Source: a bacterium (GTDB lineage: Bacteria; UBA10199; 2-02-FULL-44-16; JAAZCA01). From it: a stretch of DNA of 64,000 nt. Where the stretch lies: positions 480,001 to 544,000 of the forward strand of contig CAXXGI010000003.1 of assembly GCA_963674695.2 (NCBI GenBank), given 5' to 3'. The translations under genes were made by a program, and so were the position numbers. The notes under the pieces were generated by a model, which did not search any database, was not told the origin of the DNA, and was given only the letters and a program-made list of their open reading frames with translations. Shown piece after piece: positions 1-64,000 of this stretch; within the stretch, counting starts at the first letter, position 1; every line of letters begins with the position of its first letter.

Positions 1-4
1 TGAG

Positions 5-949
5 GTGAACCTGACGCGCGTGATCCCCGTGGGGGCGATCAGCCAGGGGCTTGCCGGAGGGGCGCTCTCCGAGATCGAGGCGATGGCGCGTGAAGGCGTG
101 AGGGCGCTCTCCGATGACGGTATGGGCGTTCAGAGCGATCTGCTCATGTGCGAGGCCCTGATGTTGGCGAAGGTGCTCGGGCTGGTCGTCATGAGCCACT
201 CCGAGGCCAAACCCGCTGGGGTCGATGGCATCGTGAACGATGGCGCGCATGCCGCCCGGCTGGGGTTTGCGGGCATTCCGCGGGCGTGGGAGAACGACAT
301 GATCGTGCGCGATATCGCCCTGGCGCAGGAGACCGGCGCGCGCATGCACCTGGCGCACGTGAGCACGGCCGAGGGGATCGCGGCGGTACGCGCGGCCAAG
401 GCCGCCGGCGTTGCGGTCACCTGTGAGGTCACGCCGCACCATCTGTTGCTGACCGAGGATGATCTCGACCGCCTGGGCGCGATGGGAAAGATGAAGCCGC
501 CGCTGCGCACGAGCGCCGATGTCGAGGCGCTCATTGCGGGTCTTATCGACGGCACGGTCGATGCGATCGCCACGGATCACGCCCCGCATGCGGCGGATGA
601 GAAGAAGGATCTGGCCAGCGCGGCCTTTGGCGTCATCGGCATGGAGACCGCCTTTGCCGTCTGTCATGACCGACTGGTGGAAAGGGGAATCATCACGCTT
701 GCGCGCCTGATCGAACTCTTCACCGCGGGCCCGGCGCGTGTCCTTCCGGGCACGGGCGGAACGCTCGACGTGGGCGCGAGCGCGGATGTGACGATCGTCG
801 ATCCGAAGCAGAGTTGGACCATCGACCCGGAGGCCTTTGCCTCGAAGGCGCGCAACACGCCCTTCGCGGGATGGACGGTGCAGGGCAGGGTGGTTCGCAC
901 GATTCGCGATGGACGGGATATGTATAATCTGACGTGTCCGAATGGGTAG
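5..949 (+). CDS. pyrC: Dihydroorotase (5'-truncated at window edge)
   Basis: Amidohydrolase motifs SDDG, HLAHVST, CEVTPHHL, KMKPPLR, IATDHAPH, SKARNTPF. Confidence 0.9.
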   Translation: MNLTRVIPVGAISQGLAGGALSEIEAMAREGVRALSDDGMGVQSDLLMCEALMLAKVLGLVVMSHSEAKPAGVDGIVNDGAHAARLGFAGIPRAWENDMIVRDIALAQETGARMHLAHVSTAEGIAAVRAAKAAGVAVTCEVTPHHLLLTEDDLDRLGAMGKMKPPLRTSADVEALIAGLIDGTVDAIATDHAPHAADEKKDLASAAFGVIGMETAFAVCHDRLVERGIITLARLIELFTAGPARVLPGTGGTLDVGASADVTIVDPKQSWTIDPEAFASKARNTPFAGWTVQGRVVRTIRDGRDMYNLTCPNG

Positions 950-950
950 G

Positions 951-1018
951 TCGAGATTCCCGCGTTCGCGGGAATGACACCCCTTGCATTGTCATCTCCG
1001 TGAAAACGGGGATCTCGA
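951..1018. repeat. REP-like palindrome pair
   Basis: GAGATTCCCGCGTTCGCGGGAATGACA followed by GTCATCTCCGTGAAAACGGGGATCTCGA; the same family recurs across host DNA. Confidence 0.85.
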
Positions 1019-1033
1019 TGTAGTTGCCCGGGA

Positions 1034-1954
1034 ATGACGACGGAAAAAGTGAAACCAATGGTTGAAAAGAAACTTATCAAGAAAGGGTCGAAAAACGGTG
1101 CTATTGCCGTCACCGATCCGTTGCAGCGATACCTCCAGGAGGTGCATGCCTATCCGATGCTCACCCCTGAGGAAGAGGTGGAACTTGCGCGCCGCTATCA
1201 TGAGGAAGGTGACATCGAGGCGGCCAAGAAACTCGTGACCACGCACCTGCGACTCGTGGCCAAGATCGCCATGGAGTATCGCAACGCCTACCACAACGTC
1301 TTGGACCTCATCCAGGAGGGGAACGTCGGCCTGATGCAGGCCGTGGCCCACTTCAGCACGGAGGGGGGCGCGCGCCTCGGCCATTACGCCTCCTGGTGGA
1401 TTCGGTCCTTTATTCTCAAGTACATCCTCGAGAACTTTCGTCTCATCAAGCTGGGGACGACCAAGGAGCAGAAGAAGCTCTTCTACAATTTGATGCGCGA
1501 AAAAGAGCGGATCGAGAAGATGGGATATTATGCGACGTCGAGTGAGCTTTCTCGGCGGCTCGGCGTCGATGAAAAGAAGGTCATCGACATGGAGCATCGT
1601 CTGACCACGCCGGAATATTCGATGCACGCCCCGGTCGGCTCCGGCGATGGCGAAGCGCTACTAGAGGATTTCCTGCCGGTCGATGATGCCCAGCCGGATG
1701 AGCACGTCGCTCGGGAAGAGACGCGTGATCTGCTGGCACAGAAGTTTAAGGAGTTCGCCGGGGGCTTGAACGAGCGCGACCTGAAGATCTTCGAGGAGCG
1801 GCTCATGGCGGAACTTCCGCTCACGCTCAAGGAGATCGCCGAGGAATATGGCATCACAAAGGAGCGGGTACGCCAGCTCGAGGCGCGTCTCATCGGGGGG
1901 CTCAAGGCGTTCTTGCAGGAGAGCGGCATTGACGAAGGGACGCTGCAGTTCTAG
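1034..1954 (+). CDS. rpoH: RNA polymerase sigma-32 (RpoH-family) factor; start may be 1058
   Basis: Sigma70 regions (DLIQEGNVGLMQAV, YASWWIR, TKERVRQLE) plus RpoH-box-like QKKLFYNL. Confidence 0.85.
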   Translation: MTTEKVKPMVEKKLIKKGSKNGAIAVTDPLQRYLQEVHAYPMLTPEEEVELARRYHEEGDIEAAKKLVTTHLRLVAKIAMEYRNAYHNVLDLIQEGNVGLMQAVAHFSTEGGARLGHYASWWIRSFILKYILENFRLIKLGTTKEQKKLFYNLMREKERIEKMGYYATSSELSRRLGVDEKKVIDMEHRLTTPEYSMHAPVGSGDGEALLEDFLPVDDAQPDEHVAREETRDLLAQKFKEFAGGLNERDLKIFEERLMAELPLTLKEIAEEYGITKERVRQLEARLIGGLKAFLQESGIDEGTLQF

Positions 1955-1985
1955 AGAGGCCCTGGCTGCATTCGGGGTGGGGAGA

Positions 1986-2013
1986 TCGAGATTCCCGCTT
2001 TCGTGGGAATGAC
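1986..2013. repeat. REP-like palindrome
   Basis: TCGAGATTCCCGCTTTCGTGGGAATGAC. Confidence 0.85.
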
Positions 2014-2052
2014 ATCGATTGTCAGTAATGCAGAAAAAGAGTTGCGTGAAAG

Positions 2053-2080
2053 ATGTTACATAATATATCTTATACGACGT
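2053..2080 (-). other. dif: dif-like site (XerC/XerD), attL of the prophage
   Basis: Minus strand ACGTCGTATAA-GATATA-TTATGTAACAT, an 11-6-11 layout; XerD arm matches E. coli TTATGTTAAAT at 9/11. Confidence 0.85.
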
Positions 2081-2098
2081 CCGCAGTACGAACAAAAA

Positions 2099-2194
2099 TA
2101 ATCACAACAACGCACAGACTTGCGACAGACACCCGCTAAGATGGTGTCGCGGCCCTTGCGGGCAATCCATGCGTTGTTGTGATTAGCGGGTGTC
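2099..2194 (-). ncRNA. C4/CI-like antisense RNA with adjacent target site
   Basis: 2099-2114 pairs with 2170-2185; internal GCCC-GCAA-GGGC hairpin (minus strand); 2128-2139 is perfectly complementary to 2183-2194. Confidence 0.6.
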
Positions 2195-2235
2195 ATATTT
2201 ATTTTGTTACTCCCCTGAAAAACAAAACTCAAGAG

Positions 2236-2403
2236 CTATTTTCTCTCGGGCCACTTTTTTCCCTCACGCCGCATACGTTCCATGAGCGATTGGATGCAAT
2301 AGTTGTTCGCCGATTGGAGGGCGGCCCTGGCCGCGCGATTGACCGACTCTAGCTCTGCCGGTGTAACTCTGACGTGAATTGTCTTCTTGTCTCGTTCCCG
2401 CAT
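2236..2403 (-). CDS. Ribbon-helix-helix (Arc/HicB-like) DNA-binding protein
   Basis: KTIHVRVTPAELESVNRAARAALQSANNYCIQSL; GGAGGG RBS before ATG 2403. Confidence 0.65.
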   Translation of the reverse strand: MRERDKKTIHVRVTPAELESVNRAARAALQSANNYCIQSLMERMRREGKKWPERK

Positions 2404-2538
2404 CTCGTCCCTCCGATGTACGAATACTTCCACAGTAGGCCCACAGCGTCAACAAAAAAGCGCATGAGCCCTCCGCTGACCATGGCATTACAATGGCATT
2501 TAATGGGGGTTACAGTGAAATCATATTTTTTCGGGAAT

Positions 2539-2778
2539 TTAGCTGTTCTCCGCAACCGCGAGCTGCGCCCAATGCTCGGACTCCAGTCGGGCGTGATAAT
2601 GCGCGATGAGAGCTCCCAGGGCGATCTCTGCGTCGATATTGCCATGCACGGCGTTCCGGGCCTGGTCGATGAGCCTCTGCTCCTCAATCTCTCTCCGGTT
2701 TCGGGGGGACGACTCCACCTGCCCGCCGTCGTGGTTGTTGTATTTACCGATGCTCATTCCAGACCGGCTCTTTCTCAA
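2539..2778 (-). CDS. Small phage hypothetical protein
   Basis: Co-oriented ORF filling the gap after the spanins. Confidence 0.45.
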   Translation of the reverse strand: MRKSRSGMSIGKYNNHDGGQVESSPRNRREIEEQRLIDQARNAVHGNIDAEIALGALIAHYHARLESEHWAQLAVAENS

Positions 2779-3001
2779 CCTTGATGATATATGTTTTCAC
2801 GTTCTCATCATTGATAAGCACGGGGACAATCGTCACCTCGCACCATTCCTCGCCGTCGATAACGTGACAATTCCGCACCTGCACAGGCAATAAATCCGGC
2901 CTACGGTGCATCGGGCGCTTCGTCAGGCCAGCTGGACAACATCCGAGCAGCATCATCAGCAGGCACAAAGCCAGACAGGATTTTATAAACACGTTTATCA
3001 T
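2744..3001 (-). CDS. Lipoprotein, o-spanin (Rz1-like) candidate
   Basis: Signal peptide with lipobox LLGC; overlaps the i-spanin candidate out of frame. Confidence 0.55.
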   Translation of the reverse strand: MINVFIKSCLALCLLMMLLGCCPAGLTKRPMHRRPDLLPVQVRNCHVIDGEEWCEVTIVPVLINDENVKTYIIKVEKEPVWNEHR

Positions 3002-3221
3002 GGGCCACCTCGATCTCTTCCTGGTCCTCAGTCGATTCGTTGATTTCCGTGATTTGTTTGGTGGCGGTCGTTTCTTGTCGCGCTACATTCCGGTTGTGTT
3101 CGTATTGACAACCCTTCAGAAAGCCCGCAAAGAAAATGCCCGCAGCAATAGCCATGCAGATCGTATATTTGTTGACGAGCAGTTCCTTCGCGGTTTTCCC
3201 TGCAAGAATTGAAAATATCAT
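2901..3221 (-). CDS. i-spanin (Rz-like) candidate
   Basis: N-terminal TM helix then hydrophilic helical region; in the lysis cassette; start overlaps the holin stop. Confidence 0.55.
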   Translation of the reverse strand: MIFSILAGKTAKELLVNKYTICMAIAAGIFFAGFLKGCQYEHNRNVARQETTATKQITEINESTEDQEEIEVAHDKRVYKILSGFVPADDAARMLSSWPDEAPDAP

Positions 3222-3412
3222 TTCGCCTGTTCCTTCTTCGCCAGCCCGCGACTGATCGTATATGCGGACGTTGTGATGCCCATAATCGTAGACGCGACGA
3301 TCATTGCAGCGGCGGCATGACCGGAATAGATGCCCGCGAGAGCCGTAAACATCGCACCGAGATTGACAAAAACTGTAATCCAAAATTCAGAAGTCTTTGC
3401 GCCAGCTCGCAT
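3218..3412 (-). CDS. Holin candidate
   Basis: 64 aa, KTSEFW motif, two TM segments, basic tail; adjacent to endolysin. Confidence 0.65.
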   Translation of the reverse strand: MRAGAKTSEFWITVFVNLGAMFTALAGIYSGHAAAAMIVASTIMGITTSAYTISRGLAKKEQAK

Positions 3413-3421
3413 AGGTCCCCC

Positions 3422-3784
3422 TCAAGGCAACTGAAAATGACAGTCTTCCATGCGCAGATTTATCAACCCAAGACTGTTCCCAATCTCGACGGCCCTCTTC
3501 CATGCTGGGCCTTTCGTGTTCCAGTCGAGTTTGCCGCCGACCGAGATCGCAATGTCGAACGCCATTGCTGGCAATGAGTTGTGCCGACTCTTCCCAGGTT
3601 TGCAGCGCGTAAGTATCTTTCCCGATTTTGTTCTGCCCTGTGCGTATAGCTCCGCCTGCTCTTCGTTCGATCTGTGAGTGCACGTCAGGAATGCGTCATA
3701 TCCGGCTTCGTCCATCATTGCGTCCATCTTCGCCCACGCCGCCTTCAGTTTCGGAGCCAAGAGATTTGGGTTTCGACTGGCCAT
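3422..3784 (-). CDS. Endolysin, M15 family peptidase
   Basis: RSNEEQAELYAQGRT, SRHN...AFD, EDCHFQL zinc-peptidase motifs. Confidence 0.85.
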   Translation of the reverse strand: MASRNPNLLAPKLKAAWAKMDAMMDEAGYDAFLTCTHRSNEEQAELYAQGRTKSGKILTRCKPGKSRHNSLPAMAFDIAISVGGKLDWNTKGPAWKRAVEIGNSLGLINLRMEDCHFQLP

Positions 3785-3786
3785 AT

Positions 3787-4005
3787 TCACGTTCCCCGCT
3801 TCATCCACTCCTTCAGCCACAACAACACAAACCCAACCATCGCTGCGACAAACGCAATCGCCCCTGTGATCCGGTGTCGCCACTGTGTGTTTTTCTTCAC
3901 GGCATCACACACCCCGTCGATCTTTTCGCCCATCGCATCGACGGACGCCTTCATGCTTCCTATCTTTTCCGATATATCAATGAGGATAACGCGCTCGTCG
4001 GTCAT
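3787..4005 (-). CDS. Coiled-coil plus C-terminal TM lysis-region protein
   Basis: 72 aa, single C-terminal hydrophobic helix, upstream of endolysin. Confidence 0.55.
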   Translation of the reverse strand: MTDERVILIDISEKIGSMKASVDAMGEKIDGVCDAVKKNTQWRHRITGAIAFVAAMVGFVLLWLKEWMKRGT

Positions 4006-5648
4006 AACACCGCCTTGTAGATTGAATGATTCCCGCTCACGTCTGAATAGGATATTTTTGTTCCGACGGTTAGGACTCTGAAGCTGATATATTTTATGGA
4101 GGTATATGAAGTATCTGTCGCGGATAACTGCTCTATATCATCAACATAGACCTTCATAACTCCCGCGGCTGATATTGTCCAAGTGTGTTTATGCCAAGCA
4201 TCCATCGTAAAAACGCCACCTGTAACTAGATAGTTCATTTCTTTTCTCAAAGCTATTGAACCATTGCTGTATGTAACATTGTAATTTGTTCCGGTTGATA
4301 TATCGTCAATCACTTCCTCGCTCAGTTGAAAATATACCTGAGCACCAAACGGAGTTGGCATTTTCATCCAGAATTCGAACCTTCCATGCAACGCCTCCGT
4401 TGGAGTTTGCCCGAATACAGAAATCGGCATGCTGAAATTACCAATAGATACATTTTCAATCGCTTTCACATCCGCGCCGTTAATTGAATCGGTTGAGATT
4501 CGCCATAAGCCAGAATCAATAGTAAATGGTGTGTTTTCTAAAAACCCTCCAGTTCTGGTTGATGCTGAAACATGAGCACCCCAATCGGTTTTCCACGATT
4601 CAGGGTAAATCTTTCCAACCTCGACCACGTTCACGTTATCGAACCACACGCTGTTAATGGTCGTTCCGTTATAATAAAATTGTACGCTCGCATTTGTCGC
4701 AACGAATGTTTCGTCAAACGATTGAAACGACGCATCGGTTGTGCCAACCCACAGGGTGGCGCCAGAATACACGCGAGGGGGCACCGTTCCGTTCCCACGA
4801 GCTTTGCCTGTCACTCGATACGTTTTGCCGACTTCAAGAAATGACTGATACGCCCCGGGGTTGTTCGCGCCGGTTCCAGTGATTTTCAACGACCGCGTCC
4901 CGCTATATTTTATAGTGGTGTCTTTTGTTAGGTCTCCGCTTCCGCAGGCCAGCCATGACGCAACACCAGCCGCTTCCATATCGCCGTCGGCAATTTCGTT
5001 TGGGTCGGATTGTTTTGCTTTCGCAGTCGCCTTCTGCGGCCACCGCATTCCCTCCATCTCATCTTGTACATCAGAGATTTCGGTGTCAGTTAAAATCCGA
5101 TTTACAATGACGATCCATGCAATCAGACCGTCATACGTTCTCGTCCCGTCCGATCTATTCCCGACAATCACATTCGTGGTCCCCGCTGCTGGCGTTCCGC
5201 TCGCGGAATCGGAGACTGTTTCGATGGCGTCTTTGAAGATGTTTACGACGCCCGCGCTGGTTCTGGTAATCCCGATCACAACGGGTGTGCCATAGTCTAT
5301 GGCGCAATTCGCCGTAACGGTTCCACCGCCATTCGACGACACATTGACGGCGCTCAAGTCCGGCGTCTGGACAATGAATTTGCCATTATCCAAAAATTTA
5401 CCGTAACCATTTTGGCCTTTGGATCTGGCATTTATTTTAAAAACAACGGATATGTCCCCCGCTCCGATGAAATCAGCGCCAAGGTCGATGCCCCCAGCGA
5501 CACCGTCGAAGTTCCACCCGAGTCTGGAAAACGATAGACTGTTGGGCGTTCCGTCTTTGGTGCTACCAAAATCAAGACAGCATCCAGATCGGCCGTCGTG
5601 ATACGAAAGAAGTGCACCCTCGTTTTTAAGCTTCTGGATTGTGCTCAT
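4002..5648 (-). CDS. Virion protein with LamG/ConA-like and carbohydrate-binding-like domains (receptor-binding candidate)
   Basis: YDGLIAWIVIVNRILTDTEI (LamG-like), NEIADGDME and VWFDNVNVVEV (CBM-like), second lectin-like C-terminal domain. Confidence 0.65.
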   Translation of the reverse strand: MSTIQKLKNEGALLSYHDGRSGCCLDFGSTKDGTPNSLSFSRLGWNFDGVAGGIDLGADFIGAGDISVVFKINARSKGQNGYGKFLDNGKFIVQTPDLSAVNVSSNGGGTVTANCAIDYGTPVVIGITRTSAGVVNIFKDAIETVSDSASGTPAAGTTNVIVGNRSDGTRTYDGLIAWIVIVNRILTDTEISDVQDEMEGMRWPQKATAKAKQSDPNEIADGDMEAAGVASWLACGSGDLTKDTTIKYSGTRSLKITGTGANNPGAYQSFLEVGKTYRVTGKARGNGTVPPRVYSGATLWVGTTDASFQSFDETFVATNASVQFYYNGTTINSVWFDNVNVVEVGKIYPESWKTDWGAHVSASTRTGGFLENTPFTIDSGLWRISTDSINGADVKAIENVSIGNFSMPISVFGQTPTEALHGRFEFWMKMPTPFGAQVYFQLSEEVIDDISTGTNYNVTYSNGSIALRKEMNYLVTGGVFTMDAWHKHTWTISAAGVMKVYVDDIEQLSATDTSYTSIKYISFRVLTVGTKISYSDVSGNHSIYKAVL

Positions 5649-5823
5649 CGTTTACCTCGTGGACAATCGCCATGATTTCGCTGATTTTGTAATGCTCGTT
5701 GTTGGCTATCGGACCGAATATGTATTTCGTTTCGATTGACCTCCCCAACGCAACGAGATCACAACCAACCTCATAAGCGTCATCGATGTGACCTTTGATT
5801 TCTGCTCTCTTTGCTTCGTCCAT
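5626..5823 (-). CDS. Phage hypothetical protein
   Basis: Strong GGAGGAG RBS, co-oriented with neighbours. Confidence 0.55.
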   Translation of the reverse strand: MDEAKRAEIKGHIDDAYEVGCDLVALGRSIETKYIFGPIANNEHYKISEIMAIVHEVNDEHNPEA

Positions 5824-5832
5824 AACTCCTCC

Positions 5833-6651
5833 TCACAGAGCCTTCTTGCGCTCATATAAAATTACAGTGTTCGTCGCTCCGCTCGCTACGACCACCCAAC
5901 GATAGCGCCTGTAGTTTAGGTTTGCTTTCGATGCAGTGATGAGCAGTGTTCCATTCGTTACGGTAAGGCTAGCAACCTCAGCATCAACGAGCGAATCGTC
6001 ATCATGGAACTTGATTGCGTTAAAGTCGGCAGTGGCGGCGTCTTCATCGTTCGACACTTCCAGCGTCAATGTCAGAGTTCCATCTGCATCGATGAATTTT
6101 CCAGTCGCGGAAATGTCTTTATACCCATCCATCGTGCCGCCAGTTGCGCTTGGGTAATAATGCGTTGCGGCGGATATGTTCGTCGTATCAACCAAACAGA
6201 CCGGAGTGTGCTGCGCCGAAAGGGGATCTGTTTCGGTGTTACGATTTGAGGTTGTGACAGCAGTGTACGCCTTGTCCGGCCCAATGACCGTGACAACGTA
6301 TTCGTCGGTTGCGGCAAAGGTCGCACCGGCGACGGTAAGAACACCTGCGGCGTAACTGAACGCACTTCCCGTAGGCGAGTACGTCACTGCTTTATCTGCG
6401 CTGACCTGCACTTTCACGCTCACAAACTGCACCGTCGTTGGGGTGTACGGCAACCCGGATAGCGTGATCGTCTCGGCGCTTGTATATGCAACCGTGAAAT
6501 CCTCCGGGCTACGATACGTCGCATCGCCCCCGCCCCCACCACCGGTGGAAACGTCTGCGTTGCCCAGATCAACAGCAACTGCACATTGCCCGTCTTCCCG
6601 TTCCCTGAATTTACTAAATTCCCTTGAATCCATGTCACTCGGTAACGTCAT
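5833..6651 (-). CDS. Putative virion structural protein
   Basis: Thr/Ala/Val-rich, beta-type composition; GGAGG RBS; late region. Confidence 0.6.
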   Translation of the reverse strand: MTLPSDMDSREFSKFREREDGQCAVAVDLGNADVSTGGGGGGDATYRSPEDFTVAYTSAETITLSGLPYTPTTVQFVSVKVQVSADKAVTYSPTGSAFSYAAGVLTVAGATFAATDEYVVTVIGPDKAYTAVTTSNRNTETDPLSAQHTPVCLVDTTNISAATHYYPSATGGTMDGYKDISATGKFIDADGTLTLTLEVSNDEDAATADFNAIKFHDDDSLVDAEVASLTVTNGTLLITASKANLNYRRYRWVVVASGATNTVILYERKKAL

Positions 6652-6761
6652 TTCGTGCCTCCTTTACTTCGCCGCTAGTTATCTAATTGATATTATTACC
6701 CTATTAAATCCTTGAATGTAGGCCCCGTCTAGGGGTAGTGTCCTCGACAGGAGGCCTTCCA

Positions 6762-7319
6762 ATGAAAAAGCTTATCTGCATTGCCCTTGTATCCATATTC
6801 GTTTCAGCGTGTGGCTCCGGTGGTTCAACGGCGCCGTCTTCATCGCCGTCAGGTGATGTGTCCGCATCCTTGCCCGATATTATCGATCAAATATCGGATG
6901 GTATTTTCAAGTATGCCGATCCATCACTCTACAGAGGCACATACTACAAGGCCAGCAACCCGACCGATACGTGCAGCAGCGACGGTGGAGTTATGCCAGC
7001 CACCATTGAAATCGCTGCCATGACAAACGGCTCAATGGTAATGATCTATGACGAATTTCAAGAAACGCTTGGTTCAATTCCTCAAACCGAATTTGATTTC
7101 TATGTCTTTGAAGGCCTTTACTCCGGGTATTCTTGCCTGTACGCCATGAGCAGCATGAACAGGTCGGGCACCATCGATAAGGCGGTTGCCTATTGCGAAG
7201 ACGCTGATTCGACCTTGTCGTGCGCCGTTGGATACGAGCGCGCTTCCGCTTACGACTTTACAACCACGACAATTAAAGGCGATCCAACAAATGCCTTTAA
7301 GAGCCTTGAGGACTTTTGA
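6762..7319 (+). CDS. Lipoprotein moron, the only sizeable plus-strand phage gene
   Basis: MKKLICIALVSIFVSAC lipobox, AGGAGG RBS, Ser/Gly linker. Confidence 0.7.
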   Translation: MKKLICIALVSIFVSACGSGGSTAPSSSPSGDVSASLPDIIDQISDGIFKYADPSLYRGTYYKASNPTDTCSSDGGVMPATIEIAAMTNGSMVMIYDEFQETLGSIPQTEFDFYVFEGLYSGYSCLYAMSSMNRSGTIDKAVAYCEDADSTLSCAVGYERASAYDFTTTTIKGDPTNAFKSLEDF

Positions 7320-7391
7320 TTTTCAAAGAGCTATGGGCTATATAATCGCAATCATCGCCGGACTTCTCGTTGCCTGGTTTTTCGTCCAGGA

Positions 7392-8813
7392 CTAGTATTG
7401 CCTCGACGCGCCATATTGCTTTACAAGCCCCATCTTCATTGAGCGCCCCAGAACATTGAACAACATCTTCCTGAATGTTGGGTGTGCCATCAAATCAGCG
7501 TAAATAGTTTCTCCGCCCTTCTTTGAAACTATCTTGTCTAGCTGTGTAGCAAGGTATGACTTCACGGGGAACGAACGCCCTGCCTTCTGCGCCATCGCTG
7601 CAGTTACTGCGCCGCCCATGTCACCCGTTGCGGCATAGCCCAACGCCCCAGCGCCACCAGTTGACATTGGGTGTGCAACCATCACGGCTCCGTTTTTCAA
7701 ATCCTTTGCCATGGAGTTGGAAACGACATCCACAAGTTCATTGTAAATATGATATTCCTTGTTTAGAAACGATGCTTCAGGGACGATCTTGTTGATTTCC
7801 GCCCTAAGTCCATCCGCAACCCCTTTAGACCATTCACGCTCAACCGCGGCCACTGCGTCAACATTGCCCAACTGCTGCGCGTTATATATAGATTTCGCAC
7901 GGTCTGCATGAAGTCGCTTAATGATGTTGGCCTCCATTGGATTCAATATCTTGCTATTTGGTTTTATCAGCTCCCGCGTTGGAACATATGAGAACTCATG
8001 GCGCGCGTGCTTACCAAGAAACTCCGCTTCTTTTCGTTCCAGTAGCTTCAACCCCTTCAAATCGTTGAGCCTCGTTAGCTTTTGGCGGACTGGCTGCAAT
8101 GATTGCATGATTTTGTGTGGATCAATTGAAGCCTGCGACGCCTCATTCAGCACTGTGTCTAGCTGCTGGCCAACGAGCTTTTTGTCGCGAACAACCCTGT
8201 TTAAAACATTGCGTTTCATACCGTAAACGCCCCGCTTTGCGGCCTCCTGTCCCAATGTCAGCTCACCCTTCACGATGTTTCCAGCGATTTCCTTTGTGGG
8301 AGTAGGGAACGCAGACGTTGCCAATCTTTGCTGCAATGGCTTGACGTAGTTCTTCGCACCGAATCGGCCAGCAATTTTCATTGCTTGACCAACGGGGAGT
8401 GCTTCTGCTGCCATGCTTGCTGATCCTGTTTGGGCCGCCCTTCCGATCGTTTCGCGCATTCCTTTCGGCTTATGCCACCCAAGAGCTTGACGAATCGCAT
8501 CTTCTGCGACTTGCCCCCCTGCACCACCAAGGCCAGCACCGGCGACACCAAAAAGTGGTGCGGTTACGGGCGACCCAAGACCTCCACCCGCAGGGAGCCC
8601 AGCCATTCCACCCAGAACAGCACCCCCAACATACCCCGCCATCGGCAGTTGCCCGCTCAAGAGATTTCTATCGGCCCAACCGCCTTTGTCGAAAGCGCCA
8701 GCGTCCTTATCGACCAATCCTCGACGCCGGGCCTCGGCAAGAAGTTGCTTTTTGCCTTCTGGCAATTTCCCACGCTTTTCAAGCTCGACCATTATTTGAA
8801 TTTTATTGGCCAT
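7392..8813 (-). CDS. Internal virion (DNA ejection) protein
   Basis: Gly/Ala-rich hydrophobic hairpin, basic helical body; podovirus ejection cluster position. Confidence 0.6.
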   Translation of the reverse strand: MANKIQIMVELEKRGKLPEGKKQLLAEARRRGLVDKDAGAFDKGGWADRNLLSGQLPMAGYVGGAVLGGMAGLPAGGGLGSPVTAPLFGVAGAGLGGAGGQVAEDAIRQALGWHKPKGMRETIGRAAQTGSASMAAEALPVGQAMKIAGRFGAKNYVKPLQQRLATSAFPTPTKEIAGNIVKGELTLGQEAAKRGVYGMKRNVLNRVVRDKKLVGQQLDTVLNEASQASIDPHKIMQSLQPVRQKLTRLNDLKGLKLLERKEAEFLGKHARHEFSYVPTRELIKPNSKILNPMEANIIKRLHADRAKSIYNAQQLGNVDAVAAVEREWSKGVADGLRAEINKIVPEASFLNKEYHIYNELVDVVSNSMAKDLKNGAVMVAHPMSTGGAGALGYAATGDMGGAVTAAMAQKAGRSFPVKSYLATQLDKIVSKKGGETIYADLMAHPTFRKMLFNVLGRSMKMGLVKQYGASRQY

Positions 8814-9628
8814 TATTCACCCAATTGTTTCATGAGTTCTTCATCTGACATAGCAGAAATGCCGTTGTCTTGAGAGCCAGACCCGCCAAGTTCAACGCGC
8901 TTTCCAATCAAGTCTGTAAAAAGACTGTTCAAAAGCGAAACGCTTTCTTGCCTAACTTCTGACTGTGGGTGCACTAACCCCTTCAACGCATCGAGCGCCA
9001 TTTTCGTTTCCTTCTCTCCCGCGTTTCCAACGTCGCCCATTGCCCGCCTCAATAGTGGGCCGCTTATATTCAGCACGTTGTTATATGCTTCCCTCTGAGG
9101 CAACTGGCCAAATCCTTCCATCGCTGAATTCATCGGACCTTGTAACCGTTTGCCAACAAAACCGGACGAAGATGGGATTCTTTTGGCTGCCTTTACAAAC
9201 GTATTCAACATGCCGACGACTGCCTTTTGCGTATTCTGCAAATCAGACTTCGTGCCCATGAAAGCGTTTCTTGTTTTAATGAACTGGTTCGCCATGTCCA
9301 AGTTGCCATTGACGGCTTTAAGCAATTCGCCATATTTTATGTCAGCAACTGGTTTACCGAGCATCGTGACTTCATTATAAAAATCGTTGTACGCTTTTTC
9401 CTTAAATTTCTTGCCCACCTCTGCCTTTGCAGATGCAGCAGCGGTTGCTTTTGCCGCAGCGACATCCGCTTCTGCTGAAGGGCTGACGAATGTCGGACCT
9501 GTCTTTGAAAAGCGTGTCATCACGGGGGCGGCGCCACGCTCACTGGGCATCTGAAAAGTAGACTTCGGCGCGGTTTGAGTAACGGTCCGCACACGTTTTT
9601 TTTCACTCGGCATCATAAAATCAGCCAT
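8813..9628 (-). CDS. Internal virion (DNA ejection) protein
   Basis: Translationally coupled, helical, AMGDVGNAGEKE segment. Confidence 0.55.
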   Translation of the reverse strand: MADFMMPSEKKRVRTVTQTAPKSTFQMPSERGAAPVMTRFSKTGPTFVSPSAEADVAAAKATAAASAKAEVGKKFKEKAYNDFYNEVTMLGKPVADIKYGELLKAVNGNLDMANQFIKTRNAFMGTKSDLQNTQKAVVGMLNTFVKAAKRIPSSSGFVGKRLQGPMNSAMEGFGQLPQREAYNNVLNISGPLLRRAMGDVGNAGEKETKMALDALKGLVHPQSEVRQESVSLLNSLFTDLIGKRVELGGSGSQDNGISAMSDEELMKQLGE

Positions 9629-9631
9629 AAT

Positions 9632-10078
9632 TTACCCCCCTTGACGGGTGAACCCCTTTTCTTTCAGCCAATCGACATCCTCTTGAGTGCCCGGAACCTT
9701 TTTCATTCCATTTGAATGCACCCACACACCGAATGGCGCTTCTCTCCCGACTCCTTCATTCGCGATAATCGTTCCGACTCCTCTGTCAACTGGTGGAGCA
9801 TCATTCGGACCTGCGAGTCCCGGCATTCGTGGAAAAGTTCCACCGCCTGACCCCATCGGGGAGCCACCCACCATGCCCATCATTTGAGACATAAATGGAT
9901 TTTTCATTTCTTGATAAATTGCCCTGTCCTCTGGCGACAGATTCTTGAACATCTCAAGTTCACTCTTGAGCTTTGCAAGTGCGTTCTCGCGTTGCATTTT
10001 ATTCCCCATTGCCTGGGAAACACCCTGCCCAAATCCGCCGCCGATCTGTGCGCCCATTTGGGCCCATCTGCTAGGCAT
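9632..10078 (-). CDS. Internal virion protein
   Basis: N-terminal GAQIGGGFGQG, typical of ejection proteins. Confidence 0.55.
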   Translation of the reverse strand: MPSRWAQMGAQIGGGFGQGVSQAMGNKMQRENALAKLKSELEMFKNLSPEDRAIYQEMKNPFMSQMMGMVGGSPMGSGGGTFPRMPGLAGPNDAPPVDRGVGTIIANEGVGREAPFGVWVHSNGMKKVPGTQEDVDWLKEKGFTRQGG

Positions 10079-11585
10079 GATAACCCTCCATTATTGACGG
10101 GATCGTTGAACCCAATTTCACCCCGTTGACGTAGTAAAAACCGCAGTCCGTCAGTATGTCGTGCGTGCAGGTTGAATCGCTGCTCACAACATCCGTTCCA
10201 ACGAGATTGTCAAAGTACGGGTGGCCGTCACTCATCACAACATCGCCCGTGTCAAACTTATGGAGGTAGAACTTGTGATTTTCAGGCCGCAAGCAACAGC
10301 TTGTTGCGAGAACCTTCCCACCCTTCACGGAGTCGCCGGGCCTGACGTCCTCTACGTTTTTAGATCCGTCGTCCGTTTCAATCTTCGTTCCCTTTGGCAG
10401 GCAGAACATGCCCATACCTAGACCTGCTCCGATTCCACCCGCGATCCCACCCGCGGCGCTCCCAATGAGCCCTGGGCTTCCCTGACTTCCAGGTTGTCCG
10501 CCAGTGGAAAGTTGGTACAGCCGGAAGAGGTCGTTCATTGGCTGACGCTGCATTTCGTTTTGCAATCCATACTCCCCGAGGGCCAACTGACGGGCACCCG
10601 TCTGCTGATTAAACGCCTGATTCTGCTGCTGTAGTTGCTGCTGGCGCTTCTGTAAGGCCGTCTGCGCCAAGAACTGAGCTTGCTGATCCGATGCGCCCTG
10701 CTGACGGAAAAGTTCCTCCGCCTGGGCTTGCTGACGGGCGAAATCGGACTGCTGCTGCATCCCCTGCTGTTGCGTGTTTAGGTTTGCGCCGAACTGAAAT
10801 GCCCCAAGCTGCTGCTGCCCCTGCTGCGCTGCCAACTGTGATGCGATGTCCGCAAGTCGGTTGCTCTGCCGATCACGTTGAGTCATTATCGCCTTGGTGG
10901 TTCCGCCAGTCGTCAACATCCCCCTTGCGTTCATGTCCTCAAGAATTCCAGCTCGCTCATCGGTGCCTTCGCGCTGAGTGAGACGCTTTGCAATATCGTA
11001 TTGTGGCGTGAACGAATCGCCGACCGCTTTCATCGGGTCGAACCCCTGAAAGTCCCAGTTGTAGCCCTGGAATTGGAACGGGTTGCGAGATTGAAAGTTG
11101 ACGTCGAAATCTGGGAGCTGCGACGCTTCCGCTATTGCATTCGCGTTCTGCTGATTTGCAATATCTTCGTTGAGTCCCTTTTCCCTTGCCGATTGAAACA
11201 TCCGACCAAGGCCACTAAATGGCCCCTTGTATTTCGTGCTCGGGTCATTTGCCGTATTGATATTCGATAGCTGCGATTGAAGATCACCAAGACGCTGCTG
11301 GCCTTCTAGCAAGTGGCTTCCCGAAAAGGTGGTCGGTGTCAGTTGACCTGAAATGGCCTGTCCGGGTGTGAATCGATTTGCAGATGCAGGGGAAATAGTC
11401 CCGAGCTGTCCCGCATAGCTATTCATCTGCGGGTACAGATCGGGATACATCCCCATGAACTGCGAAAGCATGTAATCGTTCAGCATGCCGCCCTGGGTAT
11501 CCCACCCTGGGCCTCTGAACGCTTGCGGATCACTTCCACCACTACCAAACAGCATGTCGGTTATGAAGCCTGCGCCTCCGAACAT
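10071..11585 (-). CDS. Ejection/pilot-like protein with C-terminal Hint domain
   Basis: Gln-rich coil, Gly-rich TM segment, then CLPKGTKI...VEDVRPGD...DGHP...FYYVNGV. Confidence 0.7.
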   Translation of the reverse strand: MFGGAGFITDMLFGSGGSDPQAFRGPGWDTQGGMLNDYMLSQFMGMYPDLYPQMNSYAGQLGTISPASANRFTPGQAISGQLTPTTFSGSHLLEGQQRLGDLQSQLSNINTANDPSTKYKGPFSGLGRMFQSAREKGLNEDIANQQNANAIAEASQLPDFDVNFQSRNPFQFQGYNWDFQGFDPMKAVGDSFTPQYDIAKRLTQREGTDERAGILEDMNARGMLTTGGTTKAIMTQRDRQSNRLADIASQLAAQQGQQQLGAFQFGANLNTQQQGMQQQSDFARQQAQAEELFRQQGASDQQAQFLAQTALQKRQQQLQQQNQAFNQQTGARQLALGEYGLQNEMQRQPMNDLFRLYQLSTGGQPGSQGSPGLIGSAAGGIAGGIGAGLGMGMFCLPKGTKIETDDGSKNVEDVRPGDSVKGGKVLATSCCLRPENHKFYLHKFDTGDVVMSDGHPYFDNLVGTDVVSSDSTCTHDILTDCGFYYVNGVKLGSTIPSIMEGYHA

Positions 11586-12136
11586 TTCGGCCCGTCTTCC
11601 TCCGACACAGGAGCCGACACTCCCCTTTTGTGCAATTTATTGAAAGCGCCCTTCGTGACAGAGTATCTTTTCACGTCGTGAAACTCGCCATCCGCATAAA
11701 CCTCGTTTTCGAACGTCCCATCTTGCTTGAACCCCACCTTTTCAAGCAGTCCGATCGACGCTTCGTTGTCTGCGCGCGGCGTGCCGATGATCTTGTAGAA
11801 GTTCATCGAGTTCATGACATAATTGCACATGAGTACGAACGCGCCATAGAACAGCCCGTTACGCTGATGTGCCTTGTCGATCATTCCATGAATGTGCAAA
11901 TTCCTGTGCCTCTCCTTGATCTCCGATAGCACAATGATTCCGTAAACCTCATCAGGAACCTCTGTATTTACGATCACGAAAGCATTTCTGACGTCCCTCG
12001 ACATCGAAAGCGTGAACGGCTCGGAATTGCCGAAGAACATTTCGTAATCACCTGAATGATTCCACCGATACACGTGCCCCGCATGAAACTGCGGCTCATA
12101 TGGAATCAGCATCACTTTGTTATTTGAAAGTCGCAT
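11561..12136 (-). CDS. GNAT acetyltransferase (RimJ/RimL-like)
   Basis: HQRNG and DNEASIGLLEKVGFKQDG motifs. Confidence 0.8.
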   Translation of the reverse strand: MRLSNNKVMLIPYEPQFHAGHVYRWNHSGDYEMFFGNSEPFTLSMSRDVRNAFVIVNTEVPDEVYGIIVLSEIKERHRNLHIHGMIDKAHQRNGLFYGAFVLMCNYVMNSMNFYKIIGTPRADNEASIGLLEKVGFKQDGTFENEVYADGEFHDVKRYSVTKGAFNKLHKRGVSAPVSEEDGPKCSEAQAS

Positions 12137-12145
12137 TAATATCCC

Positions 12146-13135
12146 TCACAGGTCTAGCCAGCTCCCGAATGCTGCCCTAACGAGACTTCCACTGCCACCG
12201 GCATTTGCTGCGTGCGATGCGTCCCCACCGTATCCGCCGCATCCGAACGATCCGCCGCCGCCACCACCAGCATTCGAGCCCGCCCCATCAACGCCTGCAC
12301 TTCCGCCCTGAGTTGTAAAGGAAAGGCTCCCTGTATAAGCTCCGTTCGTTCCGGTGTCTATTGTCGGGGCGATTAGGATGATAGTTCCACCACCGCCGCC
12401 ACCACCGCCCTTGTGACTGGAACCAGCACCACCACTTCCGCCACTGCACTTTATGCCGTAGTAATCCAACGATATTGATGATTTGCTGACAACCACAACA
12501 AGGCCACCAGCACCACCGCCGCACCCCGCAGCAGAAGCACCACCGCCTCTTCCTGTATCTCCGCTTGCGTCTATGTAGTTCAACACGACATCGCCACCGG
12601 CGATGATGACAAATGTTCCGGAACCGTGGGAATATGCGTTTGACGAAGCCCACGCGTTCCCTTGCCCAAGGCCACCAGCGCCAGCATGTTCAAACCCAGA
12701 ATATAAAGATGTCGCCATAAGGTGATTTGTGCCTGACTGATACGCGCTCGGAATCGATATTGCATCGCCGCCAGCCCCGCGAGTTCCAGCGGCACCGGCA
12801 GCGCCATCGGTAGCATCGCCCCACCCGTCAACGCCGTAGACATTGCTGTTCACCGTGTTTGAAGATAACGAAATAAAACCATTTGAAGCACCAGCAAGTG
12901 CGCCAACGGTAACATCACCCTGTACCCTCCACACTACCCGTTGCGCTTTCCATGGGTTAACGGCGGCAGTCGTTCTCAAATAAATGCCAGATCCAGTTGC
13001 GACGTTCACGCTCGTGTAATCTCTCGATGTTGCTGTGTCGGTAACTCCTGGCGCACCGCTGGACTCATTTAATGCACCATCGGACCCATCACCGCAATAC
13101 CACTCGTTCATGTCACCAACTCTCAGCCTCACCAT
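12146..13135 (-). CDS. Glycine-rich tail/fibre protein
   Basis: GDGSDG start, repeated GGGGAGG tracts. Confidence 0.65.
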   Translation of the reverse strand: MVRLRVGDMNEWYCGDGSDGALNESSGAPGVTDTATSRDYTSVNVATGSGIYLRTTAAVNPWKAQRVVWRVQGDVTVGALAGASNGFISLSSNTVNSNVYGVDGWGDATDGAAGAAGTRGAGGDAISIPSAYQSGTNHLMATSLYSGFEHAGAGGLGQGNAWASSNAYSHGSGTFVIIAGGDVVLNYIDASGDTGRGGGASAAGCGGGAGGLVVVVSKSSISLDYYGIKCSGGSGGAGSSHKGGGGGGGGTIILIAPTIDTGTNGAYTGSLSFTTQGGSAGVDGAGSNAGGGGGGSFGCGGYGGDASHAANAGGSGSLVRAAFGSWLDL

Positions 13136-13827
13136 ATCAACTCCATCGATATAATCCGAAATACTTGTGCGCCCGAGGTCTTTTCGATCTTCCCGACTAT
13201 AACATCTCCGACAGCAACCGCGGTTGAGTTGATTTCCCCACTTGTATCAGTGACAGCAATTGCCTCACTGTAATCAAACTCGTCTGCGGCAGCAATTGAC
13301 ACAATGCTTGTTCCGCTTGCAGTTTCAGTGTTTATGCTCGTGTCGATAACGTCGCCTTCATCGATGAGGCCGACCCAACTATCAAACTCGTGCGTTATCG
13401 CCGCAGCATTTGCATCGGTGAATCCGATCCGCAACTTCAACTGCGTACCGACCTTGTACTCGTAAGGAACAACGGTCTTAAAGGTAATCTGATCGTCGTT
13501 GGACATATCCACCGTGGTTACATAGTAATCCTCACCACCGATAGTAAGGGTGTATGCACTAGATGAAGGCTCCGTTCCGCCGTCGCCATAACCAATCGTT
13601 TCGATCCTCTTGCGCCCGTGCGCCGTCGTTATCGTCGCATTGGACAGTGTAGAGGCCCCAGAGAACACATGCGCGCCGATCCAATCGTAATCGTCCGTCA
13701 GGTCCATGTTGTCGGCGTCAATGGTGCCGTTCTGAAGATTATAAAGCTCATCGAACCGTGCATTGACTTCCAGCGCGTCGGCGACGGTGCCGTTCGTAAA
13801 TGTATATGGATCTGATTTAATCGCCAT
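13129..13827 (-). CDS. Tail fibre/attachment protein
   Basis: N-terminal YTFTNGTVADALEVNARFD, typical of podovirus fibre anchors. Confidence 0.6.
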   Translation of the reverse strand: MAIKSDPYTFTNGTVADALEVNARFDELYNLQNGTIDADNMDLTDDYDWIGAHVFSGASTLSNATITTAHGRKRIETIGYGDGGTEPSSSAYTLTIGGEDYYVTTVDMSNDDQITFKTVVPYEYKVGTQLKLRIGFTDANAAAITHEFDSWVGLIDEGDVIDTSINTETASGTSIVSIAAADEFDYSEAIAVTDTSGEINSTAVAVGDVIVGKIEKTSGAQVFRIISMELIW

Positions 13828-13838
13828 CGCAAAACCCC

Positions 13839-14300
13839 TTACTGATATTTTATGCGAACACCGTGCATATCAGAATTCATGTCAGTTGATGTCATGCTCA
13901 AATAATAACCGTAATTCATGTAATCCAATTCAACGTTAAGAGACATTGTTTTCACAACGTCTGCATTGGCAGCGGAATGCGTATAGTTAATATGATCTAT
14001 CTCTGTTTGCGTTCCGTCGATGTAAGCCAGTTTATAAAAATACACATTGTACGTTTCGAGATTCAGAGCCTGAAACGACCAGTCGATTGATAGTATCGAC
14101 GCGCCGTCACTCAACACAACCTCCTGGTCCGTGTCGCCAGATATAAACCTAAATGTCCCACCTCCCGGATATGTTGCATATTTTCCCTTAATCATCTGTG
14201 CATATAAAACGACGTACCACTTGCGCATCCTAACAAAGAAATCTGGATATTCTCCTGCGTCACGAGGTTCATTCGGTGGCGTTCCTATCTCGAATATCAT
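13839..14300 (-). CDS. Tail-region structural protein
   Basis: ATG at 14300 overlaps the upstream stop (ATGA). Confidence 0.55.
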   Translation of the reverse strand: MIFEIGTPPNEPRDAGEYPDFFVRMRKWYVVLYAQMIKGKYATYPGGGTFRFISGDTDQEVVLSDGASILSIDWSFQALNLETYNVYFYKLAYIDGTQTEIDHINYTHSAANADVVKTMSLNVELDYMNYGYYLSMTSTDMNSDMHGVRIKYQ

Positions 14301-15886
14301 TCCACATACTCCGGCTGTGACCCAAGATCGGTGACTCCGATTATCATTTCGTCCACCTTCATAGCTTCGCTTGCCGACGAATGACTCATCTGCGTCAGCA
14401 CCCAACGCCCAGAGATGGCCCTTTCTCCATCTGAAGGAGTCAATCTGCATCTGGTGTACTTCGTCGCGGGTGATGACCAATTATCAGTACCCCAAACAAG
14501 CGTGCCCCACATTCCGCCGGATGCTGCAATTGAGATTGCCGCCGCGCCGGACATTCGTTGTGTCGCAGCCGTAACCGTCATGTTCGTTGCGGATGACTGC
14601 GTGGTCTGCACGTTCAGGTCGGTCAATAACTTGACGTGGCTCGGGGAACCGAAATCAATCTTGCCTGTCTGCCATTTGCTGACGATCGTTTTTGAGTCTT
14701 CATCAAGTAATCCATAATCCTGCCGAAGCGCAAAACCGTTATAGTCACCAGTGACTGGCATCTTCAAACCAGAGGCGCTTTCAAATATCGCCATAGCGTT
14801 TGCATTTATGCCGACATGATAAAGGTTAGAACTCAATGTGCGGCCAGTCTTCTCGTCCGAGAAGTTATCGTTGAAATAATCGTAAACCATGATCTGGCTG
14901 TGCGTGGAATCAGACCCAAGTGACATCGAAAGCCAATACTGATTCAACCCTGTGTAATTCATACTTGAACACACGTTGTGTCGCGATCGGCTCATCGTGT
15001 CATAGAGCGGCTTTGCCGGGTCGCCCAACTGAATCAGGTTCTTTGTCCCGTTGAATCCCTTGATCGTCCCTTCGGTGGAGAGAAAGACAAGAATGTTCCC
15101 GTACCGTCTGGACTCAACCTCACGAATCGAGTATCCGGATGCGCAGCCCTCACCCGAAACGATTGTCTCGGTGTACATGTCGCGCGCAGGACTCGACCCG
15201 GAAATGGCATATATTCCGCTTGGCTTGAATACGATTACACGGTCGGCATAAATCGCATGCCCCGTTATGTTCTCACCACCGCCGGAAAACCTCACCACGT
15301 CATTGAGAAGATCCCAACTTTCACCATCTCGAAGACCGGACAGGTAAACAAAGTCATCCACCACGACCCACAGCTTATTCTTGTGAACAAGTGGCCACTT
15401 GAAATATTCTGGAGGAGAGCCACCAAGGTCTGCGGCATCTCCCGTGCCTGTCCATTTGATCGCCGCTGCATCGCCTTCCTTGCATCCGATGATAATTTCA
15501 TTCGCCGCCCCAGAATCGTAGAACGTGGCGAATGAGGCCAGCTTGTCTGCGTCGTCCGTGAGCGTAACCGACCCCGTCTTGTCCACCCAAGCCCCAGCGG
15601 TCAAATGCTTGAAAGCGTCGCCGCCCATGCCGACCTGATACAGCGTCCCGCCCAGCTTCGTGCTGTACAGCCCGACAAGAGGCTTTGCAGTCGTGTCCGT
15701 CTTCTCCTTGAACGCAACAGCGTTGAGCTTTGTGGAGCCTTTGCGCTGCGAGACAGCTTCCTCGCCGATATTCACATTCTGAAGGCCGGAAGACTCCCAA
15801 AGATGAATTGCCGTGTCTGAAATCTTGGTATTCAGCCCAAGAAATCGTTCAATCCGAACCGGAGTTGTGGTTTTCTCCTGGCCCAT
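14297..15886 (-). CDS. Tail tubular/nozzle protein (P22 gp10-like)
   Basis: FLGLNT start, beta-propeller-like composition, SKWQTGKIDFGSP...K. Confidence 0.7.
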   Translation of the reverse strand: MGQEKTTTPVRIERFLGLNTKISDTAIHLWESSGLQNVNIGEEAVSQRKGSTKLNAVAFKEKTDTTAKPLVGLYSTKLGGTLYQVGMGGDAFKHLTAGAWVDKTGSVTLTDDADKLASFATFYDSGAANEIIIGCKEGDAAAIKWTGTGDAADLGGSPPEYFKWPLVHKNKLWVVVDDFVYLSGLRDGESWDLLNDVVRFSGGGENITGHAIYADRVIVFKPSGIYAISGSSPARDMYTETIVSGEGCASGYSIREVESRRYGNILVFLSTEGTIKGFNGTKNLIQLGDPAKPLYDTMSRSRHNVCSSMNYTGLNQYWLSMSLGSDSTHSQIMVYDYFNDNFSDEKTGRTLSSNLYHVGINANAMAIFESASGLKMPVTGDYNGFALRQDYGLLDEDSKTIVSKWQTGKIDFGSPSHVKLLTDLNVQTTQSSATNMTVTAATQRMSGAAAISIAASGGMWGTLVWGTDNWSSPATKYTRCRLTPSDGERAISGRWVLTQMSHSSASEAMKVDEMIIGVTDLGSQPEYVE

Positions 15887-16851
15887 TACGTCCTCGGAAA
15901 GTTTGACGGAAACTGCGCAACCGGCAAGGAACTGCTGAGGCTGAACGAGTTCAACGACCAGACACCGGAAGGCTGTTTGTCGTCTGCAATCATGTCCTTT
16001 ATTCGCAGCTTAAACTCCTCATACGTCGTCCGAAACATTGAATCGTTGTTCAAATGCTTGAAGCAGCGCGCAATCGCATAAAGCTCCGGCACGTCATGAT
16101 ACTTTTCGGGGATTAGCGAGATGTCATCGTTCGCCGACAACGTTTGCAACGCCATCGTGAAGTCATAGTAAATCGTGTCCACGGAGTCGGGAACGCTGTA
16201 GAGCGACACCATCGGGTGCGAAACCGACCTATCCTTCGGGGCAATGGCAACATTCGTCACCGCAGCCGCGTTCGATGTGACCGTCACCGTTCCCACTGAC
16301 CCGGCGCTCTTGGATAGGCTCATCACCTTTGTGTAGGAATGCGTTGAGCTGACAGGCGTTGTGCCGTTCAGCGTAACCGTCTCTGGCACGAACACCCCGG
16401 ACCCGTTTAGCCCCTGGATGTTCACAACGACAGCGGTATCAGAATCGCTCGTGGACACGAACGACAACACAGAAGCCGCAGACGGCTGATTCTGCACCGG
16501 TGAGTACCCAACCAGGCGGTACAGATACGCATCCCCTGTGGACTCTGCACCTGGATCAAACCGCCTGAATTCTGCTTCGGTCTGATTGTCGAGGTGTCGC
16601 GGGGTGTCCGTACTGTACATCGTGATAATCTTTGACGTGTCCACAAGCGGGCTCAAGGCATACGTCTGAGTATCTGCCGCCGTGGTGAGCGTATAGCCGT
16701 ATTGGCGAAGCCACGACCACCCCTGCCGCTTCCCAGACGAAGACCCAACGATCTTCTGTCCACGGTCAAGCCAACGGATAATGATCGAGTCAATATCCGT
16801 GATCGGATGACACTCGGCGTTCACGTTTTTGACCTGCTCCGCTACGTTCAT
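15886..16851 (-). CDS. Head-tail adaptor protein
   Basis: WSWLR...TQTYAL, LYSVPD, DISLIPEKYHD adaptor-type motifs. Confidence 0.7.
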   Translation of the reverse strand: MNVAEQVKNVNAECHPITDIDSIIIRWLDRGQKIVGSSSGKRQGWSWLRQYGYTLTTAADTQTYALSPLVDTSKIITMYSTDTPRHLDNQTEAEFRRFDPGAESTGDAYLYRLVGYSPVQNQPSAASVLSFVSTSDSDTAVVVNIQGLNGSGVFVPETVTLNGTTPVSSTHSYTKVMSLSKSAGSVGTVTVTSNAAAVTNVAIAPKDRSVSHPMVSLYSVPDSVDTIYYDFTMALQTLSANDDISLIPEKYHDVPELYAIARCFKHLNNDSMFRTTYEEFKLRIKDMIADDKQPSGVWSLNSFSLSSSLPVAQFPSNFPRT

Positions 16852-17144
16852 TTTCCATGTTCCTTCGTGATGTGCATCTTCATGCCTTTTTCAGTTGCGC
16901 AGACATATCCGCACAGCTTGCACTTGAATTTTTCGACACCAGAGCCAGCAACAGGCGATTCCGGCATCTTCTCCGGCTCCTTGACCTCCGGAGTCTTCTC
17001 CGGATCGAGCGGCTCTCCTGGGGCTGCCTGTGCAGTCACCGGTGCCCCGTCCTCAGCGGGCGGACGCCAGAAATCATATCCATGGGGCGGCATGGCTTTC
17101 TCAACCTTCGGGTCTCTGAAAAAATCCGGTGTATCGTATCCCAT
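16848..17144 (-). CDS. Pro/Glu-rich protein with C2H2 zinc finger
   Basis: FKCKLCGYVCATEKGMKMHITKEH; GGAGG RBS. Confidence 0.65.
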   Translation of the reverse strand: MGYDTPDFFRDPKVEKAMPPHGYDFWRPPAEDGAPVTAQAAPGEPLDPEKTPEVKEPEKMPESPVAGSGVEKFKCKLCGYVCATEKGMKMHITKEHGK

Positions 17145-17171
17145 TGTTCCTCCTTTAATCGGTTTGCGAGA

Positions 17172-17201
17172 CGGAGCCCCGGGGGAGGGCTGGGGGCTCC
17201 G
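17172..17201 (-). terminator. GC-rich hairpin after the capsid-cement gene
   Basis: CGGAGCCCC...GGGGCTCCG inverted repeat; no strong U-tract. Confidence 0.35.
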
Positions 17202-17217
17202 CCCTAAAACCGCTCGA

Positions 17218-17997
17218 CTATGCAGCCGAGGTGCCCAGCTTGAAAGCCTGGCCACAGAACAGATCAACAACGGCTTTGCGAGCCACAGTATCCGAAGTCA
17301 GCGCGCATTTTAGCGCACCGATTCTCAGCTCCGCAGCGTCCGCAGCGCCATCATTCACGACAGCCGCATCAGCAACCACGGATTCGTTGATAACGAGAGC
17401 CGTGCCGGCAGCAACAGCATCAACGCCGGGGTGAACACCGAAGAACTGCACCCAACCGTAGTCATACTGATCGGGAGCACCCATCACGACACCAGCGACC
17501 ATATGGGCCGCATCACCGTCGGCTGAATCGTCCACTGCCCACGGCAGATAAATGACGAAATCGTCATTCACCGCAGGAGCGACCGAAAAAGCATCTGCCG
17601 TGGCAATCGTCACCAGGGTTGCTGTGTTGGCAACAACGATGCCTGACTCCCCTTCAGGAGCCGCACCGGCACCGCCGGCGTCATCAAGACAAACGAGCAG
17701 ACCATCAACGTAAATGTCAGCGGTAAGCCCGGACGTGGTGATTGACGTTGTGGTGCCAGCGGTGATGTTGTTAATCGCCTTCACGGCAATGTATGACTGC
17801 AACTGCCCTGCCGTTGCACCGCCGCTCTGGTCGAAACGCACATACTGGAACCCGCGCAATCCAAACTGCGGGTGCTGATCCCATCTGACACAGCCCTTGA
17901 CCTCCTTGGGCGTAGAACCAACCTCATCCAACAATGTTGCCCAGCCCATACGCTTGTTCGCGTACTGCTGTGAAATTGTACTCGCTGCGATGGTCAT
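17218..17997 (-). CDS. Capsid decoration/cement protein
   Basis: Follows the major capsid gene; FQYVRF and YGWVQ motifs; Ala-rich. Confidence 0.6.
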   Translation of the reverse strand: MTIAASTISQQYANKRMGWATLLDEVGSTPKEVKGCVRWDQHPQFGLRGFQYVRFDQSGGATAGQLQSYIAVKAINNITAGTTTSITTSGLTADIYVDGLLVCLDDAGGAGAAPEGESGIVVANTATLVTIATADAFSVAPAVNDDFVIYLPWAVDDSADGDAAHMVAGVVMGAPDQYDYGWVQFFGVHPGVDAVAAGTALVINESVVADAAVVNDGAADAAELRIGALKCALTSDTVARKAVVDLFCGQAFKLGTSAA

Positions 17998-18023
17998 TTC
18001 TGACCTCCTTTCATGGTTTCAGG

Positions 18024-18971
18024 TTATGCCGTCACTCCGCACATCACGCCGCACGCCGCAGCCCGGTCAGTCGTAAACTGGGCGTATAGAAGATACTTCG
18101 CGGCGCTGTAATCACCGTCTGCGGGCTCGATGAATTTCCCGATCGTGAAATTGTAATCTTCGTGGATGTACAGTTTCAGGTGGCGGGTGTTGAGGAGGTA
18201 AATCTTTCCGGACGGGCAGTTGTCGTCAAAAATGACGTCAATCCCCTGGAACTTCAGCGCCTGAAAACCAAGATCGGCAAGCTTCGGGTTCTGGTACTGA
18301 GCCTTGCCCTGGGCAATGTTCTCAAGATACCCAAAGTTCGTGTCGTCCATGACGATGATGTCCGGCTTGTTCGTGCCTCGCGTGAGGCTGCGAATCATCG
18401 TGGACATCTTCGGAACGAGATAAGTTCCGTATGAACCGACCGAGTCATCAACCTTGTTGCGCCAGAAAGCGTTTGTAGCGCGGTTGATTCCACCGAGTGT
18501 TCCGGTGGTCGGGTCGACGTCAACGAGAGCCTGCAAACCGAGAATGTCCTTGCCACCGTTCCCGGTTCCATCACCGAACATCATGACAGACACCTTATCT
18601 GCCATAGAAAGCTCGGCTTGCTCCTTCAACGTCTCAAGGATGCTGATCTGCTTTTCACGACCGGCGTTTCTCGCCCGGGTAATTCCGTCGATTGAAATCG
18701 GGCAGACGGTCTGCTTCCAGTTGAACTCCGCCGCCGTGATTCCACCGGGATCGGAGATGTCAATCGTGTCGCGACCGGCATAGCTCTGTGCGTTGGCCTT
18801 CTTGTAGAGTAGATCGCGCTGGATCTTGTCACCGCCATCGAGCTTGATCGCCTTCTTTAAAACCAAATACTTATACAGAGGAATATTGTTGCTGATATTA
18901 TCAGCCATAGTCTTCTGCAAATTGTTGAATGTCGTCGATGCAACCGCATCAAAATTTGGGTTTCCTGGCAT
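18024..18971 (-). CDS. Major capsid protein (HK97 fold)
   Basis: 315 aa; AEFNWKQ, FGDGTG...ILGL, GGINR...FWRN, PDII, IYLLNT. Confidence 0.85.
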   Translation of the reverse strand: MPGNPNFDAVASTTFNNLQKTMADNISNNIPLYKYLVLKKAIKLDGGDKIQRDLLYKKANAQSYAGRDTIDISDPGGITAAEFNWKQTVCPISIDGITRARNAGREKQISILETLKEQAELSMADKVSVMMFGDGTGNGGKDILGLQALVDVDPTTGTLGGINRATNAFWRNKVDDSVGSYGTYLVPKMSTMIRSLTRGTNKPDIIVMDDTNFGYLENIAQGKAQYQNPKLADLGFQALKFQGIDVIFDDNCPSGKIYLLNTRHLKLYIHEDYNFTIGKFIEPADGDYSAAKYLLYAQFTTDRAAACGVMCGVTA

Positions 18972-19019
18972 TGCTTCCTGCCGTGTCCCGATACACTTTC
19001 TTTCCCCCGACAGTTAGGG

Positions 19020-19739
19020 TTATCCGCCGGCAAGTTCTGCTTCAGCTTGCGCGAATGCCTCAGCTACGCTCATCGCATGACCGTTTCCAGAAGTTGAAGG
19101 GGCAGAATTCGGAGCCGAAGCCGGGGTATTCTTGTCCTTGTTCCCGATCTCCGCGTAAATCTTGTCCTTCATCTCCTGTTCGATCTTCGCACGATCTACA
19201 GGGTTCGTCGCATTCCACGCGCTCTCTAAATCGAGAGCCGGAGACTGCGCCATCAGGTCAAGAACCTTGTTGCCCTGCACCTGACCCGTAATCGGGTCCT
19301 TGTAATCGTACTTGCTCCAATCATCGCCGAACTTCGCCTTGCCAACCTCGTATTGCTGCTTGTAGGCTGCCGCAAACTGCTGCTGTACCAGCGGTTGAAG
19401 AACCTTCTTTTCAATGTCCGAACGAATTGCTTGCGCGCCCTCGTAACCGAACTGCTCAACCATCGCATCGTGCTCCTGCTGCGTCATCGGCTGCGGTGCG
19501 TGCGAGGTTTGAGGAATCGATTGTACGCGCTGCAAAAGCCCTTCGTTTCGTGTGCGGAGTTCTTCGGCCTCAGACTCTAACGAGTTCTTTTGATCGTTGA
19601 TCTCCTTGAACCGTTCGTATGGAACCGGACCAGGCGTTTCAGTGTTTTGCGTCCCTGCGGACGGCGCTGGATCGGTCACTGGTTCGACTACTACTGGTTC
19701 GGGCGCTGACGGGGCTCCCTCTGTGTTTACGTCTGTCAT
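19020..19739 (-). CDS. Capsid scaffolding protein
   Basis: PVPYERFKEIN motif, coiled coil, between portal and capsid. Confidence 0.7.
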   Translation of the reverse strand: MTDVNTEGAPSAPEPVVVEPVTDPAPSAGTQNTETPGPVPYERFKEINDQKNSLESEAEELRTRNEGLLQRVQSIPQTSHAPQPMTQQEHDAMVEQFGYEGAQAIRSDIEKKVLQPLVQQQFAAAYKQQYEVGKAKFGDDWSKYDYKDPITGQVQGNKVLDLMAQSPALDLESAWNATNPVDRAKIEQEMKDKIYAEIGNKDKNTPASAPNSAPSTSGNGHAMSVAEAFAQAEAELAGG

Positions 19740-21646
19740 ACTGCACCTCCTGGACCCATCGGTCCCTGAACTGGTGATGGAGCCACAGGACTACCCTGCG
19801 GCCCCGCCCCTGGCGCTGGTAATGGCGCAGGGGTAGGCTGTTCAGCCCCTTTAAAAGACTGACCAGTCATGGGCATCGGCGGCGCACTCGCTGCCTCTGC
19901 CATTTGGTTTGCTTGCATCTGGGCCTCGAACATCTTGTGACCCAAAATGTGGATGATGTTCTCGTTGTTCCCGTTCGATTCCTGCTCGTGAATCATCCGG
20001 TGCTTCTTGTGATTCTCGTTGATCTTCGGCGCAATGTACGAGCCCGCGTTCAATAGCCGCGATTCTTCCATCGGATTATCTTTCTTCATCGTGAGGTTGT
20101 CGTTTCGCACGTCAAACACCTCGACCGCTTCGTTAAGGACTTCTTCAATATCCAGTCCAGGCATGAGGTTCCCGGTAGCCACAAACTTCATGAACCCCTG
20201 GAATTTCGCCATGCGGGTCTGGTCATTGTCCGGCATGGTTGACCCGGCCTTGATCCTGACCTTGAGCTTCTTTGAAATATCCTTCTTGGTAATCTTGAGG
20301 AATGGATGCTTCGCGGTCCCCTCGATCGTTTCGCCGAGACGGTCCTGATAATCCATGAACTTGTTGTCGGTCATGCCTGTCAGGGCGACAGTCTTCGTTG
20401 CGCTGTAGTTTTTCTGCATCAACTGAATCCACTTTCCGGCAATGGATGCAATCACCTCTTCAAGCCGCTCAAGGTTCTCGCTCGAAATCTCCTGCGCGGC
20501 CATCTCGACGGCCTTAACTTCCGTTGCTGTTTTTTCACCGGAGGTCTGACGCGGTGCTTGCTTGCTTATTGTCTGGATGTCCTGACGAACTGCTTGCTCT
20601 GCGGCAAAAAGCTGCGGGTCAAGGGCTGCGTGCGTGAGTGGTTCTACATCCTGACTCGCACCAAGTTCAACAACGACCGAATCATCACTCGACTTCAACT
20701 GCGCCTTCTGCGTCTCGTCCAGATCGCCACGGGCCTTATATTTCGAATTCCCCTTCTTCGCATGGTTCAAAAGCATCGTCCGGAACGTCGCGAGCTCAAT
20801 TAGTTGGTCACGCCAGAAGAAATAATCTGATTTTGTATCAGGGCGGTCCGGGATGTCGTTGTATTCGAGGAAATCATACATCGTATCGAACGGATAAGTC
20901 TTGCTCTCCGGTTTCTTCACGAACTTATCGATCCCCTCGACGATTACGCAAACCTTTCCATTCTTCCGGTCTTCAATCTCGTAATAGGTACCATACTGAA
21001 AATCGCTTTTAACTTCGTTCCCGTAGTCATCCAGGTCCTTTGATCCCTTGTCCGACTTCGTAACCGTGATGTCGCTCCGCTTCTTAATCCAGAACTTCTC
21101 GGCGATGTCGGATACCTTCGACTCGATCTCATGTGCAATCCACGGGGACGTTTTCCAGCTCGTGGCACTCGGGTCTTTGAGCAATTGCTTCAACGGCACC
21201 CGATCGGTTCGCACGTCGTCATTCTTGACGCGATCGTCCCACTCGTCCTTTACGAAGTTCTTCTTGAAGTTGAAGTACGTCTTGAACCCGCAAACACCGT
21301 AGAACTTCGTGCTCTTGATCCCATCCCGCATCAGCGATTTCATCTTCAACTCGGGCCATTTGATATTGACCGCAAGCTCGGCGCGCTCCGCGTCCTGCTC
21401 GGCGCCGGGCTCGTCGGGATCGATAAATATCTTGGGATTTCGGGAATAGTATTCAGGGACGGACTGCTTCATGTCGACGTAGACGAGATTTACCGCCACG
21501 CCGTCAACAAAGCCCGCTTTTGATGGAATCTTGCCTTCGTAGTGCTCGACGGACTTATCACCGTCTTTGAGCACTGGCTTTCGCGCTTCCTTCGCAAGCG
21601 AAATGCGGGCCTTCCAAACGTCGTATTGTTCTTTTAGCGTTGCTAT
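19736..21646 (-). CDS. Portal protein (P22-like); probable ATA start at 21646, first GTG at 21574
   Basis: KTATEV motif, Pro-rich tail, downstream of terminase. Confidence 0.8.
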   Translation of the reverse strand: MATLKEQYDVWKARISLAKEARKPVLKDGDKSVEHYEGKIPSKAGFVDGVAVNLVYVDMKQSVPEYYSRNPKIFIDPDEPGAEQDAERAELAVNIKWPELKMKSLMRDGIKSTKFYGVCGFKTYFNFKKNFVKDEWDDRVKNDDVRTDRVPLKQLLKDPSATSWKTSPWIAHEIESKVSDIAEKFWIKKRSDITVTKSDKGSKDLDDYGNEVKSDFQYGTYYEIEDRKNGKVCVIVEGIDKFVKKPESKTYPFDTMYDFLEYNDIPDRPDTKSDYFFWRDQLIELATFRTMLLNHAKKGNSKYKARGDLDETQKAQLKSSDDSVVVELGASQDVEPLTHAALDPQLFAAEQAVRQDIQTISKQAPRQTSGEKTATEVKAVEMAAQEISSENLERLEEVIASIAGKWIQLMQKNYSATKTVALTGMTDNKFMDYQDRLGETIEGTAKHPFLKITKKDISKKLKVRIKAGSTMPDNDQTRMAKFQGFMKFVATGNLMPGLDIEEVLNEAVEVFDVRNDNLTMKKDNPMEESRLLNAGSYIAPKINENHKKHRMIHEQESNGNNENIIHILGHKMFEAQMQANQMAEAASAPPMPMTGQSFKGAEQPTPAPLPAPGAGPQGSPVAPSPVQGPMGPGGAV

Positions 21647-21687
21647 GACTCAACTGCTGCCACCCGACCGACTTGCTTTCCCCCGAC

Positions 21688-22011
21688 CTACGGTTTCTGC
21701 GCACCAATAAACACCAGAGCCTTGATCCCCTCGACAAGTGGCAGGCGCCGCGTGTACTCTTCCGGACTCTTCACGCGCGCTTTCAAGCACTCCAACTCCG
21801 AAGCGTAGAGGTTCGCCTTGATCTTATCAAGATCGTAACTATCGCAGTTCATTGCGAAGCAATCCTTGCACATTCCGACGATCGTTCTTTGCCCGCCGTC
21901 ACGGATGATGTGCACGTTTCTCCCGGCGAGGTCGATTCCCTGTGAAAGTTCCTCAACCGTCCACCGTGGTTCGCCGCAATTTACGCATCCGCCTTGCCAT
22001 TGTTTCGGCAT
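21688..22011 (-). CDS. Small CxxC-pair protein
   Basis: CVNC and CKDC motifs. Confidence 0.5.
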   Translation of the reverse strand: MPKQWQGGCVNCGEPRWTVEELSQGIDLAGRNVHIIRDGGQRTIVGMCKDCFAMNCDSYDLDKIKANLYASELECLKARVKSPEEYTRRLPLVEGIKALVFIGAQKP

Positions 22012-22235
22012 GTGACACCGTCTTTCAAGTAGAACAAAACATGCTGACAAACCGGACACACCACCTTTGAACCAAGTTCCGGCAATAAATATCCGCTCAA
22101 TGAGACAAGACTCCTCTCGTCCAATATAGATTCACGTCCGATTTCACGCCACCCTCTGACATAAAATAGGTCGAGTTCGCAATTCGGGCAGTCAATGACT
22201 CCATGTGTGGAATGGATATAAACATCAGCTCTCAT
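21981..22235 (-). CDS. Small CxxC-pair protein
   Basis: CPNC and CPVC motifs; GAGG RBS. Confidence 0.5.
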   Translation of the reverse strand: MRADVYIHSTHGVIDCPNCELDLFYVRGWREIGRESILDERSLVSLSGYLLPELGSKVVCPVCQHVLFYLKDGVTCRNNGKADA

Positions 22236-22302
22236 GTATTGCCTCGCTCTGATCGGGGGGGCTGGGGTGTCGGGTTCCCCTGCCCGCCTAGGATGTCCCC
22301 GA

Positions 22303-23694
22303 TCACAACGCCCCAATTCTCCGGGGTTTCAATTTCTCCTCACGTTCCGCCTGTCGTTCCGCCGCTTCCATCATCGTCATTTTCTTGTCCTGGTTCTTCC
22401 ACAACGGCGGCCGACTCATCAGTCCAAGCCTACAGCTTTCAAGCGCGTGATCGACACAGTCATCAGCAATATCCTCGACGTTTCTTTTGCTGTGATATGC
22501 TGACGTTAATTCCTCAATCAAATTCACGCATTGATTCGATATGTGCCACCACGAAGACTTCCCCCCCTGATAGTCTCGAAGTCTCAAGTAATCCCTCATC
22601 CGCGACCAGCCATCAATGCGCGACGAATCGCCCATCACCATCGGCACGCCGTTTTCGGCCCAAATGTCAGACCGTTTGACACTGGCCAACTTTCCATGTT
22701 TCCAATGCTCCACCTTGACCGGAAAGCTCTGTGGATCGCCGACAGTGTATTTGACGTCTTCGCTTTCCGCTGTGTAGCTGGCGACCTCTTGAGCGGCGAC
22801 GATGTCGTGCTTTTCGGTTTCATAATATTCCCGATACGTGTAAATGTGCTGATCCGGTCCTATCGCGTGCCAATAAACAGCCATCGGACTCGTGTATCCC
22901 CAATCTACTGTCCTGAACCGTGGCCAACTTTCAAGGATGCGAATATCAGCAGGGCTGTAAACGTGATGAACCCGATCAAACTCTGTGAAGTACGCCCCTT
23001 CGAATACATCCCAATTTCCATCTCTCCACGCTGATCGAAGAGGCTCCGGCAGACCGTTTAAAAAGTTCAGGTAATCCGGATCCTTTTTCATCAGCGTGGG
23101 GTTGTCTGTCACCTTCCCCGGAATGAATATTCTCGTCCTGCCAGTCACGGGATCAACGTATTTCGTCCCAGGTGGCGCGATCGATACGAACCGACCCTTG
23201 ACCCATCCGTGCCCAGGACCGCCAGGGTTCGACGTGTTGAACACCCTTGCGTCAATGCCATCAACCGTGGAGCGACAGGAGCTTATCAGCTTCAGGTAGC
23301 GTTTCTCGCTCGGTATCTGCGTCAACTCCTCGATCAACATCCGCTGATATTCATGCCCCTGGTACTTCTCGTAGGCGTTCTCGTCCTTGAGGTGGCCCGT
23401 CCTGATCTTCGCTCCGGAAGGAAACCTGATTTCCGCCGGTTGACCGATCACTTCGCCACCGCTTGACGCGTACATGAACCGTGCGCGGTCCAGCCAATCC
23501 CTCAAATCGTCCGCGTTCTTGCGGATCACCAACCCCCTGTATCGAGGGAACCGAATCGGCTTGGTCATCCACACGATTCCCCCATCCGTCTTCCCTGGCC
23601 CCCTTGCCCCCCCATAGAGGAGTTCAAACGCCACGGTCCGTAACGCCATCTCTTGCGGTCCGGGGTGAGGCTTCCATGTCAAAGAGCTACTCAT
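22303..23694 (-). CDS. terL: Terminase large subunit
   Basis: GGARGPGKT Walker A, IEELTQ Walker B, TSNPGGPGHGWVK, VDWG and DHALESCR nuclease motifs. Confidence 0.92.
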   Translation of the reverse strand: MSSSLTWKPHPGPQEMALRTVAFELLYGGARGPGKTDGGIVWMTKPIRFPRYRGLVIRKNADDLRDWLDRARFMYASSGGEVIGQPAEIRFPSGAKIRTGHLKDENAYEKYQGHEYQRMLIEELTQIPSEKRYLKLISSCRSTVDGIDARVFNTSNPGGPGHGWVKGRFVSIAPPGTKYVDPVTGRTRIFIPGKVTDNPTLMKKDPDYLNFLNGLPEPLRSAWRDGNWDVFEGAYFTEFDRVHHVYSPADIRILESWPRFRTVDWGYTSPMAVYWHAIGPDQHIYTYREYYETEKHDIVAAQEVASYTAESEDVKYTVGDPQSFPVKVEHWKHGKLASVKRSDIWAENGVPMVMGDSSRIDGWSRMRDYLRLRDYQGGKSSWWHISNQCVNLIEELTSAYHSKRNVEDIADDCVDHALESCRLGLMSRPPLWKNQDKKMTMMEAAERQAEREEKLKPRRIGAL

Positions 23695-24130
23695 CTTCCT
23701 TCGGCACGTAGAGTACTATCCCAACAGGTCTATCGGGATCGCCGGACAATTCGCTTTTGTCCGTCCACTTGTGCATATTCTTCAATGCAAAAATCGTTGC
23801 GGAAGGAACGAGCGAACCGGACATCATCCCACAGACCATCTTGTTCAATTGAATATCCTTGGCCATTTTATATGCCATGGAAAATTCGTCATGTTTTCCG
23901 CACCATTCAATCAACGTCCCGGTGTGAACGCCTATTTTGTCAGCGAAACCCTCGAAGAAGTTTGGAAGCTCACCGAGCTTGTGTTCGGTGACGTTGCCCT
24001 CATACGAAAACAGCTTGTAGACATCTTCCCCACCATCGCGCATGTGGTCGATAAGCTGCTGGCAATACTCTGGCTTGTATTTAGTGGGGCGACCAACCGG
24101 ACGTTTGCTCTTTTTCGGTTTATTGCTCAA
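23687..24130 (-). CDS. terS: Terminase small subunit
   Basis: VGRPTKYKPEY, TLIEW...EFS.AY, IFALKN..KW.DK; TTG start after GGAGAGG. Confidence 0.8.
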   Translation of the reverse strand: MSNKPKKSKRPVGRPTKYKPEYCQQLIDHMRDGGEDVYKLFSYEGNVTEHKLGELPNFFEGFADKIGVHTGTLIEWCGKHDEFSMAYKMAKDIQLNKMVCGMMSGSLVPSATIFALKNMHKWTDKSELSGDPDRPVGIVLYVPKEDE

Positions 24131-24255
24131 AGTACCTCTCCCGCGTTTCGCAGGAAAGGGCGGGCATCTCACCGTGGGGGTAAATTGAAATGCTGACGAG
24201 CGTGCCCGGTTCCCTTCCCACACATCAGAGATTAGCACGCCGTCAAGAATAACGC

Positions 24256-24471
24256 CTATGGGATTGAATGGTAGAGTGTGGTTTTGTTCGGTAGGTTTTT
24301 TGATTTCACGATGTTTTTGTCCATCCACTTCACAAGATCGCATTCCTCAACGACGATCCTTCCGTTGATTCGCTTGATTGGGAGCGGGCTGCTTTCATGC
24401 CACCGCCTCACGGTTTCCCAGCTTCGCCCGACTCTCTTTCCTATACCCTTCCATCCCCACAGTAAGCTCAT
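24256..24471 (-). CDS. Small HTH (Xis/AlpA-like) DNA-binding protein
   Basis: LWGWKGIGKRVGRSWETVRRW...LPIKRINGR. Confidence 0.65.
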   Translation of the reverse strand: MSLLWGWKGIGKRVGRSWETVRRWHESSPLPIKRINGRIVVEECDLVKWMDKNIVKSKNLPNKTTLYHSIP

Positions 24472-24755
24472 ATCAACCCCCCAGGTCCTATAGCAATCGT
24501 CACTTTCTCCAAACCAACCTCCATTCGGATTCTACGAATCATGGCTTCGATGTTTTCGGAAACTGACAGTCTGCCATCCCAACGTCCTCCGATGCGTATC
24601 TCGTCGATACACCGCTCGCGCTCTATTGCAACGGCTTTGGCAATAGCCTCATCCCAACATTCCTGGCATGGCATATGGATCGGAGCGTTTGCAATACTGC
24701 CTCCACAATGTCTTGTGCATCTTGTCTCACTCATCACTCCCCCTTGCGGCATCAA
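24468..24755 (-). CDS. Hypothetical protein with ERERC module
   Basis: Coupled ORF; AVAIERERC shared with neighbouring genes. Confidence 0.5.
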   Translation of the reverse strand: MMPQGGVMSETRCTRHCGGSIANAPIHMPCQECWDEAIAKAVAIERERCIDEIRIGGRWDGRLSVSENIEAMIRRIRMEVGLEKVTIAIGPGGLI

Positions 24756-24809
24756 CTCGTTTTCGTATGCTCTCCACCTGTTCTTCTTTCTGTGTCATTG
24801 CCCCCCCCC

Positions 24810-25151
24810 TCATTCCTCACGGCCACTTTGTCCAGTGAGAAGCTCAATTTGCTGGGCAACTCTCTGAAATCCAGTCTGCTTATTCTTGACAGACTGCTCA
24901 TTCAGCGTCGAAAGGTGCTGCAACAATTGCCCCTGAATCTTTCCGAGTTCCGCATATAGGTTCGTCATGAAAGCAATGAGGCCCGCAAGCTGTTTGTCGG
25001 CTTTAAGAACCGCGTTGTCCTCGGACTCTTGTATTTCAAGTCGAAGTCCTCCGTTTATCCGTCTTTGCTGTTCCAAGCACTGTTCCAACCAGCAGATCTT
25101 TTTTTCATAGACTTTATTTTCCATGGTTCCTCCCTTTTTTCTTTGGATCAT
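24810..25151 (-). CDS. Coiled-coil hypothetical protein
   Basis: Co-oriented; GGAGG before the internal Met. Confidence 0.5.
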   Translation of the reverse strand: MIQRKKGGTMENKVYEKKICWLEQCLEQQRRINGGLRLEIQESEDNAVLKADKQLAGLIAFMTNLYAELGKIQGQLLQHLSTLNEQSVKNKQTGFQRVAQQIELLTGQSGREE

Positions 25152-25381
25152 TAAAGTATCATCACCTCTGCCGGATAAAGTATTGGTACACCGATCAAAC
25201 TTATATCAAGCAACGTACCCTCATAACCTACCGGACACCTAGCAACGTCTCTCAACCACCTCGCAACATCTTCGCGGTTTCCTTTCGAGGTCAGTATTGC
25301 TTTCGGCCTAAGCCCTCTTTCCAGTTCAAAATGCCTGCACGACTTAATTAAATCCTCGAGATTGTTTATTTCGAGAGACAT
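25151..25381 (-). CDS. Hypothetical protein
   Basis: Tightly coupled ORF. Confidence 0.5.
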   Translation of the reverse strand: MSLEINNLEDLIKSCRHFELERGLRPKAILTSKGNREDVARWLRDVARCPVGYEGTLLDISLIGVPILYPAEVMIL

Positions 25382-25858
25382 TCACTCCCCCTTTCGGATC
25401 GCTTCCAGTACGGCAGAGCAACATCCGCACAGCGCATTGTACTCATCGATTGTGAGTACAACGACGTTTCCTGCGCTGTTGTGTCCTGGATTTACGTCAT
25501 TGATAATAAGTCTGGTTTCTTCAGCCCACAACACTTCCACTTTCCTCATACACCGCTCCCTCTCTGCCGCTACACCACGACTCCACGCAAGCGAGCAATT
25601 CAACTCATAATCAGCAGCCCATCGTTTGAGATTTTTTGCCATTTCTTTATCCATCACTTCCATTTTCTGTACTTCTTTCATCAGCCGATCGATCTCCTCA
25701 CGCATCCGCTCCTCTGTCCTGCACATCTCGGCCAGGTATGGGCATGTTGATATGCAGTTGTTCGTTGGTTTATCCGTCGCTCCCTTACTCGTATTGCGGC
25801 GGCTATACTCAAACCCAGCCTGTGCTATCGTTTCGGCTAACGGCTTGTCACTATCCAT
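25382..25858 (-). CDS. Mosaic hypothetical protein
   Basis: Shares ATDKPTNNCISTCPYLAEMCRTEER with 26074-26364. Confidence 0.55.
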   Translation of the reverse strand: MDSDKPLAETIAQAGFEYSRRNTSKGATDKPTNNCISTCPYLAEMCRTEERMREEIDRLMKEVQKMEVMDKEMAKNLKRWAADYELNCSLAWSRGVAAERERCMRKVEVLWAEETRLIINDVNPGHNSAGNVVVLTIDEYNALCGCCSAVLEAIRKGE

Positions 25859-26064
25859 CGCTCCCCCCTTCTAATTCGATCCACGATCAGCTGCGCTTCG
25901 TTATCGGACGAACACAGCCCGAAGATGATCGAGCAGCACCGCTCACGCTCTTTGGCAGCTGCCTCTTTCGTTATCTTCTCTTCGTGTTCGCAGATACATA
26001 GCATCTGTTCATAATTCTCGTCGTTCATATAATCGGAACCGCATTTTGGGCATCTTCCATACAT
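25837..26064 (-). CDS. Mosaic hypothetical protein
   Basis: Shares ERERCCSIIFGLCSSDNEAQ with 26361-26576; GGAGG RBS. Confidence 0.55.
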   Translation of the reverse strand: MYGRCPKCGSDYMNDENYEQMLCICEHEEKITKEAAAKERERCCSIIFGLCSSDNEAQLIVDRIRRGERWIVTSR

Positions 26065-26073
26065 AACTACCTC

Positions 26074-26364
26074 CTATCGCTCGCGCTCGGCCTCCTTCTC
26101 TTTCAGCAGCCGATCGATCTCATCACGCAGCCGCTCCTCTGTCCTACACATCTCGGCCAGGTATGGGCATGTCGATATGCAGTTGTTCGTTGGTTTATCC
26201 GTCGCTCTCTGATTGTTTTCGATTGCTTCCGATGCGATGGCGCATAGTTTTTCTATAAGCCTTTCTGGATTTACCACAACATCCGTCAGAGGATTCCATG
26301 TATCGTCCGTTCCCCTATCTCCTATTGCCGCCATAATAGCTTCTCTGATTTCCTTATCCATCAC
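26074..26364 (-). CDS. Mosaic hypothetical protein
   Basis: Carries the duplicated module; coupled start. Confidence 0.55.
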   Translation of the reverse strand: MMDKEIREAIMAAIGDRGTDDTWNPLTDVVVNPERLIEKLCAIASEAIENNQRATDKPTNNCISTCPYLAEMCRTEERLRDEIDRLLKEKEAERER

Positions 26365-26576
26365 TCCCCCTTTCTGATTCTATCTACGATCCGTTGCGCC
26401 TCGTTGTCCGACGAACACAGCCCAAAGATGATCGAGCAGCACCGCTCACGCTCTGTTGCGACGGCATCACATATTGCCTCCAAGCAAAATGACGAAGACA
26501 GCATTTGTCCAGGCTGCACTTTATCCCCGTCGAGATAGTTATTCTCGAACCACTTTTTAAGCTCATCGTGTGTCAT
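26361..26576 (-). CDS. Mosaic hypothetical protein
   Basis: Carries the duplicated C-terminal module. Confidence 0.5.
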   Translation of the reverse strand: MTHDELKKWFENNYLDGDKVQPGQMLSSSFCLEAICDAVATERERCCSIIFGLCSSDNEAQRIVDRIRKGE

Positions 26577-26611
26577 TTCTTCATCTCCCTCTCCAGATCC
26601 TCCAACGCCCT

Positions 26612-26950
26612 TTACTTCTGCTCCGTTGGAAGACTGTGCTTCCACGGCATGAAGTCGGTAACGGTTTCGAGATTGACAAAAACATCACCAACTGGCTCAA
26701 CTTCAGATAGGGTTCCATCCTTGATGGCGTTCATAAACCTACCACTATCAGCTACCCACGATGCAGAGACGAGATGAAGAAAACTTCCGACCCTCGCCTT
26801 CACTTTACCAACAAAGTGATATGTAACCGTTCGGATGAAGAAAGAATTTCCAATCATTTCATCAAAGCATGAAAGTTCAAAGTCTGTGTCTTTCAATTGA
26901 GCCTTGATTGTTTCATACGTCTCGTCACTGATTACAATTGTCCTTGTCAT
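26612..26950 (-). CDS. Putative Sm/LSm-like beta-barrel protein
   Basis: IGNSFFIRTVTYHFVGKV...LHLVSASWVADSGRF...VFVN pattern resembles Sm1/Sm2 strands; AGGAG RBS. Confidence 0.5.
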   Translation of the reverse strand: MTRTIVISDETYETIKAQLKDTDFELSCFDEMIGNSFFIRTVTYHFVGKVKARVGSFLHLVSASWVADSGRFMNAIKDGTLSEVEPVGDVFVNLETVTDFMPWKHSLPTEQK

Positions 26951-26986
26951 TGTGTTCTCCTTTTTAGGTTTGTTTTACACCACCAA

Positions 26987-27199
26987 TTAACTCGACCTAG
27001 ACCTAGACCTAGACCTCGACCACGACCTCGACCACGACCTCGACCACGACCTCGACCTCGACCACGACCCCGACCACGACCCCGACCTCGACCACGACCC
27101 CGACCACGACCCCGACCTCGACCTCGACCCCGACCTCGACCTCGACCACGACCCCGGCCACGACCTCGACCCCAACCCTGTATAACTTATCACTATCAT
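26987..27199 (-). CDS. Ser-Arg/Trp/Gly dipeptide-repeat peptide
   Basis: About 30 hexamer repeats TCG-NGG; GAGGAG-like RBS; directly upstream of the Sm-like gene. Confidence 0.6.
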   Translation of the reverse strand: MIVISYTGLGSRSWPGSWSRSRSGSRSRSGSWSGSWSRSGSWSGSWSRSRSWSRSWSRSWSRSRSRSRSS

Positions 27200-27410
27200 G
27201 TCATCCTCACTCTCTCCTATACCTCATATCCTGCGCTGCGAAGTTCTTCGTCAAGTATTTGAACGACAGCACTGGTAGCTGGCCTGGCAAACCACTCCCG
27301 TCTTACTGCCAGAGCTGCCTCTGCAACCTTCTCCAGTTGCTCGATGCGCTTCGTCAGCTCCTGACCACTCCGCACCAGTACTTTTGTTTTCATACAATCC
27401 TCCCTTACAA

Positions 27411-27533
27411 CGACACTATCGGTGGCCGGTCATGAGTTTATATGGCTTCCGGTGGAGCATCTGGTTCGTCCCGGGCCTACTCCAGATTTTTCCTGCCCGC
27501 TCTTTGGATGTTTCACCCGCACCAACAGCGTCG
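27411..27533 (-). ncRNA. Multi-branched structured RNA candidate
   Basis: 14-bp closing stem with three G-U pairs on the minus strand only; internal ATCTGG/CCAGAT, GAGC/GCTC and CCGG/CCGG stems. Confidence 0.5.
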
Positions 27534-27542
27534 ATGAAAGAG

Positions 27543-27620
27543 GGCGGTGGCTCATCGGGCAAGACGAAAGCCTATGTGGGGTCCGTCAGTGAGCATCCCG
27601 ACCCCTGCACCGCACCGCCA
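27543..27620 (-). ncRNA. Three-way-junction RNA candidate, copy 2
   Basis: GGCGGTG/CACCGCC closing stem; GGGGTC/GACCCC and GGCTT/GAGCC arms. Confidence 0.5.
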
Positions 27621-27628
27621 ACTTTCGG

Positions 27629-27784
27629 TTACTTTGAAAGAGCAAAGTACAACACATAAAACCAGCCGAGAAACCCATGCAGTATAGCCCATCCGATTGA
27701 GTGGTTGACGCTATAACTGAGTATCATCCCCAACGCGCTACCCATTCCAATCCCAGTTGATATAGCCTGCGAGTTTGCTGACAT
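27629..27784 (-). CDS. Small membrane protein, 51 aa (not in the ORF track)
   Basis: MSANSQAISTGIGMGSALGMILSYSVNHSIGWAILHGFLGWFYVLYFALSK; AGGAG RBS. Confidence 0.65.
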   Translation of the reverse strand: MSANSQAISTGIGMGSALGMILSYSVNHSIGWAILHGFLGWFYVLYFALSK

Positions 27785-27808
27785 ATGCTCTCCTTTCCAT
27801 TAAAATTA

Positions 27809-27875
27809 TGGCGGTGTCTGGTTCCAAGGCCAGATTTGTGTCCGCAGGGTTGCGATCCCTGTAACGGCACCGCCA
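27809..27875 (-). ncRNA. tRNA-like three-way-junction RNA candidate, copy 1
   Basis: TGGCGGTG/CACCGCCA closing stem; CAGGG-ATCGCAA-CCCTG and TCTGG-N8-CCAGA arms. Confidence 0.5.
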
Positions 27876-27895
27876 ACTTTCGGTTTCAAAGAACG

Positions 27896-28192
27896 TCACT
27901 CGTCCTCCCTGCCTCCATCTTGTATTTCAATATATCCCAGGCTATTCACTGAAAAGTAAGCGCCGGTCGTTTCCTCTGGGAAAGTTTTCCGTATGTCACA
28001 AAAAAGTCTGTCTGCTGCACGTGCGGAAGAATCTACGGCGCAGGTGCAATCTTTAAACGACGGACGACGGCGATAAATACAAGTCCAGAATGGAGCTGCG
28101 TAATCTGATAACAGCTTTTCCTCAAAACGTGTCCGCGCTTTAAATATTAAAAAAAGCGACATTTGATGATCTGTCATTGAAAGTTGAATCAT
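27896..28192 (-). CDS. Hypothetical protein
   Basis: GGAGG RBS lies inside the repeated intergenic motif. Confidence 0.5.
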   Translation of the reverse strand: MIQLSMTDHQMSLFLIFKARTRFEEKLLSDYAAPFWTCIYRRRPSFKDCTCAVDSSARAADRLFCDIRKTFPEETTGAYFSVNSLGYIEIQDGGREDE

Positions 28193-28220
28193 CGCGCCCT
28201 CCCAATTTCGGTTTCAAAGA

Positions 28221-28727
28221 TCATTCCTTGAGCTTCTTCGCTCGGGCTTCGTGCCGCTCCATCTCTTTCCTTGCCTTATTTGCTTCACGGATATGATAGC
28301 CGACTGTCCAGGTGGCGTTTCTCATGGCACGTTTCCTTGAACCATACGCTCGGTCTTCTTCGTCCTTCACATGCGCCTCAATCAATTCCCTGCACTTTTT
28401 CGCCGCCTCTTCCTCTGTATCAAATATGCGGTCTGTAATGCCCCGATAGCCGCTTGAGTACTCGAACGTCTCTCCTTCAACAGTTTGGTGCAGCTTGACC
28501 TCCGTGATCGTTACCTGCTCTGGCTTGCACTCCCATTCGCGTTCAACCACAACCCCGCGTGGGCCTTCGTATCCACAGGCACAATATTCACAGGTCACGG
28601 CATAGCGATCTCCGTTGCCAAGTATGACGACCACAGCCTTCGCGCCGGAACATACTGGACACTCACGCGTTTTCTCCGTGTATTTGTTTTCCGCGATCCA
28701 TACTTTATCACCTACTATGTAGCTCAT
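28221..28727 (-). CDS. Hypothetical protein with DnaJ-like CxxCxG pairs
   Basis: CPVCSG and CEYC motifs. Confidence 0.55.
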   Translation of the reverse strand: MSYIVGDKVWIAENKYTEKTRECPVCSGAKAVVVILGNGDRYAVTCEYCACGYEGPRGVVVEREWECKPEQVTITEVKLHQTVEGETFEYSSGYRGITDRIFDTEEEAAKKCRELIEAHVKDEEDRAYGSRKRAMRNATWTVGYHIREANKARKEMERHEARAKKLKE

Positions 28728-29143
28728 GTTCCCTCCTTCACGATTCCAAACCGAACTGCATCCTCGACGGACATAGGTTCCTCGATCTCTTTTCCGTCTA
28801 TTTTGATTGACACTTCTGTCTTCCTAATGGGGCGGTGTTGATCCCATCTACAAAGAAGATTCGAACGGAAAAGTTCGGCAACTACCTTGCCATCAGACGC
28901 AACACCAACAAAATATCGTTTGTACCATATATCATCACCATCATAAGCTACTTCAATCAGCTCTCCAGGCTTATATGGTGGAGCGAGACATTCGATGGCG
29001 GCTTCTTCTGCCCATGTCGGCTCGCAGCCCTCATCGCCGGTGCTTATCGGGACGATACAGTAAACAAAACCATCCTCTCCTTGTTCGTCTGCCTCGACGA
29101 CTGTTGCTTTTACTAATACCTTATCACCGGCTTTATATTTCAT
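28724..29143 (-). CDS. Hypothetical protein (SH3/KOW-like repeats)
   Basis: MKYKAGDKV and YKPGELIEV; GGAGG RBS. Confidence 0.55.
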   Translation of the reverse strand: MKYKAGDKVLVKATVVEADEQGEDGFVYCIVPISTGDEGCEPTWAEEAAIECLAPPYKPGELIEVAYDGDDIWYKRYFVGVASDGKVVAELFRSNLLCRWDQHRPIRKTEVSIKIDGKEIEEPMSVEDAVRFGIVKEGT

Positions 29144-29166
29144 CTTACACCTCCCTTGATTAACAA

Positions 29167-30345
29167 CTATCCCTTAATGACCGCCAGCGGTGACAACTCA
29201 GCTACAATATCAACAAGGTCTTCTTGGTTCTTCATCACGGTGCCAACGTCTTTGTATGCTCCTGCGGCTTCATCCAAATCCTTCTTGCTTCTCATCCCAT
29301 GAATGATTCCCTGTTCGTCCATGCGTGCAAGTTCATCTTTCAAGCTCAAAGTCCTCCGTGCTGCCTTGCGACCCATCGCCCTACCAGCCCCGTGAGAACA
29401 CGACGTAAACGATTCACGGTTCCCCTTGCCACGGACGATATAGCTCTTGCTCCCCTGGCTGCCTGGAATGATCCCGATGGTATCCTCACGGGCAAGCGTA
29501 GCACCCTTGCGATGCACGACCACGTTCTTCCCGAAGTGGTTTTCAATGGCGGCATAGTTGTGGGCAATGTTGATTGGGTTTCCAATATCACTACAGCCTG
29601 TGACGCCTTTGAATATCTCGACGACCCTATCCATCATCAACGAACGATTCGCCAACGCGAAGTCTACACAGTATTGCATTTCTTCCATGTAATTTTCGCC
29701 CTGTAAGTGATCCAGAGGAAGAAAAGCAAGGTCCCATTCGCGTGGCACACAAGAAAGGTATTGTTCGTTTAATTTCTTAGCTATGGAATTATAATGGTCA
29801 GCCACCTTCTTTCCCAAGTTCCTGCTTCCAGAGTGAATCATGACCCAAACGTAACCACAATCATCACGCTGAATTTCAATAAAATGGTTTCCACCTCCAA
29901 GAGTCCCAAGCTGCCGAAGCGCAGATTCAAATTCATTGGAAGCTACCGTCCACCCCCAATATTCACCGTTGGATCGCTTAGGCATAAGGCTCTCGTCTTG
30001 CCTCTCACTATGCCGAGAGAACCCAACGGGAATGGCCCTTCGAACCCGCCCCATGATTTCCTTGAGCTGGTCGGTGGTGATGTCGTTCGCTTTCATCCCT
30101 GTCTGTACTGCTATCATACCACAACCAATATCCACCCCAACTGCGTTCGGCACTACGACGTTATGAGTCGCGAGCACTCCACCAATCGGCATTCCGTACC
30201 CCTGATGACAGTCTGGCAGTAATGCGATATGCTTGAACGCGAACGGAAGGTTAGCCAAATGCGTTGCCTGTTCAAGCGCGCCCTCCTCTATATCGTCAAG
30301 CCACGCCTTTATTGGAATGCGATTCCCGCTGATAACCTGTTTCAT
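29167..30345 (-). CDS. rtcB: RtcB family RNA ligase
   Basis: LPDCHQGYGMPIG, VGVDIGCG, LGTLGGGNHFIE, HSGSR, AHNYA, HRKGAT, SHGAGR, DEA..AYK. Confidence 0.92.
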   Translation of the reverse strand: MKQVISGNRIPIKAWLDDIEEGALEQATHLANLPFAFKHIALLPDCHQGYGMPIGGVLATHNVVVPNAVGVDIGCGMIAVQTGMKANDITTDQLKEIMGRVRRAIPVGFSRHSERQDESLMPKRSNGEYWGWTVASNEFESALRQLGTLGGGNHFIEIQRDDCGYVWVMIHSGSRNLGKKVADHYNSIAKKLNEQYLSCVPREWDLAFLPLDHLQGENYMEEMQYCVDFALANRSLMMDRVVEIFKGVTGCSDIGNPINIAHNYAAIENHFGKNVVVHRKGATLAREDTIGIIPGSQGSKSYIVRGKGNRESFTSCSHGAGRAMGRKAARRTLSLKDELARMDEQGIIHGMRSKKDLDEAAGAYKDVGTVMKNQEDLVDIVAELSPLAVIKG

Positions 30346-30504
30346 TGTCTTCCCCTTATCGTAATACGTTTGAACGTAACCCTGTCGAAGTAACCGAACA
30401 CCATCTTCCCGCCGTATGGCATGTAGACAACAACTTCCCACCTATTCTTGCGAACAATCTCAGCACGGATATTCCTGCTTGCGATTCTGAGGTGCACGAC
30501 CATA

Positions 30505-30720
30505 TCACCCACACCCATTCTTCCGAAACAGCTCCGAAACCGTCTTATCCATGCTCGCCAAGCTCATCGAATAATCGTTCATGTCGCCTTCAACACGTTT
30601 CCGAAACGCCGTCCGTTCAAACGCCATGGCCGTATGCACCGCGTCATGCACCGCCTTCCATTTCAAAAACGCTTTCCAACCCTCGACAGCTTCAACAAGC
30701 TCTTCGTCTGTTGGTCTCAT
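30505..30720 (-). CDS. Hypothetical protein
   Basis: GGGGAG RBS, co-oriented. Confidence 0.5.
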   Translation of the reverse strand: MRPTDEELVEAVEGWKAFLKWKAVHDAVHTAMAFERTAFRKRVEGDMNDYSMSLASMDKTVSELFRKNGCG

Positions 30721-30729
30721 CTCTCCCCC

Positions 30730-31077
30730 TTATATCCGTTCCCAAGTCTTCCCACGTTTCCTGACCACGGTGAGCGGCGATAACGGATGGTGCGAGTCAA
30801 ACAACTTTCGTTTCATCCTAAACGCCTCCGTTACAACCCCCTTGACCTCTATCACTTCAACGCTTCCATCCGGGCGGTACACCGTAAAATCCGGCGTGTA
30901 CGTCACGTTCCCTGGCAAGCGGTAGGCTGGTTTCACTTCCAAATACGCAATGCGCTCCATGCCGAGATCCCTTTTCAAGAGCTGATAATATTCCGCTTCT
31001 GCCTTGCTATCGAACCGCAGCCCGTCGATCTCCGTGGGCTTGGCGTTGTATTTGTGGCGGTTCCAATGCACGCTCAT
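30730..31077 (-). CDS. DUF1064-like PD-(D/E)xK nuclease
   Basis: KYNAKPTEIDGLRFDSKAEA, YTPDF, IEVKG. Confidence 0.8.
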   Translation of the reverse strand: MSVHWNRHKYNAKPTEIDGLRFDSKAEAEYYQLLKRDLGMERIAYLEVKPAYRLPGNVTYTPDFTVYRPDGSVEVIEVKGVVTEAFRMKRKLFDSHHPLSPLTVVRKRGKTWERI

Positions 31078-32177
31078 AATTTCACGCTCGTTGCTTTCTT
31101 CGTTTTTGCAGGAGTGTAGATTACCCATTCACCATTTTCATATTTTCGACAGCATGAACAATCTTTCAGCACGCCGACCTGGGAGTTTCCCCACAGCTCG
31201 CCGACCCGGGAGTTTCCCCGCAGCTCGCCGACCCGGGAGTTTTCCCGCAGCTCGCCGACCCGGGAGTTTTCCCACAGCACGCCGACCCGGGAGTTTCCCC
31301 GCAGCTCGCCGACCTGGGAGTTTTCCCGCAGCACGCCGACCCGGGAGTTTCCCCACAGCACGCCGACCTGGGAGTTTTCCCGCAGCTCGCCGACCCGGGA
31401 GTTTCCCCACAGCTCGCCGACCCGGGAGTTTTCCCACAGCACGCCGACCCGGGAGTTTTCCCACAGCACGCCGACCCGGGAGTTTTCCCACAGCACGCCG
31501 ACCCGGGAGTTTCCCCGCAGCTCGCCGACCTGGGAGTTTTCCCGCAGCACGCCGACCCGGGAGTTTCCCCACAGCACGCCGACCTGGGAGTTTTCCCGCA
31601 GCTCGCCGACCCGGGAGTTTCCCCACAGCTCGCCGACCCGGGAGTTTTCCCACAGCACGCCGACCCGGGAGTTTTCCCACAGCACGCCGACCCGGGAGTT
31701 TCCCCGCAGCTCGCCGACCTGGGAGTTTCCCCGCAGCTCGCCGACCTGGGAGTTTTCCCACAGCTCGCCGACCTGGGAGTTTTCCCACAGCTCGCCGACC
31801 CGGGAGTTTTGCATCGATCCAATTTTAGTATTGATTGCCACCCTGTAGCTTGCGTTTCTCACCGCTTCGATTTTTTGATCGACCAAAAATTTTTTCGAAA
31901 TAAACTCCTTCAATGCAGCTTCCGTTATGCGCCTCGCCTTCGTTGGATCATACCAAACAGGGACTTCATCGAGATCCGTGCGGAACTCCCATTTCGACAA
32001 ATCCATTTCAGACAAATTGCCATCTGGCGGTGTTAGCTCTACGGGGACAAAATCAGGCGGCAGCTTGTTGTCCCTGAGTTTATTCTCTCGCTTAATATCT
32101 TCGTGTGAATCTGAATCCCACGAAAACAAGCATTTTCTGTTTTTGTACGTTACAATTCCGCTAAAGAAATTACACAT
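31074..32177 (-). CDS. Protein with 24 nine-residue tandem repeats (beta-solenoid candidate)
   Basis: MCNFFSG...SHEDI N-terminal domain then NS[RQ]VG[EV]L[WR][EG] x24. Confidence 0.7.
   Translation of the reverse strand: MCNFFSGIVTYKNRKCLFSWDSDSHEDIKRENKLRDNKLPPDFVPVELTPPDGNLSEMDLSKWEFRTDLDEVPVWYDPTKARRITEAALKEFISKKFLVDQKIEAVRNASYRVAINTKIGSMQNSRVGELWENSQVGELWENSQVGELRGNSQVGELRGNSRVGVLWENSRVGVLWENSRVGELWGNSRVGELRENSQVGVLWGNSRVGVLRENSQVGELRGNSRVGVLWENSRVGVLWENSRVGVLWENSRVGELWGNSRVGELRENSQVGVLWGNSRVGVLRENSQVGELRGNSRVGVLWENSRVGELRENSRVGELRGNSRVGELWGNSQVGVLKDCSCCRKYENGEWVIYTPAKTKKATSVKL
31167..31809. repeat. 27-bp tandem repeat, about 24 copies
   Basis: Minus-strand unit AACTCCCRGGTCGGCGWGCTGYGGGRA. 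Confidence 0.95.
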
Positions 32178-32196
32178 AGTTCACGCTCCCTGTTTG

Positions 32197-32868
32197 TTAT
32201 TGTCTCGCATGAACGCGCCCGAGAATGTCGAAGACTGGCTGCTCAACATGATTGATTCTCGCACGCCGCTCCTTCTCTTTTTCGGGATCGCTTTTGCTTG
32301 TGAGGGCCTCACTCACTGATCCGGGCACGACCACACCGACAAGCCTATCCGCGGCTTCCCGGCAGTCTTGCGGCGCACACTTCCAAGCGCGGCTTTTCAC
32401 TCCCATGAGCGCCAGGCCCTTGACCTGATGTTTGTCGTGTGGGTTCCACTCGCTGCGGTTTTTGAACGTCGGTGTGTAGCCGACTTTTGAAAAATCGTCC
32501 TGCCATGCGGGGTAATCGTGAACGCAATTACTGCACGAGCACTTAAAAAGCGTGGTGTAACTGTGCCCGCTGTATTTCCGCACCGCTGACAGTGTTCCAG
32601 AGCCCTCACACAACGCGCATACCTCCGACTCCCTCGCGACCGTTGGGTCTGGATACGTTCGGGCGATTTCGAGCAAAGCCTTGATTGTCGGGAACCTGTC
32701 CGAGTTCGTCAGGACGTACTCGATCGTCCGTGTGAATTGGCTATCTGAGATACGAGGGTCAAGGGCGCGGTAGTAAACCGGCTCCATCTTCTCCACGCGG
32801 CTTTCGGCCAACCCAAACGCTGCCGCAACTACCTTGATTTGCTCTTTAAAATACCCGTATGACAGCAT
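32197..32868 (-). CDS. Replication accessory (helicase-loader-like) protein
   Basis: Directly after the initiator; RFPTIKAL motif, CALCEGSG...CSC zinc site. Confidence 0.55.
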   Translation of the reverse strand: MLSYGYFKEQIKVVAAAFGLAESRVEKMEPVYYRALDPRISDSQFTRTIEYVLTNSDRFPTIKALLEIARTYPDPTVARESEVCALCEGSGTLSAVRKYSGHSYTTLFKCSCSNCVHDYPAWQDDFSKVGYTPTFKNRSEWNPHDKHQVKGLALMGVKSRAWKCAPQDCREAADRLVGVVVPGSVSEALTSKSDPEKEKERRARINHVEQPVFDILGRVHARQ

Positions 32869-33654
32869 CTACGCCTCCAATGGGATAACCTTGCCGTGCT
32901 CGTCGAAAATGGGATTCCCCTTCTCGTCGGTCTTCCACTTTGGCTTTGGCACCTTGCTGCGATGCTTTTGCAAAAAAGCATTCACCTCTCCGGGGACAAA
33001 CGCCACTGGGAAGCCCTCCTCCTTTGCCTTGCCGCCCTTCGAAAAGAAAAACGCGCATAACTCAGGCCACTGCTCTTTCGGCACCGCCGCCGCTATTTGC
33101 TGGCCGATCTTTCCAGCCATCCCCCACCACTGCTTCGGAGTGTGGTAGTCCTCGCCAAAAGCCCGCTTGTACTCGTGGCAAAAAACAGATCCGAAATTAT
33201 TTGGGGACGGGGGGGGATCTTTGACCTTCTCCTTCCTTCCTTCCTTCCTTCCTTTCCTTTCCTTCCTTCCTTCCTTCCCCCCGGAGTGTTCCGGGAGTGT
33301 TCCCGGAATGTTCCCGGAATGTTCCGACATAACTGGAATCATTGATTTTTTCGGATGGCTGATCGATTGGTGGTCGTCGAAGTCGTGACATTGGATATAT
33401 TTCTTTCCGTCGACCTCGTACCTGTGGATAAGTTGCGTTTTTTCGAGTTCGTCGAGGAGTTTTTCAACCACCTCGCCGGTCGCCGAGTAGTACCTCGGAC
33501 ATCGTGCCCCGATCTCCATCACATCATCGACAAGACGCCCCTCATCGTCTGCGTGGTTCCACAGCGAAATATTGAGGAATGCCGCGTCAACAGAGCACCT
33601 AAGCTGTTTTCCGCTTGAGAAATAATCAGGTTTCACGGTTCGTATCCTCGCCAT
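32869..33654 (-). CDS. Phage replication initiator with internal origin
   Basis: MARIRTVKPDYF...LWNHADDEGR N-terminal domain; internal iterons. Confidence 0.75.
   Translation of the reverse strand: MARIRTVKPDYFSSGKQLRCSVDAAFLNISLWNHADDEGRLVDDVMEIGARCPRYYSATGEVVEKLLDELEKTQLIHRYEVDGKKYIQCHDFDDHQSISHPKKSMIPVMSEHSGNIPGTLPEHSGGKEGRKERKGRKEGRKEKVKDPPPSPNNFGSVFCHEYKRAFGEDYHTPKQWWGMAGKIGQQIAAAVPKEQWPELCAFFFSKGGKAKEEGFPVAFVPGEVNAFLQKHRSKVPKPKWKTDEKGNPIFDEHGKVIPLEA
33231..33325. promoter_or_regulatory. Putative replication origin: (CCTT)n tract plus four 11-bp iterons
   Basis: SGGARTGTTCC at 33282, 33293, 33304 and 33315. Confidence 0.65.
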
Positions 33655-33950
33655 TAGAAAAGCTCCCCCTGAGAATCACGCTCTTTTGTGCACCACTCGA
33701 TCGACATCCTACCGCTCACCCTGCACATGCGTTTGTGGCATCGATCTCCGCTCGGAACCGATCCCTCTTTCCTCAAATCGTCGATCCTCGCGCTGATCGT
33801 TCCCGGAAACCATCCGAACACCTCCGACAATTCCCTGATTGTGCTCGGGCGTCTTACCAGATGCCAATAGATCGCTTCTCTCTGGTTCCTCGCCGTTCCG
33901 TCGTTCAATATTTCATGCCGTGCCATCAGGCTTGTTGGTTGCACTCGCAT
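33654..33950 (-). CDS. Winged-HTH protein
   Basis: STIRELSEVFGWFPGTISARIDDLRKEG. Confidence 0.65.
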   Translation of the reverse strand: MRVQPTSLMARHEILNDGTARNQREAIYWHLVRRPSTIRELSEVFGWFPGTISARIDDLRKEGSVPSGDRCHKRMCRVSGRMSIEWCTKERDSQGELF

Positions 33951-34197
33951 ATTCCCTCCAATACTTTGCAGCGAGCTCCTTTAATTCGTCTCGATAAGCC
34001 CCAATGAAACGATGGACACGTTCATGACACCGACGGCAGAGAGGAACGCAGCTCTCATCGTCTCCTCGTTTAGAAAGCCCTCGATCATTGTAAACGTGAT
34101 GGGGATCATTGCCGTGCCATGATGATTGCGCCCCGCATCGACAACAGGGTTGCTCTCTGATCCAACGCAAATAAGGTTCATTTTTCACCTTCATCAA
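33913..34197 (-). CDS. DUF968/HNH-like nuclease
   Basis: YLRWIREQPCCRCG...DPHH...VPLCRRCH. Confidence 0.75.
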   Translation of the reverse strand: MMKVKNEPYLRWIREQPCCRCGAQSSWHGNDPHHVYNDRGLSKRGDDESCVPLCRRCHERVHRFIGAYRDELKELAAKYWREYASATNKPDGTA

Positions 34198-34540
34198 GTT
34201 TGTCCTTTACCCAACCGATCATCGACTCGACTTTGTCTCGATAAAAACGCTCGAAATCTCCCTCGCCACCAAGCTGTTTCCACCAGACAAACAAAACACC
34301 TCGCAACCGCTGCGCCGGCGTTTTCTCGCTGCGAAAGTCTTTCGGTGGCTCGCTTGGGATTTCAATCTGCGTTGACGATTCCGGGCAAAACAGCATCCAC
34401 CCGAAAGACTGGTTCATGCGCATGAGCGTTGCGCCCATTTCTGGTGAGATTTCTTGCGTATGGAACGTGACCTTCAGCGAGCGGTCCTTTAGCGTCTTGT
34501 GACCTTCGAGAAGGGCCCCAACCTTTAGAACGTCTTCCAT
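34178..34540 (-). CDS. Phage hypothetical protein
   Basis: KTPAQRLRGVLFVWWKQ; GGGGAG RBS. Confidence 0.6.
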   Translation of the reverse strand: MEDVLKVGALLEGHKTLKDRSLKVTFHTQEISPEMGATLMRMNQSFGWMLFCPESSTQIEIPSEPPKDFRSEKTPAQRLRGVLFVWWKQLGGEGDFERFYRDKVESMIGWVKDKLDEGEK

Positions 34541-34556
34541 GACTCCCCCAAGAGAG

Positions 34557-34602
34557 AGGAGGCGGGGTGGCGAACCACCCCGGCCCTTTCGGGCGACCTC
34601 CT
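34557..34602 (-). ncRNA. Compact three-way-junction RNA element
   Basis: AGGAGG/CCTCCT closes GCCC-GAAA-GGGC and CGGGGTGG-TTCG-CCACCCCG. Confidence 0.55.
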
Positions 34603-34615
34603 GAACCCTAAAAGA

Positions 34616-35728
34616 TTAGATCGGCACATCCGCTTCATTTTCTTCCTTCGGCGGCTTGCTTCCATTTCCACCACCGGGCAACCCGAGGTGTTCAATTTTA
34701 ACGCGCTCAATTGCCGCCTCAATATCCTCCGGTCGCTTCCTCTCGATTGCAGTTTTTGAGCTTGTACCGAAAAGCTGCTCCAAAACTTCAATCCGTCGTT
34801 TTTTGGTATCGCCGGAAGTGCCCGTCAGGCCCGCCTTTGTGAGTACAGCATCGAACTCTTCAAGTGCTATGTCGCGCCGCCGAAACATTCGCTGCAATGA
34901 TCCATCACCATTATCATCGAACATATCTTCGGACGTGCTCGTGGTGTTCAGCCCGTAATGCTCACCTCCAAGGTTAAGGCATTCGATGTGTGGCAGATAG
35001 TCATCGAACTTCGGGTTGTCGAATGACTTTGAGTCGAGTATTCCGAACCGCTCTTTGACCACGTTGCAGCGACGAACGTAGGTCCCATCACCCTCTGAAT
35101 AGACCTTCTCCATCTCGCAGAGGATTGACGGCTCATACCCGGTGTCACCCTCTGCACGCATCTTCGTTCCGCTCTTCACGCTCGTCTTTTTTGTCCTGCC
35201 GTTTCGCTCTTGTTCTTCTGTGGTGTAGATCGCGCCTTCCCTGCCGCACATTATGATGTGGAGCTTGGAATTGACGAAACGATCGCGGTATTGCGTGCGC
35301 CACTCCTTCTTGATTGGCTTCCAGTCCCACAACTCGATGTAGTTCTGTTTCCGCTTCTTCATGTAGGCATCGGTGAACTCGTCCCATACGTTCGTGATCG
35401 AATCGATAATCAGAATGGAGCATTCCTTTTCCGCTTCATCCATGACCGCGACCAAGTCCTTGAGCGCCGATCCGTTGAACGTCACAAGCTCGATTCCCGC
35501 CGTCTTGAACTTCGGCAGAATAAAACTCGACCCCGTTTCTGTGTCGAAGAACGCAACGGGCTTGTCGCTCTTGATGAACTTATGCAGTCCGAGAGCCACC
35601 CCTGATGCCGTCCATGTTTTTCCGGACCCCGTATCTCCGTAGAGCCCCATTTTTAGATATGCCATTGTGTTTTGTGCTGGTTTTAAAAGTCCCACAACTG
35701 CCTCCTCTCCCGTTCTTGACACTCCCAA
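34616..35728 (-). CDS. Sak4-like AAA+ ATPase (recombination)
   Basis: GDTGSGKT, FFDTETGS, LIIDSIT. Confidence 0.75.
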   Translation of the reverse strand: MGVSRTGEEAVVGLLKPAQNTMAYLKMGLYGDTGSGKTWTASGVALGLHKFIKSDKPVAFFDTETGSSFILPKFKTAGIELVTFNGSALKDLVAVMDEAEKECSILIIDSITNVWDEFTDAYMKKRKQNYIELWDWKPIKKEWRTQYRDRFVNSKLHIIMCGREGAIYTTEEQERNGRTKKTSVKSGTKMRAEGDTGYEPSILCEMEKVYSEGDGTYVRRCNVVKERFGILDSKSFDNPKFDDYLPHIECLNLGGEHYGLNTTSTSEDMFDDNGDGSLQRMFRRRDIALEEFDAVLTKAGLTGTSGDTKKRRIEVLEQLFGTSSKTAIERKRPEDIEAAIERVKIEHLGLPGGGNGSKPPKEENEADVPI

Positions 35729-35932
35729 TCAATGAGAGTATCCAGAACGTGCTTGCGTGATCTTGTGCAATAGAGTCCGCACTCTGAACTGTTCTTCGAG
35801 ATACGATATTTCGTCCTCGAAAAACGCTTGCTCAAGATCCGGGTCCGGGTCGACCATACGGTCGGCCCGTTCTGCATCTACGAACGTCTTCCACTCTCCG
35901 TGCTGCCTGGTCCCCCACGCCATGAGCTTCAT
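35729..35932 (-). CDS. Hypothetical protein
   Basis: GGAGG RBS, coupled ORF. Confidence 0.5.
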   Translation of the reverse strand: MKLMAWGTRQHGEWKTFVDAERADRMVDPDPDLEQAFFEDEISYLEEQFRVRTLLHKITQARSGYSH

Positions 35933-36141
35933 GATTCACCTCCTTTCTCTAAAATATTTTTCGCCTTGTTTATTACAAGCAGTGCAAGAAAGATTGCGTT
36001 GGTAACGATCTTCGGATCTCCCCTCAACGACGGCCGTAGCAGGACTTTTGTTAGCGACTCACATTCCACGACCAACTCGCGGATAATCGCGTCCCTCTCC
36101 GCATCGACATCGGCGATCATTTTTAGTGCGTGCTCGGTCAT
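35929..36141 (-). CDS. Hypothetical protein
   Basis: MTEHALK...; start follows the upstream stop. Confidence 0.5.
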   Translation of the reverse strand: MTEHALKMIADVDAERDAIIRELVVECESLTKVLLRPSLRGDPKIVTNAIFLALLVINKAKNILEKGGES

Positions 36142-36145
36142 GGGT

Positions 36146-36448
36146 TCACCCCGCCTTTCTTTGCCACCGTTTATCGTTGCAGGTCGTGCAGATGAGGACG
36201 TAAACGAGGCATCCCGTTTCGGGATCGTACTGACGTTCCATGTCTTCTTTGAGAAGCCGCAGCCCGCAAGCTGCACACTCCGCGGTGTACTCTTCGCAGT
36301 CAGGGCAGAGAGGCTTTCCCTTGGAATCCACGGCCTCTTCCCCTGGGCGGCAGTCGATTCCACCCCCACAATGAGAGCAGCGCATATCCTCGTCCCGATC
36401 TTCCGGTGAGGCCAATTTGTATGCGTCGTATCCTGGCAGGCGTTCCAT
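36146..36448 (-). CDS. Multi-CxxC zinc-finger protein
   Basis: CSHC, CPDC, CAAC and CTTC motifs. Confidence 0.6.
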   Translation of the reverse strand: MERLPGYDAYKLASPEDRDEDMRCSHCGGGIDCRPGEEAVDSKGKPLCPDCEEYTAECAACGLRLLKEDMERQYDPETGCLVYVLICTTCNDKRWQRKAG

Positions 36449-36451
36449 CGT

Positions 36452-36823
36452 TCACCCCTTTCCGCCGGCAATGGCGATCAACGTAGGTCGTTGAGGTTCA
36501 ACGCGACGTTTCTTTGCGTCGTGAAAAATGCGCTGCTTGATGAGAGTGTTTTGCTTCGATTGATACCCGCTCGCGCGCGGCCCCTTGACAATCGGGGCAA
36601 ACGGATTGCGCGAGCGAAACACGCACCCCGAATGCTGTGCTCGACGCCACGCCACGGTTGCCGATAGCTCGTAGGCGACATGCCAACACCGGGAGTGCTG
36701 CCAGTTGATGTCGATAACTTGGTACAGTGCGGATTGTGCGCGCCTGACTCGGCGCTCGATCGGGCCACTGCGATAAATCGTGACTTCCTGGCGCACTTTG
36801 AGCGCCTTGACCACAGAGAGCAT
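36452..36823 (-). CDS. First early gene, basic hypothetical protein
   Basis: GAGGAGG RBS; directly downstream of the sigma54-type promoter. Confidence 0.55.
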   Translation of the reverse strand: MLSVVKALKVRQEVTIYRSGPIERRVRRAQSALYQVIDINWQHSRCWHVAYELSATVAWRRAQHSGCVFRSRNPFAPIVKGPRASGYQSKQNTLIKQRIFHDAKKRRVEPQRPTLIAIAGGKG

Positions 36824-36893
36824 AGATCCTCCTCATGCTCTCCCCCATGCGAGCATCCGGGTTGCGCCGACGGGCGGCGTGTGCTAACCCCGA

Positions 36894-36911
36894 TTGCATT
36901 GATCGTGCCAA
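36894..36911 (-). promoter_or_regulatory. Sigma54-type promoter of the phage early operon
   Basis: TTGGCACGATCAATGCAA (GG-N10-GC). Confidence 0.65.
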
Positions 36912-37061
36912 TTTTTGGGCCTTATTTATCAGGTACTTGCGTGACTGGTGGCGCTGCGGATTGGAGCGGTTTTTGTCCAACTTCAAACTCAAGATATGGA
37001 CGGGCAAACTCAAGACGGATTTTGTACACGCTTGATTATCAAGAGGTTTTGATGTAAGTAG

Positions 37062-37089
37062 AGCGGTGTTTTTATATCTTATACGACCC
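37062..37089 (-). other. attR: dif-like site with degenerate XerD arm
   Basis: Minus strand GGGTCGTATAA-GATATA-AAAACACCGCT. Confidence 0.8.
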
Positions 37090-37145
37090 TGTGTCGATAT
37101 CACGAGAGGGCGCGCTTTCAGCCCACATCCACGGAGTGACCGCAC

Positions 37146-39227
37146 ATGTATCGCAGAGCCAACATCGCGCCGGTTTCCGCCCAACAGCAATGCCCTGTAT
37201 CGATCGAGACGAGCCCTGCCGTCGATTACAAGGTCTCGATCCTGCAGCAGAGCGTCACCGCTCTCAAGACGATGCAGCGAACGGATGGCTACTGGTGGTT
37301 TGCGCTCGAGGCCAATGAATCGATCGGCTCGGAGTTCATCTTTCTGATGCACTATCTGGATGAGGTTGACGAATCGATCATGGCTGGCATCGCGCAGCGC
37401 ATTCGGGATATGCAGCGCAGCGATGGCAGCTGGACCCTCTATTATGACGGCCCCGGGCATCTCTCCGCATCGATCGAGTGCTATTTCGCCTTAAAACTCG
37501 CGGGATTCACCGAATCCGACCCGATGATGGCCAAGGCGCGTGACTTCATCAGGGCCAGTGGCGGCATTGAGCGAGCCACAGTCTTCACAAAGATCCACTT
37601 GGCCATGTTTGGGCTGGTGCCCTGGAGTGCCGCGCCCGCCATGCCGGTCGAGTTCATGCTCCTGCCCAGCTGGTTTCCGGTGAACATCTATAGCTTCTCG
37701 AGCTGGGCGCGCGCGACCATCGTGCCGCTGTTGGTCTTCATGTCGGAGCAAAAGACAAAAAAACTGAACAAGAACATTACGTTGGATGAAATCTTTCTGA
37801 ACCGGCCTGATGAGCGCGATTATGCCTTTCACACGGGAAAATCCTTTTTTTCCTGGGAGTCTTGGTTCATTCGGATCGATAAATACTTGAAATGGTACGA
37901 GAAACTCCCTTGGAAGCCGTTGCGTAACTATGCGAAAAAGAAGTGTTTATCCTGGACCTGGGAGCATGTCTCCAAGACGGAGGATATCTATCCGGCCATG
38001 GCCTATGCGGCGTTTGCAGCAAAGGCGGCGGGGTTTGAAAACAGCGATCCGCGCATTCGGCAGCCCTTTGAGGGGCTCAAGATGTTCCAGCAGTATTATG
38101 CGACGGAAGAGCTCGTGCCGATGCCGGACGAGATCCGCGATGACGGGCAGACGCGCCCTTCCGAGCTACGCGCGATGGGCATCGACCCCCGGGTCTCTGA
38201 TGGCGGGTCACGGGTTACGGGTCACGGGTTACGGATCCACCAACAGTGCTGCATCTCGCCGCTCTGGGATACGCCCTGGACGCTCACCGCACTCCTCGAT
38301 GCGGGCACTCCGGCGGATGATCCGGATCTGTTGCGCTCCGGGCGGTGGTTGCTGGCCAAGCAGATTACGGACGTCCGTGGCGATTGGGCGGTGAAAAATC
38401 CGAACGGAGTTCCCGGCGGATGGCCGTTCGAGTTCGAGAACGACTATTTTCCCGACATAGACGATTCGATCCAGATATTATCCGTCCTTCATCGGTTGGC
38501 GCTTTCCGAGGCGGAGACCGAGGGACCCTGCAAGCTGGGGCTCGACTGGGTGCTGTCGATGCAGAACGACGATGGCGGTTGGGGGGCGTTCGACAAGAAT
38601 CAGACGCAGGAGCTGGTCAACCGGATCCCCTTCTCCGACCATAAGGCCTGCCTCGATCCCTCATCCCCCGATATCGCCGGGCGCGTTCTGGAGCTGCTGG
38701 CGGCCTACGGTTTCGCGCAGGATCATCCTGCCGTGGCCCAGGCCCTGAGCTATATCTGGCGGCATCAGGAGTCATTCGGTGGCTGGTTTGCGCGTTGGGG
38801 CATCAACTATATCTATGGAACCTGGTGCGTGCTGACCGGTCTTTCCGCCATCGGGTGGGATATGGACGATCCGCGTGTGCTCAAGGCGATCGGCTGGCTG
38901 CGTTCGGTCCAGAATGCAGATGGCGGGTTTGGCGAGTCGGCCGAGTCGTATGATCGCGGAACCTATGTCCCGCTGGGCGTGAGTACGGCGTCACAGACCG
39001 CCTGGGGGCTGATGGGGCTCGTGGCTGCCGGGCGTGCCGATGCCGGCTGTGCGCGGCGTGCCGCTGAATATCTGCTGAACACGCGCAATCGCGCCGGCGC
39101 CTGGGATGAACAGCACTACACCGGGACGGGATTTCCCGGCCACTTCTACATCCGCTATCACGGTTACCGCCACTTCTTCCCGGTGATCGCCCTGGCCCGC
39201 TATCAACGCGCCGTCGGTGTGCTCTAG
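37146..39227 (+). CDS. shc: Squalene-hopene cyclase
   Basis: PDIDDS (DxDD), QW repeats (QRSDGSW, QNDDGGW, QNADGGF), GTGFPGHFYIRY. Confidence 0.93.
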   Translation: MYRRANIAPVSAQQQCPVSIETSPAVDYKVSILQQSVTALKTMQRTDGYWWFALEANESIGSEFIFLMHYLDEVDESIMAGIAQRIRDMQRSDGSWTLYYDGPGHLSASIECYFALKLAGFTESDPMMAKARDFIRASGGIERATVFTKIHLAMFGLVPWSAAPAMPVEFMLLPSWFPVNIYSFSSWARATIVPLLVFMSEQKTKKLNKNITLDEIFLNRPDERDYAFHTGKSFFSWESWFIRIDKYLKWYEKLPWKPLRNYAKKKCLSWTWEHVSKTEDIYPAMAYAAFAAKAAGFENSDPRIRQPFEGLKMFQQYYATEELVPMPDEIRDDGQTRPSELRAMGIDPRVSDGGSRVTGHGLRIHQQCCISPLWDTPWTLTALLDAGTPADDPDLLRSGRWLLAKQITDVRGDWAVKNPNGVPGGWPFEFENDYFPDIDDSIQILSVLHRLALSEAETEGPCKLGLDWVLSMQNDDGGWGAFDKNQTQELVNRIPFSDHKACLDPSSPDIAGRVLELLAAYGFAQDHPAVAQALSYIWRHQESFGGWFARWGINYIYGTWCVLTGLSAIGWDMDDPRVLKAIGWLRSVQNADGGFGESAESYDRGTYVPLGVSTASQTAWGLMGLVAAGRADAGCARRAAEYLLNTRNRAGAWDEQHYTGTGFPGHFYIRYHGYRHFFPVIALARYQRAVGVL

Positions 39228-39250
39228 CATTTCAAGGGTGTCATTCATAA

Positions 39251-39351
39251 GGTGTCATTCCCGCCCCCGATTCAATCATTCGAGGGCAGGCTCCAGCGGG
39301 AATCTCGCTTTGTACGGCACATCGAGATCCCCGCCTGCGCGGGGATGACAA
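39251..39351. repeat. Composite REP element (long variant)
   Basis: GTCATTCCCGCCCCCGATTCAATCATTCGAGGGCAGGCTCCAGCGGGAATCTCG plus an inverted REP; also at about 41917 and 54273. Confidence 0.85.
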
Positions 39352-39397
39352 AAACAAGGGTTTGTCATCAACCGGAGAACTCTGTCGATTATTCTCT

Positions 39398-39823
39398 TTA
39401 TGCCTTTTCCGCCTTCTTCTTAAAATGCTCGAGCATCGCTGGCACACTCTTCTGCATCAGGCCATCGATGATAGACGATGGAATCCAGCCCGAGAGTTCC
39501 ACCTCGGTTGAAAAGGTCGCCTCCGTCTTTTTCGCCCCCTTCTTTTCGAGTTTCCAGGAACCGATGTTCGATTCCATCATCTCCCCTTCGACGAGCGTCC
39601 AGGTGACGGCCGATGGTTTTTTCATCTTGAAGTCGAGCGTGTAGTTGATCTTCGTCATCATGTTCATGACGAAGGCGACGCGCGCGCCGGTCTTGGTGCT
39701 CTTGAGCACCTCGGCTTCTTCGATCTCGGGGAGAAATTTCGGGTACATGGCAAAATCGCTCACGACGGAGAAGACGTGGTCGATCGGGGCATCGATGATG
39801 GTGGTGGCGCTGACGTTCGGCAT
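39398..39823 (-). CDS. SRPBCC/START (Coq10/RatA-like) protein
   Basis: IDAPIDHVFSVVSDFAMYPKFLP, GSWKL. Confidence 0.85.
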   Translation of the reverse strand: MPNVSATTIIDAPIDHVFSVVSDFAMYPKFLPEIEEAEVLKSTKTGARVAFVMNMMTKINYTLDFKMKKPSAVTWTLVEGEMMESNIGSWKLEKKGAKKTEATFSTEVELSGWIPSSIIDGLMQKSVPAMLEHFKKKAEKA

Positions 39824-39912
39824 GGTGTTCCTTTCGATAACGAAGTCTTGGTTTTTGTCATCCCCGCGTTCGCGGGGATGACACCCTATAAATATAATAA
39901 TGAGGGCATACC

Positions 39913-40917
39913 CTAGGACGTTTGTTCACTCCCCATGTGGAGGTAAATCTTTCCTTCCGGTGTTGTATAGTATGGTTTTCGCTTAAAGTCATGCGTGGCT
40001 TCGATGAACCGAACGGTTCCCGTTTCGGAGCGCATGACGACCGAGTGCGTCGAAGCGCCGCCGCCGTAAAATCGCACGCCTTTGAGAAACGCTCCGTCTG
40101 TGACGCCGGTGGCGGCGAACATCACGTTTCCGGCGGCGAGATCCTCCAGACCGTAGATGCGTTCCAGGTCTTCAATGCCCATGTGGCGGGCGCGTTCTTT
40201 TTCCTGTTCGTTGCGCCACGCGAGCATCCCCTGCATGTCGCCGCCCAGGCAGCGCAGCGCGGCAGCTGCGAGCACGCCCTCGGGCGCGCCTCCGCTGCCC
40301 AGCAGGATGTCGACGCCGGAGTCGGGCTGGCAGGCGGCGATCGCGGCGGAGACATCGCCGTCGTCGATGAGGCGTATGCGTGCGCCGGCCTGGCGCACCT
40401 CCTTGATAAGATTCTCATGCCGCGGCCGGTTGAGGATGATGGCGGTGAGTTCGCGTACTTCGCATCGCTTGGCCTCCGCGACCGCGACGAGGTTCTGTGT
40501 CGGCGTTCGCTTCAGGTCGATCACGCCGCGGCAGTCGGGGCCGACGGCGATCTTCCACATATAGGTATCGGGTGCATGCAGGAAGTTCCCCCGGTCGGCC
40601 ATGGCGATCACCGCCAGCGAATTCTCCTTGCCGGTCGCACAGACGTTTGTCCCCTCGAGCGGGTCGAGCGCGATATCAATCTCGGGGCCTGTGCCATCGC
40701 CGACCTCCTCGCCGATATAGAGCATGGGCGCTTCGTCGCGTTCCCCCTCACCGATGACCACGCGCCCCTGAATGGACATCGAGCCCAGCGAGGTGCGCAT
40801 GGCATCCACGGCGGCCTGATCGGCGGCATCGGAGAGGCCCCGACCCATCAGGCGTGCTGCGGCAAGGGCAGCGGCCTCCGTGACTCGAACCATCTCCAGC
40901 GCCATATTCTTTTCCAT
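39913..40917 (-). CDS. glpX: Class II fructose-1,6-bisphosphatase
   Basis: VVIGEGERDEAPMLYIGE, DPLEGT, GGAPEGV, FAATGVTDG. Confidence 0.95.
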   Translation of the reverse strand: MEKNMALEMVRVTEAAALAAARLMGRGLSDAADQAAVDAMRTSLGSMSIQGRVVIGEGERDEAPMLYIGEEVGDGTGPEIDIALDPLEGTNVCATGKENSLAVIAMADRGNFLHAPDTYMWKIAVGPDCRGVIDLKRTPTQNLVAVAEAKRCEVRELTAIILNRPRHENLIKEVRQAGARIRLIDDGDVSAAIAACQPDSGVDILLGSGGAPEGVLAAAALRCLGGDMQGMLAWRNEQEKERARHMGIEDLERIYGLEDLAAGNVMFAATGVTDGAFLKGVRFYGGGASTHSVVMRSETGTVRFIEATHDFKRKPYYTTPEGKIYLHMGSEQTS

Positions 40918-40927
40918 GGTGCCCTCC

Positions 40928-41815
40928 CTATCTTCCGTGTGCTTCAAGCATCACTTCATCCGCGAGGTATGAACTGCGTACAAAGGGGCCAGCAAAAACG
41001 AATTTGAGCCCGTGCTTTAAACCCATCTGTTCATATTCACGAAAGTGATCCGGCTCGATGTAGCGCGCAACGGCAAGTGCTTTGCGCGATGGCTGCAGGT
41101 ATTGGCCGATGGTGACACAGCTGCATCCAGCGCAGGCAAGATCGCGCAATGCTTCATCGATCTCTTCGTCGGTCTCGCCAAGGCCGACCATGAGCCCCGA
41201 CTTGATGACGGCGTTCGGGAGCTGCTCGCGTGCGCGAGAAAGGACGGCGAGCGAGCAGTCGTAGTCGGCCCGGTTGCGCACCGTCGGGGTGAGGCGTCGT
41301 ACGGTCTCGAGGTTGTGGTTGAAGACATCCGGCTGCGCGGCACAGAGGGCGTCGATATCCCCTCCCCTCCCCTGGAAGTCGGGAGTGAGGATCTCAATCG
41401 TTGTCTTTGGGCAGGCGGCGCGGACGGCGCTGATGGTCTGTGCCAGGTGTGCGGCTCCTCCGTCTGACAGATCGTCGCGCGTCACCGAGGTGATCACGGC
41501 GTGTTTGAGCCCCATCTCTTGGACCTGTTCGGCTACGTGCCGGGGCTCATTCGCGTCGAGCGGGGCCGGATCGCCGTGGGCGACATCGCAGAAGCCGCAG
41601 TGGCGTGTGCAGTTCGGGCCCATGAGGAGGAAGGTGGCGGTGCCGCGTTCGAAACATTCCTGCAGATTGGGGCAGCGGGCCTGCTCGCAGACGGTGTGCA
41701 GCGCCTTTCCCCGCAGGGCAGCCCGCACGCGATGGGCGCTCGATCCGCTACAGCGGCGTTTGCGGAGCCAGGGGGGCAGACGGCCCGATTCAGGATGGAG
41801 CGGCTTTCCAGGCAT
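40928..41815 (-). CDS. lipA: Lipoyl synthase
   Basis: CEQARCPNLQEC, CTRHCGFC, GQYLQP, VRSSY. Confidence 0.95.
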   Translation of the reverse strand: MPGKPLHPESGRLPPWLRKRRCSGSSAHRVRAALRGKALHTVCEQARCPNLQECFERGTATFLLMGPNCTRHCGFCDVAHGDPAPLDANEPRHVAEQVQEMGLKHAVITSVTRDDLSDGGAAHLAQTISAVRAACPKTTIEILTPDFQGRGGDIDALCAAQPDVFNHNLETVRRLTPTVRNRADYDCSLAVLSRAREQLPNAVIKSGLMVGLGETDEEIDEALRDLACAGCSCVTIGQYLQPSRKALAVARYIEPDHFREYEQMGLKHGLKFVFAGPFVRSSYLADEVMLEAHGR

Positions 41816-41916
41816 GGAAAGCCCCATAGCATAGATTGGAGATGCGTCAAAGTGGTCAATATACGACCAGTACGAACGGCCTTCGTAGTGGTGGTGAAAT
41901 AACAAATCCACAAATA

Positions 41917-42015
41917 GTGTCATTCCCGCCCCCGATTCAATCATTCGAGGGCAGGCTCCAGCGGGAATCTCGCTTGAAACAATCAATCGAGATCCCCGCG
42001 TTCGCGGGGATGACA
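41917..42015. repeat. Composite REP element
   Basis: Near-identical to 39251-39351. Confidence 0.85.
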
Positions 42016-42030
42016 AAAACCGGGGTGCGT

Positions 42031-45000
42031 CTATCGTCCTCTCCGCTTCCTCCGTCTGACGCGGACCAGGACCATGGTGCCGCTGGGGAGCAGGAAGGCC
42101 AGGAGCATGAAGCCGAGGGCCGTCCAGGGCACGGGGTTTGGCTCGGTCGCGGCCAGGGCGCAGCCGCCGCCGCCCGCGGGCGACATCGGTTTGCCGCTCA
42201 GGAAGGTCACGCCAGTCGTAACCGGTGCGGGCGCCTCCTGTCCGGCGACGCCATAGACATCCTGGACGATCATGAAGCGATAGCTGTCCTTCTCCTCCCA
42301 GGATGTGGTCGACAGGTTGAGGAAGATGTTGGGGTTGCCCCGGCCGAAGCGCTCGGTGAGCATCTCGAGTTCCTCGAAGACGATCTCCTTATCATGCTGC
42401 TGGTTCTCGATGTACATATCCTCTTCGCTGGCATACCCCAGATCGCGATAGTCGGTCGCACCCTCGGTCCCCTGCGAAGATCCCACGCGGGGCAGTTCTG
42501 GGATGTTCAGCATCCACATCACCGATCCGGCGCCTGCTGGTCCTTCGCTCGTTGCATCGTCTGGAGCACTAGTCATGTCGATGCTCGGGAGTTCGCGGAA
42601 GGTCGGGCGTTCGACCGCCGAACCCATCACCACCTGGATGTCGGGCGGCACGGCGATGATCTTTACGGAGGCACGGTCGTTCACGATCATCTCGTTCGGA
42701 TTGATGCGTGTGAGTTTTTCCACCGGCATCTGTTCGACGCCGCCGAAGGAACTCAAATCCGGCATGATGGTGAGCGCCTTGATCAGATCGCCCTTGGCCG
42801 TATCCGGCGCAGGGGCCTCGGTGGGCACGATGATCTCCGGCTGACGGACGATGGCAATCCGATTGGACTCCGGCGTGGTCAGCTGCAGGCCTGTCATCTG
42901 GACGAGCGCTCCGGGTCGGATGTTGCCATTGCGATCCGGGTCGGCCGATCCGGAGAGCGACAGCGAGAGTTCCTGACGCGGAACGGTTGGTGCGGAGGCG
43001 TCTTTGATGACGCAGGCACAGGCTATCGTGTCGCCTTCGCCGATGAAGAGGTCATAGCCGACAACGCCCGTGATCTCCTGGACGCGTCGGTTGAGCTCCT
43101 TGAGCTCCTCGTCCGTGCTGTTCGACGAGCAGACGCAGCGGCCCGGATCGGCCTCGGCACGGCCAGCGTTCTGGCAGCGGCAGTTGGAGCAGAACTCGTT
43201 ATCCTCGCAGTCATTGTCTTGTTCGCACTGCTCGCCTTCCTCCAGCACGGCGTTGCCGCAGACGATGTTCGAAGGTTCACAGGCACAGGCGTCGGTGCAG
43301 ATCTCGCCTTCGCGGCAGCCCTCGCCCGCGTCGCAGATCTCACCCACATCCCAGGTGCCATTTCCGCAGACCGGTTCTGGTGTGACACAATGGCAGCTCT
43401 CGTCGCAGTTTTGGAGGTCGGAACAAGTGTTGAATCCGGGCTCACCGCACTGTTCGCCCTCTTCGATGAAGCCGTTGCCGCAGCCCGGCGTGATACAGCG
43501 GCAATCTCGGCAGTCCTGCCCGGAAGCGCATTCGAGGCCCAGTTCGCCGCACTGTTCGCCTTCATCGGCCGAGCCATCGCCGCAGCTCGGCGTGTGGCAC
43601 TGGCAGGTGTCTTCATTACAGATCTGTCCATCGCCGCAGGTGAGAGCGCCATCGCGGCACTGCTCGCCGGGATCGGCGACGTCGTTTCCGCAAACAGGCG
43701 TCAGACACTGGCATCCACTACAGTAGTCGCCATCCGGACAGTCGGCGTTGGATTCGCACACTTCATCCCCTTCGACGACTCCGTCTCCACATGCGGCCAA
43801 TCGGCAATGACACCCGTCGCAGACCTGATTGAGGGCAAAGGTGCAATCGGTGTCCTGTTCGCACTCCTCGTGGGATTCTTCAATCTTTCCGTTTCCACAA
43901 GCGGCATCGGTGTATTCGCATGCACACGATGCATTGCAGGCAAAGCCCGTGGCGCAGTTGCCGAACTCGGTGCCGTCGCATTCTTCACCCTTTTCAACAA
44001 CATTGTTTCCGCAGACGACATCGCAGTCGTTGTCGTTTGTGGAATCGCAGCCCTCTGCGCAACAGCCGTCGTCATTCGCGCAGGCGGTGATCAATTCATT
44101 CAGGCACTCGCCGTTTGCGGTACGACAGGTATCGATTGTGCAGGCATTATCATCAGTGCAGTCCTTCTCGACTTCATTGTCACAGGTTCCCCCAGCGGTG
44201 CACGTGCCGTTGACGAGACAGAGGTTTGTGCTGTTGTTGGTGCATTCAACGCCCTCGTTCGCAAGTGCAAATCCACAGCCATTTTCCAGCGTGCAGATGG
44301 AGACATGGCAGACTTCAGCGGCATCCGGGCAGACGTTTCCGGTTCCGCCCACACACTCGCCGGCATCATTACAGGTGGTGCCATCGGTGCAGGGGTTGCT
44401 GTCATCGCAGCTCTGGCCGATGCTTGCGGGATCCGGTTGTGGTTTGCAGATTCCGTCGGCTTCGTCACAGAGTGAAACAGTGCACTCACCGGTATCAGCG
44501 CAGCTCTTCGATTTGCCTGCGCATTCACCGTTGCTGCAGATATCATTTTCGGTGCAGTGATTTCCATCGTTGCAGAAAGCGGTGTTATTCGTATAGTAGC
44601 AACCGTTGTGTGCGAGATCGCAGGCATCAGCTGTGCAGACGTTTCCGTCGTCACAATTGTGAGCGGTTGAGATGCATTGGCCAGATGCATTGCATGCTCC
44701 GTCCATGCACGGATCGTCGAGCGCACAGTCAGTGCCTTGCTCCTTGGGCTCCGCCGCCGGACAGCTTCCATCGGTGGAACAGGTGACCGCCAGGGTGCAC
44801 TCTGTCTCACCTGCACATACCTCTCCGGGCACACACTCGCACCGGTTCTCATTGAGCCGGCAGGATCCCTCGCTACACTGATCGACCGTGCAGGCCAGTT
44901 CATCGAGATCGCACGGGAGCGTATTGTTGGTGACGGTGCAACCCGATGCGGGATTGCAGGAATCGGTCGTGCAGATATTGCCGTCATCGCATTCAACAGG

Positions 45001-48000
45001 CGAACCGCTCGCACAGACGCCCGATTGGCAGGAATCAGTTTCCGTGCAGGCGTTTCCGTCATCGCAGGGCGTATCGTTCGGCTTCGGTTGTGCATCGGGA
45101 CAACTGCCATCGACCGCACAGATGACGTGTTCCGTGCAGGCCGTTTCGGGTGCGCACTCTTCCCCGGGAACGCATTCGCAATTGTTGGCCTCTTGCTGAC
45201 AGCTGCCTCCTTGGCAGCGATCGATCGTGCAGGCCAGTGCATCAAGTTCGCCCTCGCACGGATTGGCGTTGTTCGTAGCGATGCAGCCTGTTGTCGGATC
45301 GCAGGAATCATCGGTGCAGATATTGCTGTCGTCGCACGTGAGCGGCTCGCCGCTGACGCAAACGCCTTCGCTGCAAATATCTCCCGTCGTGCACGCGTTT
45401 TCGTCATCGCATGCGTTGCTGTTCGAGGTGTTGACGCAGCCTGACGCCGGAACACAGGAATCGTCGGTGCAGACGTTGTCGTCATTGCAGTTTGGTGCGG
45501 CGCCGCCGATACAGGAACCGGCGCTACAGATATCCTCCGTCGTGCAGGCGTTTCCATCATCGCACGTTTCCGTGTTTGGTGCATGTACGCATCCCGTTGC
45601 TGCTTCGCAGGAATCACTCGTACAGACGTTGTCATCATTGCATTCGGGCGGAGCGCCGCCAACACAGGCTCCGGCACTGCAGGTATCCGCGGTCGTGCAG
45701 GCATTGCCGTCGTCGCAGGATGTGGTGTTATTCGTATGGACGCAACCGCCGGCGGGATCACAGGAATCGTCAGTACAGGGGTTGCCATCATCGCAGTTGA
45801 GTGCTGTCGTGCCGGAAATACAGCCACCGTCGGTGCACATGTCGCCAACGGTGCAGGCGTTCTGATCATCGCAATCGGTGCCATTCTTTGCAGTGGCATC
45901 GAAGATGCACCCTATTGTGGGATTACAGCTATCGGCCGTGCAGTTGTTTCCGTCGACACATGCCACGGGATTGCCCTGACATACTCCACTTCCGTCACAA
46001 GCATCGCCAGCAGTGCAGGCATCGCTGTCATCACAGTCCGTCCCAGGATCAGATGGCTGCGATTCACATCCTATGCCACCTGACCCAGGGGCGCAGACAT
46101 CGATCGTACAGGGGTTGCCGTTATCGCAGACGGTATCATCCGGGGCAAATTCACATTCGCCCGTATCGGGGTTGCACGTGTCGGTCGAGCACTCGGTGTT
46201 GTCTTCACATTCCACCTCGCTCCCGCTCTGGCAACTTCCTTGCGCATCACAGGTGTCATTGCGCGTGCAGGGATTCCCATCTTCACAAGTGACTCCAACA
46301 TCCGGTGTGTGCTGGCATTCTGTCGTGTATTGACCTGTCTGTACGCACTCATCCTTCGTGCAGGGGTCTTCATCGGCGCATTCTTCATGCGAGGTGCAAT
46401 CCGGTGGAGGCAGACATTGACAGTCGGGCGTGCAGATGAATCCGTCCTGATCGCCGGAACAGGCCGTGCCTACCATGTTGGCAGACCTTGGGTTATCGCA
46501 CTGCTCGACATCGGTATTGACCTGTCCATCACCGCAGTAGGCGTTACGACAATTTTCATCGCAATAGAGGTCAACGCCCGAGGTGGAGTGTGTTTCCCAA
46601 GGTACGGCAGTATTTGGCGGATCGCACTGCTCATAATCAGGGCCCCAAGTCTCTGTAATATTGTTTCCACATTCCGTTTCATTGTATTCATATCCATCAC
46701 AGGTCGCATTGCAGTGCTGGTTTGCGGGCCAACCGATGGGAGCGGGATCGAGCGGATCACAGGTCTCTCCCGCCCACTCCTGCCAAATCCCATCGCCGCA
46801 GTAGGCGCAGGTACAGGCGTCGGCGCCGGTCTGCCCATGTTCTCCACCGCAGATGCCGTCCACCACGATTCCGCCATAGGTTGCAGCATTGCAGGCAACT
46901 CCCTCTTCACACGTCTCCTCCCCTTCCAACACGCCATCCCCACAGGTGACGTTACGCGCGGGCAGCATGACGAGCGTGGCCATCTCACGATAGCCCGGCA
47001 TTGAGCGCCCGCGGGGGAGTGGAACGGATTGTGTCTTCATCCCGGGAAAGGGATCGGTGGGTTGAAATTCACGAAGGCCAAACGGAATAATCTCGAAGGC
47101 TTGTGATCCCTGAAAGGGAGGAAGCGCTGGTGCCAACTCAAGGCCCTCGTTGAGGATGATGGGCTGTGGATTGAAGAACTGTGCTTCTTCCAGATCGCTC
47201 CGATCGGCGATGGCATCCCCGCAGGAGTCGTTTCGGATGACGTCGGGCTGAAAGCCCTCGGCAAAGCGGATGACGTCGTCGTTCGCTTCCTGATCGTTCA
47301 TCGATTGAGGAAAGCAGAGTGGAGAAGCGTACCCCATATAGTAGGTAGCAAAAGCAGGCATAAAGGTGCTGAGGATGCTGAACTCGGTCGAGACCTGATC
47401 GGCGGGGATCTGGGAGAAATAATTGACGATGGGGCAACTTCCGTTGCAGAGATCAGTCGGATTGTCCACACAACAGGGATGATCGTCATAGAGCTCAACA
47501 GGGACTTCGGTGCCCTCCAGATAGGGCAGTGTGCAGACCTTCTTTTCGCTGCAGCTCTGTGTCTTCGGCAGATTTCCATCGATAAACGGTGGCGCGAGGT
47601 AGTTGTCTTCGCTCGATGCCATCATCTTCATACGCGCGGTTACGTAGTTTGAGCTATACCCCACGGCCATCGAAGAATAGAGCTCGTAGGGGCTCATGAC
47701 GGCATTATCCGCGCATCCGAATTCCGGTAGCATCAGCGGCAGACCGTTGATCACGGCCAAGGCATCGGAACCATTCGTTTGGGTGGTATCGGCCGCCATT
47801 TCCCCCGGTCCGAAGAGGCGCTTGCCCTCGATCGATCCATCCTGTGCGGACACGCTGGCCGAGCCAACGCGGATGCGTTTATAGCCACCTGCGCTTTTGT
47901 TGCTCATGTCATATTCGGAGAGTGTTGGAAAAGAAAGCTTGGTCTCCGTATCTACGCCATGGAGAATGTAGGCGTGTCCGGCATAGCTACTTGACATCAT

Positions 48001-50148
48001 TGATTCTACCCGTTCGATGATCAGATTTCCGGCGGCGATATCCACGACACCGTTTCCATCAAAATCCGCGATCGCAACGGAGGCGACCTCAACGGTGACG
48101 TCCCCACCAGGGATAGGCCCTAAGTTGATAAGCTCTTCCGCCATACCATCGCATGCGGAACCCGTGCGACGAACGATTGTGATCGTGTTCGCGAACATGT
48201 GACCGCTGCCATCATCGAATTTGAAGCTAGGATTGCCATCGGCATCATTCATGTCGCCATCGACGACGTTCATGCCACGCCAGGTGATGACGAGGTCTTC
48301 GCAGGTATCGTTGGAAAGATGCGCGGCCTTCACTTCATAGGGGACATAGGAGCCACCTTCGGGAGGTGTGATCTTTACGGCCTTCGGCAGGATGATCGGA
48401 TAGGAGTTGCTGCCGATGGTCACCTCGTCGTTGCAGATAATCTTTCCAGCCGCTGCATTGAGGCTGGAGGTGTCCTGCCGATGCCGAATGTGCTGGCCGT
48501 TCATTGGATCGATGAAATAGAGGATAGCTTTGTTCTCACCGGTCAGCGTACTGGAGGGGACGACGAGTTTTTGCGTATCCGTGCCAACGATCGTGTCGGT
48601 GATGCGAGCTGCGTCGTAGGCGTTCGGCCCGACGATCGATAGCGCCATGATCTCAAAGTTGTTGGAAGGGTTGTGGTTGACGAAGGCATCGGGGTCATCC
48701 TGATCGGGGCGCGTCTGTCTATAGAAGGCCACCGGGGCGATGACCGAATCGTGCAGATTGATTGGCGCCGAGTTATGGCATTCGGTATCGTCTGCAGTGA
48801 CGAGTGCTTCTCCCCAGGTCATGGTCGTAAAATACGGGGCTGCAGAAGTGTTAAACAAGTATGGACGCCCCAGGGCACCGATGATGAGTTCATCGAGATT
48901 GAGGATGGTCCCCTGATAGAGGACCGCGAAGTCGGTGTGGGCCTGTGGATATTCCGAACTGGCCATGCCGCTCAGACGCATCGACTCGACGGCGATCGGG
49001 TTCGTAAAGATCGGTGTGATCGGCACGTTCTTGATGCGCATGTCCTTGGTAGGGTTTGTTCCTGGCGCTTCATCCGGATCGGGAACATAGTAGGCGTAAA
49101 AGAGCTCTGTGGCATTCAGTTGTGGATTATAGTCGTTTGCCAATGAGGCAAGCGGTGGATACTCCCAGCTGGTGTAGCCCGCGAAGCGATAGATTCCCGC
49201 ATCCTTTTTCTCAAAAAATGCCAGGGGCGAAATGTAGGAGGCTGTCTTTCCGGTTTCGGAATATTCAGCGCCTTGGGTCCATAAGGGAAACGCAGCGCCT
49301 TTCCAGGCAACCTTGTGGTTCACATCGACGAGAAGGTTCAATGAATCATAGCTGGGCGCGACGATGCCGGTGCCAATATCGGCGGCGTCGTAGAGGTAGA
49401 CGCGATTCTGCGTTCCATTGAAATAGCCATAGCCGGTTTCTTCGTTGACTTCACATTCCCCCAGCGGTGTGCGGGGGAGGAAGGGTCGGCACCAGCGGAA
49501 GGGGTTTTCCTTTGAACGAATTGCAGCCAGCGGTGCGTTTTCAGGATAGGGTTCGTTTTTATGGGCATCGCCGGAGAGCTGTTCTTGAAAGAAAACAGTT
49601 TCAACGATGTCTTCACCCAACAGATCGGTCAGGCCTCCGACATGAATATCCGCGAGATCCAGCCGTTGTGAGGTGACATTTGCGTCCCCCGCCAGCGAAA
49701 GATCCATCGAAAAGACATAGATCGAACCGTCCTCAAGGTCCTCTCGATACTGATTCCACGCGATCGGGTTGCGCACCCCACCTGAAGGAAGCGTTGACGG
49801 GAACGACTCGATGCAACTGCCCTCTTTGAGACAGGTGTGGTCTTGCTGAAACCCCGGTGTGGCCATGATGTCGCCGATGAAGACTTTTTCCGTAAATCCG
49901 AATGCACTGAGGTTGAGGATTCCGTTGTCATAAAAACGGGATGAAGAGTCGGTCTGCTTCGGATGTTTGAAGAAGTGCAGGCGCAGCGCGTTGGATTGCA
50001 TGGTGGGTGCATTATCGTTCGAGTGGGTAACGACCACGATCGGCTTGGAATAACCGGCCGAATCACCAGCGGCGTGGGCGGTTGCCAGCGGAATGAGCAG
50101 CAGGCATGCCGCCAGGATTGCCGAACATCGAATGGATGGGTAATGCAT
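42031..50148 (-). CDS. Giant secreted Cys-rich surface protein (2705 aa) with C-terminal sorting signal
   Basis: Signal peptide, FG-GAP-like DFDGNGVVDIA, CGNG..E.GE.C and CDDGNACT.D.C repeats, GGGGC-TM-RRRKRR tail. Confidence 0.85.
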   Translation of the reverse strand: MHYPSIRCSAILAACLLLIPLATAHAAGDSAGYSKPIVVVTHSNDNAPTMQSNALRLHFFKHPKQTDSSSRFYDNGILNLSAFGFTEKVFIGDIMATPGFQQDHTCLKEGSCIESFPSTLPSGGVRNPIAWNQYREDLEDGSIYVFSMDLSLAGDANVTSQRLDLADIHVGGLTDLLGEDIVETVFFQEQLSGDAHKNEPYPENAPLAAIRSKENPFRWCRPFLPRTPLGECEVNEETGYGYFNGTQNRVYLYDAADIGTGIVAPSYDSLNLLVDVNHKVAWKGAAFPLWTQGAEYSETGKTASYISPLAFFEKKDAGIYRFAGYTSWEYPPLASLANDYNPQLNATELFYAYYVPDPDEAPGTNPTKDMRIKNVPITPIFTNPIAVESMRLSGMASSEYPQAHTDFAVLYQGTILNLDELIIGALGRPYLFNTSAAPYFTTMTWGEALVTADDTECHNSAPINLHDSVIAPVAFYRQTRPDQDDPDAFVNHNPSNNFEIMALSIVGPNAYDAARITDTIVGTDTQKLVVPSSTLTGENKAILYFIDPMNGQHIRHRQDTSSLNAAAGKIICNDEVTIGSNSYPIILPKAVKITPPEGGSYVPYEVKAAHLSNDTCEDLVITWRGMNVVDGDMNDADGNPSFKFDDGSGHMFANTITIVRRTGSACDGMAEELINLGPIPGGDVTVEVASVAIADFDGNGVVDIAAGNLIIERVESMMSSSYAGHAYILHGVDTETKLSFPTLSEYDMSNKSAGGYKRIRVGSASVSAQDGSIEGKRLFGPGEMAADTTQTNGSDALAVINGLPLMLPEFGCADNAVMSPYELYSSMAVGYSSNYVTARMKMMASSEDNYLAPPFIDGNLPKTQSCSEKKVCTLPYLEGTEVPVELYDDHPCCVDNPTDLCNGSCPIVNYFSQIPADQVSTEFSILSTFMPAFATYYMGYASPLCFPQSMNDQEANDDVIRFAEGFQPDVIRNDSCGDAIADRSDLEEAQFFNPQPIILNEGLELAPALPPFQGSQAFEIIPFGLREFQPTDPFPGMKTQSVPLPRGRSMPGYREMATLVMLPARNVTCGDGVLEGEETCEEGVACNAATYGGIVVDGICGGEHGQTGADACTCAYCGDGIWQEWAGETCDPLDPAPIGWPANQHCNATCDGYEYNETECGNNITETWGPDYEQCDPPNTAVPWETHSTSGVDLYCDENCRNAYCGDGQVNTDVEQCDNPRSANMVGTACSGDQDGFICTPDCQCLPPPDCTSHEECADEDPCTKDECVQTGQYTTECQHTPDVGVTCEDGNPCTRNDTCDAQGSCQSGSEVECEDNTECSTDTCNPDTGECEFAPDDTVCDNGNPCTIDVCAPGSGGIGCESQPSDPGTDCDDSDACTAGDACDGSGVCQGNPVACVDGNNCTADSCNPTIGCIFDATAKNGTDCDDQNACTVGDMCTDGGCISGTTALNCDDGNPCTDDSCDPAGGCVHTNNTTSCDDGNACTTADTCSAGACVGGAPPECNDDNVCTSDSCEAATGCVHAPNTETCDDGNACTTEDICSAGSCIGGAAPNCNDDNVCTDDSCVPASGCVNTSNSNACDDENACTTGDICSEGVCVSGEPLTCDDSNICTDDSCDPTTGCIATNNANPCEGELDALACTIDRCQGGSCQQEANNCECVPGEECAPETACTEHVICAVDGSCPDAQPKPNDTPCDDGNACTETDSCQSGVCASGSPVECDDGNICTTDSCNPASGCTVTNNTLPCDLDELACTVDQCSEGSCRLNENRCECVPGEVCAGETECTLAVTCSTDGSCPAAEPKEQGTDCALDDPCMDGACNASGQCISTAHNCDDGNVCTADACDLAHNGCYYTNNTAFCNDGNHCTENDICSNGECAGKSKSCADTGECTVSLCDEADGICKPQPDPASIGQSCDDSNPCTDGTTCNDAGECVGGTGNVCPDAAEVCHVSICTLENGCGFALANEGVECTNNSTNLCLVNGTCTAGGTCDNEVEKDCTDDNACTIDTCRTANGECLNELITACANDDGCCAEGCDSTNDNDCDVVCGNNVVEKGEECDGTEFGNCATGFACNASCACEYTDAACGNGKIEESHEECEQDTDCTFALNQVCDGCHCRLAACGDGVVEGDEVCESNADCPDGDYCSGCQCLTPVCGNDVADPGEQCRDGALTCGDGQICNEDTCQCHTPSCGDGSADEGEQCGELGLECASGQDCRDCRCITPGCGNGFIEEGEQCGEPGFNTCSDLQNCDESCHCVTPEPVCGNGTWDVGEICDAGEGCREGEICTDACACEPSNIVCGNAVLEEGEQCEQDNDCEDNEFCSNCRCQNAGRAEADPGRCVCSSNSTDEELKELNRRVQEITGVVGYDLFIGEGDTIACACVIKDASAPTVPRQELSLSLSGSADPDRNGNIRPGALVQMTGLQLTTPESNRIAIVRQPEIIVPTEAPAPDTAKGDLIKALTIMPDLSSFGGVEQMPVEKLTRINPNEMIVNDRASVKIIAVPPDIQVVMGSAVERPTFRELPSIDMTSAPDDATSEGPAGAGSVMWMLNIPELPRVGSSQGTEGATDYRDLGYASEEDMYIENQQHDKEIVFEELEMLTERFGRGNPNIFLNLSTTSWEEKDSYRFMIVQDVYGVAGQEAPAPVTTGVTFLSGKPMSPAGGGGCALAATEPNPVPWTALGFMLLAFLLPSGTMVLVRVRRRKRRGR

Positions 50149-50173
50149 AGAGACCTCCAGATGTCCCTAATGG

Positions 50174-50191
50174 TTGCAAGGAGGGTGCCAA
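50174..50191 (-). promoter_or_regulatory. Sigma54 promoter
   Basis: TTGGCACCCTCCTTGCAA, consensus match. Confidence 0.8.
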
Positions 50192-50322
50192 AAAATGCAT
50201 GAGAAACGTTTTTTAACGCTATGATATATATGGTGATATTAATCGCGGCGCAGGGTGTGTCGTTTCAAAATGAGAGGATCAACACGGAATCGTCAAAGGA
50301 TTGACAAGGGCACATGCGGTAG

Positions 50323-50458
50323 ATCGGGATCCCCGTTTTCACGGGGATGACAAGCAAGGGGGCTTCGAGGATGACAATGTAAGGGGTGTCATTCCCGCGA
50401 ACGCGGGAATCTCGATTGAGGTCTTTCCATCGGGATCCCCGTTTTCACGGGGATGACA
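50323..50458. repeat. REP cluster
   Basis: GATCCCCGTTTTCACGGGGATGACA twice plus GTCATTCCCGCGAACGCGGGAATC. Confidence 0.85.
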
Positions 50459-50470
50459 GGCCATGATGGC

Positions 50471-52639
50471 TCAGCTGATATCGGCGAGCGTGAGTTTCCC
50501 TTCCCAGCGAGTGAGGAGCACCTCTTTGATGCGGGTGTTGTCCGTGCTTGAAAGCTGCGGGTCGGCCTCGATCAGTTCGAAGGCGGCCTTGCGCGCCTCT
50601 CCCAAAATGCCGACATCGCGCGCGAGGTTGGCGATGCGAAACGGTGGCAGGCCGGACTGACGCGTGCCCAAAAATTCGCCAGGGCCGCGGATGGCCAGAT
50701 CTTCCTCGGCGATGCGAAATCCATCGGTGGTGGCCACCATCACCTCGAGCCGACGCATGGCGTCCTCGCTGCGGCGATATTCGGCCATGAGAATGCAATA
50801 GGACTGAAACGTGCTGCGCCCCACCCTGCCTCGCAGCTGGTGCAGTTGCGAGAGCCCGAAGCGCTCGGCGTGTTCGATGACCATGACCGTGGCGTTGGGG
50901 ACATCCACGCCCACCTCCACCACCGAAGTGGCCGCCAGCACATGCACCGTGCCCGCCTTGAACGCGTTCATGATGCGTTCCTTCTCATCCCCCGACATGC
51001 GGCCGTGCAGGAGCGCGACGTGAAAATCGGGCTCGAAGACGCGCCTGAGTTCCTCGCACATGTCGGTGGCGTTTTTGAGGTCGAGCTTTTCGCTCTCTTC
51101 GATGAGCGGATAGACGATGTAGGCCTGGTGCCCATTGGTGATCTCGTGGCGAATACCTTCATAGAGTTTCTGACGCTGATGCTCCTCATAGAGGCGCGTC
51201 ATAATCGGCTTGCGCCCTTTCGGCAGCTCGTCGATGACCGAGACGTCCAGGTCGCCATAGAGGGTCATGGCCAGCGTGCGCGGGATGGGCGTGGCGGTCA
51301 TGATCAGGACATCGGGCCAGGTCTGCGCGGCTTTGCCATCATGGCCCTTCTCGCGAATGGCGGCGCGCTGCAGGACGCCGAAGCGATGCTGCTCATCGAC
51401 GACGATGAACCCGAGGCGTTTGAACGCGACCCCCTCCTGGATGAGCGCGTGCGTGCCGACCGCCAGCGGGATGCTCCCGTCGGCGAGTCCCGCGAGGATC
51501 TCCTTGCGATCGGCGCCCTTCACCGAACTCGTGAGCAGGCGCACCGGCAGTCCCAACGACCCGCAGATGTCGCGGATGGTCGTCATGTGTTGCTCGGCCA
51601 GGATCTCGGTCGGCGCCATGATGGCGGCTTGATACCCGCCTGCAATTGCTTGCAAGGCAGCCGCGAGCGCGACGACCGTCTTGCCGCTGCCCACATCGCC
51701 CTGCAGCAGGCGATTCATCGGCGCAGCGCGGTGCATGTCGGCAAAGATCTCATCGATGACGCGTTTCTGAGCGCCGGTGAGCCGGAACGGGAGTGTCTTG
51801 AGAAAGTGGTTGTGTGCAGCCTCATCGACGGCAAAGGCGATCCCCGGTTTGACGGCGACGTTGCGTCGGCGCAGCGCCATCCCCAGTTCGAGAAAAAAGA
51901 ACTCGTCGAAGATCAGTGTGCGGTGCGCTGCCGATCGGCCGATGGTGAGCAGCTCCGGTTCGATGTCGTTCGAGGGAAAGTGAATTTGTTGCAGGCAGGT
52001 CCACGGGTCGAGCAGTGTATGCGCCTCGGAAAACGCCTCGGAAAAGATCGGTTTGATGTTTTCGTGATAGGCATCCCAGGCGTTGCGCACGATCTTGCGC
52101 ATCGTCTTCTGATAGAGCCCCTCGGTGAGCGGATAGACCGGCAAAATGCGCCCGACGTCCGGCGGGGCATCGCCGCCCGTTGCGAGGATATCGATCTCGG
52201 GGTGAATGAACTGCATCGTGTTGCGGTAGGCGCTCGCTTCACCCGCGAGCAGGACGCGCGTGCCGGGGGCAAATTTCTGTTCCATGTAGCGCTGATTGAA
52301 GTGGAAGAACTTTGCGGAGACGCGGCCGGTGCCATCTTCGACGATGATCTCGTAGATGCGACGACGCCTGCCGCCCATGAAACTGACACCAGCGCGTTCG
52401 ACCGCGCCCACGACGGTGCGATCTTTTCCCGGCGAGAGCTCCGAGATGCCCAGGATTTGCCGGCGGTCGAGGTAGCGCAGCGGCGTGAGCGCCAGCAGAT
52501 CGGCGACGTTGAGGATGCCCATGCGCCCGAGTTTGGCCGCAAGCGCCGGCCCCACCCCCTTCACATACTGCACGGGCGTGGCCAGCTTCGGTCGGACATC
52601 GGTTCGATGGTTCGATGGTTCGACGGTTCGATGGTTCAT
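50471..52639 (-). CDS. recG: ATP-dependent DNA helicase RecG
   Basis: RLLQGDVGSGKT, DEQHRFG, MTATPIPRTL, QLHQLRGRVGR, GTRQSG. Confidence 0.96.
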   Translation of the reverse strand: MNHRTVEPSNHRTDVRPKLATPVQYVKGVGPALAAKLGRMGILNVADLLALTPLRYLDRRQILGISELSPGKDRTVVGAVERAGVSFMGGRRRRIYEIIVEDGTGRVSAKFFHFNQRYMEQKFAPGTRVLLAGEASAYRNTMQFIHPEIDILATGGDAPPDVGRILPVYPLTEGLYQKTMRKIVRNAWDAYHENIKPIFSEAFSEAHTLLDPWTCLQQIHFPSNDIEPELLTIGRSAAHRTLIFDEFFFLELGMALRRRNVAVKPGIAFAVDEAAHNHFLKTLPFRLTGAQKRVIDEIFADMHRAAPMNRLLQGDVGSGKTVVALAAALQAIAGGYQAAIMAPTEILAEQHMTTIRDICGSLGLPVRLLTSSVKGADRKEILAGLADGSIPLAVGTHALIQEGVAFKRLGFIVVDEQHRFGVLQRAAIREKGHDGKAAQTWPDVLIMTATPIPRTLAMTLYGDLDVSVIDELPKGRKPIMTRLYEEHQRQKLYEGIRHEITNGHQAYIVYPLIEESEKLDLKNATDMCEELRRVFEPDFHVALLHGRMSGDEKERIMNAFKAGTVHVLAATSVVEVGVDVPNATVMVIEHAERFGLSQLHQLRGRVGRSTFQSYCILMAEYRRSEDAMRRLEVMVATTDGFRIAEEDLAIRGPGEFLGTRQSGLPPFRIANLARDVGILGEARKAAFELIEADPQLSSTDNTRIKEVLLTRWEGKLTLADIS

Positions 52640-52705
52640 AGCTCAGAACGAAAAAGGGGGAGCTTTTCCGCTCCCCCGAGGGTAATGACTACGTCTACTT
52701 GTGCT

Positions 52706-52779
52706 GTCATTCCCGCGGGGGTAAGCGGGGATCTCGATTGTAATGCCACGTCGAGATCCCCGCTTTCGCGGGGATGACA
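52706..52779. repeat. REP pair
   Basis: Two inverted REP palindromes. Confidence 0.8.
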
Positions 52780-52801
52780 AAACTCTGGTTTGTCATCAAC
52801 G

Positions 52802-54124
52802 TCAGTACGTCACCTGCGTCACGGTGAATTCCACGCGGCGGTTGCGGGCGCGGCCCTTCACGGTGTTGTTGTCGGCGATCGGGCGGCTCTCGCCGTAGCC
52901 CACGGCCGTGAGACGATCGGGCTCGATCCCCTTCTTGACGAGGTATTCACGCACGGCCTTGGCACGACGTTCCGAGAGGATCTGGTTGAAGGAATCCGGA
53001 CCGATCCAGTCGGTGTGTCCTTCCACGTTCACGCGCAGGATCTGCGGGTTGCGCTGGAGCAGATAGGCCACGTCGTCCAAAATGGGGTACGAGATCGGAC
53101 GAATGACGGCACGCGCGAACTCAAAGTGGATCTTCTGCGTGATGATGATCTTCTCTTCGACGATGGCATCCACTTCCATCGGCGGAGGCGGAGGCGGCTC
53201 GTGGATGCGGCGATAGTTTACACCGAGCAGGATGCGAAAGTCGGGCGAGCCGACGCCGGTCGTGATGCCGCGGCCACCACCGAGGGTGACGCCCAGGCCC
53301 TTGGCCATGCTCTGCGGCGTGAAACGACCGGCCACGACGAACTCGGCCGGATTCTGCAGCTGGTTTTTGAAGAAGCTCTTGATGATCGACTCGGAATAGA
53401 CTTCGCCGATCACCGCCCACGAATCGTTGATGCGTACGTTGATACCGCCGCCGAGGGTGATGGCGTTATCGAGAAAGGCGTTCGGATTGTTGAAATCGTA
53501 ACGGAAGTTCTGATAGTAGCGATAGCCGGCGTTGAGCGTGAGGAAGACGCGGTTCTTGATGTCGGCGTCGAAGACGAGCTTACCGCCCGGCGACCACATG
53601 CCAGTGCCGAGCCAGTAGTTGCTGCGGCCGGTCGGAAAATTCATGTAGGGCACGAGCGCGAGGCCGACGTGATAGCGCTCGATGTCGAGCAGGCGGAATT
53701 TCATCTCTACGCGCAGATCACCCATTTTGCCAAAGAGGGTCTGTTTCTGCACCGCAGCCGCGGCGCGGTTTTCATTGTAGTAGATCTCATACAGCGCGAT
53801 CGGGAAATCGAAGCCCATCGTCCACCAGTCGGTAAAGCCGATGGCGGCCTGGACGTTGGCCATGACCAGGTCGTCCACGATGCCACGGCGACGCGTGCCG
53901 GTGGGGTCGGCATATTCGAGGGGTTCGAAGGCATAGTCGAAATAGGCGCCGGCGTTGAAGCTCCATTGCGGTAGCGTGAACGACTGATGCTGGGTGATGA
54001 ATCGGCCGCCGTCGGAAGCAGGAACGAACCGGACGACCTGGTTGTTCTTGGCCTGCGCGGGAAGCGCCATGGCGGCAATTGCGACGAATACGGCAAAAAA
54101 GACCAACGATTTAAAGCGCTTCAT
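52802..54124 (-). CDS. OmpA-family outer membrane protein
   Basis: Signal peptide, beta-barrel-like N-terminal domain, Pro linker, VEGHTD...LSERRA...NRRVEF. Confidence 0.9.
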   Translation of the reverse strand: MKRFKSLVFFAVFVAIAAMALPAQAKNNQVVRFVPASDGGRFITQHQSFTLPQWSFNAGAYFDYAFEPLEYADPTGTRRRGIVDDLVMANVQAAIGFTDWWTMGFDFPIALYEIYYNENRAAAAVQKQTLFGKMGDLRVEMKFRLLDIERYHVGLALVPYMNFPTGRSNYWLGTGMWSPGGKLVFDADIKNRVFLTLNAGYRYYQNFRYDFNNPNAFLDNAITLGGGINVRINDSWAVIGEVYSESIIKSFFKNQLQNPAEFVVAGRFTPQSMAKGLGVTLGGGRGITTGVGSPDFRILLGVNYRRIHEPPPPPPMEVDAIVEEKIIITQKIHFEFARAVIRPISYPILDDVAYLLQRNPQILRVNVEGHTDWIGPDSFNQILSERRAKAVREYLVKKGIEPDRLTAVGYGESRPIADNNTVKGRARNRRVEFTVTQVTY

Positions 54125-54230
54125 CCCTCCCCCTCTCGCTCGGAAACAATTGCGAAGGATTGTAGGGACTTGCGCACAAAAGTCAATAAAGTCGTGGGGT
54201 TTTAAGGTGGGCTCGGGGAGTGTCTGAAGG

Positions 54231-54390
54231 GTGTCATTCCCGCGAAGGCGGGAATCTCGACTATCCCCGGACGTGTCATTCCCGCCCCCGATTCAATCGT
54301 TCGAGGGCAGGCTCCGGCGGGAATCTCGATTTTCAAGATCCATCGAGATCCCCGTTTTCACGGGGATGACAAACCAAGGCAGGGATGACA
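54231..54390. repeat. REP cluster
   Basis: Short, long and inverted REP units. Confidence 0.85.
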
Positions 54391-54420
54391 ATCGCACGGG
54401 GTGTCATACCCGCCCCACGT

Positions 54421-57400
54421 TCACCTCTTCCTCCGTCTCCTCACCCTTCCGATGGCGATGCCGCCGACGGAGAGGAAGACCACGAGCAGCGTCGGCAGGA
54501 CGTTGGCCGCGGTGGCCGGTGCGCCGGCAACATAGCAGCCCTTGCAGCCGCCGGTGCCGGCAGCGCTTCCCATCAGGCCGGGTTCGCCCACGAGGGCGGC
54601 AAACCGAACATCGAGCGGAACGGGCTGACCCGCGGCGTCCTGCACCAACGTGATCTGGACGTTCTGGAAGCCATCCCAGGGGAGCTCCGGCGTGAAGATG
54701 CGCGAGTCAGACTGTGCCCCGGCGTTCTTCTTCGCCGCCAGAAAGCTGATCACCGCTTCCGGATCCATCATCCGGTTCTCGATGTAGAGGTCCTCCATAT
54801 GCTCGACGCCCAGGTTTTCGAGCGTCTGGGCATCCGGCGCTCCGGCCATGCCGCCGAACGATCCGAACGTGGTCGGCATGCGCAGGCGGATGATGTGGAC
54901 GTAACTGGGCGGACCGGACTGGCTCTGTTGTGCCGCGAAGTCGATCATCGGTCCCTCAAGGGGCCCCTGCTGCGCGGCCGCAAAATCGCCAGAAACCCCT
55001 GGTGCGGCGATGACCGCCCGGTGATCGATCATGTTGTTCACGATCGTGCGGTTCTGGGGAAAGCTCGTCAGCGACGTCGCTGTGAGCGAGAGGCTCGGCG
55101 CAATCGCCTGAATCGCTGGGTTCCCTGAACTCGACAGGTTCGGTAGCGAGAAGGCCTTGGCCATCTGCGCGGCGGCCGGTTCAGCCGGCACCACGGGCAG
55201 GATGCGCATCGGCTGTTGCACCGCGCGGATCTCGTTGCGGAAGGTCATCTGTGAGGCATCGTCGAATGCGGTGCCCGAGGTCTGCACAAACATCCAAGGT
55301 GGCACCTCGGTGGTCGACGCACTCGCCGAGAGCTGTGCTTGCGAACCGGAGAAGGCCGGACGCACCCGGATGAAACAGGTCATCGTCTGCATCGGCTCGA
55401 CGAAGAGGTCGTAATCCTCCACGCCCGTGGCGTCTTGCACACGCGCGTTGAGCGCCTTGATCATCGTGGCGGCCGCTTCGCTCGAGTAGGTGTCGACATG
55501 ACAACGCGCATCGGCGATCTGCGAGGCGACGATGCTGTCATCATCATCACCCGGGATGGGTAGGTCGCGCTGGTCGCTGCAGAAACAGTCGTAGGTGCAG
55601 ACCTGGCCGTCGGCGCATTCATAGTCGGATTGGCATTCAAACTCCGGACCGCAATGATTGACCTGGTACATACAGCTGCAGTCCATTTCGCACCCGAGCG
55701 GTGTGAGCTGCTCGGGATTTTCGTCGCAGTACTGCGACAGGTGTGCTGCCTGTTCGTCGGGCGACAGATCCGCCGTGTCGCACTGCTCCCCGTCCAGATC
55801 GACCGCACCGTTGCGATTGCAGGTGATGCGTTCGAGCGGCACCACCACCGACATCTCACGGGCGCCCGGCATATCCTGTCCGCGCGGCATGGGGATGTGG
55901 GCCTTCAGGGAGAGCGGCGCCCCGAGAACCGGCACGAGCGGTCGCAGCGGGATGTCGATGATCCGGAGGAGTTCCAGAGGGAGGAGACTGCTGAACGCAG
56001 GATCCAGCGTTCCGATGCCCCCGGTAGGGATGGCCTGACAGCCGAGTGAGAGTTGCTGCTTACTGCGGACGCCCGACTTTGAGCGTGTCTTTGGCATCAT
56101 CAGCTGACGGGCCACCATGAATCGCTTGAGCTCGTATCCTTCATACGTTCCTTCGACGAGCGCGAGCGTCTCGAGGAAGGTATTCTGGAGTGCCGCCATG
56201 GCCTCTTTGTTTTCGAAGAGATCCGTCATGCTCTCCAGCGGTTGTACCGTTGCCACCGGCACGAGGTTGCCGACCAGTGCGATGGCATCGCCGTTCGATG
56301 CCGACACGACCACATCCGGTCGCCAGGCGGCATAGTCGGTCTCACCGCTGTCAGCAGAGTCGGAGTCGTTCTCACCATCCGCGGCGAAGCGCATGTTGTT
56401 TTCAACCTCGAGCGCGGCGCCGGACGTGACGCACTGGCAGTCATCGCAGGTTTCGTCGGTATTGCAGTCAGTGTCGGATTCACACTGTTCATCTGTGCCG
56501 ATGGTGCCATCTCCGCAAACAGCATTGCATCGATCACATTTCGGAGCACAGGTTGGATTTGGATCAAAACATCCAACATGATCATCGCTGGAGTCTGGTG
56601 TGTTCGACCCCGTATCACAAGCTTCACCAAGGTTGAAGTCTATGATACCATTTCCGCATGTGGGAACAATGCACTGACAATCGATGCAGGTTGCATTCGA
56701 AGACCCACAATCGGAATCGGTTTCACACTGTTCACTGGTTTCGATGGTGCCGTTGCCGCACTCGGGTTGGTTCGGACAGAGACTCGTATCCGTCCGGTAG
56801 TCGCAGAACGCCTTTAGCGAAGGAATGAGATCGCTGTACGTGTCATAGGGATGATAGCAATAGATCTCAAGCGGACAGGTGCACGGATCTGTGCAACAGG
56901 GCTCGGTTTCATCGATATCCGTCGTCGCTGGATCGTCGCCGAAGAAAGGCAGGTACAGATCGTTTCCACCTTCCATGCCCTTATTGCAGCCGGGTATCGT
57001 GCGGCAATGCGGTGCGATCGGATACTGCGCCCCCGCGGGTCCCTCGATATACGGAATGGGGATGCCGTTTCCATATTGTGTGCTGGTCATATTGTAGACC
57101 ATGCCTTCGTAAATCCCTGGGGGTGTGGCAACGACTGTTGCGGTTGCCTCGGTCGGAACCGCGCAGCCGATTTCGGGGAGCATGAGCGGAAGGCCGCTGA
57201 TCTGCGCGAGGGCATCGGCGCCATCTTTCCTCTCGGCCGTGATGCGTCCGACGCCGAAGGGACGATCTTCGCTCACGGTCGTAACGGCCTCACTCGTTGC
57301 CGACAGGCTTCCGACGCGAACGCGTTTCACGCCGCCCACACCGGGGCTGTAGTCCATCGACGAGAAGACGAGGGCGTTTTGCGCATCGAGCGCGCCGTAG

Positions 57401-59685
57401 AAGACATGGGCGTAGGAAGCGAAGGCGTTCGCCATGCCCTCCCCCACTGCTTCCGGCGTCAGGTTTCCGGCGGCGATGTCGGTGATGTTGTCACCGTTGA
57501 AATCGCCAATCGTCGCGGAGGCGATCTGAACGCTCGCATCGAGGGTGAGATTATTGAACGGTTCCTGCGGTTCGCAGCCATCGTTCCCAGGGATACGGCG
57601 GATCACCGTCACGGCATTCGAAAACATCTTCTGCGATAAACCATCCGCAGCGGCATCGAAACGCACGTTTTCAGAGTCAGCAGCGACGAGGTCGTTGACC
57701 ACCGTGTGTGCCCCACGCCAGGTGACGATGAGGTCCTCACACGCGGTGTCGCTCTCCCCATTGAGGTGTCCCGTTGTCACTCCATACGGGACAAAGTCGC
57801 CGCCGGAGGGCGGATCGAGCAGGAGGAATTCCGGCTTCACCAACGGTGTGGCCACGCATCTCCGCTTGTCGGCCTTGTTGAGATACATATAGATTCGACG
57901 CTCCTCATCGAGCGGGTCGATGAGGGAGATCACACCCTTGCAGACATTCACTCCATCGACCTCCTGACAGAACGGAATGCCGGAGGGAACCACGACCGTC
58001 TGGTGACGCTTGCTCGGCAGATCGTCTTCATCGGTGAGGACGGCCATGTCGTACATGCCGGGACCCACGAGCGCCATACTGGCAATAAATTTACCCGACG
58101 CCTCGGTTCCGGCCATATCCATGAAGCTGGTCGGGTTCATCGCCTCGAAGTCGGTGGATGCGTTCCAGGCGTGATCCTCATTCTGCCGATAGAAGGCGAC
58201 CGGCGCGACGACCGTGTGCGGATAGTCGGCAGTTCCGGCGCCCAGCGGTGTACTCTGATCGACATAGCATGTACCCATGACGTCAGCGGGCGGCTGTGTC
58301 ATCGTGACAAGCATCTCCGACCAGGTGCCTGGAGCGTAATGACTGTATGTGCCGGAACTGCTGCTACCGCTACCAACCTCAAACATCGCCGGGCGTCCGA
58401 AGATGCCGAGGATATATTGCGTCAGGTCGCGCATGCTCGCTTGATAGGCCACCGCTACATCGCCGTCGCGATAGGCCAGCGCCAATGGGCCGTCGGTGAT
58501 CTTGCGTCCGCCGTGCAGGTCCATGGTCTCGACGGCCACGGGGTTCGTGAGCCGCGGGACGATCGTGTTCGACTCGGCCAGCGAGAAGAGCTCGTGGAGG
58601 ATCTTCTCCATCTCGAACGGTGGGTTGTTGCCCGTATTGATTTCAATCTGTGGCAGATCCCAGCTGCGATAACCGGTGAAACGATAGCGCATCTGATCGC
58701 CGTCCTTCCGGAAGAAGGCCAGCGGGGACATGTAGGAGAAGTTGAAGGATTTGTTCGGGATTTGAACTGGTTGATGGAGGTGATAGGATAATGTCGTACC
58801 GGTACGCAAAACCGTCAGCTCTACATCTGCACTCAAATTGAATTCATTTTTGACATGGAGATTGAACGGATCGTAGGAGGGAGCAACGATGCCCGTTCCG
58901 ATATCCGCCGTGTCGAAGAGGAAAACGTCGGTATATGGACCCGCATCGGTGATGTCAGCAAACCCAGGGAGGTTGCTGCAGTCATCCGAATACAACGGGG
59001 CGCTGAAGGGTCTACACCAGTGAAAGCCCTCGGTGCTGCTGATGGCAGCGGGATAGTGGCGTAGGGTTTCCGCGTTGTCGTAAGGGGCAAGCGCTTGCGC
59101 TTCGCCCATGACGCCGGGTTCGAAGAAGAACTGATCGGTCGGATCGCCGAGAAGCCTTATGAGCTGACCATCCGGATCGCCCTGGATGTTGGCGAACATG
59201 ATTTGGCGAACGGCATGGTTTGTTCTGCTCAGGGTGAAAACCGGTTGTAACGAGATGTCGACGCTACCGTCGAGAGCACTAGTATTGAATTCCAGATTCA
59301 GATTGAGCCCGCTTGGGGCAATTCCCCCGAAGATCATTGTCCCACTTTCAGGATGGGGGATTCTCTCCATCATGTCGTTGATGACTTCCGCACCCTCGTC
59401 GGCCACGCGCGCTCCCGGCGTGGCGATGAGGTCCTCCACGCGGAAGGGATGTGCGCTGGGCAGGTCGATCTCCAGGTTGCCGAAACGGCCCGCATTCTCC
59501 GGGTGATCGAAGAAGCGCAGGCTTATGGCCCCGGTCTGCAGCGCCGCGGCACCGGCTTCATCCCGTTGAACCACCGGGATCGGCTTGGACAGTTCCAGCT
59601 CCGGTGTGTGTCCCTGTGCCATCGCCATCGATGGCAGCATGAGACCCAGCGCGCAGAGCAGACAGAGAAAAGTGGTGTTCTTCAT
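54421..59685 (-). CDS. Giant secreted Cys-rich surface protein, paralog of 42031-50148
   Basis: Shared blocks ADIGTGIVAPSYD, CEDL..TWRG, PRG..MPG.REM, EDLYIEN; GGC-TM-RRRKR tail. Confidence 0.85.
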   Translation of the reverse strand: MKNTTFLCLLCALGLMLPSMAMAQGHTPELELSKPIPVVQRDEAGAAALQTGAISLRFFDHPENAGRFGNLEIDLPSAHPFRVEDLIATPGARVADEGAEVINDMMERIPHPESGTMIFGGIAPSGLNLNLEFNTSALDGSVDISLQPVFTLSRTNHAVRQIMFANIQGDPDGQLIRLLGDPTDQFFFEPGVMGEAQALAPYDNAETLRHYPAAISSTEGFHWCRPFSAPLYSDDCSNLPGFADITDAGPYTDVFLFDTADIGTGIVAPSYDPFNLHVKNEFNLSADVELTVLRTGTTLSYHLHQPVQIPNKSFNFSYMSPLAFFRKDGDQMRYRFTGYRSWDLPQIEINTGNNPPFEMEKILHELFSLAESNTIVPRLTNPVAVETMDLHGGRKITDGPLALAYRDGDVAVAYQASMRDLTQYILGIFGRPAMFEVGSGSSSSGTYSHYAPGTWSEMLVTMTQPPADVMGTCYVDQSTPLGAGTADYPHTVVAPVAFYRQNEDHAWNASTDFEAMNPTSFMDMAGTEASGKFIASMALVGPGMYDMAVLTDEDDLPSKRHQTVVVPSGIPFCQEVDGVNVCKGVISLIDPLDEERRIYMYLNKADKRRCVATPLVKPEFLLLDPPSGGDFVPYGVTTGHLNGESDTACEDLIVTWRGAHTVVNDLVAADSENVRFDAAADGLSQKMFSNAVTVIRRIPGNDGCEPQEPFNNLTLDASVQIASATIGDFNGDNITDIAAGNLTPEAVGEGMANAFASYAHVFYGALDAQNALVFSSMDYSPGVGGVKRVRVGSLSATSEAVTTVSEDRPFGVGRITAERKDGADALAQISGLPLMLPEIGCAVPTEATATVVATPPGIYEGMVYNMTSTQYGNGIPIPYIEGPAGAQYPIAPHCRTIPGCNKGMEGGNDLYLPFFGDDPATTDIDETEPCCTDPCTCPLEIYCYHPYDTYSDLIPSLKAFCDYRTDTSLCPNQPECGNGTIETSEQCETDSDCGSSNATCIDCQCIVPTCGNGIIDFNLGEACDTGSNTPDSSDDHVGCFDPNPTCAPKCDRCNAVCGDGTIGTDEQCESDTDCNTDETCDDCQCVTSGAALEVENNMRFAADGENDSDSADSGETDYAAWRPDVVVSASNGDAIALVGNLVPVATVQPLESMTDLFENKEAMAALQNTFLETLALVEGTYEGYELKRFMVARQLMMPKTRSKSGVRSKQQLSLGCQAIPTGGIGTLDPAFSSLLPLELLRIIDIPLRPLVPVLGAPLSLKAHIPMPRGQDMPGAREMSVVVPLERITCNRNGAVDLDGEQCDTADLSPDEQAAHLSQYCDENPEQLTPLGCEMDCSCMYQVNHCGPEFECQSDYECADGQVCTYDCFCSDQRDLPIPGDDDDSIVASQIADARCHVDTYSSEAAATMIKALNARVQDATGVEDYDLFVEPMQTMTCFIRVRPAFSGSQAQLSASASTTEVPPWMFVQTSGTAFDDASQMTFRNEIRAVQQPMRILPVVPAEPAAAQMAKAFSLPNLSSSGNPAIQAIAPSLSLTATSLTSFPQNRTIVNNMIDHRAVIAAPGVSGDFAAAQQGPLEGPMIDFAAQQSQSGPPSYVHIIRLRMPTTFGSFGGMAGAPDAQTLENLGVEHMEDLYIENRMMDPEAVISFLAAKKNAGAQSDSRIFTPELPWDGFQNVQITLVQDAAGQPVPLDVRFAALVGEPGLMGSAAGTGGCKGCYVAGAPATAANVLPTLLVVFLSVGGIAIGRVRRRRKR

Positions 59686-59713
59686 ATAGTCCTCTCTTTC
59701 CAGCATCCATAAT

Positions 59714-59731
59714 ATGCAAGGAAAGTGCCAA
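59714..59731 (-). promoter_or_regulatory. Sigma54 promoter
   Basis: TTGGCACTTTCCTTGCAT, consensus match. Confidence 0.8.
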
Positions 59732-59862
59732 GGAATTCGCTTGCGATATTTCTAGTTAGCATGTTGAAAAATAAGGAATTGTTGCACATTCTGTCTCTCG
59801 CGCATGTCATTTTGAGAGCAATAAACCGACGGTGTCAAGATTATGACGGGTGCATGGTTTCA

Positions 59863-59953
59863 GTCGAGATCCCCGCGTTCGCGGGGATGACAAAACTTCG
59901 GGGGATGACAAAGCCAAGGGGGGTGTCATTCCCGCGCACGCGGGAATCTCGAT
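59863..59953. repeat. REP cluster
   Basis: Same arrangement as 50323-50415. Confidence 0.85.
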
Positions 59954-59966
59954 TGTATCGGTTCCC

Positions 59967-61244
59967 CTATCCCCGCAACCCAAACTCTTCATGCAACACG
60001 CGGACGGCACGGTCGGCGTGTCGGCTGTCGATGACGATCGAGACCTTGATCTCACTGGTACCGATCATCTGCACGGCGATCCCCTCGCGCGCCAGCGCGG
60101 CAAACATACGGTGGGCAACGCCTGCGTGCGAGCGCATGCCGAGCCCCACGACCGAAATCTTGGCGATATCCCCCGCCGTCTCCACCTTCCCCGCTTCTAC
60201 CTGGCGCGCGGCCCCTTCGGCAAGCGTCATGGCGCGTTTCAAGTCCGCTTTAGGCACCGTGAAGGTGAGATCGGTGATGCCATCGGCCGAGACGTTCTGG
60301 ATGATGAGGTCCACGTCGATCCCCTCGCGTGCGATCGGCGCAAAGATCTGCGCGGTGACTCCCACACGATCGGGGACGCGTCGGATCGAGACCTTGGCCT
60401 CGTTGGTGTTGCAGGTGATGCCGGAGACGACGGTCCCCTCCAGACAGCTCTCCTCCGGCAGGACCGCGGTGCCCGGCTGATCGGAGAAGGAGGAACGCAC
60501 CACGAGCGGCACGCCGCACTTGGCGGCCAGTGCCACCGACCGACCGTGCAGGACCTTCGCGCCGGCGTCGGCCAGCTCCATCATCTCTTCGTAGCTGATG
60601 CGATCGATAATGCGCGCGTCGGGACAGAGGCGCGGGTCAGCGGAGAAGACGCCGTCGACATCGGTGTAGATCTCGCAGCGATCCGCCTCGATGGCTGCGG
60701 CCAGTGCGACCGCCGAGGTGTCCGAGCCGCCGCGACCGATCGTGGTGATCGCGCCCGTTTCGTTCACCCCCTGAAACCCGGCGACGATTGCCACCGCCCC
60801 TGCATCGAGGACGGTGCGAACATAACGGGGATCGATGGCGCGAATGCGCGCGCGGCCATGCGCCCCTTCGGTTTCGATGCCCGCCTGTGCCCCCGTCAGT
60901 GGTGTGCCGGTGATGCCGCGCTGGCTCAGCGCGAGGGAGAGCAGTGCGATGGAATGCTGTTCCCCGGTGGCCAGCAGCAGATCGACCGCGCAGGGGTCGG
61001 GCTCGGCACAGATGTCATGCGCCGTCTTGAGGAGCCGATCCGTCTGTCCCGCCATGGCCGAGAGCACCACCGCCACGCGCATGCCCTCGCGATGGGCGTC
61101 CGCCACACGATCGGCCACACGATTGATGCACTCGACGTCAGCAACCGATGTGCCACCGAATTTCATGACAAGCACCGAAGGTGCTTGTCGGTTCGATGGT
61201 TCGATGGTTCGACGGTTCGATGGTGAGTTTGGAGATGATGTCAT
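59967..61244 (-). CDS. lysC: Aspartate kinase
   Basis: MKFGGTSV, GRGGSDTSA, YTDVDGV, ACT domains. Confidence 0.95.
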   Translation of the reverse strand: MTSSPNSPSNRRTIEPSNRQAPSVLVMKFGGTSVADVECINRVADRVADAHREGMRVAVVLSAMAGQTDRLLKTAHDICAEPDPCAVDLLLATGEQHSIALLSLALSQRGITGTPLTGAQAGIETEGAHGRARIRAIDPRYVRTVLDAGAVAIVAGFQGVNETGAITTIGRGGSDTSAVALAAAIEADRCEIYTDVDGVFSADPRLCPDARIIDRISYEEMMELADAGAKVLHGRSVALAAKCGVPLVVRSSFSDQPGTAVLPEESCLEGTVVSGITCNTNEAKVSIRRVPDRVGVTAQIFAPIAREGIDVDLIIQNVSADGITDLTFTVPKADLKRAMTLAEGAARQVEAGKVETAGDIAKISVVGLGMRSHAGVAHRMFAALAREGIAVQMIGTSEIKVSIVIDSRHADRAVRVLHEEFGLRG

Positions 61245-61438
61245 TATTTGATTCCTTGGCGAAACTTGGTCATACGTTTGCCGAGCGTGTGCATTTTTGT
61301 CTGAATATCCTGCAAATGGCTGATATCGACGTACTGTAATCGCGAAGAGAGCAGAAACTGTGTTTCTAGTTCGGCAAGCTCTCCCAGTGCTATCGAAATG
61401 CTCCTCTCCAATTCCTGAAATGAATGTGCAGTCGTCAT
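61244..61438 (-). pseudogene. Internally deleted four-helix-bundle (23S rRNA IVP-like) gene
   Basis: HSFQEL fused to ISIALGELAELETQ...LQY; the central RRAAVSIPSNIAEG block is absent. Confidence 0.65.
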
Positions 61439-61472
61439 ATGCGCCTTTTGGTTTTACCATCGAACCATCGAA

Positions 61473-62855
61473 CTAACGTGGCCTTCCCAACTTGTGCACT
61501 GCCCGTCCTTCGGCGTCGGCGGCGGCTTCGGCAAGTACCTCGGGGAGCGTGGGGTGCGAGTGGATCGTCTCCTCGATGTCGCGCACGCGCATGCCCTTGG
61601 AAACGGCGAGCGCGGCTTCGGCGATCATGGTCGTGGCCTCACGGCCGATGAGATGCACGCCCAGAAGTTTCCCATCGGCGGCGATGTGGACGATCGCCTG
61701 TCCATCCGGGTCGCCGTCGCAGAGCGCCTTGCCGCTGGCGGCATACGGAAAACGGCCGGTGCGAAAATCGACGCCATCGGATTTGAGTTGTTCGGCGGTC
61801 TTGCCTACGCCAGCGATTTCCGGGTCGGTGAAGATGGGTGACGGGACGACGTTCGTCGTGCAGGCCTCTTCATGCCCGAAGAGCGTCTGCATCGCCGCGA
61901 TCCCCTGATGGCTGGCCGCATGCGCGAGCATCCATCCGCCGATGACATCGCCGATGGCAAGGATCTGCTCGTTCGATGTCTGAAACCGTTCGTTCACGGC
62001 GATGGCGCCGCGCTCGGTCACTTCCACCCCGGCCGCGCTGACGTTCAGCGCAGAGACATCCGGCCGACGCCCGACGGCGACGAGCACGTGACTGGCAGTG
62101 ATCGTCTCATCTCCCGAGAGCGTCACCGACACGCCTCCCTCGGAGGCGACGGCTGCGTCCACCGTGGTCTTCGTGCGGATGTCGATTCCGCGCCCCTTCA
62201 TCGCGCGCGCGAGCAGTCGTGAGATCGCGCCTTCCACCGGCGGCAGGATCGAATCCATCGCTTCGATGATCGTCACCTTCGCGCCGAAGGTCTGCATCAT
62301 GCAGGCGAACTCACAGCCGATCACGCCGCCGCCGACGATGACGAGGTGTTCTGGGATGAAGGTCCAATCGAGCGCTGCATCGCTCGTGACGATGCGTTCA
62401 TGGTCGATCGGAATGCCGGGCAGCTCAATCCACTTCGACCCCGTGGCGATGAGCACGTGCTTGGCCTCGATCGCGTTGCCATCGATGGCGAGCGCGCCGC
62501 CCTCCTGAAAGGCGGCCTGCCCGTGCAGGAGTTCCACGCCCCTTCCCTTGAGTAATTTCTCAATGCCGCCGCGCAGGTTTTCAACGATGGTCGTTTTGCG
62601 TGCCTGCACCGCACGCATGTCGATGGATGGCTCGCCCTCCGGCAGACGCACGCCTAATTCAGCGGCATGGAGTACGCCCTTGAGCGCATGTGCTGAGGCG
62701 ATGAATGATTTGGTCGGAATGCAACCGCGGTTCAAACAGACGCCACCGAGTTGATCCTTTTCGATCAAGGCGACTTTGGCACCGAGTGAGGCGGCACGAA
62801 GGGCGGCGACGTATCCGCCCGGCCCTGCCCCGATGATGGCGATATCGTAGGTCAT
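61473..62855 (-). CDS. lpdA: Dihydrolipoyl dehydrogenase
   Basis: GAGPGGY, GGVCLNRGCIPTK, GGGVIGCE, HSHPTLPE. Confidence 0.95.
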   Translation of the reverse strand: MTYDIAIIGAGPGGYVAALRAASLGAKVALIEKDQLGGVCLNRGCIPTKSFIASAHALKGVLHAAELGVRLPEGEPSIDMRAVQARKTTIVENLRGGIEKLLKGRGVELLHGQAAFQEGGALAIDGNAIEAKHVLIATGSKWIELPGIPIDHERIVTSDAALDWTFIPEHLVIVGGGVIGCEFACMMQTFGAKVTIIEAMDSILPPVEGAISRLLARAMKGRGIDIRTKTTVDAAVASEGGVSVTLSGDETITASHVLVAVGRRPDVSALNVSAAGVEVTERGAIAVNERFQTSNEQILAIGDVIGGWMLAHAASHQGIAAMQTLFGHEEACTTNVVPSPIFTDPEIAGVGKTAEQLKSDGVDFRTGRFPYAASGKALCDGDPDGQAIVHIAADGKLLGVHLIGREATTMIAEAALAVSKGMRVRDIEETIHSHPTLPEVLAEAAADAEGRAVHKLGRPR

Positions 62856-62871
62856 GTGAACTCCTTTGCTG

Positions 62872-62991
62872 TGTCATCCCCGCGAATCAAAGGCTGTCAT
62901 TCCCGCGAAAGCGGGAATCTCGCCTTATTGTATTACAATCGAGATCCCCGTTTTCACGGGGATGACAATCTAAACTCCTTCGGGAATGACA
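62872..62991. repeat. REP cluster
   Basis: GTCATTCCCGCGAAAGCGGGAATC plus an inverted unit. Confidence 0.85.
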
Positions 62992-62996
62992 GCTTT

Positions 62997-63411
62997 CTAA
63001 AAAACAATCGTTCTCGTGCATTCATCCTTCACGGTAAACGCGATCCACTGCGTGCGTTCGGGGAGTGCATCGGGAAAGCGGTCGGCCCATTCGATGACCG
63101 TGATTCCTTCGCCGTCGAGATACTCTTCGAGTCCGAGGTCGGCGAGCTCCGAGGCCTCGTCGAGTCGGTAGAAGTCGAAGTGAAAGAGCGGCAGGCGTCC
63201 CCCGCGATATTCGTTGATGATCGTGAACGACGGCGACCGCACATAGATGGTCGACGGAACGCCGAGTCCAGCCGCGAGCCCTTGCACGAAGCGCGTCTTG
63301 CCCGCGCCCAGTTCCCCGTTGAGGGCCAGCACTGCGCCGGGCGTGAGCTCTTGTGCAAAGCTGCGTGCCAACTCGAACGTTTCATCGGGTGATCTGGTCG
63401 TGTGGTTCATC
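62997..63411 (-). CDS. tsaE: tRNA t6A biosynthesis ATPase TsaE
   Basis: GELGAGKT, SPSFTI, HFDFYRL, IEWA. Confidence 0.93.
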
Positions 63412-63439
63412 GTATCCTTAAAAATATCATTCCCGAAAG

Positions 63440-63512
63440 GTGTCATTCCCGCGAAAGCGGGAATCTCGCTTTATTATTTATAATTGAGATCCCCGTTTTC
63501 ACGGGGATGACA
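63440..63512. repeat. REP pair overlapping the nnr stop codon
   Basis: GAGATCCCCGTTTTCACGGGGATGACAA spans 63499. Confidence 0.8.
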
Positions 63513-63990
63513 ACCCAAACACCTCCGGCAGTGCTTCGATGACGTCCGATGCGATGAGCGTGCGCTGGCTCGTGTGATCGGCGGCGATGTCACCGGCGAG
63601 TCCATGGCACCAGACCCCGGCCATCGCGGCGGTCATGGCATCGACCCCTTGCGCCAAGAAGGCGGCGATGATGCCGGTGAGGGCATCGCCCATTCCGGCG
63701 GTCGCCATGCCGGGATTGCCCGTCGGATTGATCGCGGCCATTCCGTCGGGTGCAGCAACGATCGTGCCGTGCCCTTTCAGAACGACGATCGCCCCGGTTT
63801 CGGCGGAAAGTGTTTTTGCCATGACCAGTCGATTGTCCTGAACATCGCTCGTGCTGGTGTGCATGAGCCGCGCCATCTCGCCCGGGTGCGGTGTGAGAAT
63901 CGTTGCGGCGCGACGCCCTTCGAGCGAGCGACGATCGAGGAGGTTGAGTCCGTCCGCATCGATGACCAGCGGTCGATCGCATCCCTTCAC
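63499..63990 (-). CDS. nnrD: NAD(P)H-hydrate dehydratase (YjeF C-terminal part, truncated by the window)
   Basis: VIDADGLN, LTPHPGEMARL, VVLKG, MATAGMGDALTG. Confidence 0.92.
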   Translation of the reverse strand: MKGCDRPLVIDADGLNLLDRRSLEGRRAATILTPHPGEMARLMHTSTSDVQDNRLVMAKTLSAETGAIVVLKGHGTIVAAPDGMAAINPTGNPGMATAGMGDALTGIIAAFLAQGVDAMTAAMAGVWCHGLAGDIAADHTSQRTLIASDVIEALPEVFGLSSP

Positions 63991-64000
63991 GAATACATTG

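What the first reader, a model, noticed from the sequence alone, without database searches (positions are those of the whole stretch)
2053..37089. Integrase-less tailed prophage inserted at dif: a podovirus-type element exploiting host XerCD
Seen: the phage gene block is bounded by TATATCTTATACGAC at 2064-2078 and 37073-37087. The left copy sits in a full 28-bp site, ACGTCGTATAA-GATATA-TTATGTAACAT (minus strand). No ORF in the interval shows tyrosine- or serine-recombinase motifs. Established: dif is an 11-6-11 XerC/XerD site (E. coli GGTGCGCATAA-TGTATA-TTATGTTAAAT). Elements known to use it are mostly filamentous phages and satellites (CTX, VGJ, TLC), gokushoviruses and islands such as the gonococcal genetic island. 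Inference: a ~35.0 kb tailed dsDNA phage lysogenises through host Xer; I know of no well-characterised example in this host group.
Basis: partly seen in the sequence, partly recalled or inferred. Interest (0 to 1): 0.92.

Follow-up and report, generated by a model that had tools for sequence, protein, structure and literature searches.

The report
Integrase-less tailed prophage at dif
A complete 35-kb tailed-phage genome with no integrase sits exactly inside the chromosome's dimer-resolution site (dif), which suggests that a large tailed phage can lysogenise by borrowing the host's XerC/XerD recombinases.

Summary
TATATCTTATACGAC occurs only at 2064-2078 and 37073-37087 and brackets a 35,009-bp, lower-GC, minus-strand phage genome.

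The left copy lies in a 28-bp XerC-arm/6-bp/XerD-arm site. That site is unique in the 3.03-Mb genome. It is conserved between rpoH and shc in other genera of the class. It sits where GGGNAGGG polarity flips. Host XerC and XerD are present.

The right copy keeps the XerC arm and central region but has no XerD arm. This matches the modified dif beside TLCphi, the gonococcal island and LME-1.

Six-frame HMM searches found no recombinase, transposase or XafT domain of the families searched in the element. tblastn found no integrase remnant.

Two related phages carry a tyrosine integrase at the same map position. One is a prophage at tRNA-Gly in a genome of the same class.

Best reading (0.68): a tailed-phage IMEX, a new variant of a known strategy. 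Xer dependence, excision and a repressor are not shown. The GC-skew switch is broad and partly offset.

The parts
1034..1954 (+). Host sigma-32-like gene (rpoH), the left flank.
   Evidence: NF005143 4.5e-80. Syntenic in relatives.
2053..2080 (-). Complete 28-bp dif (attL). The XerD arm TTATGTAACAT comes from the host, the central region is GATATA, and the XerC arm ACGTCGTATAA comes from the phage.
   Evidence: It lies at the polarity flip of GGGNAGGG.
2064..2078 (+). Left copy of the 15-bp repeat: the central 6 bp plus 9 bp of the XerC arm.
2098..2186 (-). Long hairpin followed by a U-run. It is the likely terminator of the late operon and lies 20 bp from the core.
   Evidence: dG -55.3 kcal/mol, z -4.68, 0 of 200 shuffles fold as well. 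The inverted repeats are listed.
2236..2433 (-). Terminal small ORF on the XerC-arm side, likely a ribbon-helix-helix (Arc/CopG/NikA-like) DNA-binding protein. It is a candidate regulator or accessory factor.
   Evidence: All 3 sub-threshold PDB hits are RHH proteins (E 0.16-1.3). One of the 39 small ORFs hit NikA-like at 1.2e-05. Assigning that hit to this ORF is my reading of the sequence.
3422..3883 (-). Endolysin (VanY / peptidase M15-like).
   Evidence: phrog_465 4.3e-15. PF02557 2.7e-06.
4002..5648 (-). Likely receptor-binding or tail-fibre protein (lectin-like and CBM domains).
   Evidence: PF02018 and PF13385.
6738..7319 (+). Opposite-strand ORF with a lipoprotein-like signal (moron candidate).
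   Evidence: The sequence was read. No family hit was obtained.
14297..15886 (-). Structural protein with a weak internal-virion-protein hit.
   Evidence: phrog_511 2.9e-4. Conserved in G093, G097 and G046.
15886..16851 (-). Head-tail adaptor-like protein.
   Evidence: PF24175 7.3e-05, below the family cut-off. Conserved in relatives.
18024..18971 (-). Major capsid protein.
   Evidence: phrog_9953 5.9e-67.
19736..21574 (-). Portal protein.
   Evidence: Remote hit to an annotated head-to-tail joining protein. 34-51% identity to relatives over the full length.
22303..23694 (-). Terminase large subunit.
   Evidence: phrog_979 1.4e-37.
23687..24343 (-). Terminase small subunit.
   Evidence: phrog_3064 6.5e-17.
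29167..30441 (-). RtcB RNA ligase.
   Evidence: PF01139 7.1e-113.
30730..31128 (-). DUF1064 protein, annotated in PHROGs as a Holliday-junction resolvase.
   Evidence: PF06356 4.9e-26. phrog_190 1e-35.
31074..32177 (-). Protein with a conserved N-terminal domain and about 24 nonapeptide repeats. It is not a recombinase.
32869..33654 (-). Replication initiation protein with iteron-like 11-bp repeats inside the gene.
   Evidence: phrog_1408 2.3e-22. Repeats at 33280-33325.
34616..35728 (-). AAA_24 / Sak4-like ATPase.
   Evidence: PF13479 5.4e-11. phrog_1366 2.9e-37.
36146..36448 (-). Zinc-ribbon protein, likely the first early gene.
   Evidence: The sequence was read. Zinc-ribbon families appear in the tally, and assigning them to this ORF is my reading.
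36449..37072 (.). About 620 bp beside the degenerate XerD-arm side with no convincing gene. It holds two exact 11-bp repeats, CAAACTCAAGA, 21 bp apart (36984 and 37005).
37062..37089 (-). Hybrid site (attR). It has the host XerC arm GGGTCGTATAA and the central region GATATA. The phage sequence AAAACACCGCT stands in place of a XerD arm.
37146..39227 (+). Host squalene-hopene cyclase (shc), the right flank.
   Evidence: TIGR01507 3.2e-199. Next to dif in 13 other genomes.

Best explanation
This is an intact, roughly 35-kb tailed dsDNA phage (Caudoviricetes) that lysogenised by site-specific recombination between a dif-mimicking attP and the host chromosome's dif, catalysed by the host's XerC and XerD.

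The junctions imply two parental sites. The host site was GGGTCGTATAA-GATATA-TTATGTAACAT. The phage attP was ACGTCGTATAA-GATATA-AAAACACCGCT, that is, a XerC arm plus an identical 6-bp central region but no XerD arm.

The crossover left a complete, usable dif next to rpoH. It left a XerD-arm-less hybrid next to shc. The hybrid should keep FtsK-activated XerCD from deleting the prophage at each division, as is described for the gonococcal island.

Shown here:
- the site anatomy
- the identity of the site as the chromosome's dif
- the absence of any detectable phage recombinase
- the presence of host XerC and XerD
- relatives that carry an integrase at the same map position

Inferred:
- that XerCD did the recombination
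- the order of strand exchange
- whether a phage factor helps. Candidates are the ribbon-helix-helix ORF at 2236-2433, the zinc-ribbon ORF at 36146-36448 and the DUF1064 resolvase-like protein at 30730-31128.
- that the phage can excise
For: (a) The repeat is real and non-random: 2 matches in the window, and 0 of 100 shuffles gave 2 or more.

(b) The left site is the chromosome's dif.
- It is the only match to the 28-mer at up to 7 substitutions in 3.03 Mb.
- The 15-mer made of XerC arm plus central region is single-copy in the 13 other genomes that have it, out of 93 searched in the class. Only this genome has 2 copies.
- A full two-armed site sits after rpoH in 12 of 19 relatives' loci, plus one cut at a contig end. 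It aligns in 18 genomes.
- shc follows it in 13 genomes.
- GGGNAGGG counts are 70+/18- on the left arm of C3 and 13+/97- on the right arm. The cumulative maximum falls between C3:480,883 and 490,023, and dif is at 482,053-482,080.

(c) Host XerD scores 357 bits on TIGR02225 against a cut-off of 329.6. Host XerC scores 338 bits on TIGR02224 against 335.15.

(d) No recombinase lies in the element. Six-frame searches with PF00589, PF00239, PF07508, PF00665, PF01548 and PF01609 at E<=10 gave nothing there. tblastn with 4 tyrosine recombinases gave nothing better than E 0.099 and 25 bits. Per-ORF scans found none.

(e) The repeat ends exactly at the boundary between central region and XerD arm, where Xer strand exchange occurs. 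One junction regenerates a full dif, as in known IMEXs.

(f) Relatives with the same structural module carry a tyrosine integrase between the end of the late operon and the early genes, the position where this phage has attP. They are G093 and the 37-kb prophage of G046 at tRNA-Gly(CCC) in the same host class.

(g) The phage looks intact. The major capsid protein, TerL, TerS, portal, endolysin and replication genes are all full length.

(h) Logan contigs from 3 runs bridge the rpoH-dif-phage junction. The runs come from 2 samples of 1 study, which may include the source sample.
Against: - There is no direct evidence of Xer dependence, of a circular attP form or of an empty attB in the same species.
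- No second lysogen or free phage with this attP was found.
- No XafT/DUF3653 domain occurs anywhere in the genome. A TLCphi-like XerD-first route would therefore need an unknown activator.
- No XRE-type repressor lies in the element. Only weak hints of a ribbon-helix-helix regulator exist, so regulated lysogeny is not shown.
- Many early ORFs are orphans. The 223-aa ORF has no homologue in the word-indexed search and no usable fold.
- With the prophage removed, the GC-skew maximum lies about 110 kb to the right (about C3:595 kb). The clear sign change comes at 600-640 kb.
- dnaA lies at C2:47 kb. That gives replichores of about 1.34 and 1.69 Mb under my assumed contig order.
- The genome is probably a metagenome assembly, and the right junction was not checked against reads.
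Confidence: 0.68

Rival explanations
1. This was an accidental, one-off capture. XerCD did join the phage to dif, but the phage is not adapted to lysogenise this way. It would be a virulent or pseudolysogenic phage trapped at dif, with no regulated maintenance or excision.
For: No XRE-type repressor was found. No XafT domain was found. No other lysogen or free phage with this attP was found. The complete relative G097 shares the structural module and has no integrase and no convincing dif mimic.
Against: By my own arithmetic, an exact 15-bp match to the XerC arm plus central region is expected about 6e-5 times in 35 kb. The match lies in the intergenic gap between the late terminator and the early genes, where temperate relatives keep int and attP. 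All genes look intact. The prophage junction is seen in 2 samples. A ribbon-helix-helix candidate regulator and an opposite-strand lipoprotein-like moron are present.
Confidence: 0.15
2. The phage encodes a recombinase of an undescribed family, or one too divergent for the HMMs, that happens to target dif.
For: Many early ORFs have no family: 223 aa, 168 aa, 139 aa, 158 aa and the ORFs next to attP. A fold prediction of the 223-aa ORF failed with pLDDT 35.7.
Against: Six recombinase and transposase families gave no hit in six frames at E<=10. The largest unknown early ORF is a repeat protein of a phage family. The feature-based Atlas neighbours of the 367-aa and 223-aa ORFs are viral hypothetical proteins, not recombinases. 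The crossover lies exactly at Xer cleavage positions and regenerates dif.
Confidence: 0.1
3. The prophage is grounded. It integrated with its own integrase, and that gene was later deleted.
For: Close relatives do carry integrases.
Against: No remnant was found by HMM or tblastn. The host genes rpoH and shc abut the two sites, so there is no room outside the repeats. The integrase core would have to coincide with the Xer crossover region of dif. The rest of the phage is intact.
Confidence: 0.04
4. The join is an assembly artefact. A phage contig was mis-joined into the chromosome of a metagenome-assembled genome.
For: The runs that hold the sequence look like metagenomes, at low depth of 8-13. 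Only the left junction was laid on reads.
Against: Independent Logan contigs bridge rpoH-dif-phage in all 3 runs with no differing letters. They are a 24.8-kb record, a 2.9-kb record and a 0.9-kb record. A 15-bp repeat is too short to cause a mis-join. Both junctions have the exact reciprocal structure expected from site-specific recombination.
Confidence: 0.03

Closest known systems
TLCphi satellite phage of Vibrio cholerae (TLC-type IMEX)
   Same: No integrase. A double-stranded attP with a good XerC arm, a central region matching dif and a degenerate XerD arm. An ORF-free stretch flanks the XerD side. Integration restores a functional dif. (PMC6744903, passages read.)
   Different: TLCphi is a small satellite that replicates by rolling circle. 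It encodes XafT (HTH + DUF3653), which activates XerD. Here the element is a 35-kb tailed phage and no DUF3653 is found in the genome.
Gonococcal genetic island (GGI)
   Same: [quoted passage not shown] It has no XafT-like gene. (PMC6744903; PMC9765430.)
   Different: The GGI is a genomic island, not a virus.
LME-1 of Legionella pneumophila
   Same: A phage-like integrative element that uses a partial copy of dif (22 bp). It leaves the wild-type dif on one side and a modified, poorly recombining dif on the other. (PMC9765430, passages read.)
   Different: It depends on a single recombinase, XerL. The passages I read call it 'phage-like' and do not describe a tailed-virion gene set. The host group is different.
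dif-type double-jelly-roll (PM2-like) and filamentous prophages of Vibrio and Pseudoalteromonas
   Same: Within one virus group, members either carry an integrase (int-type) or a dif-like attP (dif-type). The attP may be full-length or a one-armed 17-bp form. (PMC12715192; bioRxiv 10.64898/2026.02.19.706829; PMC11630473.)
   Different: Those are tailless or filamentous viruses, and their terminal genes are rstR and xafT. Here the virus has a terminase, portal and HK97-type capsid module and no xafT.
Integrase-type relatives of this phage (IMG/VR record G093; prophage in G046:C195 at tRNA-Gly)
   Same: The structural module is shared: TerL 48-49%, capsid 46-51%, portal 34-36%, AAA_24 46-57% identity. 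The gene order is the same.
   Different: They carry a tyrosine integrase. G093 also has CI-like and Cro-like HTH_3 genes. G046's prophage has about 44-bp att repeats at a tRNA gene. This phage has none of these.

Membership tests
[quoted passage not shown] | Integrated at the chromosomal dif site. | tested here: met
   The site is unique, conserved across the class and located at the GGGNAGGG polarity flip. The GC-skew position is only approximately right.
[quoted passage not shown] | No self-encoded integrase or transposase. | tested here: met
   Six families searched in six frames at E<=10 gave no hit. tblastn gave no hit. Limit: a recombinase of an unknown family cannot be excluded.
[quoted passage not shown] | attP mimics dif, and one junction regenerates a complete dif. 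| tested here: met
   attL is a full 28-bp site. attR keeps the XerC arm and central region only.
[quoted passage not shown] | Integration depends on host XerC and XerD. | not testable with these tools
   The host genes are present.
TLCphi-type IMEX | Degenerate XerD arm with a central region identical to dif. | tested here: met
   2 of 11 positions in the XerD arm and 6 of 6 in the central region. The comparison is with the text of PMC6744903.
TLCphi-type IMEX | Encodes a XafT-like Xer activation factor (DUF3653). | tested here: not met
   PF12375 gave 0 matches in the whole genome at E<=10 in six frames. The published survey used profile-profile searches, which I could not run.
Caudoviricetes (tailed dsDNA phage) | Terminase, portal and HK97-type major capsid protein. 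| tested here: met
   Capsid 5.9e-67, TerL 1.4e-37, TerS 6.5e-17. The portal was identified by remote hit and synteny.
Podovirus morphotype (SU10-like) | Short-tail gene set, with no tape-measure, tube or sheath protein. | tested here: inconclusive
   SU10 capsid E 0.0031 and adaptor 7.3e-05, both below the Pfam cut-offs. Weak internal-virion-protein hit. No tape-measure, tube or sheath family hit, and no ORF above 612 aa.
Integrase-dependent temperate phage (lambda-like lysogeny module) | Integrase next to attP, with CI-type and Cro-type regulators. | tested here: not met
   No PF00589 and no PF01381 match in the element. Relatives G093 and G046 do have them.

The most novel reading that the evidence does not exclude
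A lineage of tailed phages has swapped the usual integrase-attP-repressor module for a one-armed dif mimic. It lysogenises a 35-kb genome through host XerCD without a XafT-type factor. That implies either a new class of phage-encoded Xer activator or accessory protein, or a XerC-first route whose Holliday junction is resolved by the phage's own DUF1064 resolvase-like protein. Candidates for the accessory protein are the terminal ribbon-helix-helix ORF at 2236-2433 and the zinc-ribbon ORF at 36146-36448, perhaps acting on the paired 11-bp repeats at 36984 and 37005. If so, dif is an overlooked attachment site for Caudoviricetes, and integrase-based prophage finders miss such phages.
Probability: 0.3. 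Interest if true: 0.85.

Novelty: new variant of a known kind. Interest (0 to 1): 0.72.

Why it matters
In the papers I could search, Xer-exploiting elements are filamentous phages, small tailless dsDNA or ssDNA phages, satellites, islands and one 'phage-like' Legionella element. In the passages read, the integration sites of tailed prophages were attributed to their own integrases.

A complete tailed phage at dif with no recombinase would matter for four reasons:
- It would show that the strategy scales to a 35-kb Caudoviricetes genome.
- It would give a natural int-type versus dif-type pair within one phage lineage and one host class, useful for studying module exchange.
- It would point to Xer activation or accessory factors unrelated to XafT.
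- It would warn that prophage finders and lifestyle predictors that rely on an integrase gene will misclassify such phages.

It also provides a dif consensus, with conserved rpoH-dif-shc synteny, for an uncultured bacterial class. Relatives of this class are labelled only as Pseudomonadota or Deltaproteobacteria MAGs.

Tried and rejected
1. Reads. The only runs on offer were Logan contigs (3 runs, 2 samples, 1 study). No loose end or joint was listed at 2063-2080, and 13 further loose ends were not shown. Contigs cannot show rare attP or attB forms, so this says nothing about excision.

2. Search for the free phage or other lysogens. The 30-mer across the phage arm plus core gave 0 hits in IMG/VR. 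The 26-mer dif and the 20-mer phage arm plus core each gave 0 hits in JGI metagenome contigs.

3. Close relatives.
- The portal gave no word match in IMG/VR and one remote hit in INPHARED.
- The portal gave no match in the 21 other genomes of the order.
- The AAA_24 protein gave one short MAG contig in genome contigs.

4. A second dif-like hit at C3:557,592 (and one at C1:734,422) has a good XerD arm but an unlike XerC arm and central region. The loose pattern gave 3 hits genome-wide, about what I estimate by hand for chance. I rejected it as a rival dif.

5. A dif-like 28-mer in relative G097 lies inside a small ORF of a packed operon, not at the convergent junction. I rejected it as chance.

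6. The 367-aa ORF as a hidden recombinase: rejected. It has a conserved N-terminal domain plus 27-bp x 23.9 repeats and belongs to a phage family.

7. The 223-aa ORF.
- Its Atlas neighbours are viral hypothetical proteins.
- It has no homologue other than itself.
- The single-sequence AlphaFold model has pLDDT 35.7 and is unusable, so no fold search was run.

8. A codon-usage score for the small ORFs near attP did not discriminate.

9. Rfam and tRNA scans of the element found nothing. The promoter and terminator scans gave chance-level counts.

10. I did not run complex prediction, because I name no specific binding pair.

11. The HTH_17 / phrog_66 'excisionase-like' hit probably belongs to ORF 24256-24471, just upstream of terS. 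That is my reading of the sequence; the PDB search was uninformative. A homologue sits among the packaging genes of the integrase-bearing G093, so I do not count it as a Xer factor.

12. Supplementary files of the papers were not seen. The DUF3653 tree and IMEX tables of PMC6744903 and the data tables of PMC12715192 could list tailed elements that I cannot see.

13. The statement that no tailed IMEX is in print rests only on searches and on the passages read.

Full report
OBSERVATION. The 15-mer TATATCTTATACGAC is present at 2064-2078 and 37073-37087. With up to 2 mismatches allowed these are the only two matches in the 64-kb window, and 0 of 100 dinucleotide-preserving shuffles gave two. Between them lie 35,009 bp with GC 0.48-0.56, against about 0.60 outside. 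The ORFs there are packed almost entirely on the minus strand. The right copy reads GGGTCGTATAA-GATATA-AAAACACCGCT. It has the same central region and a XerC arm identical at 9 of 11 positions, but only 2 of 11 positions match the XerD arm.

IS THE LEFT SITE THE CHROMOSOME'S DIF? The window is G000:C3:480,001-544,000 of a 3.03-Mb, three-contig genome. Five lines of evidence say yes.

- Uniqueness. The 28-mer has no other match in the genome at up to 7 substitutions. A recalled proteobacterial-type consensus finds only this site. A looser pattern gives 3 hits, roughly my hand estimate for chance, and the other two lack the XerC arm and central region.
- Single copy across the class. The 15-mer of XerC arm plus central region occurs in 14 of 93 genomes, which is also the whole phylum as held here. 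It occurs once in each of the other 13 and twice only here.
- Conservation. In loci fetched with rpoH from 19 relatives (rpoH DNA 66-74% identical, other genera), a complete two-armed site follows rpoH in 12, plus one cut by a contig end. Aligned across 18 genomes the consensus is A..T.ACATAA / TATAYC / TTATACGAC on the window's + strand.
- Synteny. The squalene-hopene cyclase gene follows the XerC side within about 100-400 bp in 13 genomes. rpoH-dif-shc is therefore the ancestral, empty arrangement, and the phage lies exactly inside the site.
- Motif polarity. The recalled FtsK-orienting motif GGGNAGGG counts 70 on + and 18 on - to the left of the site on C3, and 13 on + and 97 on - to the right of the prophage. 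The cumulative maximum falls between C3:480,883 and 490,023, and the site is at 482,053-482,080.

The host also has XerD (C3:409,717-410,616) and XerC (C3:742,300-743,205), both above NCBIfam's equivalog cut-offs.

The weaker point is GC skew. With the prophage in place the cumulative maximum is at 475-480 kb. With the prophage cut out, the curve keeps rising slowly to about C3:595 kb and turns clearly negative only after 600-640 kb. dnaA is at C2:47 kb beside that contig's skew minimum. Under the contig order I think most balanced, the replichores would be about 1.34 and 1.69 Mb. The stretch from 517 to 640 kb thus has a weakly 'left-arm' skew, but its motif polarity is clearly 'right-arm' (18 on - against 2 on +). 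I cannot explain this mismatch.

WHAT THE ELEMENT IS. It is a tailed phage.

- Head and packaging: major capsid protein (phrog_9953, 5.9e-67), large terminase (1.4e-37), small terminase (6.5e-17). The portal is called from a remote hit to an annotated head-to-tail joining protein and from full-length similarity to relatives.
- Lysis and adsorption: endolysin, and a lectin/CBM-bearing probable receptor-binding protein.
- Replication and early genes: replication initiator, AAA_24/Sak4-like ATPase, DUF1064 'Holliday junction resolvase' and RtcB. A DUF968/HNH nuclease hit also appeared; assigning it to 33913-34197 is my reading.

The label 'podovirus' rests on weak evidence. The SU10 capsid and adaptor hits are below cut-off. 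There is one weak internal-virion-protein hit. No tape-measure, tube or sheath family was hit, and no ORF exceeds 612 aa. All large genes are uninterrupted and align over their full length with relatives, so the prophage looks intact.

NO RECOMBINASE. Six-frame HMM searches of the whole genome at E<=10 gave:

- Phage_integrase: 5 hits, none in C3:482,064-517,087
- Resolvase: 4 hits, none there
- Large serine Recombinase: 1 hit, on C2
- rve: 1 hit, on C2
- IS110 DEDD: 5 hits, none there
- DDE_Tnp_1: 2 hits, on C2

tblastn of the two relatives' integrases and the host XerC and XerD against the element gave nothing better than E 0.099 and 25 bits.

Per-ORF scans found no recombinase. They covered 40 ORFs in Pfam, 40 in PHROGs, 6 in NCBIfam, and a further 39 small or alternative ORFs in both Pfam and PHROGs. 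The largest unknown early ORF (367 aa) has a conserved N-terminal domain followed by about 24 nonapeptide repeats and belongs to a phage protein family. The 223-aa ORF stays an orphan.

No DUF3653 (the XafT domain) occurs anywhere in the genome. No XRE-type HTH_3 domain occurs in the element.

JUNCTION ANATOMY AND MECHANISM. The host flank supplies the XerD arm on the left and a XerC arm on the right. The pre-insertion dif was therefore GGGTCGTATAA-GATATA-TTATGTAACAT. The phage attP was ACGTCGTATAA-GATATA-AAAACACCGCT. The block of identity ends exactly at the boundary between central region and XerD arm, one of the two positions where Xer recombinases cut.

After recombination a complete dif remains beside rpoH. 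The prophage's other end is a XerD-arm-less hybrid. The literature describes this same pattern for three elements:

- TLCphi: degenerate XerD arm, full crossover, and an ORF-free stretch on the XerD side.
- The gonococcal island: the degenerate arm is said to prevent FtsK-dependent excision, and no XafT is present.
- LME-1: a partial att, with a modified dif that recombines poorly.

(PMC6744903, passages; PMC9765430, passages.)

In the circular phage, attP would lie between two features. One is a strong hairpin with a U-run that ends the late operon (2098-2186; dG -55 kcal/mol, z -4.7). The other is a roughly 620-bp stretch without a convincing gene (36449-37072), which holds two exact 11-bp repeats 21 bp apart. 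The terminal ORF on the XerC side (2236-2433) looks like a ribbon-helix-helix protein.

I therefore propose that integration was by host XerCD. Because all 6 bp of the central region match, either order of strand exchange could give a complete crossover. One route is XerC-first: this is the default FtsK-independent route, with the junction resolved by replication, by XerD or perhaps by the phage's DUF1064 protein. The other is XerD-first, using an activator unrelated to XafT. These steps are inference.

RELATIVES SUPPORT A MODULE SWAP. Two complete IMG/VR genomes with terminal repeats share the structural module. In G093 (37.2 kb) and G097 (32.6 kb) respectively, TerL is 48% and 61% identical, the portal 34% and 51%, and the capsid 46% and 51%.

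G093 has a tyrosine integrase, a CI-like HTH_3 gene and a Cro-like HTH_3 gene. They lie between the endolysin end of the late operon and the early genes, which is the map position of attP in this phage.

Of 15 further related IMG/VR records, 4 have an integrase, including all 3 that are at least 90% complete. G097, G094 and G096 are rated complete and have none.

Among the 93 genomes of the host's phylum, only G046 has a related capsid gene (51% identity). It belongs to a syntenic 37-kb prophage. That prophage has a tyrosine integrase at C195:81,628-82,674, next to tRNA-Gly(CCC), and repeats of about 44 bp at both ends.

So within one phage lineage, and within one host class, there is an integrase/tRNA type and this dif type. 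Ma and Zhang describe the same dichotomy for double-jelly-roll phages of Vibrio (PMC12715192, passages).

READS. Three public runs hold the left junction. They come from two samples of one study and may include the source of the assembly. Their Logan contigs run from rpoH through dif into the phage without any differing letter.

AGAINST, AND WHAT IS MISSING.
- Xer dependence is untested.
- No attP or empty attB was seen for this species.
- No second lysogen or free phage with this attP was found.
- No repressor of a known kind and no XafT were found.
- Many early ORFs are orphans.
- The skew switch is broad and offset.
- The genome is probably a metagenome assembly of an uncultured lineage. 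Its relatives' proteins are labelled only as Pseudomonadota or Deltaproteobacteria MAGs.

NOVELTY. Six full-text searches and the passages read describe Xer-exploiting elements as the following:

- inoviruses
- PM2-like double-jelly-roll phages
- gokushoviruses
- satellites
- islands
- plasmids
- the 'phage-like' LME-1

The Vibrio study attributes the integration sites of tailed prophages to phage-encoded integrases. I found no description of a phage with a terminase, portal and HK97-type capsid module using dif. I could not see supplementary tables, and subscription journals are not in the library. I rate this a new variant of a known kind.

Noticed in passing
window 1985-2017 (C3:481,985-482,017), 36 bp left of dif: A roughly 30-nt hairpin-forming element (core CCCGCTTTCGTGGGAATGAC) is repeated many times in this genome. 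The rpoH-flank query gave 17 matches in G000, and the element also occurs in many other genomes of the class. Summed Logan contig depth jumps from about 13 to about 650 over it.
   Followed up: no
G000:C3:517,000-640,000 (partly window 37,000-64,000): This stretch has a weakly positive GC skew, like the left replichore. Its GGGNAGGG motifs, however, point the right-arm way (18 on - against 2 on +). So the skew switch (about 600-640 kb) and the motif switch (482 kb, at dif) are 120-160 kb apart.
   Followed up: partly
window 31074-32177 (-): A 367-aa phage protein with a conserved N-terminal domain (MCxFxS...DSHE...VRVE.TP...W...VD...P.W) followed by about 24 nonapeptide repeats (NSxVGxLRE; DNA 27 bp x 23.9). 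48 homologues were found, mostly 210-250 aa and all unnamed. The function is unknown.
   Followed up: partly
window 25382-26645 (-): Four adjacent small early ORFs share shuffled segments. 25837-26064 and 26361-26645 share ...ERERCCSIIFGLCSSDNEAQ.IVDRIR.GE. 25382-25858 and 26074-26364 share ATDKPTNNCISTCPYLAEMCRTEER.
   Followed up: no
window 26991-27171: A hexamer CTCGAC is repeated about 30 times. The overlapping ORFs score as non-coding by codon usage.
   Followed up: no
window 33225-33325, inside the replication-initiator gene 32869-33654: There is a TCCT-rich tract and an 11-bp unit CCCGGAATGTT repeated 4.2 times. These look like iterons, which would put a possible phage origin inside the initiator gene.
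   Followed up: no
window 29167-30441 (-): The phage carries a full-length RtcB RNA ligase (7.1e-113). From general knowledge, this may be a counter-measure to host tRNA-cleaving defences.
   Followed up: no
window 6738-7319 (+) and 11561-12136 (-): Two accessory-looking genes lie inside the tail-gene block. One is an opposite-strand ORF with a lipoprotein-type signal (moron candidate). The other is a GNAT acetyltransferase.
   Followed up: no
G046:C195:45,711-82,753 (loci L092-L094): A related 37-kb prophage lies in another family of the same class. It is integrated at tRNA-Gly(CCC), with a tyrosine integrase and att repeats of about 44 bp. A tRNA-Ile gene lies inside the element.
   Followed up: partly
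L081:1452-2282 (-) in IMG/VR record G093: The integrase-bearing relative encodes a 276-aa pentapeptide-repeat protein (1.9e-69) among its early genes. This phage has a nonapeptide-repeat protein instead.
   Followed up: no

Follow-up and report, generated by a model that had tools for sequence, protein, structure and literature searches.

A putative sigma-54/IHF promoter at the head of the early genes of a tailed prophage inserted in a bacterial dif site

Promoters of the sigma-54 class stay silent until an enhancer-binding ATPase acts on them, often through looping of the DNA by IHF. Pu of the TOL plasmid, nifH and glnHp2 are classical promoters in which sigma-54, IHF and an enhancer work together. 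Temperate tailed phages are normally described with an integrase and a repressor switch. In the case of vibriophage VP882 and its VqmA protein, the phage itself encodes a receptor and an antirepressor. P2 Cox and 186 Apl are small phage proteins whose direct-repeat binding sites are found at attP as well as at the early promoter.

A separate class of elements, known as IMEX, uses the XerC and XerD recombinases of the host to insert at dif, the dimer-resolution site of the chromosome; described members are TLCphi, the gonococcal genetic island, dif-type inoviruses and double-jelly-roll phages (PMC6744903, PMC12715192). The phages among them are filamentous or tailless, whereas the phage described here is tailed, 35 kb long, and encodes an HK97-type capsid and a terminase. 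We found no tailed-phage IMEX in the literature searched.

We analyzed a 64,000-nucleotide stretch of a bacterial genome (hereafter the window; 480-544 kb of contig C3). The window contains a prophage of 35 kb, at the right end of which lies a non-coding control region of roughly 250 bp (36824-37072) that holds the 150 bp studied here (Table 1). Like Pu, nifH and glnHp2, this region has (i) a -24 GG and a -12 GC at 10-nt spacing; (ii) an IHF-like site between the promoter and the upstream sites; (iii) candidate upstream sites at -100 to -160; and (iv) an activator that would be supplied in trans. Unlike them, it stands at the head of the whole early array of a temperate tailed phage with no cI/cro switch detected beside the promoter, its -12 element is ATGC rather than TTGC, and both the activator and its sites are candidates only. 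On balance we favor the reading that a sigma-54/IHF promoter heads the early array of a dif-inserted prophage, that it stays silent until a host enhancer-binding protein (bEBP) acts, and that integration proceeds through Xer, and we hold this reading to be probable, with appreciable room for doubt.

Table 1. Coordinates of features in the window; negative values are positions relative to the predicted transcription start.
Feature	Position	Strand	Remarks
Host rpoH-like sigma factor	1034-1954	+	left flank of dif
attL, complete dif-like 28-mer	2053-2080		includes 15-bp repeat at 2064-2078
Prophage body	2079-37072	- (nearly all genes)	35 kb: replication genes, RtcB, terminase, portal-size ORF, capsid, tail, endolysin
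Long hairpin and U run	2099-2185	-	-63 kcal/mol, z -5.47
Third exact copy of AAACTCAAGA	2225-2234	+	opposite side of attachment core; ~-350 in circular phage form
Small ribbon-helix-helix (RHH) protein	2236-2433	-	last phage gene; NikA-like, E 1.2e-5, below Pfam cut-off
VanY-type endolysin	3422-3883
Tail-fibre-like proteins, including one gene	4002-5648
SU10/Mx8-type major capsid protein	18024-18971		<=36.5% identity to named phage capsids
Small and large terminase	22303-24343		then portal-sized ORF
DUF1064 resolvase-like protein and RtcB	29167-30441
HNH/DUF968 protein and replication initiator	32869-33654
AAA_24 / Sak4-like ATPase	34616-35728	-	early gene; used as query for relatives
Second ORF, 100 aa	36146-36448	-	Cys-rich, zinc-ribbon-like
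First ORF after promoter, 123 aa	36452-36823	-	ORFan; GAGGAGGA-N3-ATG; doubtful coding status
Sigma-54-type promoter (putative)	36894-36911	-	TGGCACG-N4-ATGCA; GG 36909/36908, GC 36897/36896; predicted start ~36884
IHF-like site	36927-36939		TATCAGGTACTTG; 12/13 to WATCAANNNNTTR; 16 nt upstream of TGGCAC; centred near -49
Direct repeat copy 1	36984-36994	+	CAAACTCAAGA; -100 to -110
Direct repeat copy 2	37005-37015	+	CAAACTCAAGA; -121 to -131; 21 bp from copy 1
Perfect palindrome CTTGAT-T-ATCAAG	37031-37043		CTTGATTATCAAG; -147 to -159
attR core, 15-bp copy	37073-37087		dif central region and one arm; other arm not dif-like
Host squalene-hopene cyclase (shc)	37146-39227	+	right flank of dif

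The prophage is inserted exactly at the host's dif site, with the rpoH-like gene on one side and shc on the other, a context that the initial annotation had missed. A 15-bp direct repeat flanks it on both sides, and the attL 28-mer consists of two inverted arms around a 6-bp centre, resembling the Vibrio dif pattern of PMC12715192. Allowing up to 3 mismatches, a 21-mer of attL found matches in 31 of 41 genomes up to the level of the class, our own genome included, with a single match per genome in all but two of the 31; the reversed control gave 3 matches. At eleven dif loci of relatives, shc adjoined the site in 10 and the rpoH-like gene lay on the other side in 7 (both within 3 kb in 6). The site is therefore empty in these relatives, and the 35 kb found here is an exact insertion. 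Cumulative GC skew of contig C3 reaches its maximum at about 480-610 kb, a range that includes the window. Farther out, the flanks consist of host genes, with an amidohydrolase on the left and an SRPBCC protein, GlpX and LipA on the right.

The host encodes both Xer recombinases, with XerD at 357 bits (TIGR02225) and XerC at 337 bits (TIGR02224), each above its NCBIfam cut-off. Since the attachment site copies the central region of dif together with one arm, host XerC/XerD are the likely recombinases, and they likely integrate the prophage with no recombinase from the phage. The arm missing from attR is presumably the XerD arm, by analogy with E. coli dif. As in described IMEX, no recombinase of its own was detected here, the insertion is at dif, and the phage attP copies part of dif only, comparable to the 17-bp one-armed attP given in PMC12715192. 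Unlike TLCphi, the genome holds no XafT (DUF3653, PF12375; no match anywhere) and there is no RstR-like repressor, and we infer the use of Xer; gonococcal islands, too, are described as lacking XafT (PMC6744903).

Of the sequencing runs listed for 31000-39500, all were DNA runs, three in number and from one study, and none was an RNA run. The right junction is bridged by contigs of these three runs, which are possibly the source of the assembly and so do not count as independent support. Among the contig matches listed for these runs over 33000-40000 there was no excised form, although contigs can miss rare forms. The 15-bp core also gave 36 matches in viral contigs, which we read as chance, none of them having dif-like flanks or a sigma-54 motif, and no sigma-54 motif tied to dif was found at the dif loci of relatives. 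The host intergenic spacers on either side of the prophage carry palindromic REP-like elements of the GATTCCCGCG...CGCGGGAATGACA type (943-1021, 1978-2021, 39314-39357 and 39847-39890). Contig depth at 39084-39551 was tens of times that of neighbouring bins in all three runs, which indicates that the REP-like element is multi-copy.

The putative promoter points into the unidirectional gene array of the prophage, which opens with small ORFans and runs from the replication genes to those for structure and lysis. The first ORF has a codon score near 0, compared with 0.15-0.40 for the phage training genes, and a low language-model recognition score; it matched no homolog but itself and had no atlas match. 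It could be a gene that evolves fast, or else belong to a leader. Behind it, ORFs 35929-36471 and 36146-36448 (both minus strand) overlap in different frames, each being codon-positive over part of its length, which could reflect a frameshift or overlapping genes. At the far end, the long hairpin directly before the attachment core is probably the terminator of the long phage transcription unit. Neither PHROGs nor NCBIfam gave a match for the RHH protein or the small ORFs.

Several features of the phage body are recorded here in their own right. The RtcB RNA ligase (29167-30441, minus strand) is full-length (Pfam E 7e-113), and the scan of the phage ORFs detected neither RtcR nor RtcA. A 27-nt unit is repeated in tandem about 23 times or more at 31032-31925, within a 367-aa phage ORF (31074-32177), and encodes a 9-residue protein repeat. 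Repeats of 12 and 18 nt (CTCGACCACGAC-like) form an array at 26955-27202, where there is no clear minus-strand gene. Two direct repeat pairs, 25674-25785/26099-26210 (95%) and 25852-25965/26355-26468 (85%), indicate a local duplication of small phage genes.

We searched the prophage for the usual lysogeny genes by placing all genomic matches of the relevant families. In six-frame translation, the prophage held none of the 5 matches to tyrosine recombinases (PF00589), none of the 4 to serine recombinases (PF00239) and not the single match to rve (PF00665), and no recombinase appeared among the 69 ORFs scanned with Pfam. It likewise held none of the 20 HTH_3 matches and not the single S24 match, and no cI/cro-type gene was detected. 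We conclude that this appears to be a tailed prophage with neither an integrase nor a repressor switch. Many phage ORFs have no family assignment, so a repressor or recombinase of an unrecognised kind is possible.

The initial annotation had proposed, from the DNA alone, a sigma-54 promoter with an IHF site and enhancer-like repeats; the promoter and the IHF site gained support from our analysis, and the enhancer did not. The promoter motif reads TTGGCACGATCAATGCAA on the minus strand, equivalent to plus-strand positions 36894-36911, and a gap of 70 nt separates its end from the ATG at 36823. Set against TGGCAC-N5-TTGC, TGGCACGATCAATGCA agrees at 9 of 10 core positions, with an A in place of the first T of TTGC; TTGC itself is found in 39 of the 53 in-phase host motifs. 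Within the window, TGGCAC-N6-TGC occurs 5 times versus 0.65 expected, a count that none of 100 shuffles reached. Across the genome, TGGCAC-N5-TTGC has 39 matches versus 4 at each of three wrong spacings, and the variant of the phage, TGGCAC-N5-ATGC, has 14 versus 4-5, which amounts to a 3- to 10-fold excess of the in-phase motif over its out-of-phase controls. From the second comparison it follows that about two thirds of ATGC-type matches are functional before any context is considered. As to context, the motif at the head of the one-strand phage array is the sole intergenic match with at most one mismatch in the prophage, the others (4746 and 28892) lying inside ORFs. We therefore regard it as very probably a real sigma-54 promoter. 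The host has rpoN (PF04552, 213.8 bits, C3:673270-673746).

Two of the five window matches are consensus TGGCAC-N5-TTGCA motifs (50176-50190 and 59716-59730, minus strand) that lie directly upstream of two giant host ORFs (2705 and 1761 aa); an IHF-like site is present 23 nt upstream of the first motif. A BLAST search of both prophage ends against the host genome revealed no captured host promoter, counts of promoter-like and terminator-like elements in 22000-36900 did not rise above the level of shuffles, and the window contains no Rfam family.

The IHF-like site is present as described in the initial annotation, one mismatch from consensus. Taken alone, such a match is at chance level, with 38 one-mismatch matches to WATCAANNNNTTR in the window versus 32.9 expected, and it is the position of the site that carries weight. 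Genome-wide, 11 of the 53 in-phase motifs (the phage one included) have an IHF-like site 14-27 nt upstream of TGGCAC, versus none of 54 off-phase controls, only one of which has such a site at any position; the other 14-nt bins out to 140 nt upstream of the in-phase motifs hold 0-5 sites each. Exact IHF consensus sites, of which the whole genome has 63, occur 4 times in the 100 nt preceding the 39 strict promoters versus 0.073 expected. The phage site has the same orientation as those of three host promoters with sites at 14-16 nt, and 36894-36939 is the sole prophage locus that combines a sigma-54 motif with an IHF-like site. Because the site falls in the host-typical bin, it lends independent support to the view that the phage copies the sigma-54/IHF promoter architecture of its host, and we consider the combined reading of promoter plus IHF site highly likely. 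Six host genes belong to the HU/IHF family (PF00216), within which HU and IHF are not told apart. As an observation on the organism at large, about one fifth of its sigma-54 motifs have an IHF-consensus site 14-27 nt upstream of TGGCAC, and the off-phase controls have none.

How such a promoter would work can be outlined as follows. RNA polymerase with sigma-54 would occupy it as a closed complex; IHF would bend the DNA, and an activated host bEBP bound upstream would open the promoter and start the early operon. The claim that the phage encodes no GAFTGA-type activator held up, in that none of the 14 genomic matches to PF00158 lies in the prophage interval. Ten of these score above 200 bits and represent about 10 strong bEBPs of the host. 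With no activator ATPase of phage origin, the early operon would be off by default in a lysogen, and without the host signal the prophage would stay silent and need no repressor. This default-off lysogeny is plausible, and it is consistent with the lack of HTH_3 and S24 matches in the prophage. Integration at dif would be carried out by host XerC/XerD. The proposed lytic trigger resembles that of VP882 in being a signalling protein and not RecA-mediated cleavage; unlike in VP882, no receptor or antirepressor is encoded here, and the switch would be the type of promoter itself.

What binds upstream of the promoter is the point on which the strongest alternative turns. Both copies of the direct repeat, 21 bp apart, and the perfect palindrome are present as first annotated and are non-random. 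The exact word AAACTCAAGA occurs 22 times on both strands of the 3.03-Mb genome; all three copies in the window (2225, 36985 and 37006) are no more than about 150 bp from a prophage end, a clustering far beyond what chance would give. The palindrome, which occurs once in the genome, has the TCAAG core in common with the repeats. Relative to the start at 36884, the attachment core lies at -189 to -203, beyond the repeats and the palindrome. We regard these repeats and the palindrome, on the strength of their distribution, as real phage cis elements that bracket attP. Their binder could be a host bEBP, the phage RHH protein or an accessory factor of recombination.

An enhancer role for the repeats and palindrome is plausible, as their distance from the start is the usual one for enhancers; its assertion in the initial annotation did not find support. 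Nothing comparable, whether word, pair or palindrome, was found upstream of the host's own sigma-54 promoters, which leaves these sites without a link to any host activator regulon. A third copy of the repeat lies at the other end of the prophage. Repeats at both ends fit sites that flank the attachment site at least as well as they fit an enhancer. In this alternative, the promoter is real, and the repeats and palindrome, arranged around the attachment core, are bound by a phage protein, for which the RHH protein is the best candidate; they could serve as an operator or in recombination directionality or an accessory role. We consider it a serious contender that falls somewhat short of even chances. 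It draws on the exact copies at both prophage ends, which bracket the 15-bp core in the circular form, on the absence of similar sites at host promoters, on the 21-bp spacing, which places the two right-hand copies on the same helix face, and on the end of the RHH gene only 2 bp from the left copy. The same left copy, which lies between that gene and the stable hairpin at 2099-2185, also overlaps a small terminator-like hairpin, a possible reason for its presence that speaks against this alternative, as does the enhancer-typical placement at -100 to -159. Furthermore, the RHH assignment is below the Pfam cut-off, and the protein is a candidate binder of the repeats whose binding is predicted. 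As with P2 Cox and 186 Apl, there are short same-face direct repeats near the early promoter and the core, and a gene for a small DNA-binding protein beside attP; unlike in those phages, the candidate is RHH-like and has no sequence relationship to them.

A bolder version of the favored sigma-54/IHF reading, in which the tailed phage borrows both lysogeny functions from its host, namely insertion by XerC/XerD and sigma-54 silence in place of a repressor, seems unlikely to us as a whole. Were both borrowed, the incoming genome would be transcriptionally mute and would lysogenise by default. The lytic cycle would be entered solely when a particular host enhancer-binding ATPase is active, making the decision a matter of the host's signalling state. 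In the integrated form, moreover, the promoter is parted from the third repeat copy and from the RHH gene, so regulation could differ between the circular and the integrated phage.

Relatives of the phage were collected by the AAA_24 gene and comprised 5 viral, 12 metagenome and 2 genome loci, with 40-58% identity over full-length matches; one short fragment reached 74% over 76 residues. All are distant, having in common the AAA_24 gene plus one or two others. None of these loci has a sigma-54 motif upstream of its early genes. A one-mismatch match in two of the loci collected (L065 and L066) was rejected, as it lies inside a tandem repeat of a 342-aa ORF and on the opposite strand. At the equivalent end, the best viral relative (L002) carries a tyrosine integrase together with two divergent HTH_3 genes; L073, a prophage from another genome within the class, has a divergent HTH pair. 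At the DNA level, 35700-37140 found no match in 60 related genomes, nor 35700-37100 in the phage collection. The lysogeny module thus appears to differ between this phage and its relatives. IMEX likewise have integrase-bearing relatives that are set apart mainly by this module, int-type and dif-type tailless phages being the described case (PMC12715192).

The -24/-12 match might also be a chance or non-productive sigma-54 site, with an unrecognised housekeeping-type promoter driving the early genes and the stretch being arm DNA of the attachment site. Chance alone would account for about 4-5 of the 14 ATGC-type matches genome-wide, and relatives use cI/cro switches. The tail-fibre-like gene contains another TGGCAC-N5-ATGC match (4732-4746, minus strand), which has no IHF-like site upstream and is probably chance or a non-promoter binding site. 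Our scan of 36300-37300 revealed no sigma-70-like promoter, which is weak evidence because the host's housekeeping promoters may follow a consensus of their own. Against this explanation stand the IHF-like site in the host-typical bin (0 of 54 control motifs), the intergenic position in the correct orientation at the head of a 35-kb one-strand array, and the lack of a cI/cro-like gene, and we judge it improbable.

Still less probable is a decayed prophage from which an integrase-cI-cro module was deleted, leaving a promoter that now serves the adjacent ORFan(s) and not a lytic program: the integrase and HTH genes of L002 and L073 at the equivalent end, the lack of an excised or circular form in the three DNA runs (whose contigs can miss rare forms) and the atypical composition of the first ORF would suit it, but the insertion is exact, with its 15-bp dif repeat and intact flanks, repeat copies survive on both sides of the core, the replication, packaging, capsid, tail and lysis genes are open, and the deletion would have had to spare the core precisely.

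Both the sigma-54 promoter type and IMEX integration are known; what would be new is that the two meet in a temperate tailed phage in which neither integrase nor repressor was detected, a combination for which we found no precedent in the literature searched. The positional rule for IHF at the sigma-54 motifs of this uncultured lineage is useful in its own right. If XerC/XerD insert the phage, the use of dif would extend from filamentous and tailless to tailed phages. If the sigma-54 promoter is the master early promoter, the prophage would owe its silence to promoter chemistry and its induction to a host signalling ATPase, not to SOS-driven cleavage of a repressor.

Follow-up and report, generated by a model that had tools for sequence, protein, structure and literature searches.

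The window, by which we mean the whole 64,000-nt stretch of DNA that was analysed, contains a prophage of the tailed type (Caudoviricetes), which lies between a gene for an RpoH-like sigma factor and a gene for a squalene-hopene cyclase and is bounded by two related sites, attL and attR (see the table of features). Nearly all long ORFs of the prophage are on the minus strand, its G+C content between the two sites is 0.48-0.56, as compared with 0.58-0.63 outside, and its GC skew is uniformly negative. Beside the genes given in the table, family matches indicate an AAA_24/Sak4-like ATPase and an HNH nuclease, while most of the prophage ORFs match no family at all in PHROGs or Pfam. A megablast search of GenBank phages returned no match to the prophage. 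Assembled contigs from public runs of organism A span attR (X3 record 6, 31771-39278; X4 record 17, 36770-38787). The assembly itself may derive from these runs. Among the 20 contig loose ends listed of 146, none falls at the att site, a comparison of assembled contigs that is insensitive to rare excised forms.

Features of the window, with positions counted from its first nucleotide
Feature	Position	Strand	Basis or remark
RpoH-like sigma factor, left host flank	1034-1954	+	best PDB sequence match RpoH, 3.1e-47; synteny with dif in relatives
attL, complete dif-like site	2053-2080	-	sequence; sole such site in the genome
attL, XerD-type arm, host side	2053-2063
attL, centre	2064-2069
attL, XerC-type arm, phage side	2070-2080
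Tailed (Caudoviricetes) prophage body	2081-37061	-	PHROG matches, composition; repeat-to-repeat unit 35,009 bp
65-aa ribbon-helix-helix protein (NikA/CopG-like), last gene before the phage-side XerC arm of attL	2236-2433	-	Pfam NikA-like 1.2e-5
Endolysin	3422-3883		PHROG
Major head protein	18024-18971		PHROG 5.9e-67
Large terminase	22303-23694		PHROG 1.4e-37
Small terminase	23687-24343		PHROG
RtcB	29167-30441		PHROG
Holliday-junction resolvase, RusA-type	30730-31128		PHROG 190, 1e-35
Replication initiator	32869-33654		PHROG
100-aa Cys-rich zinc-ribbon-like protein, second gene inward of attR	36146-36448	-	Pfam zinc_ribbon_16 0.0015, below curated cut-off
123-aa basic protein, first gene inward of attR	36452-36823	-	AlphaFold2 pLDDT 86; homologues beside half dif
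Two exact 11-bp direct repeats, TCTTGAGTTTG	37005-37015 and 36984-36994	-	21 bp apart; candidate accessory (arm-type-like) sites
13-bp palindrome CTTGAT-T-ATCAAG (plus-strand reading; T-A centre)	37031-37043		contains AWTCAA motif; by eye
attR, half site	37062-37089	-	XerC-type arm, centre, outer arm
attR, outer arm, phage side	37062-37072
attR, centre	37073-37078
attR, XerC-type arm, host side	37079-37089
Squalene-hopene cyclase, right host flank	37146-39227	+	PDB sequence match 6.4e-146; adjoins dif in 9 of 19 relatives' loci

The phage has no recombinase of its own as far as recognisable families go, a feature that it shares with IMEXs. Six-frame HMM searches of the genome identified five matches to the tyrosine recombinase family (PF00589), four to the serine recombinase family (PF00239) and one to the rve transposase family (PF00665), none of which lies in the prophage (C3:482053-517089), and comparison of 50 prophage ORFs with PHROGs and of 30 with Pfam revealed no recombinase family either. 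The domain of the Xer activator XafT (DUF3653, PF12375) gave no match at E ≤ 1 in the whole genome, and the FtsK-gamma domain (PF09397) has no match in the prophage, its single match in the genome being the host FtsK. Integration into a tRNA gene is ruled out, as positions 1-40000 of the window contain none.

The two sites share a 15-mer, GTCGTATAAGATATA, which occurs exactly twice in the 64-kb window when up to two mismatches are allowed, at 2064-2078 and 37073-37087, both times on the minus strand and with an offset of 35,009 bp; two matches to it were not reached in any of 100 shuffles, by which a chance repeat is ruled out as the origin of the two sites. Read on the minus strand, attL is ACGTCGTATAA-GATATA-TTATGTAACAT and attR is GGGTCGTATAA-GATATA-AAAACACCGCT. 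The layout of attL is that of dif, with an 11-bp arm, a 6-bp centre and another 11-bp arm, and with the inner ATAA and TTAT inverted. The division into a XerC-binding and a XerD-binding arm is one that we take over from established knowledge of the dif sites of E. coli and Vibrio. The outer arm of attL resembles the arm of Vibrio dif that is quoted in a passage of PMC12715192. The outer arm of attR, on the other hand, matches the XerD-type arm of attL at 2 of 11 positions, where chance would give about 2.75. In the whole genome of 3,033,874 bases, no 28-mer besides this pair lies within seven substitutions of attL or attR, and of the 18 sites of the form ATAA-N6-TTAT, attL alone has dif-like arms as judged by eye. 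Which arm is on the host side at each junction directly dictates the exchange of arms by which attB and attP are reconstructed.

The insertion target is the host dif. We compared 19 loci around the sigma-factor gene from relatives of the same family, order and class, and found a dif-like site with the consensus nnGTCGTATAA-GrTATA-TTATGTnnnnT just downstream of this gene in 12 of them; in nine of the 19, dif lies uninterrupted between the sigma-factor gene and the cyclase gene, which represents the empty site. The inferred XerC arm and centre of the present host occur unchanged in one of these relatives (L009). On contig C3 as it stands, prophage included, the cumulative GC skew peaks at 480 kb, the location of the att site, in part because of the negative skew of the prophage itself; after removal of the prophage, the maximum lies at ~565 kb, i.e. 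~83 kb from dif. The site is thus within the terminus region, though ~83 kb off the skew maximum. The host possesses both recombinases, XerD (TIGR02225, 357 bits with a cut-off of 329.6) and XerC (TIGR02224, 337 bits with a cut-off of 335.15). The sole dif-like site of the genome, its position in relatives, the empty site and the terminus region all identify the element as one inserted in chromosomal dif in the manner of IMEXs, and its attachment site likewise mimics dif and regenerates dif at one junction.

Three related phages show the same arrangement. The most informative one (G098) is a viral contig of 34,775 bp, recovered twice independently, by an exact 15-mer scan (L067) and by a protein search (L119). 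It carries internally the site AGGTCGTATAA-GATATA-TCGCGTCTGAT, i.e. an unintegrated attP within phage DNA, with homologues of tail, lysis and head proteins on the XerC-arm side and a homologue of the 123-aa protein ~110 bp away on the other side. PF00589 has no match in this contig. The exact 15-mer scan of viral contigs gave 36 matches, all of which except G098 look like chance by their context. The second phage, found as a lysogen (G012), has a right junction consisting of the cyclase gene, the site AAGTCGGATAA-GGTATA-TTATAGCTAGT and a 123-aa homologue, while its left junction, on a separate contig, comprises the sigma-factor gene, a complete dif, a ribbon-helix-helix gene (51% identity to 2236-2433) and genes for a spanin-like protein and an endolysin (65%); it is a related tailed prophage, integrated at the same place and ending in the same genes. 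Between the present prophage (G000) and G012, the phage-side XerC arm is shared at 10 of 11 positions, more than either has in common with the arm of its own host (9 of 11 and 8 of 11, respectively), and this confirms which arm is phage-derived. In the third, likewise a lysogen (G086), from another family of the same class, we found the cyclase gene, AATGCGCATAA-TGTATC-TTTTATCTCTT and a 123-aa homologue; a search with the 15-mer allowing up to two mismatches detected no full dif in that genome, so that the right junction alone is documented there.

All six positions of the centre agree with dif in each of the phage-host pairs seen; the present genome and G012 each carry one and the same centre at their two junctions, and the centre of the free attP of G098 is that of dif in the present genome and in four of the relatives' loci (L002, L004, L009, L013). 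The outer arms of G098, G012 and G086 keep 5-6 of the 11 positions of the XerD arm, mostly inner ones, as against 2 of 11 here, so that a XerD arm is strictly missing from this prophage only, while a proper XerD-binding arm is, by sequence, wanting in all four. The identical centre and the improper XerD arm are both traits of TLC-type elements. The preliminary description of this DNA had reconstructed an attP with a XerC-type arm, without a XerD-type arm and with a central hexamer identical to that of attB, and had proposed that one intact dif remains at attL; all of this is borne out, the geometry of attP exactly so by the unintegrated site of G098. It had also pointed out that related phages with an intact XerD arm would mean decay of attR after insertion, and none of the three relatives has a proper one. 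The half site is a property of the phage lineage rather than a product of such decay, because the unintegrated G098 has the same XerC arm and centre without a XerD arm. Among structural relatives of the phage, G042 carries a tyrosine integrase; G041, G043, G044 and G045 gave neither a PF00589 match nor a dif-like attP of the half-site type, and these four are too distant to inform.

The 123-aa protein encoded next to attR stands out among the products of the phage. Its gene adjoins the half site in all four genomic contexts (G000, G012, G086 and G098), a count to which the family members P0003, P0004, P0006, P0007 and P0008 do not belong. Homologues are present in two other genomes (G012 and G086) among 93 genomes of the class, two further weak matches having been left out of this count as they contain stop codons. 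The family is rare: a profile search of 1,835,955,588 representatives gave seven matches at E ≤ 0.001. Neither Pfam, PHROG nor NCBIfam has a match to the protein, a Pfam search with seven members of its family found no family at E ≤ 10, and the DUF3653 profile does not match it. A word-index search for homologues returned the protein itself, and the ESM Atlas gave no usable match. No further context of the family emerged from an alignment search of viral contigs or from two scans of genome contigs, and no further locus from scans of viral contigs with P0007 and P0006; a viral scan with P0003 and a metagenome scan returned known contigs (G098 in both, and in the latter also the contig of G012).

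One member of the family provides a link to recombinases. P0007, a single protein encoded on a 2.4-kb contig, is a fusion of 502 aa with an N-terminal tyrosine recombinase (PF00589 5.5e-9, above cut-off), whose best PDB sequence matches are XerC-like/XerA (2e-5) and in which SAM-like N-domain families match below their cut-offs; its residues 402-498 match the domain of the 123-aa family (hhalign probability 98.5%, E 3e-15). A C-terminal tail of the form hydrophobic-x-GGK is found in five of the six other aligned full-length members, being diverged in P0008, and is absent from P0007. The AlphaFold2 model of the 123-aa protein, made from only seven sequences (pLDDT 86, pTM 0.75), predicts a four-stranded antiparallel sheet, one strand of which has the invariant ERRVRR, and two helices, one short and one long (87-108). 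In both VIA-align searches with this model, the top rows are arm-type binding domains of integrases, with weak values (3jtz: Z 4.9, rmsd 3.1, 70 residues aligned; 3ju0: Z 5.1, rmsd 3.0, 74 aligned) that are tied with those of unrelated chains at Z ~5. Foldseek gave nothing usable (best E 0.39), the best match in BFVD was to unnamed proteins (E 0.03), a PDB profile search found nothing below E 0.58, and Arm-DNA-bind_3 (PF13356) has no match anywhere in the genome at E ≤ 10. We treat the likeness of the model to arm-type domains as a lead only. Co-folding of the host XerD (an alignment of 36 sequences) with the 123-aa family (seven sequences) gave a score of 0.00, which counts neither way. On comparative grounds, we infer that the 123-aa protein is the best candidate for an Xer accessory or activation factor.

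The DNA between this gene and the core has its own distinctive features. On that side of the core which lacks a XerD arm, the two 11-bp repeats begin 75 bp away from where the XerC arm starts, and pairs of direct repeats of 10-11 bp with a spacing of exactly 21 bp are present in three of the four phages, at +75 (G000), +71 (G086) and +74 (G098); the observed repeat was reached in 1 of 2000 shuffles for G000, 1 of 2000 for G086 and 12 of 2000 for G098. In G012, a weak pair of 7-mers at +73 with a spacing of 20 bp lacks significance (927 of 2000 shuffles). The sequences of the repeats differ among the phages, and their distance to the core is constant, while that to the start of the gene varies (~160, 75 and 22 bp). 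An AWTCAA motif, located by eye and given without statistics, occurs in each of the four phages, 51-58 bp from where the XerC arm starts. As they are upstream of the 123-aa gene, the repeats could be ordinary operators.

What is observed at the locus is an insertion exactly within dif, a phage with no recognisable recombinase and an attP that combines a XerC-type arm with the same 6-bp centre as dif. Overall, we consider it best explained, with a probability of about one half, by a temperate tailed phage of ~35 kb that resides in dif as a result of site-specific recombination, using an attP that partly mimics dif and, in addition, an accessory module. Integration is probably carried out by the host XerC and XerD, and, by analogy with TLC-phi and the gonococcal island, the missing XerD arm would shield the prophage from excision driven by FtsK; passages of PMC6744903 and PMC9226527 argue for such protection in those two elements. 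The complete dif at attL would keep dimer resolution working. More tentatively, and with the odds in our view slightly short of even, integration may need a phage accessory module on the arm-less side, composed of the phased repeats 71-75 bp from the core and the 123-aa protein. The beta-sheet domain of the protein would bind the repeats, and its conserved C-terminal tail or its long helix would recruit or activate a Xer recombinase at the arm that is unable to bind XerD. The 123-aa protein would thereby play in trans the role that the arm-binding domain of a lambda-type integrase plays in cis, and do by another route the job that XafT does for TLC-phi. An even more specific version, which we find rather doubtful, is that the integrase has been replaced by a two-part adaptor, in which phased arm-type repeats beside a half dif and a small protein of a new family that binds them and docks on XerC or XerD make of the chromosome-dimer resolvase a lambda-like heterobivalent integrase in trans; P0007 would then be the covalent form of adaptor and recombinase.

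Of the competing explanations, the one that fares best, and that we regard as unlikely, dispenses with a dedicated activator: XerC alone would exchange one pair of strands, and the Holliday junction would be resolved by replication or by the phage resolvase at 30730-31128, as in CTX-phi and VGJ-phi, while the 123-aa protein would be an early regulator and the repeats its operators. It accords with the XerC arm and the centre being the sole conserved parts of attP, with the RusA-type resolvase encoded by the phage and with the repeats lying upstream of the 123-aa gene, and a role as regulator has a parallel in the Vibrio IMEXs, where, according to a passage of PMC12715192, one of the two terminal genes beside attP encodes a repressor. 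Against it stand the constant distance of the repeats to the core, with a variable one to the start of the gene, and the fusion of the 123-aa domain to a Xer-like recombinase in P0007. In addition, elements of the CTX-phi/VGJ-phi type, in which XerC acts first, have an attP that keeps the XerD-binding arm and whose centre lacks homology on the XerD side; full identity of the centre with dif is the signature of the TLC type. The attP described here shows neither of the former two features: the XerD-binding arm is absent, and the centre equals dif at all six positions in all pairs and, in the free phage G098, the consensus of the host family.

If a dedicated factor is at work, as in our preferred reading, it might be a small protein other than the 123-aa one, namely the ribbon-helix-helix protein (2236-2433) or the zinc-ribbon-like protein (36146-36448), which we consider improbable. 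A passage of PMC9226527 describes accessory proteins of plasmid Xer sites that work via flanking sequences. The ribbon-helix-helix protein (NikA-like 25.8 bits with a cut-off of 27; PDB sequence match to CopG, 0.16) is encoded by the terminal gene on the XerC-arm side of attP and has the homologue with 51% identity in the same position in G012; none was seen beside attP in G098. Small Cys-rich ORFs come after the 123-aa homologue in G012 and G098, like the zinc-ribbon gene in the present phage, but have no detectable sequence similarity to one another, and tblastn gave no match between 36146-36448 and either of them. Neither of the two proteins is linked to recombinases, unlike the 123-aa family.

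The preliminary description had named four small ORFs as candidates for an activator or directionality factor. The list holds up in part: 36452-36823 has gained strong comparative support from its adjacency to the half site and the fusion to a Xer-like recombinase, and the other three have come out weaker. For 36146-36448, there are analogues in position that do not match in sequence. The helix-turn-helix protein at 24256-24471 adjoins the terminase and has a homologue in the integrase-carrying G042, and hence is unlikely to be specific to Xer, and 2539-2778 has its G098 homologue in the lysis module, 3.2 kb from attP. The ribbon-helix-helix gene, on the other side of attP, was missing from that list. 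The guess that the activator may be new agrees with the profile searches proposed at the time, as the phage encodes neither XafT/DUF3653 nor a copy of FtsK-gamma, so that any activator would be of a new kind.

Finally, an unrecognised recombinase among the unannotated ORFs of the phage, with a target that overlaps dif by chance and no involvement of Xer, would be in keeping with the many ORFs without a family match and with the tyrosine integrase of G042, by which the lineage is seen to use integrases too, and is nevertheless very improbable in view of the empty six-frame HMM searches (tyrosine, serine and rve families in the prophage, PF00589 in G098) and of a XerC arm and centre copied in register in hosts whose dif differs (the G000/G098 type versus the G086 type).

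Genomic islands and filamentous, tailless and micro-phages are known to hijack XerC/XerD, and the open-access literature that we searched for Xer hijacking by tailed phages yielded only non-tailed elements (filamentous, double jelly-roll, micro-virus and island). If our reading of a phage in dif is true, there is a tailed lineage without integrase at this site, and absence of an integrase does not equal a virulent phage, which bears on the prediction of lifestyles and on the finding of prophages. The work on XafT, in the part of PMC6744903 that deals with this question, did not settle whether Xer activators from further superfamilies exist. The locus offers a candidate that can be tested, with a partner gene and accessory repeats that are both conserved, a naturally occurring recombinase fusion and attP in four natural variants, in a phylum where DUF3653 was not found (0 of 93 genomes at E ≤ 0.001); if true, the factors that activate or recruit Xer would comprise, besides XafT, a second and unrelated class. 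New in the present analysis are an attP seen directly in its unintegrated state, a conserved gene family of which one member is fused to a recombinase, and the phased repeats.

Among known systems, the closest is TLC-phi, a satellite of Vibrio cholerae and the TLC-type IMEX that encodes XafT. According to passages of PMC6744903 and PMC9226527, it also integrates at dif with no integrase of its own, by means of an attachment site that is a poor or absent substrate for XerD and mimics dif in the rest; of the two sites present after its insertion, one is a functional dif and the other should be refractory to recombination driven by FtsK, and a small phage gene lies beside the arm-less side of attP. 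TLC-phi is a small satellite or filamentous element, whereas the phage described here is a tailed dsDNA phage of 35 kb, and the host of our phage belongs to a small phylum and not to the gamma- or beta-proteobacteria. XafT, as described in a section of PMC6744903, needs no flanking DNA, while phased repeats flank the core here, and XafT/DUF3653 is encoded neither by the phage nor elsewhere in the genome, so that the element acts like a TLC-type IMEX and yet is no member of that type by the possession of XafT. [quoted passage not shown] The gonococcal genetic island resembles our phage in having, according to the relevant passage of PMC6744903, no XafT-like gene, and the authors there consider that an activator of a different superfamily may exist; it is an island of conjugative type and not a phage, and that passage names no candidate factor.

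The heterobivalent integrases (lambda Int, HPI/HAI7; PDB 3jtz, 3ju0) are comparable on the level of the accessory module. They have a small domain with a beta-sheet and a helix, of the kind proposed here to bind repeats by the core; they are the weak top structural neighbours of the 123-aa model, and one member of the 123-aa family is itself fused to a recombinase. In these integrases the domain is N-terminal, whereas here it forms a separate protein and is C-terminal in the sole fusion, P0007; the 123-aa protein has no sequence match to arm-binding families, and its DNA binding is predicted only. The integrase-less prophages of Vibrio that reside at dif, of the double jelly-roll type and the filamentous CTX-I type, share with our phage the fixed terminal genes by attP and the one junction that regenerates dif, according to excerpts of PMC12715192. 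As described there, they are tailless or filamentous, shorter than ~16 kb and equipped with XafT/P15, while the prophage analysed here has the virion module of a tailed phage, with its head protein and terminase, and a terminal gene of an unrelated family.

The 123-aa protein, a candidate Xer accessory factor encoded by the gene adjoining the half site, has family members elsewhere, one of which (P0007, 502 aa, on a contig of 2,412 bp) is a natural fusion of an Xer-like tyrosine recombinase with a C-terminal domain of the 123-aa family. P0003, which at 59% identity is the family member nearest to the 123-aa protein, and P0014, a XerD protein 73% identical to host XerD, each have 173,031 bp as the length of their contig, which hints at another lysogen with the phage near xerD and dif. 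Such an arrangement is present in the host genome, where xerD lies ~72 kb from dif.

The positions of further elements and genes are collected in the table. The element directly beside dif has many further copies in the host genome and in relatives (97% matches), and the summed contig depth of the repeat near 39.3 kb is 40–85 times that of its surroundings; both look like REP-like dispersed repeats.

Repeats, duplications and single genes in and around the prophage (window positions)
Feature	Position	Strand
~30-bp element	1985-2017	
193-aa ORF	6738-7319	+
Duplicated segments, first pair	25674-25785 / 26099-26210	
Duplicated segments, second pair	25852-25965 / 26355-26468	
12/18-bp repeat array	26955-27202	
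RtcB RNA ligase	29167-30441	
27-bp repeat tract	31032-31925	
367-aa ORF	31074-32177	-
Repeat near 39.3 kb	about 39250-39357	

Within the early region of the phage, the array of GACCTCGACCAC-like units lies within or beside an ORF of 70 aa. The phage also contains duplicated segments, one pair with 95% and the other with 85% identity, which suggest tandem paralogous small genes. The tract of ~890 bp, with at least 23 register-shifted copies of its 27-bp unit, shows uneven contig depth in public runs; in the 367-aa ORF it encodes the 9-residue repeat NSxVGxLxx, and the ORF product has no family match. The phage also encodes an RtcB RNA ligase (PHROG 1075, 3.6e-121), which may counter tRNA-cleaving defences. 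A possible lysogeny or exclusion gene is the 193-aa ORF, the sole sizeable one in the prophage to lie on the opposite strand; its product has no match in PHROG or Pfam.

A tyrosine integrase is present at record positions 26076-26531 of G042, a structural relative of the prophage. Comparison of the two phages reveals 34–61% identity for the head, portal-region and terminase genes and 58% for the AAA_24 gene, and it seems that this phage lineage exchanges an integrase module for a dif-mimic module and vice versa.
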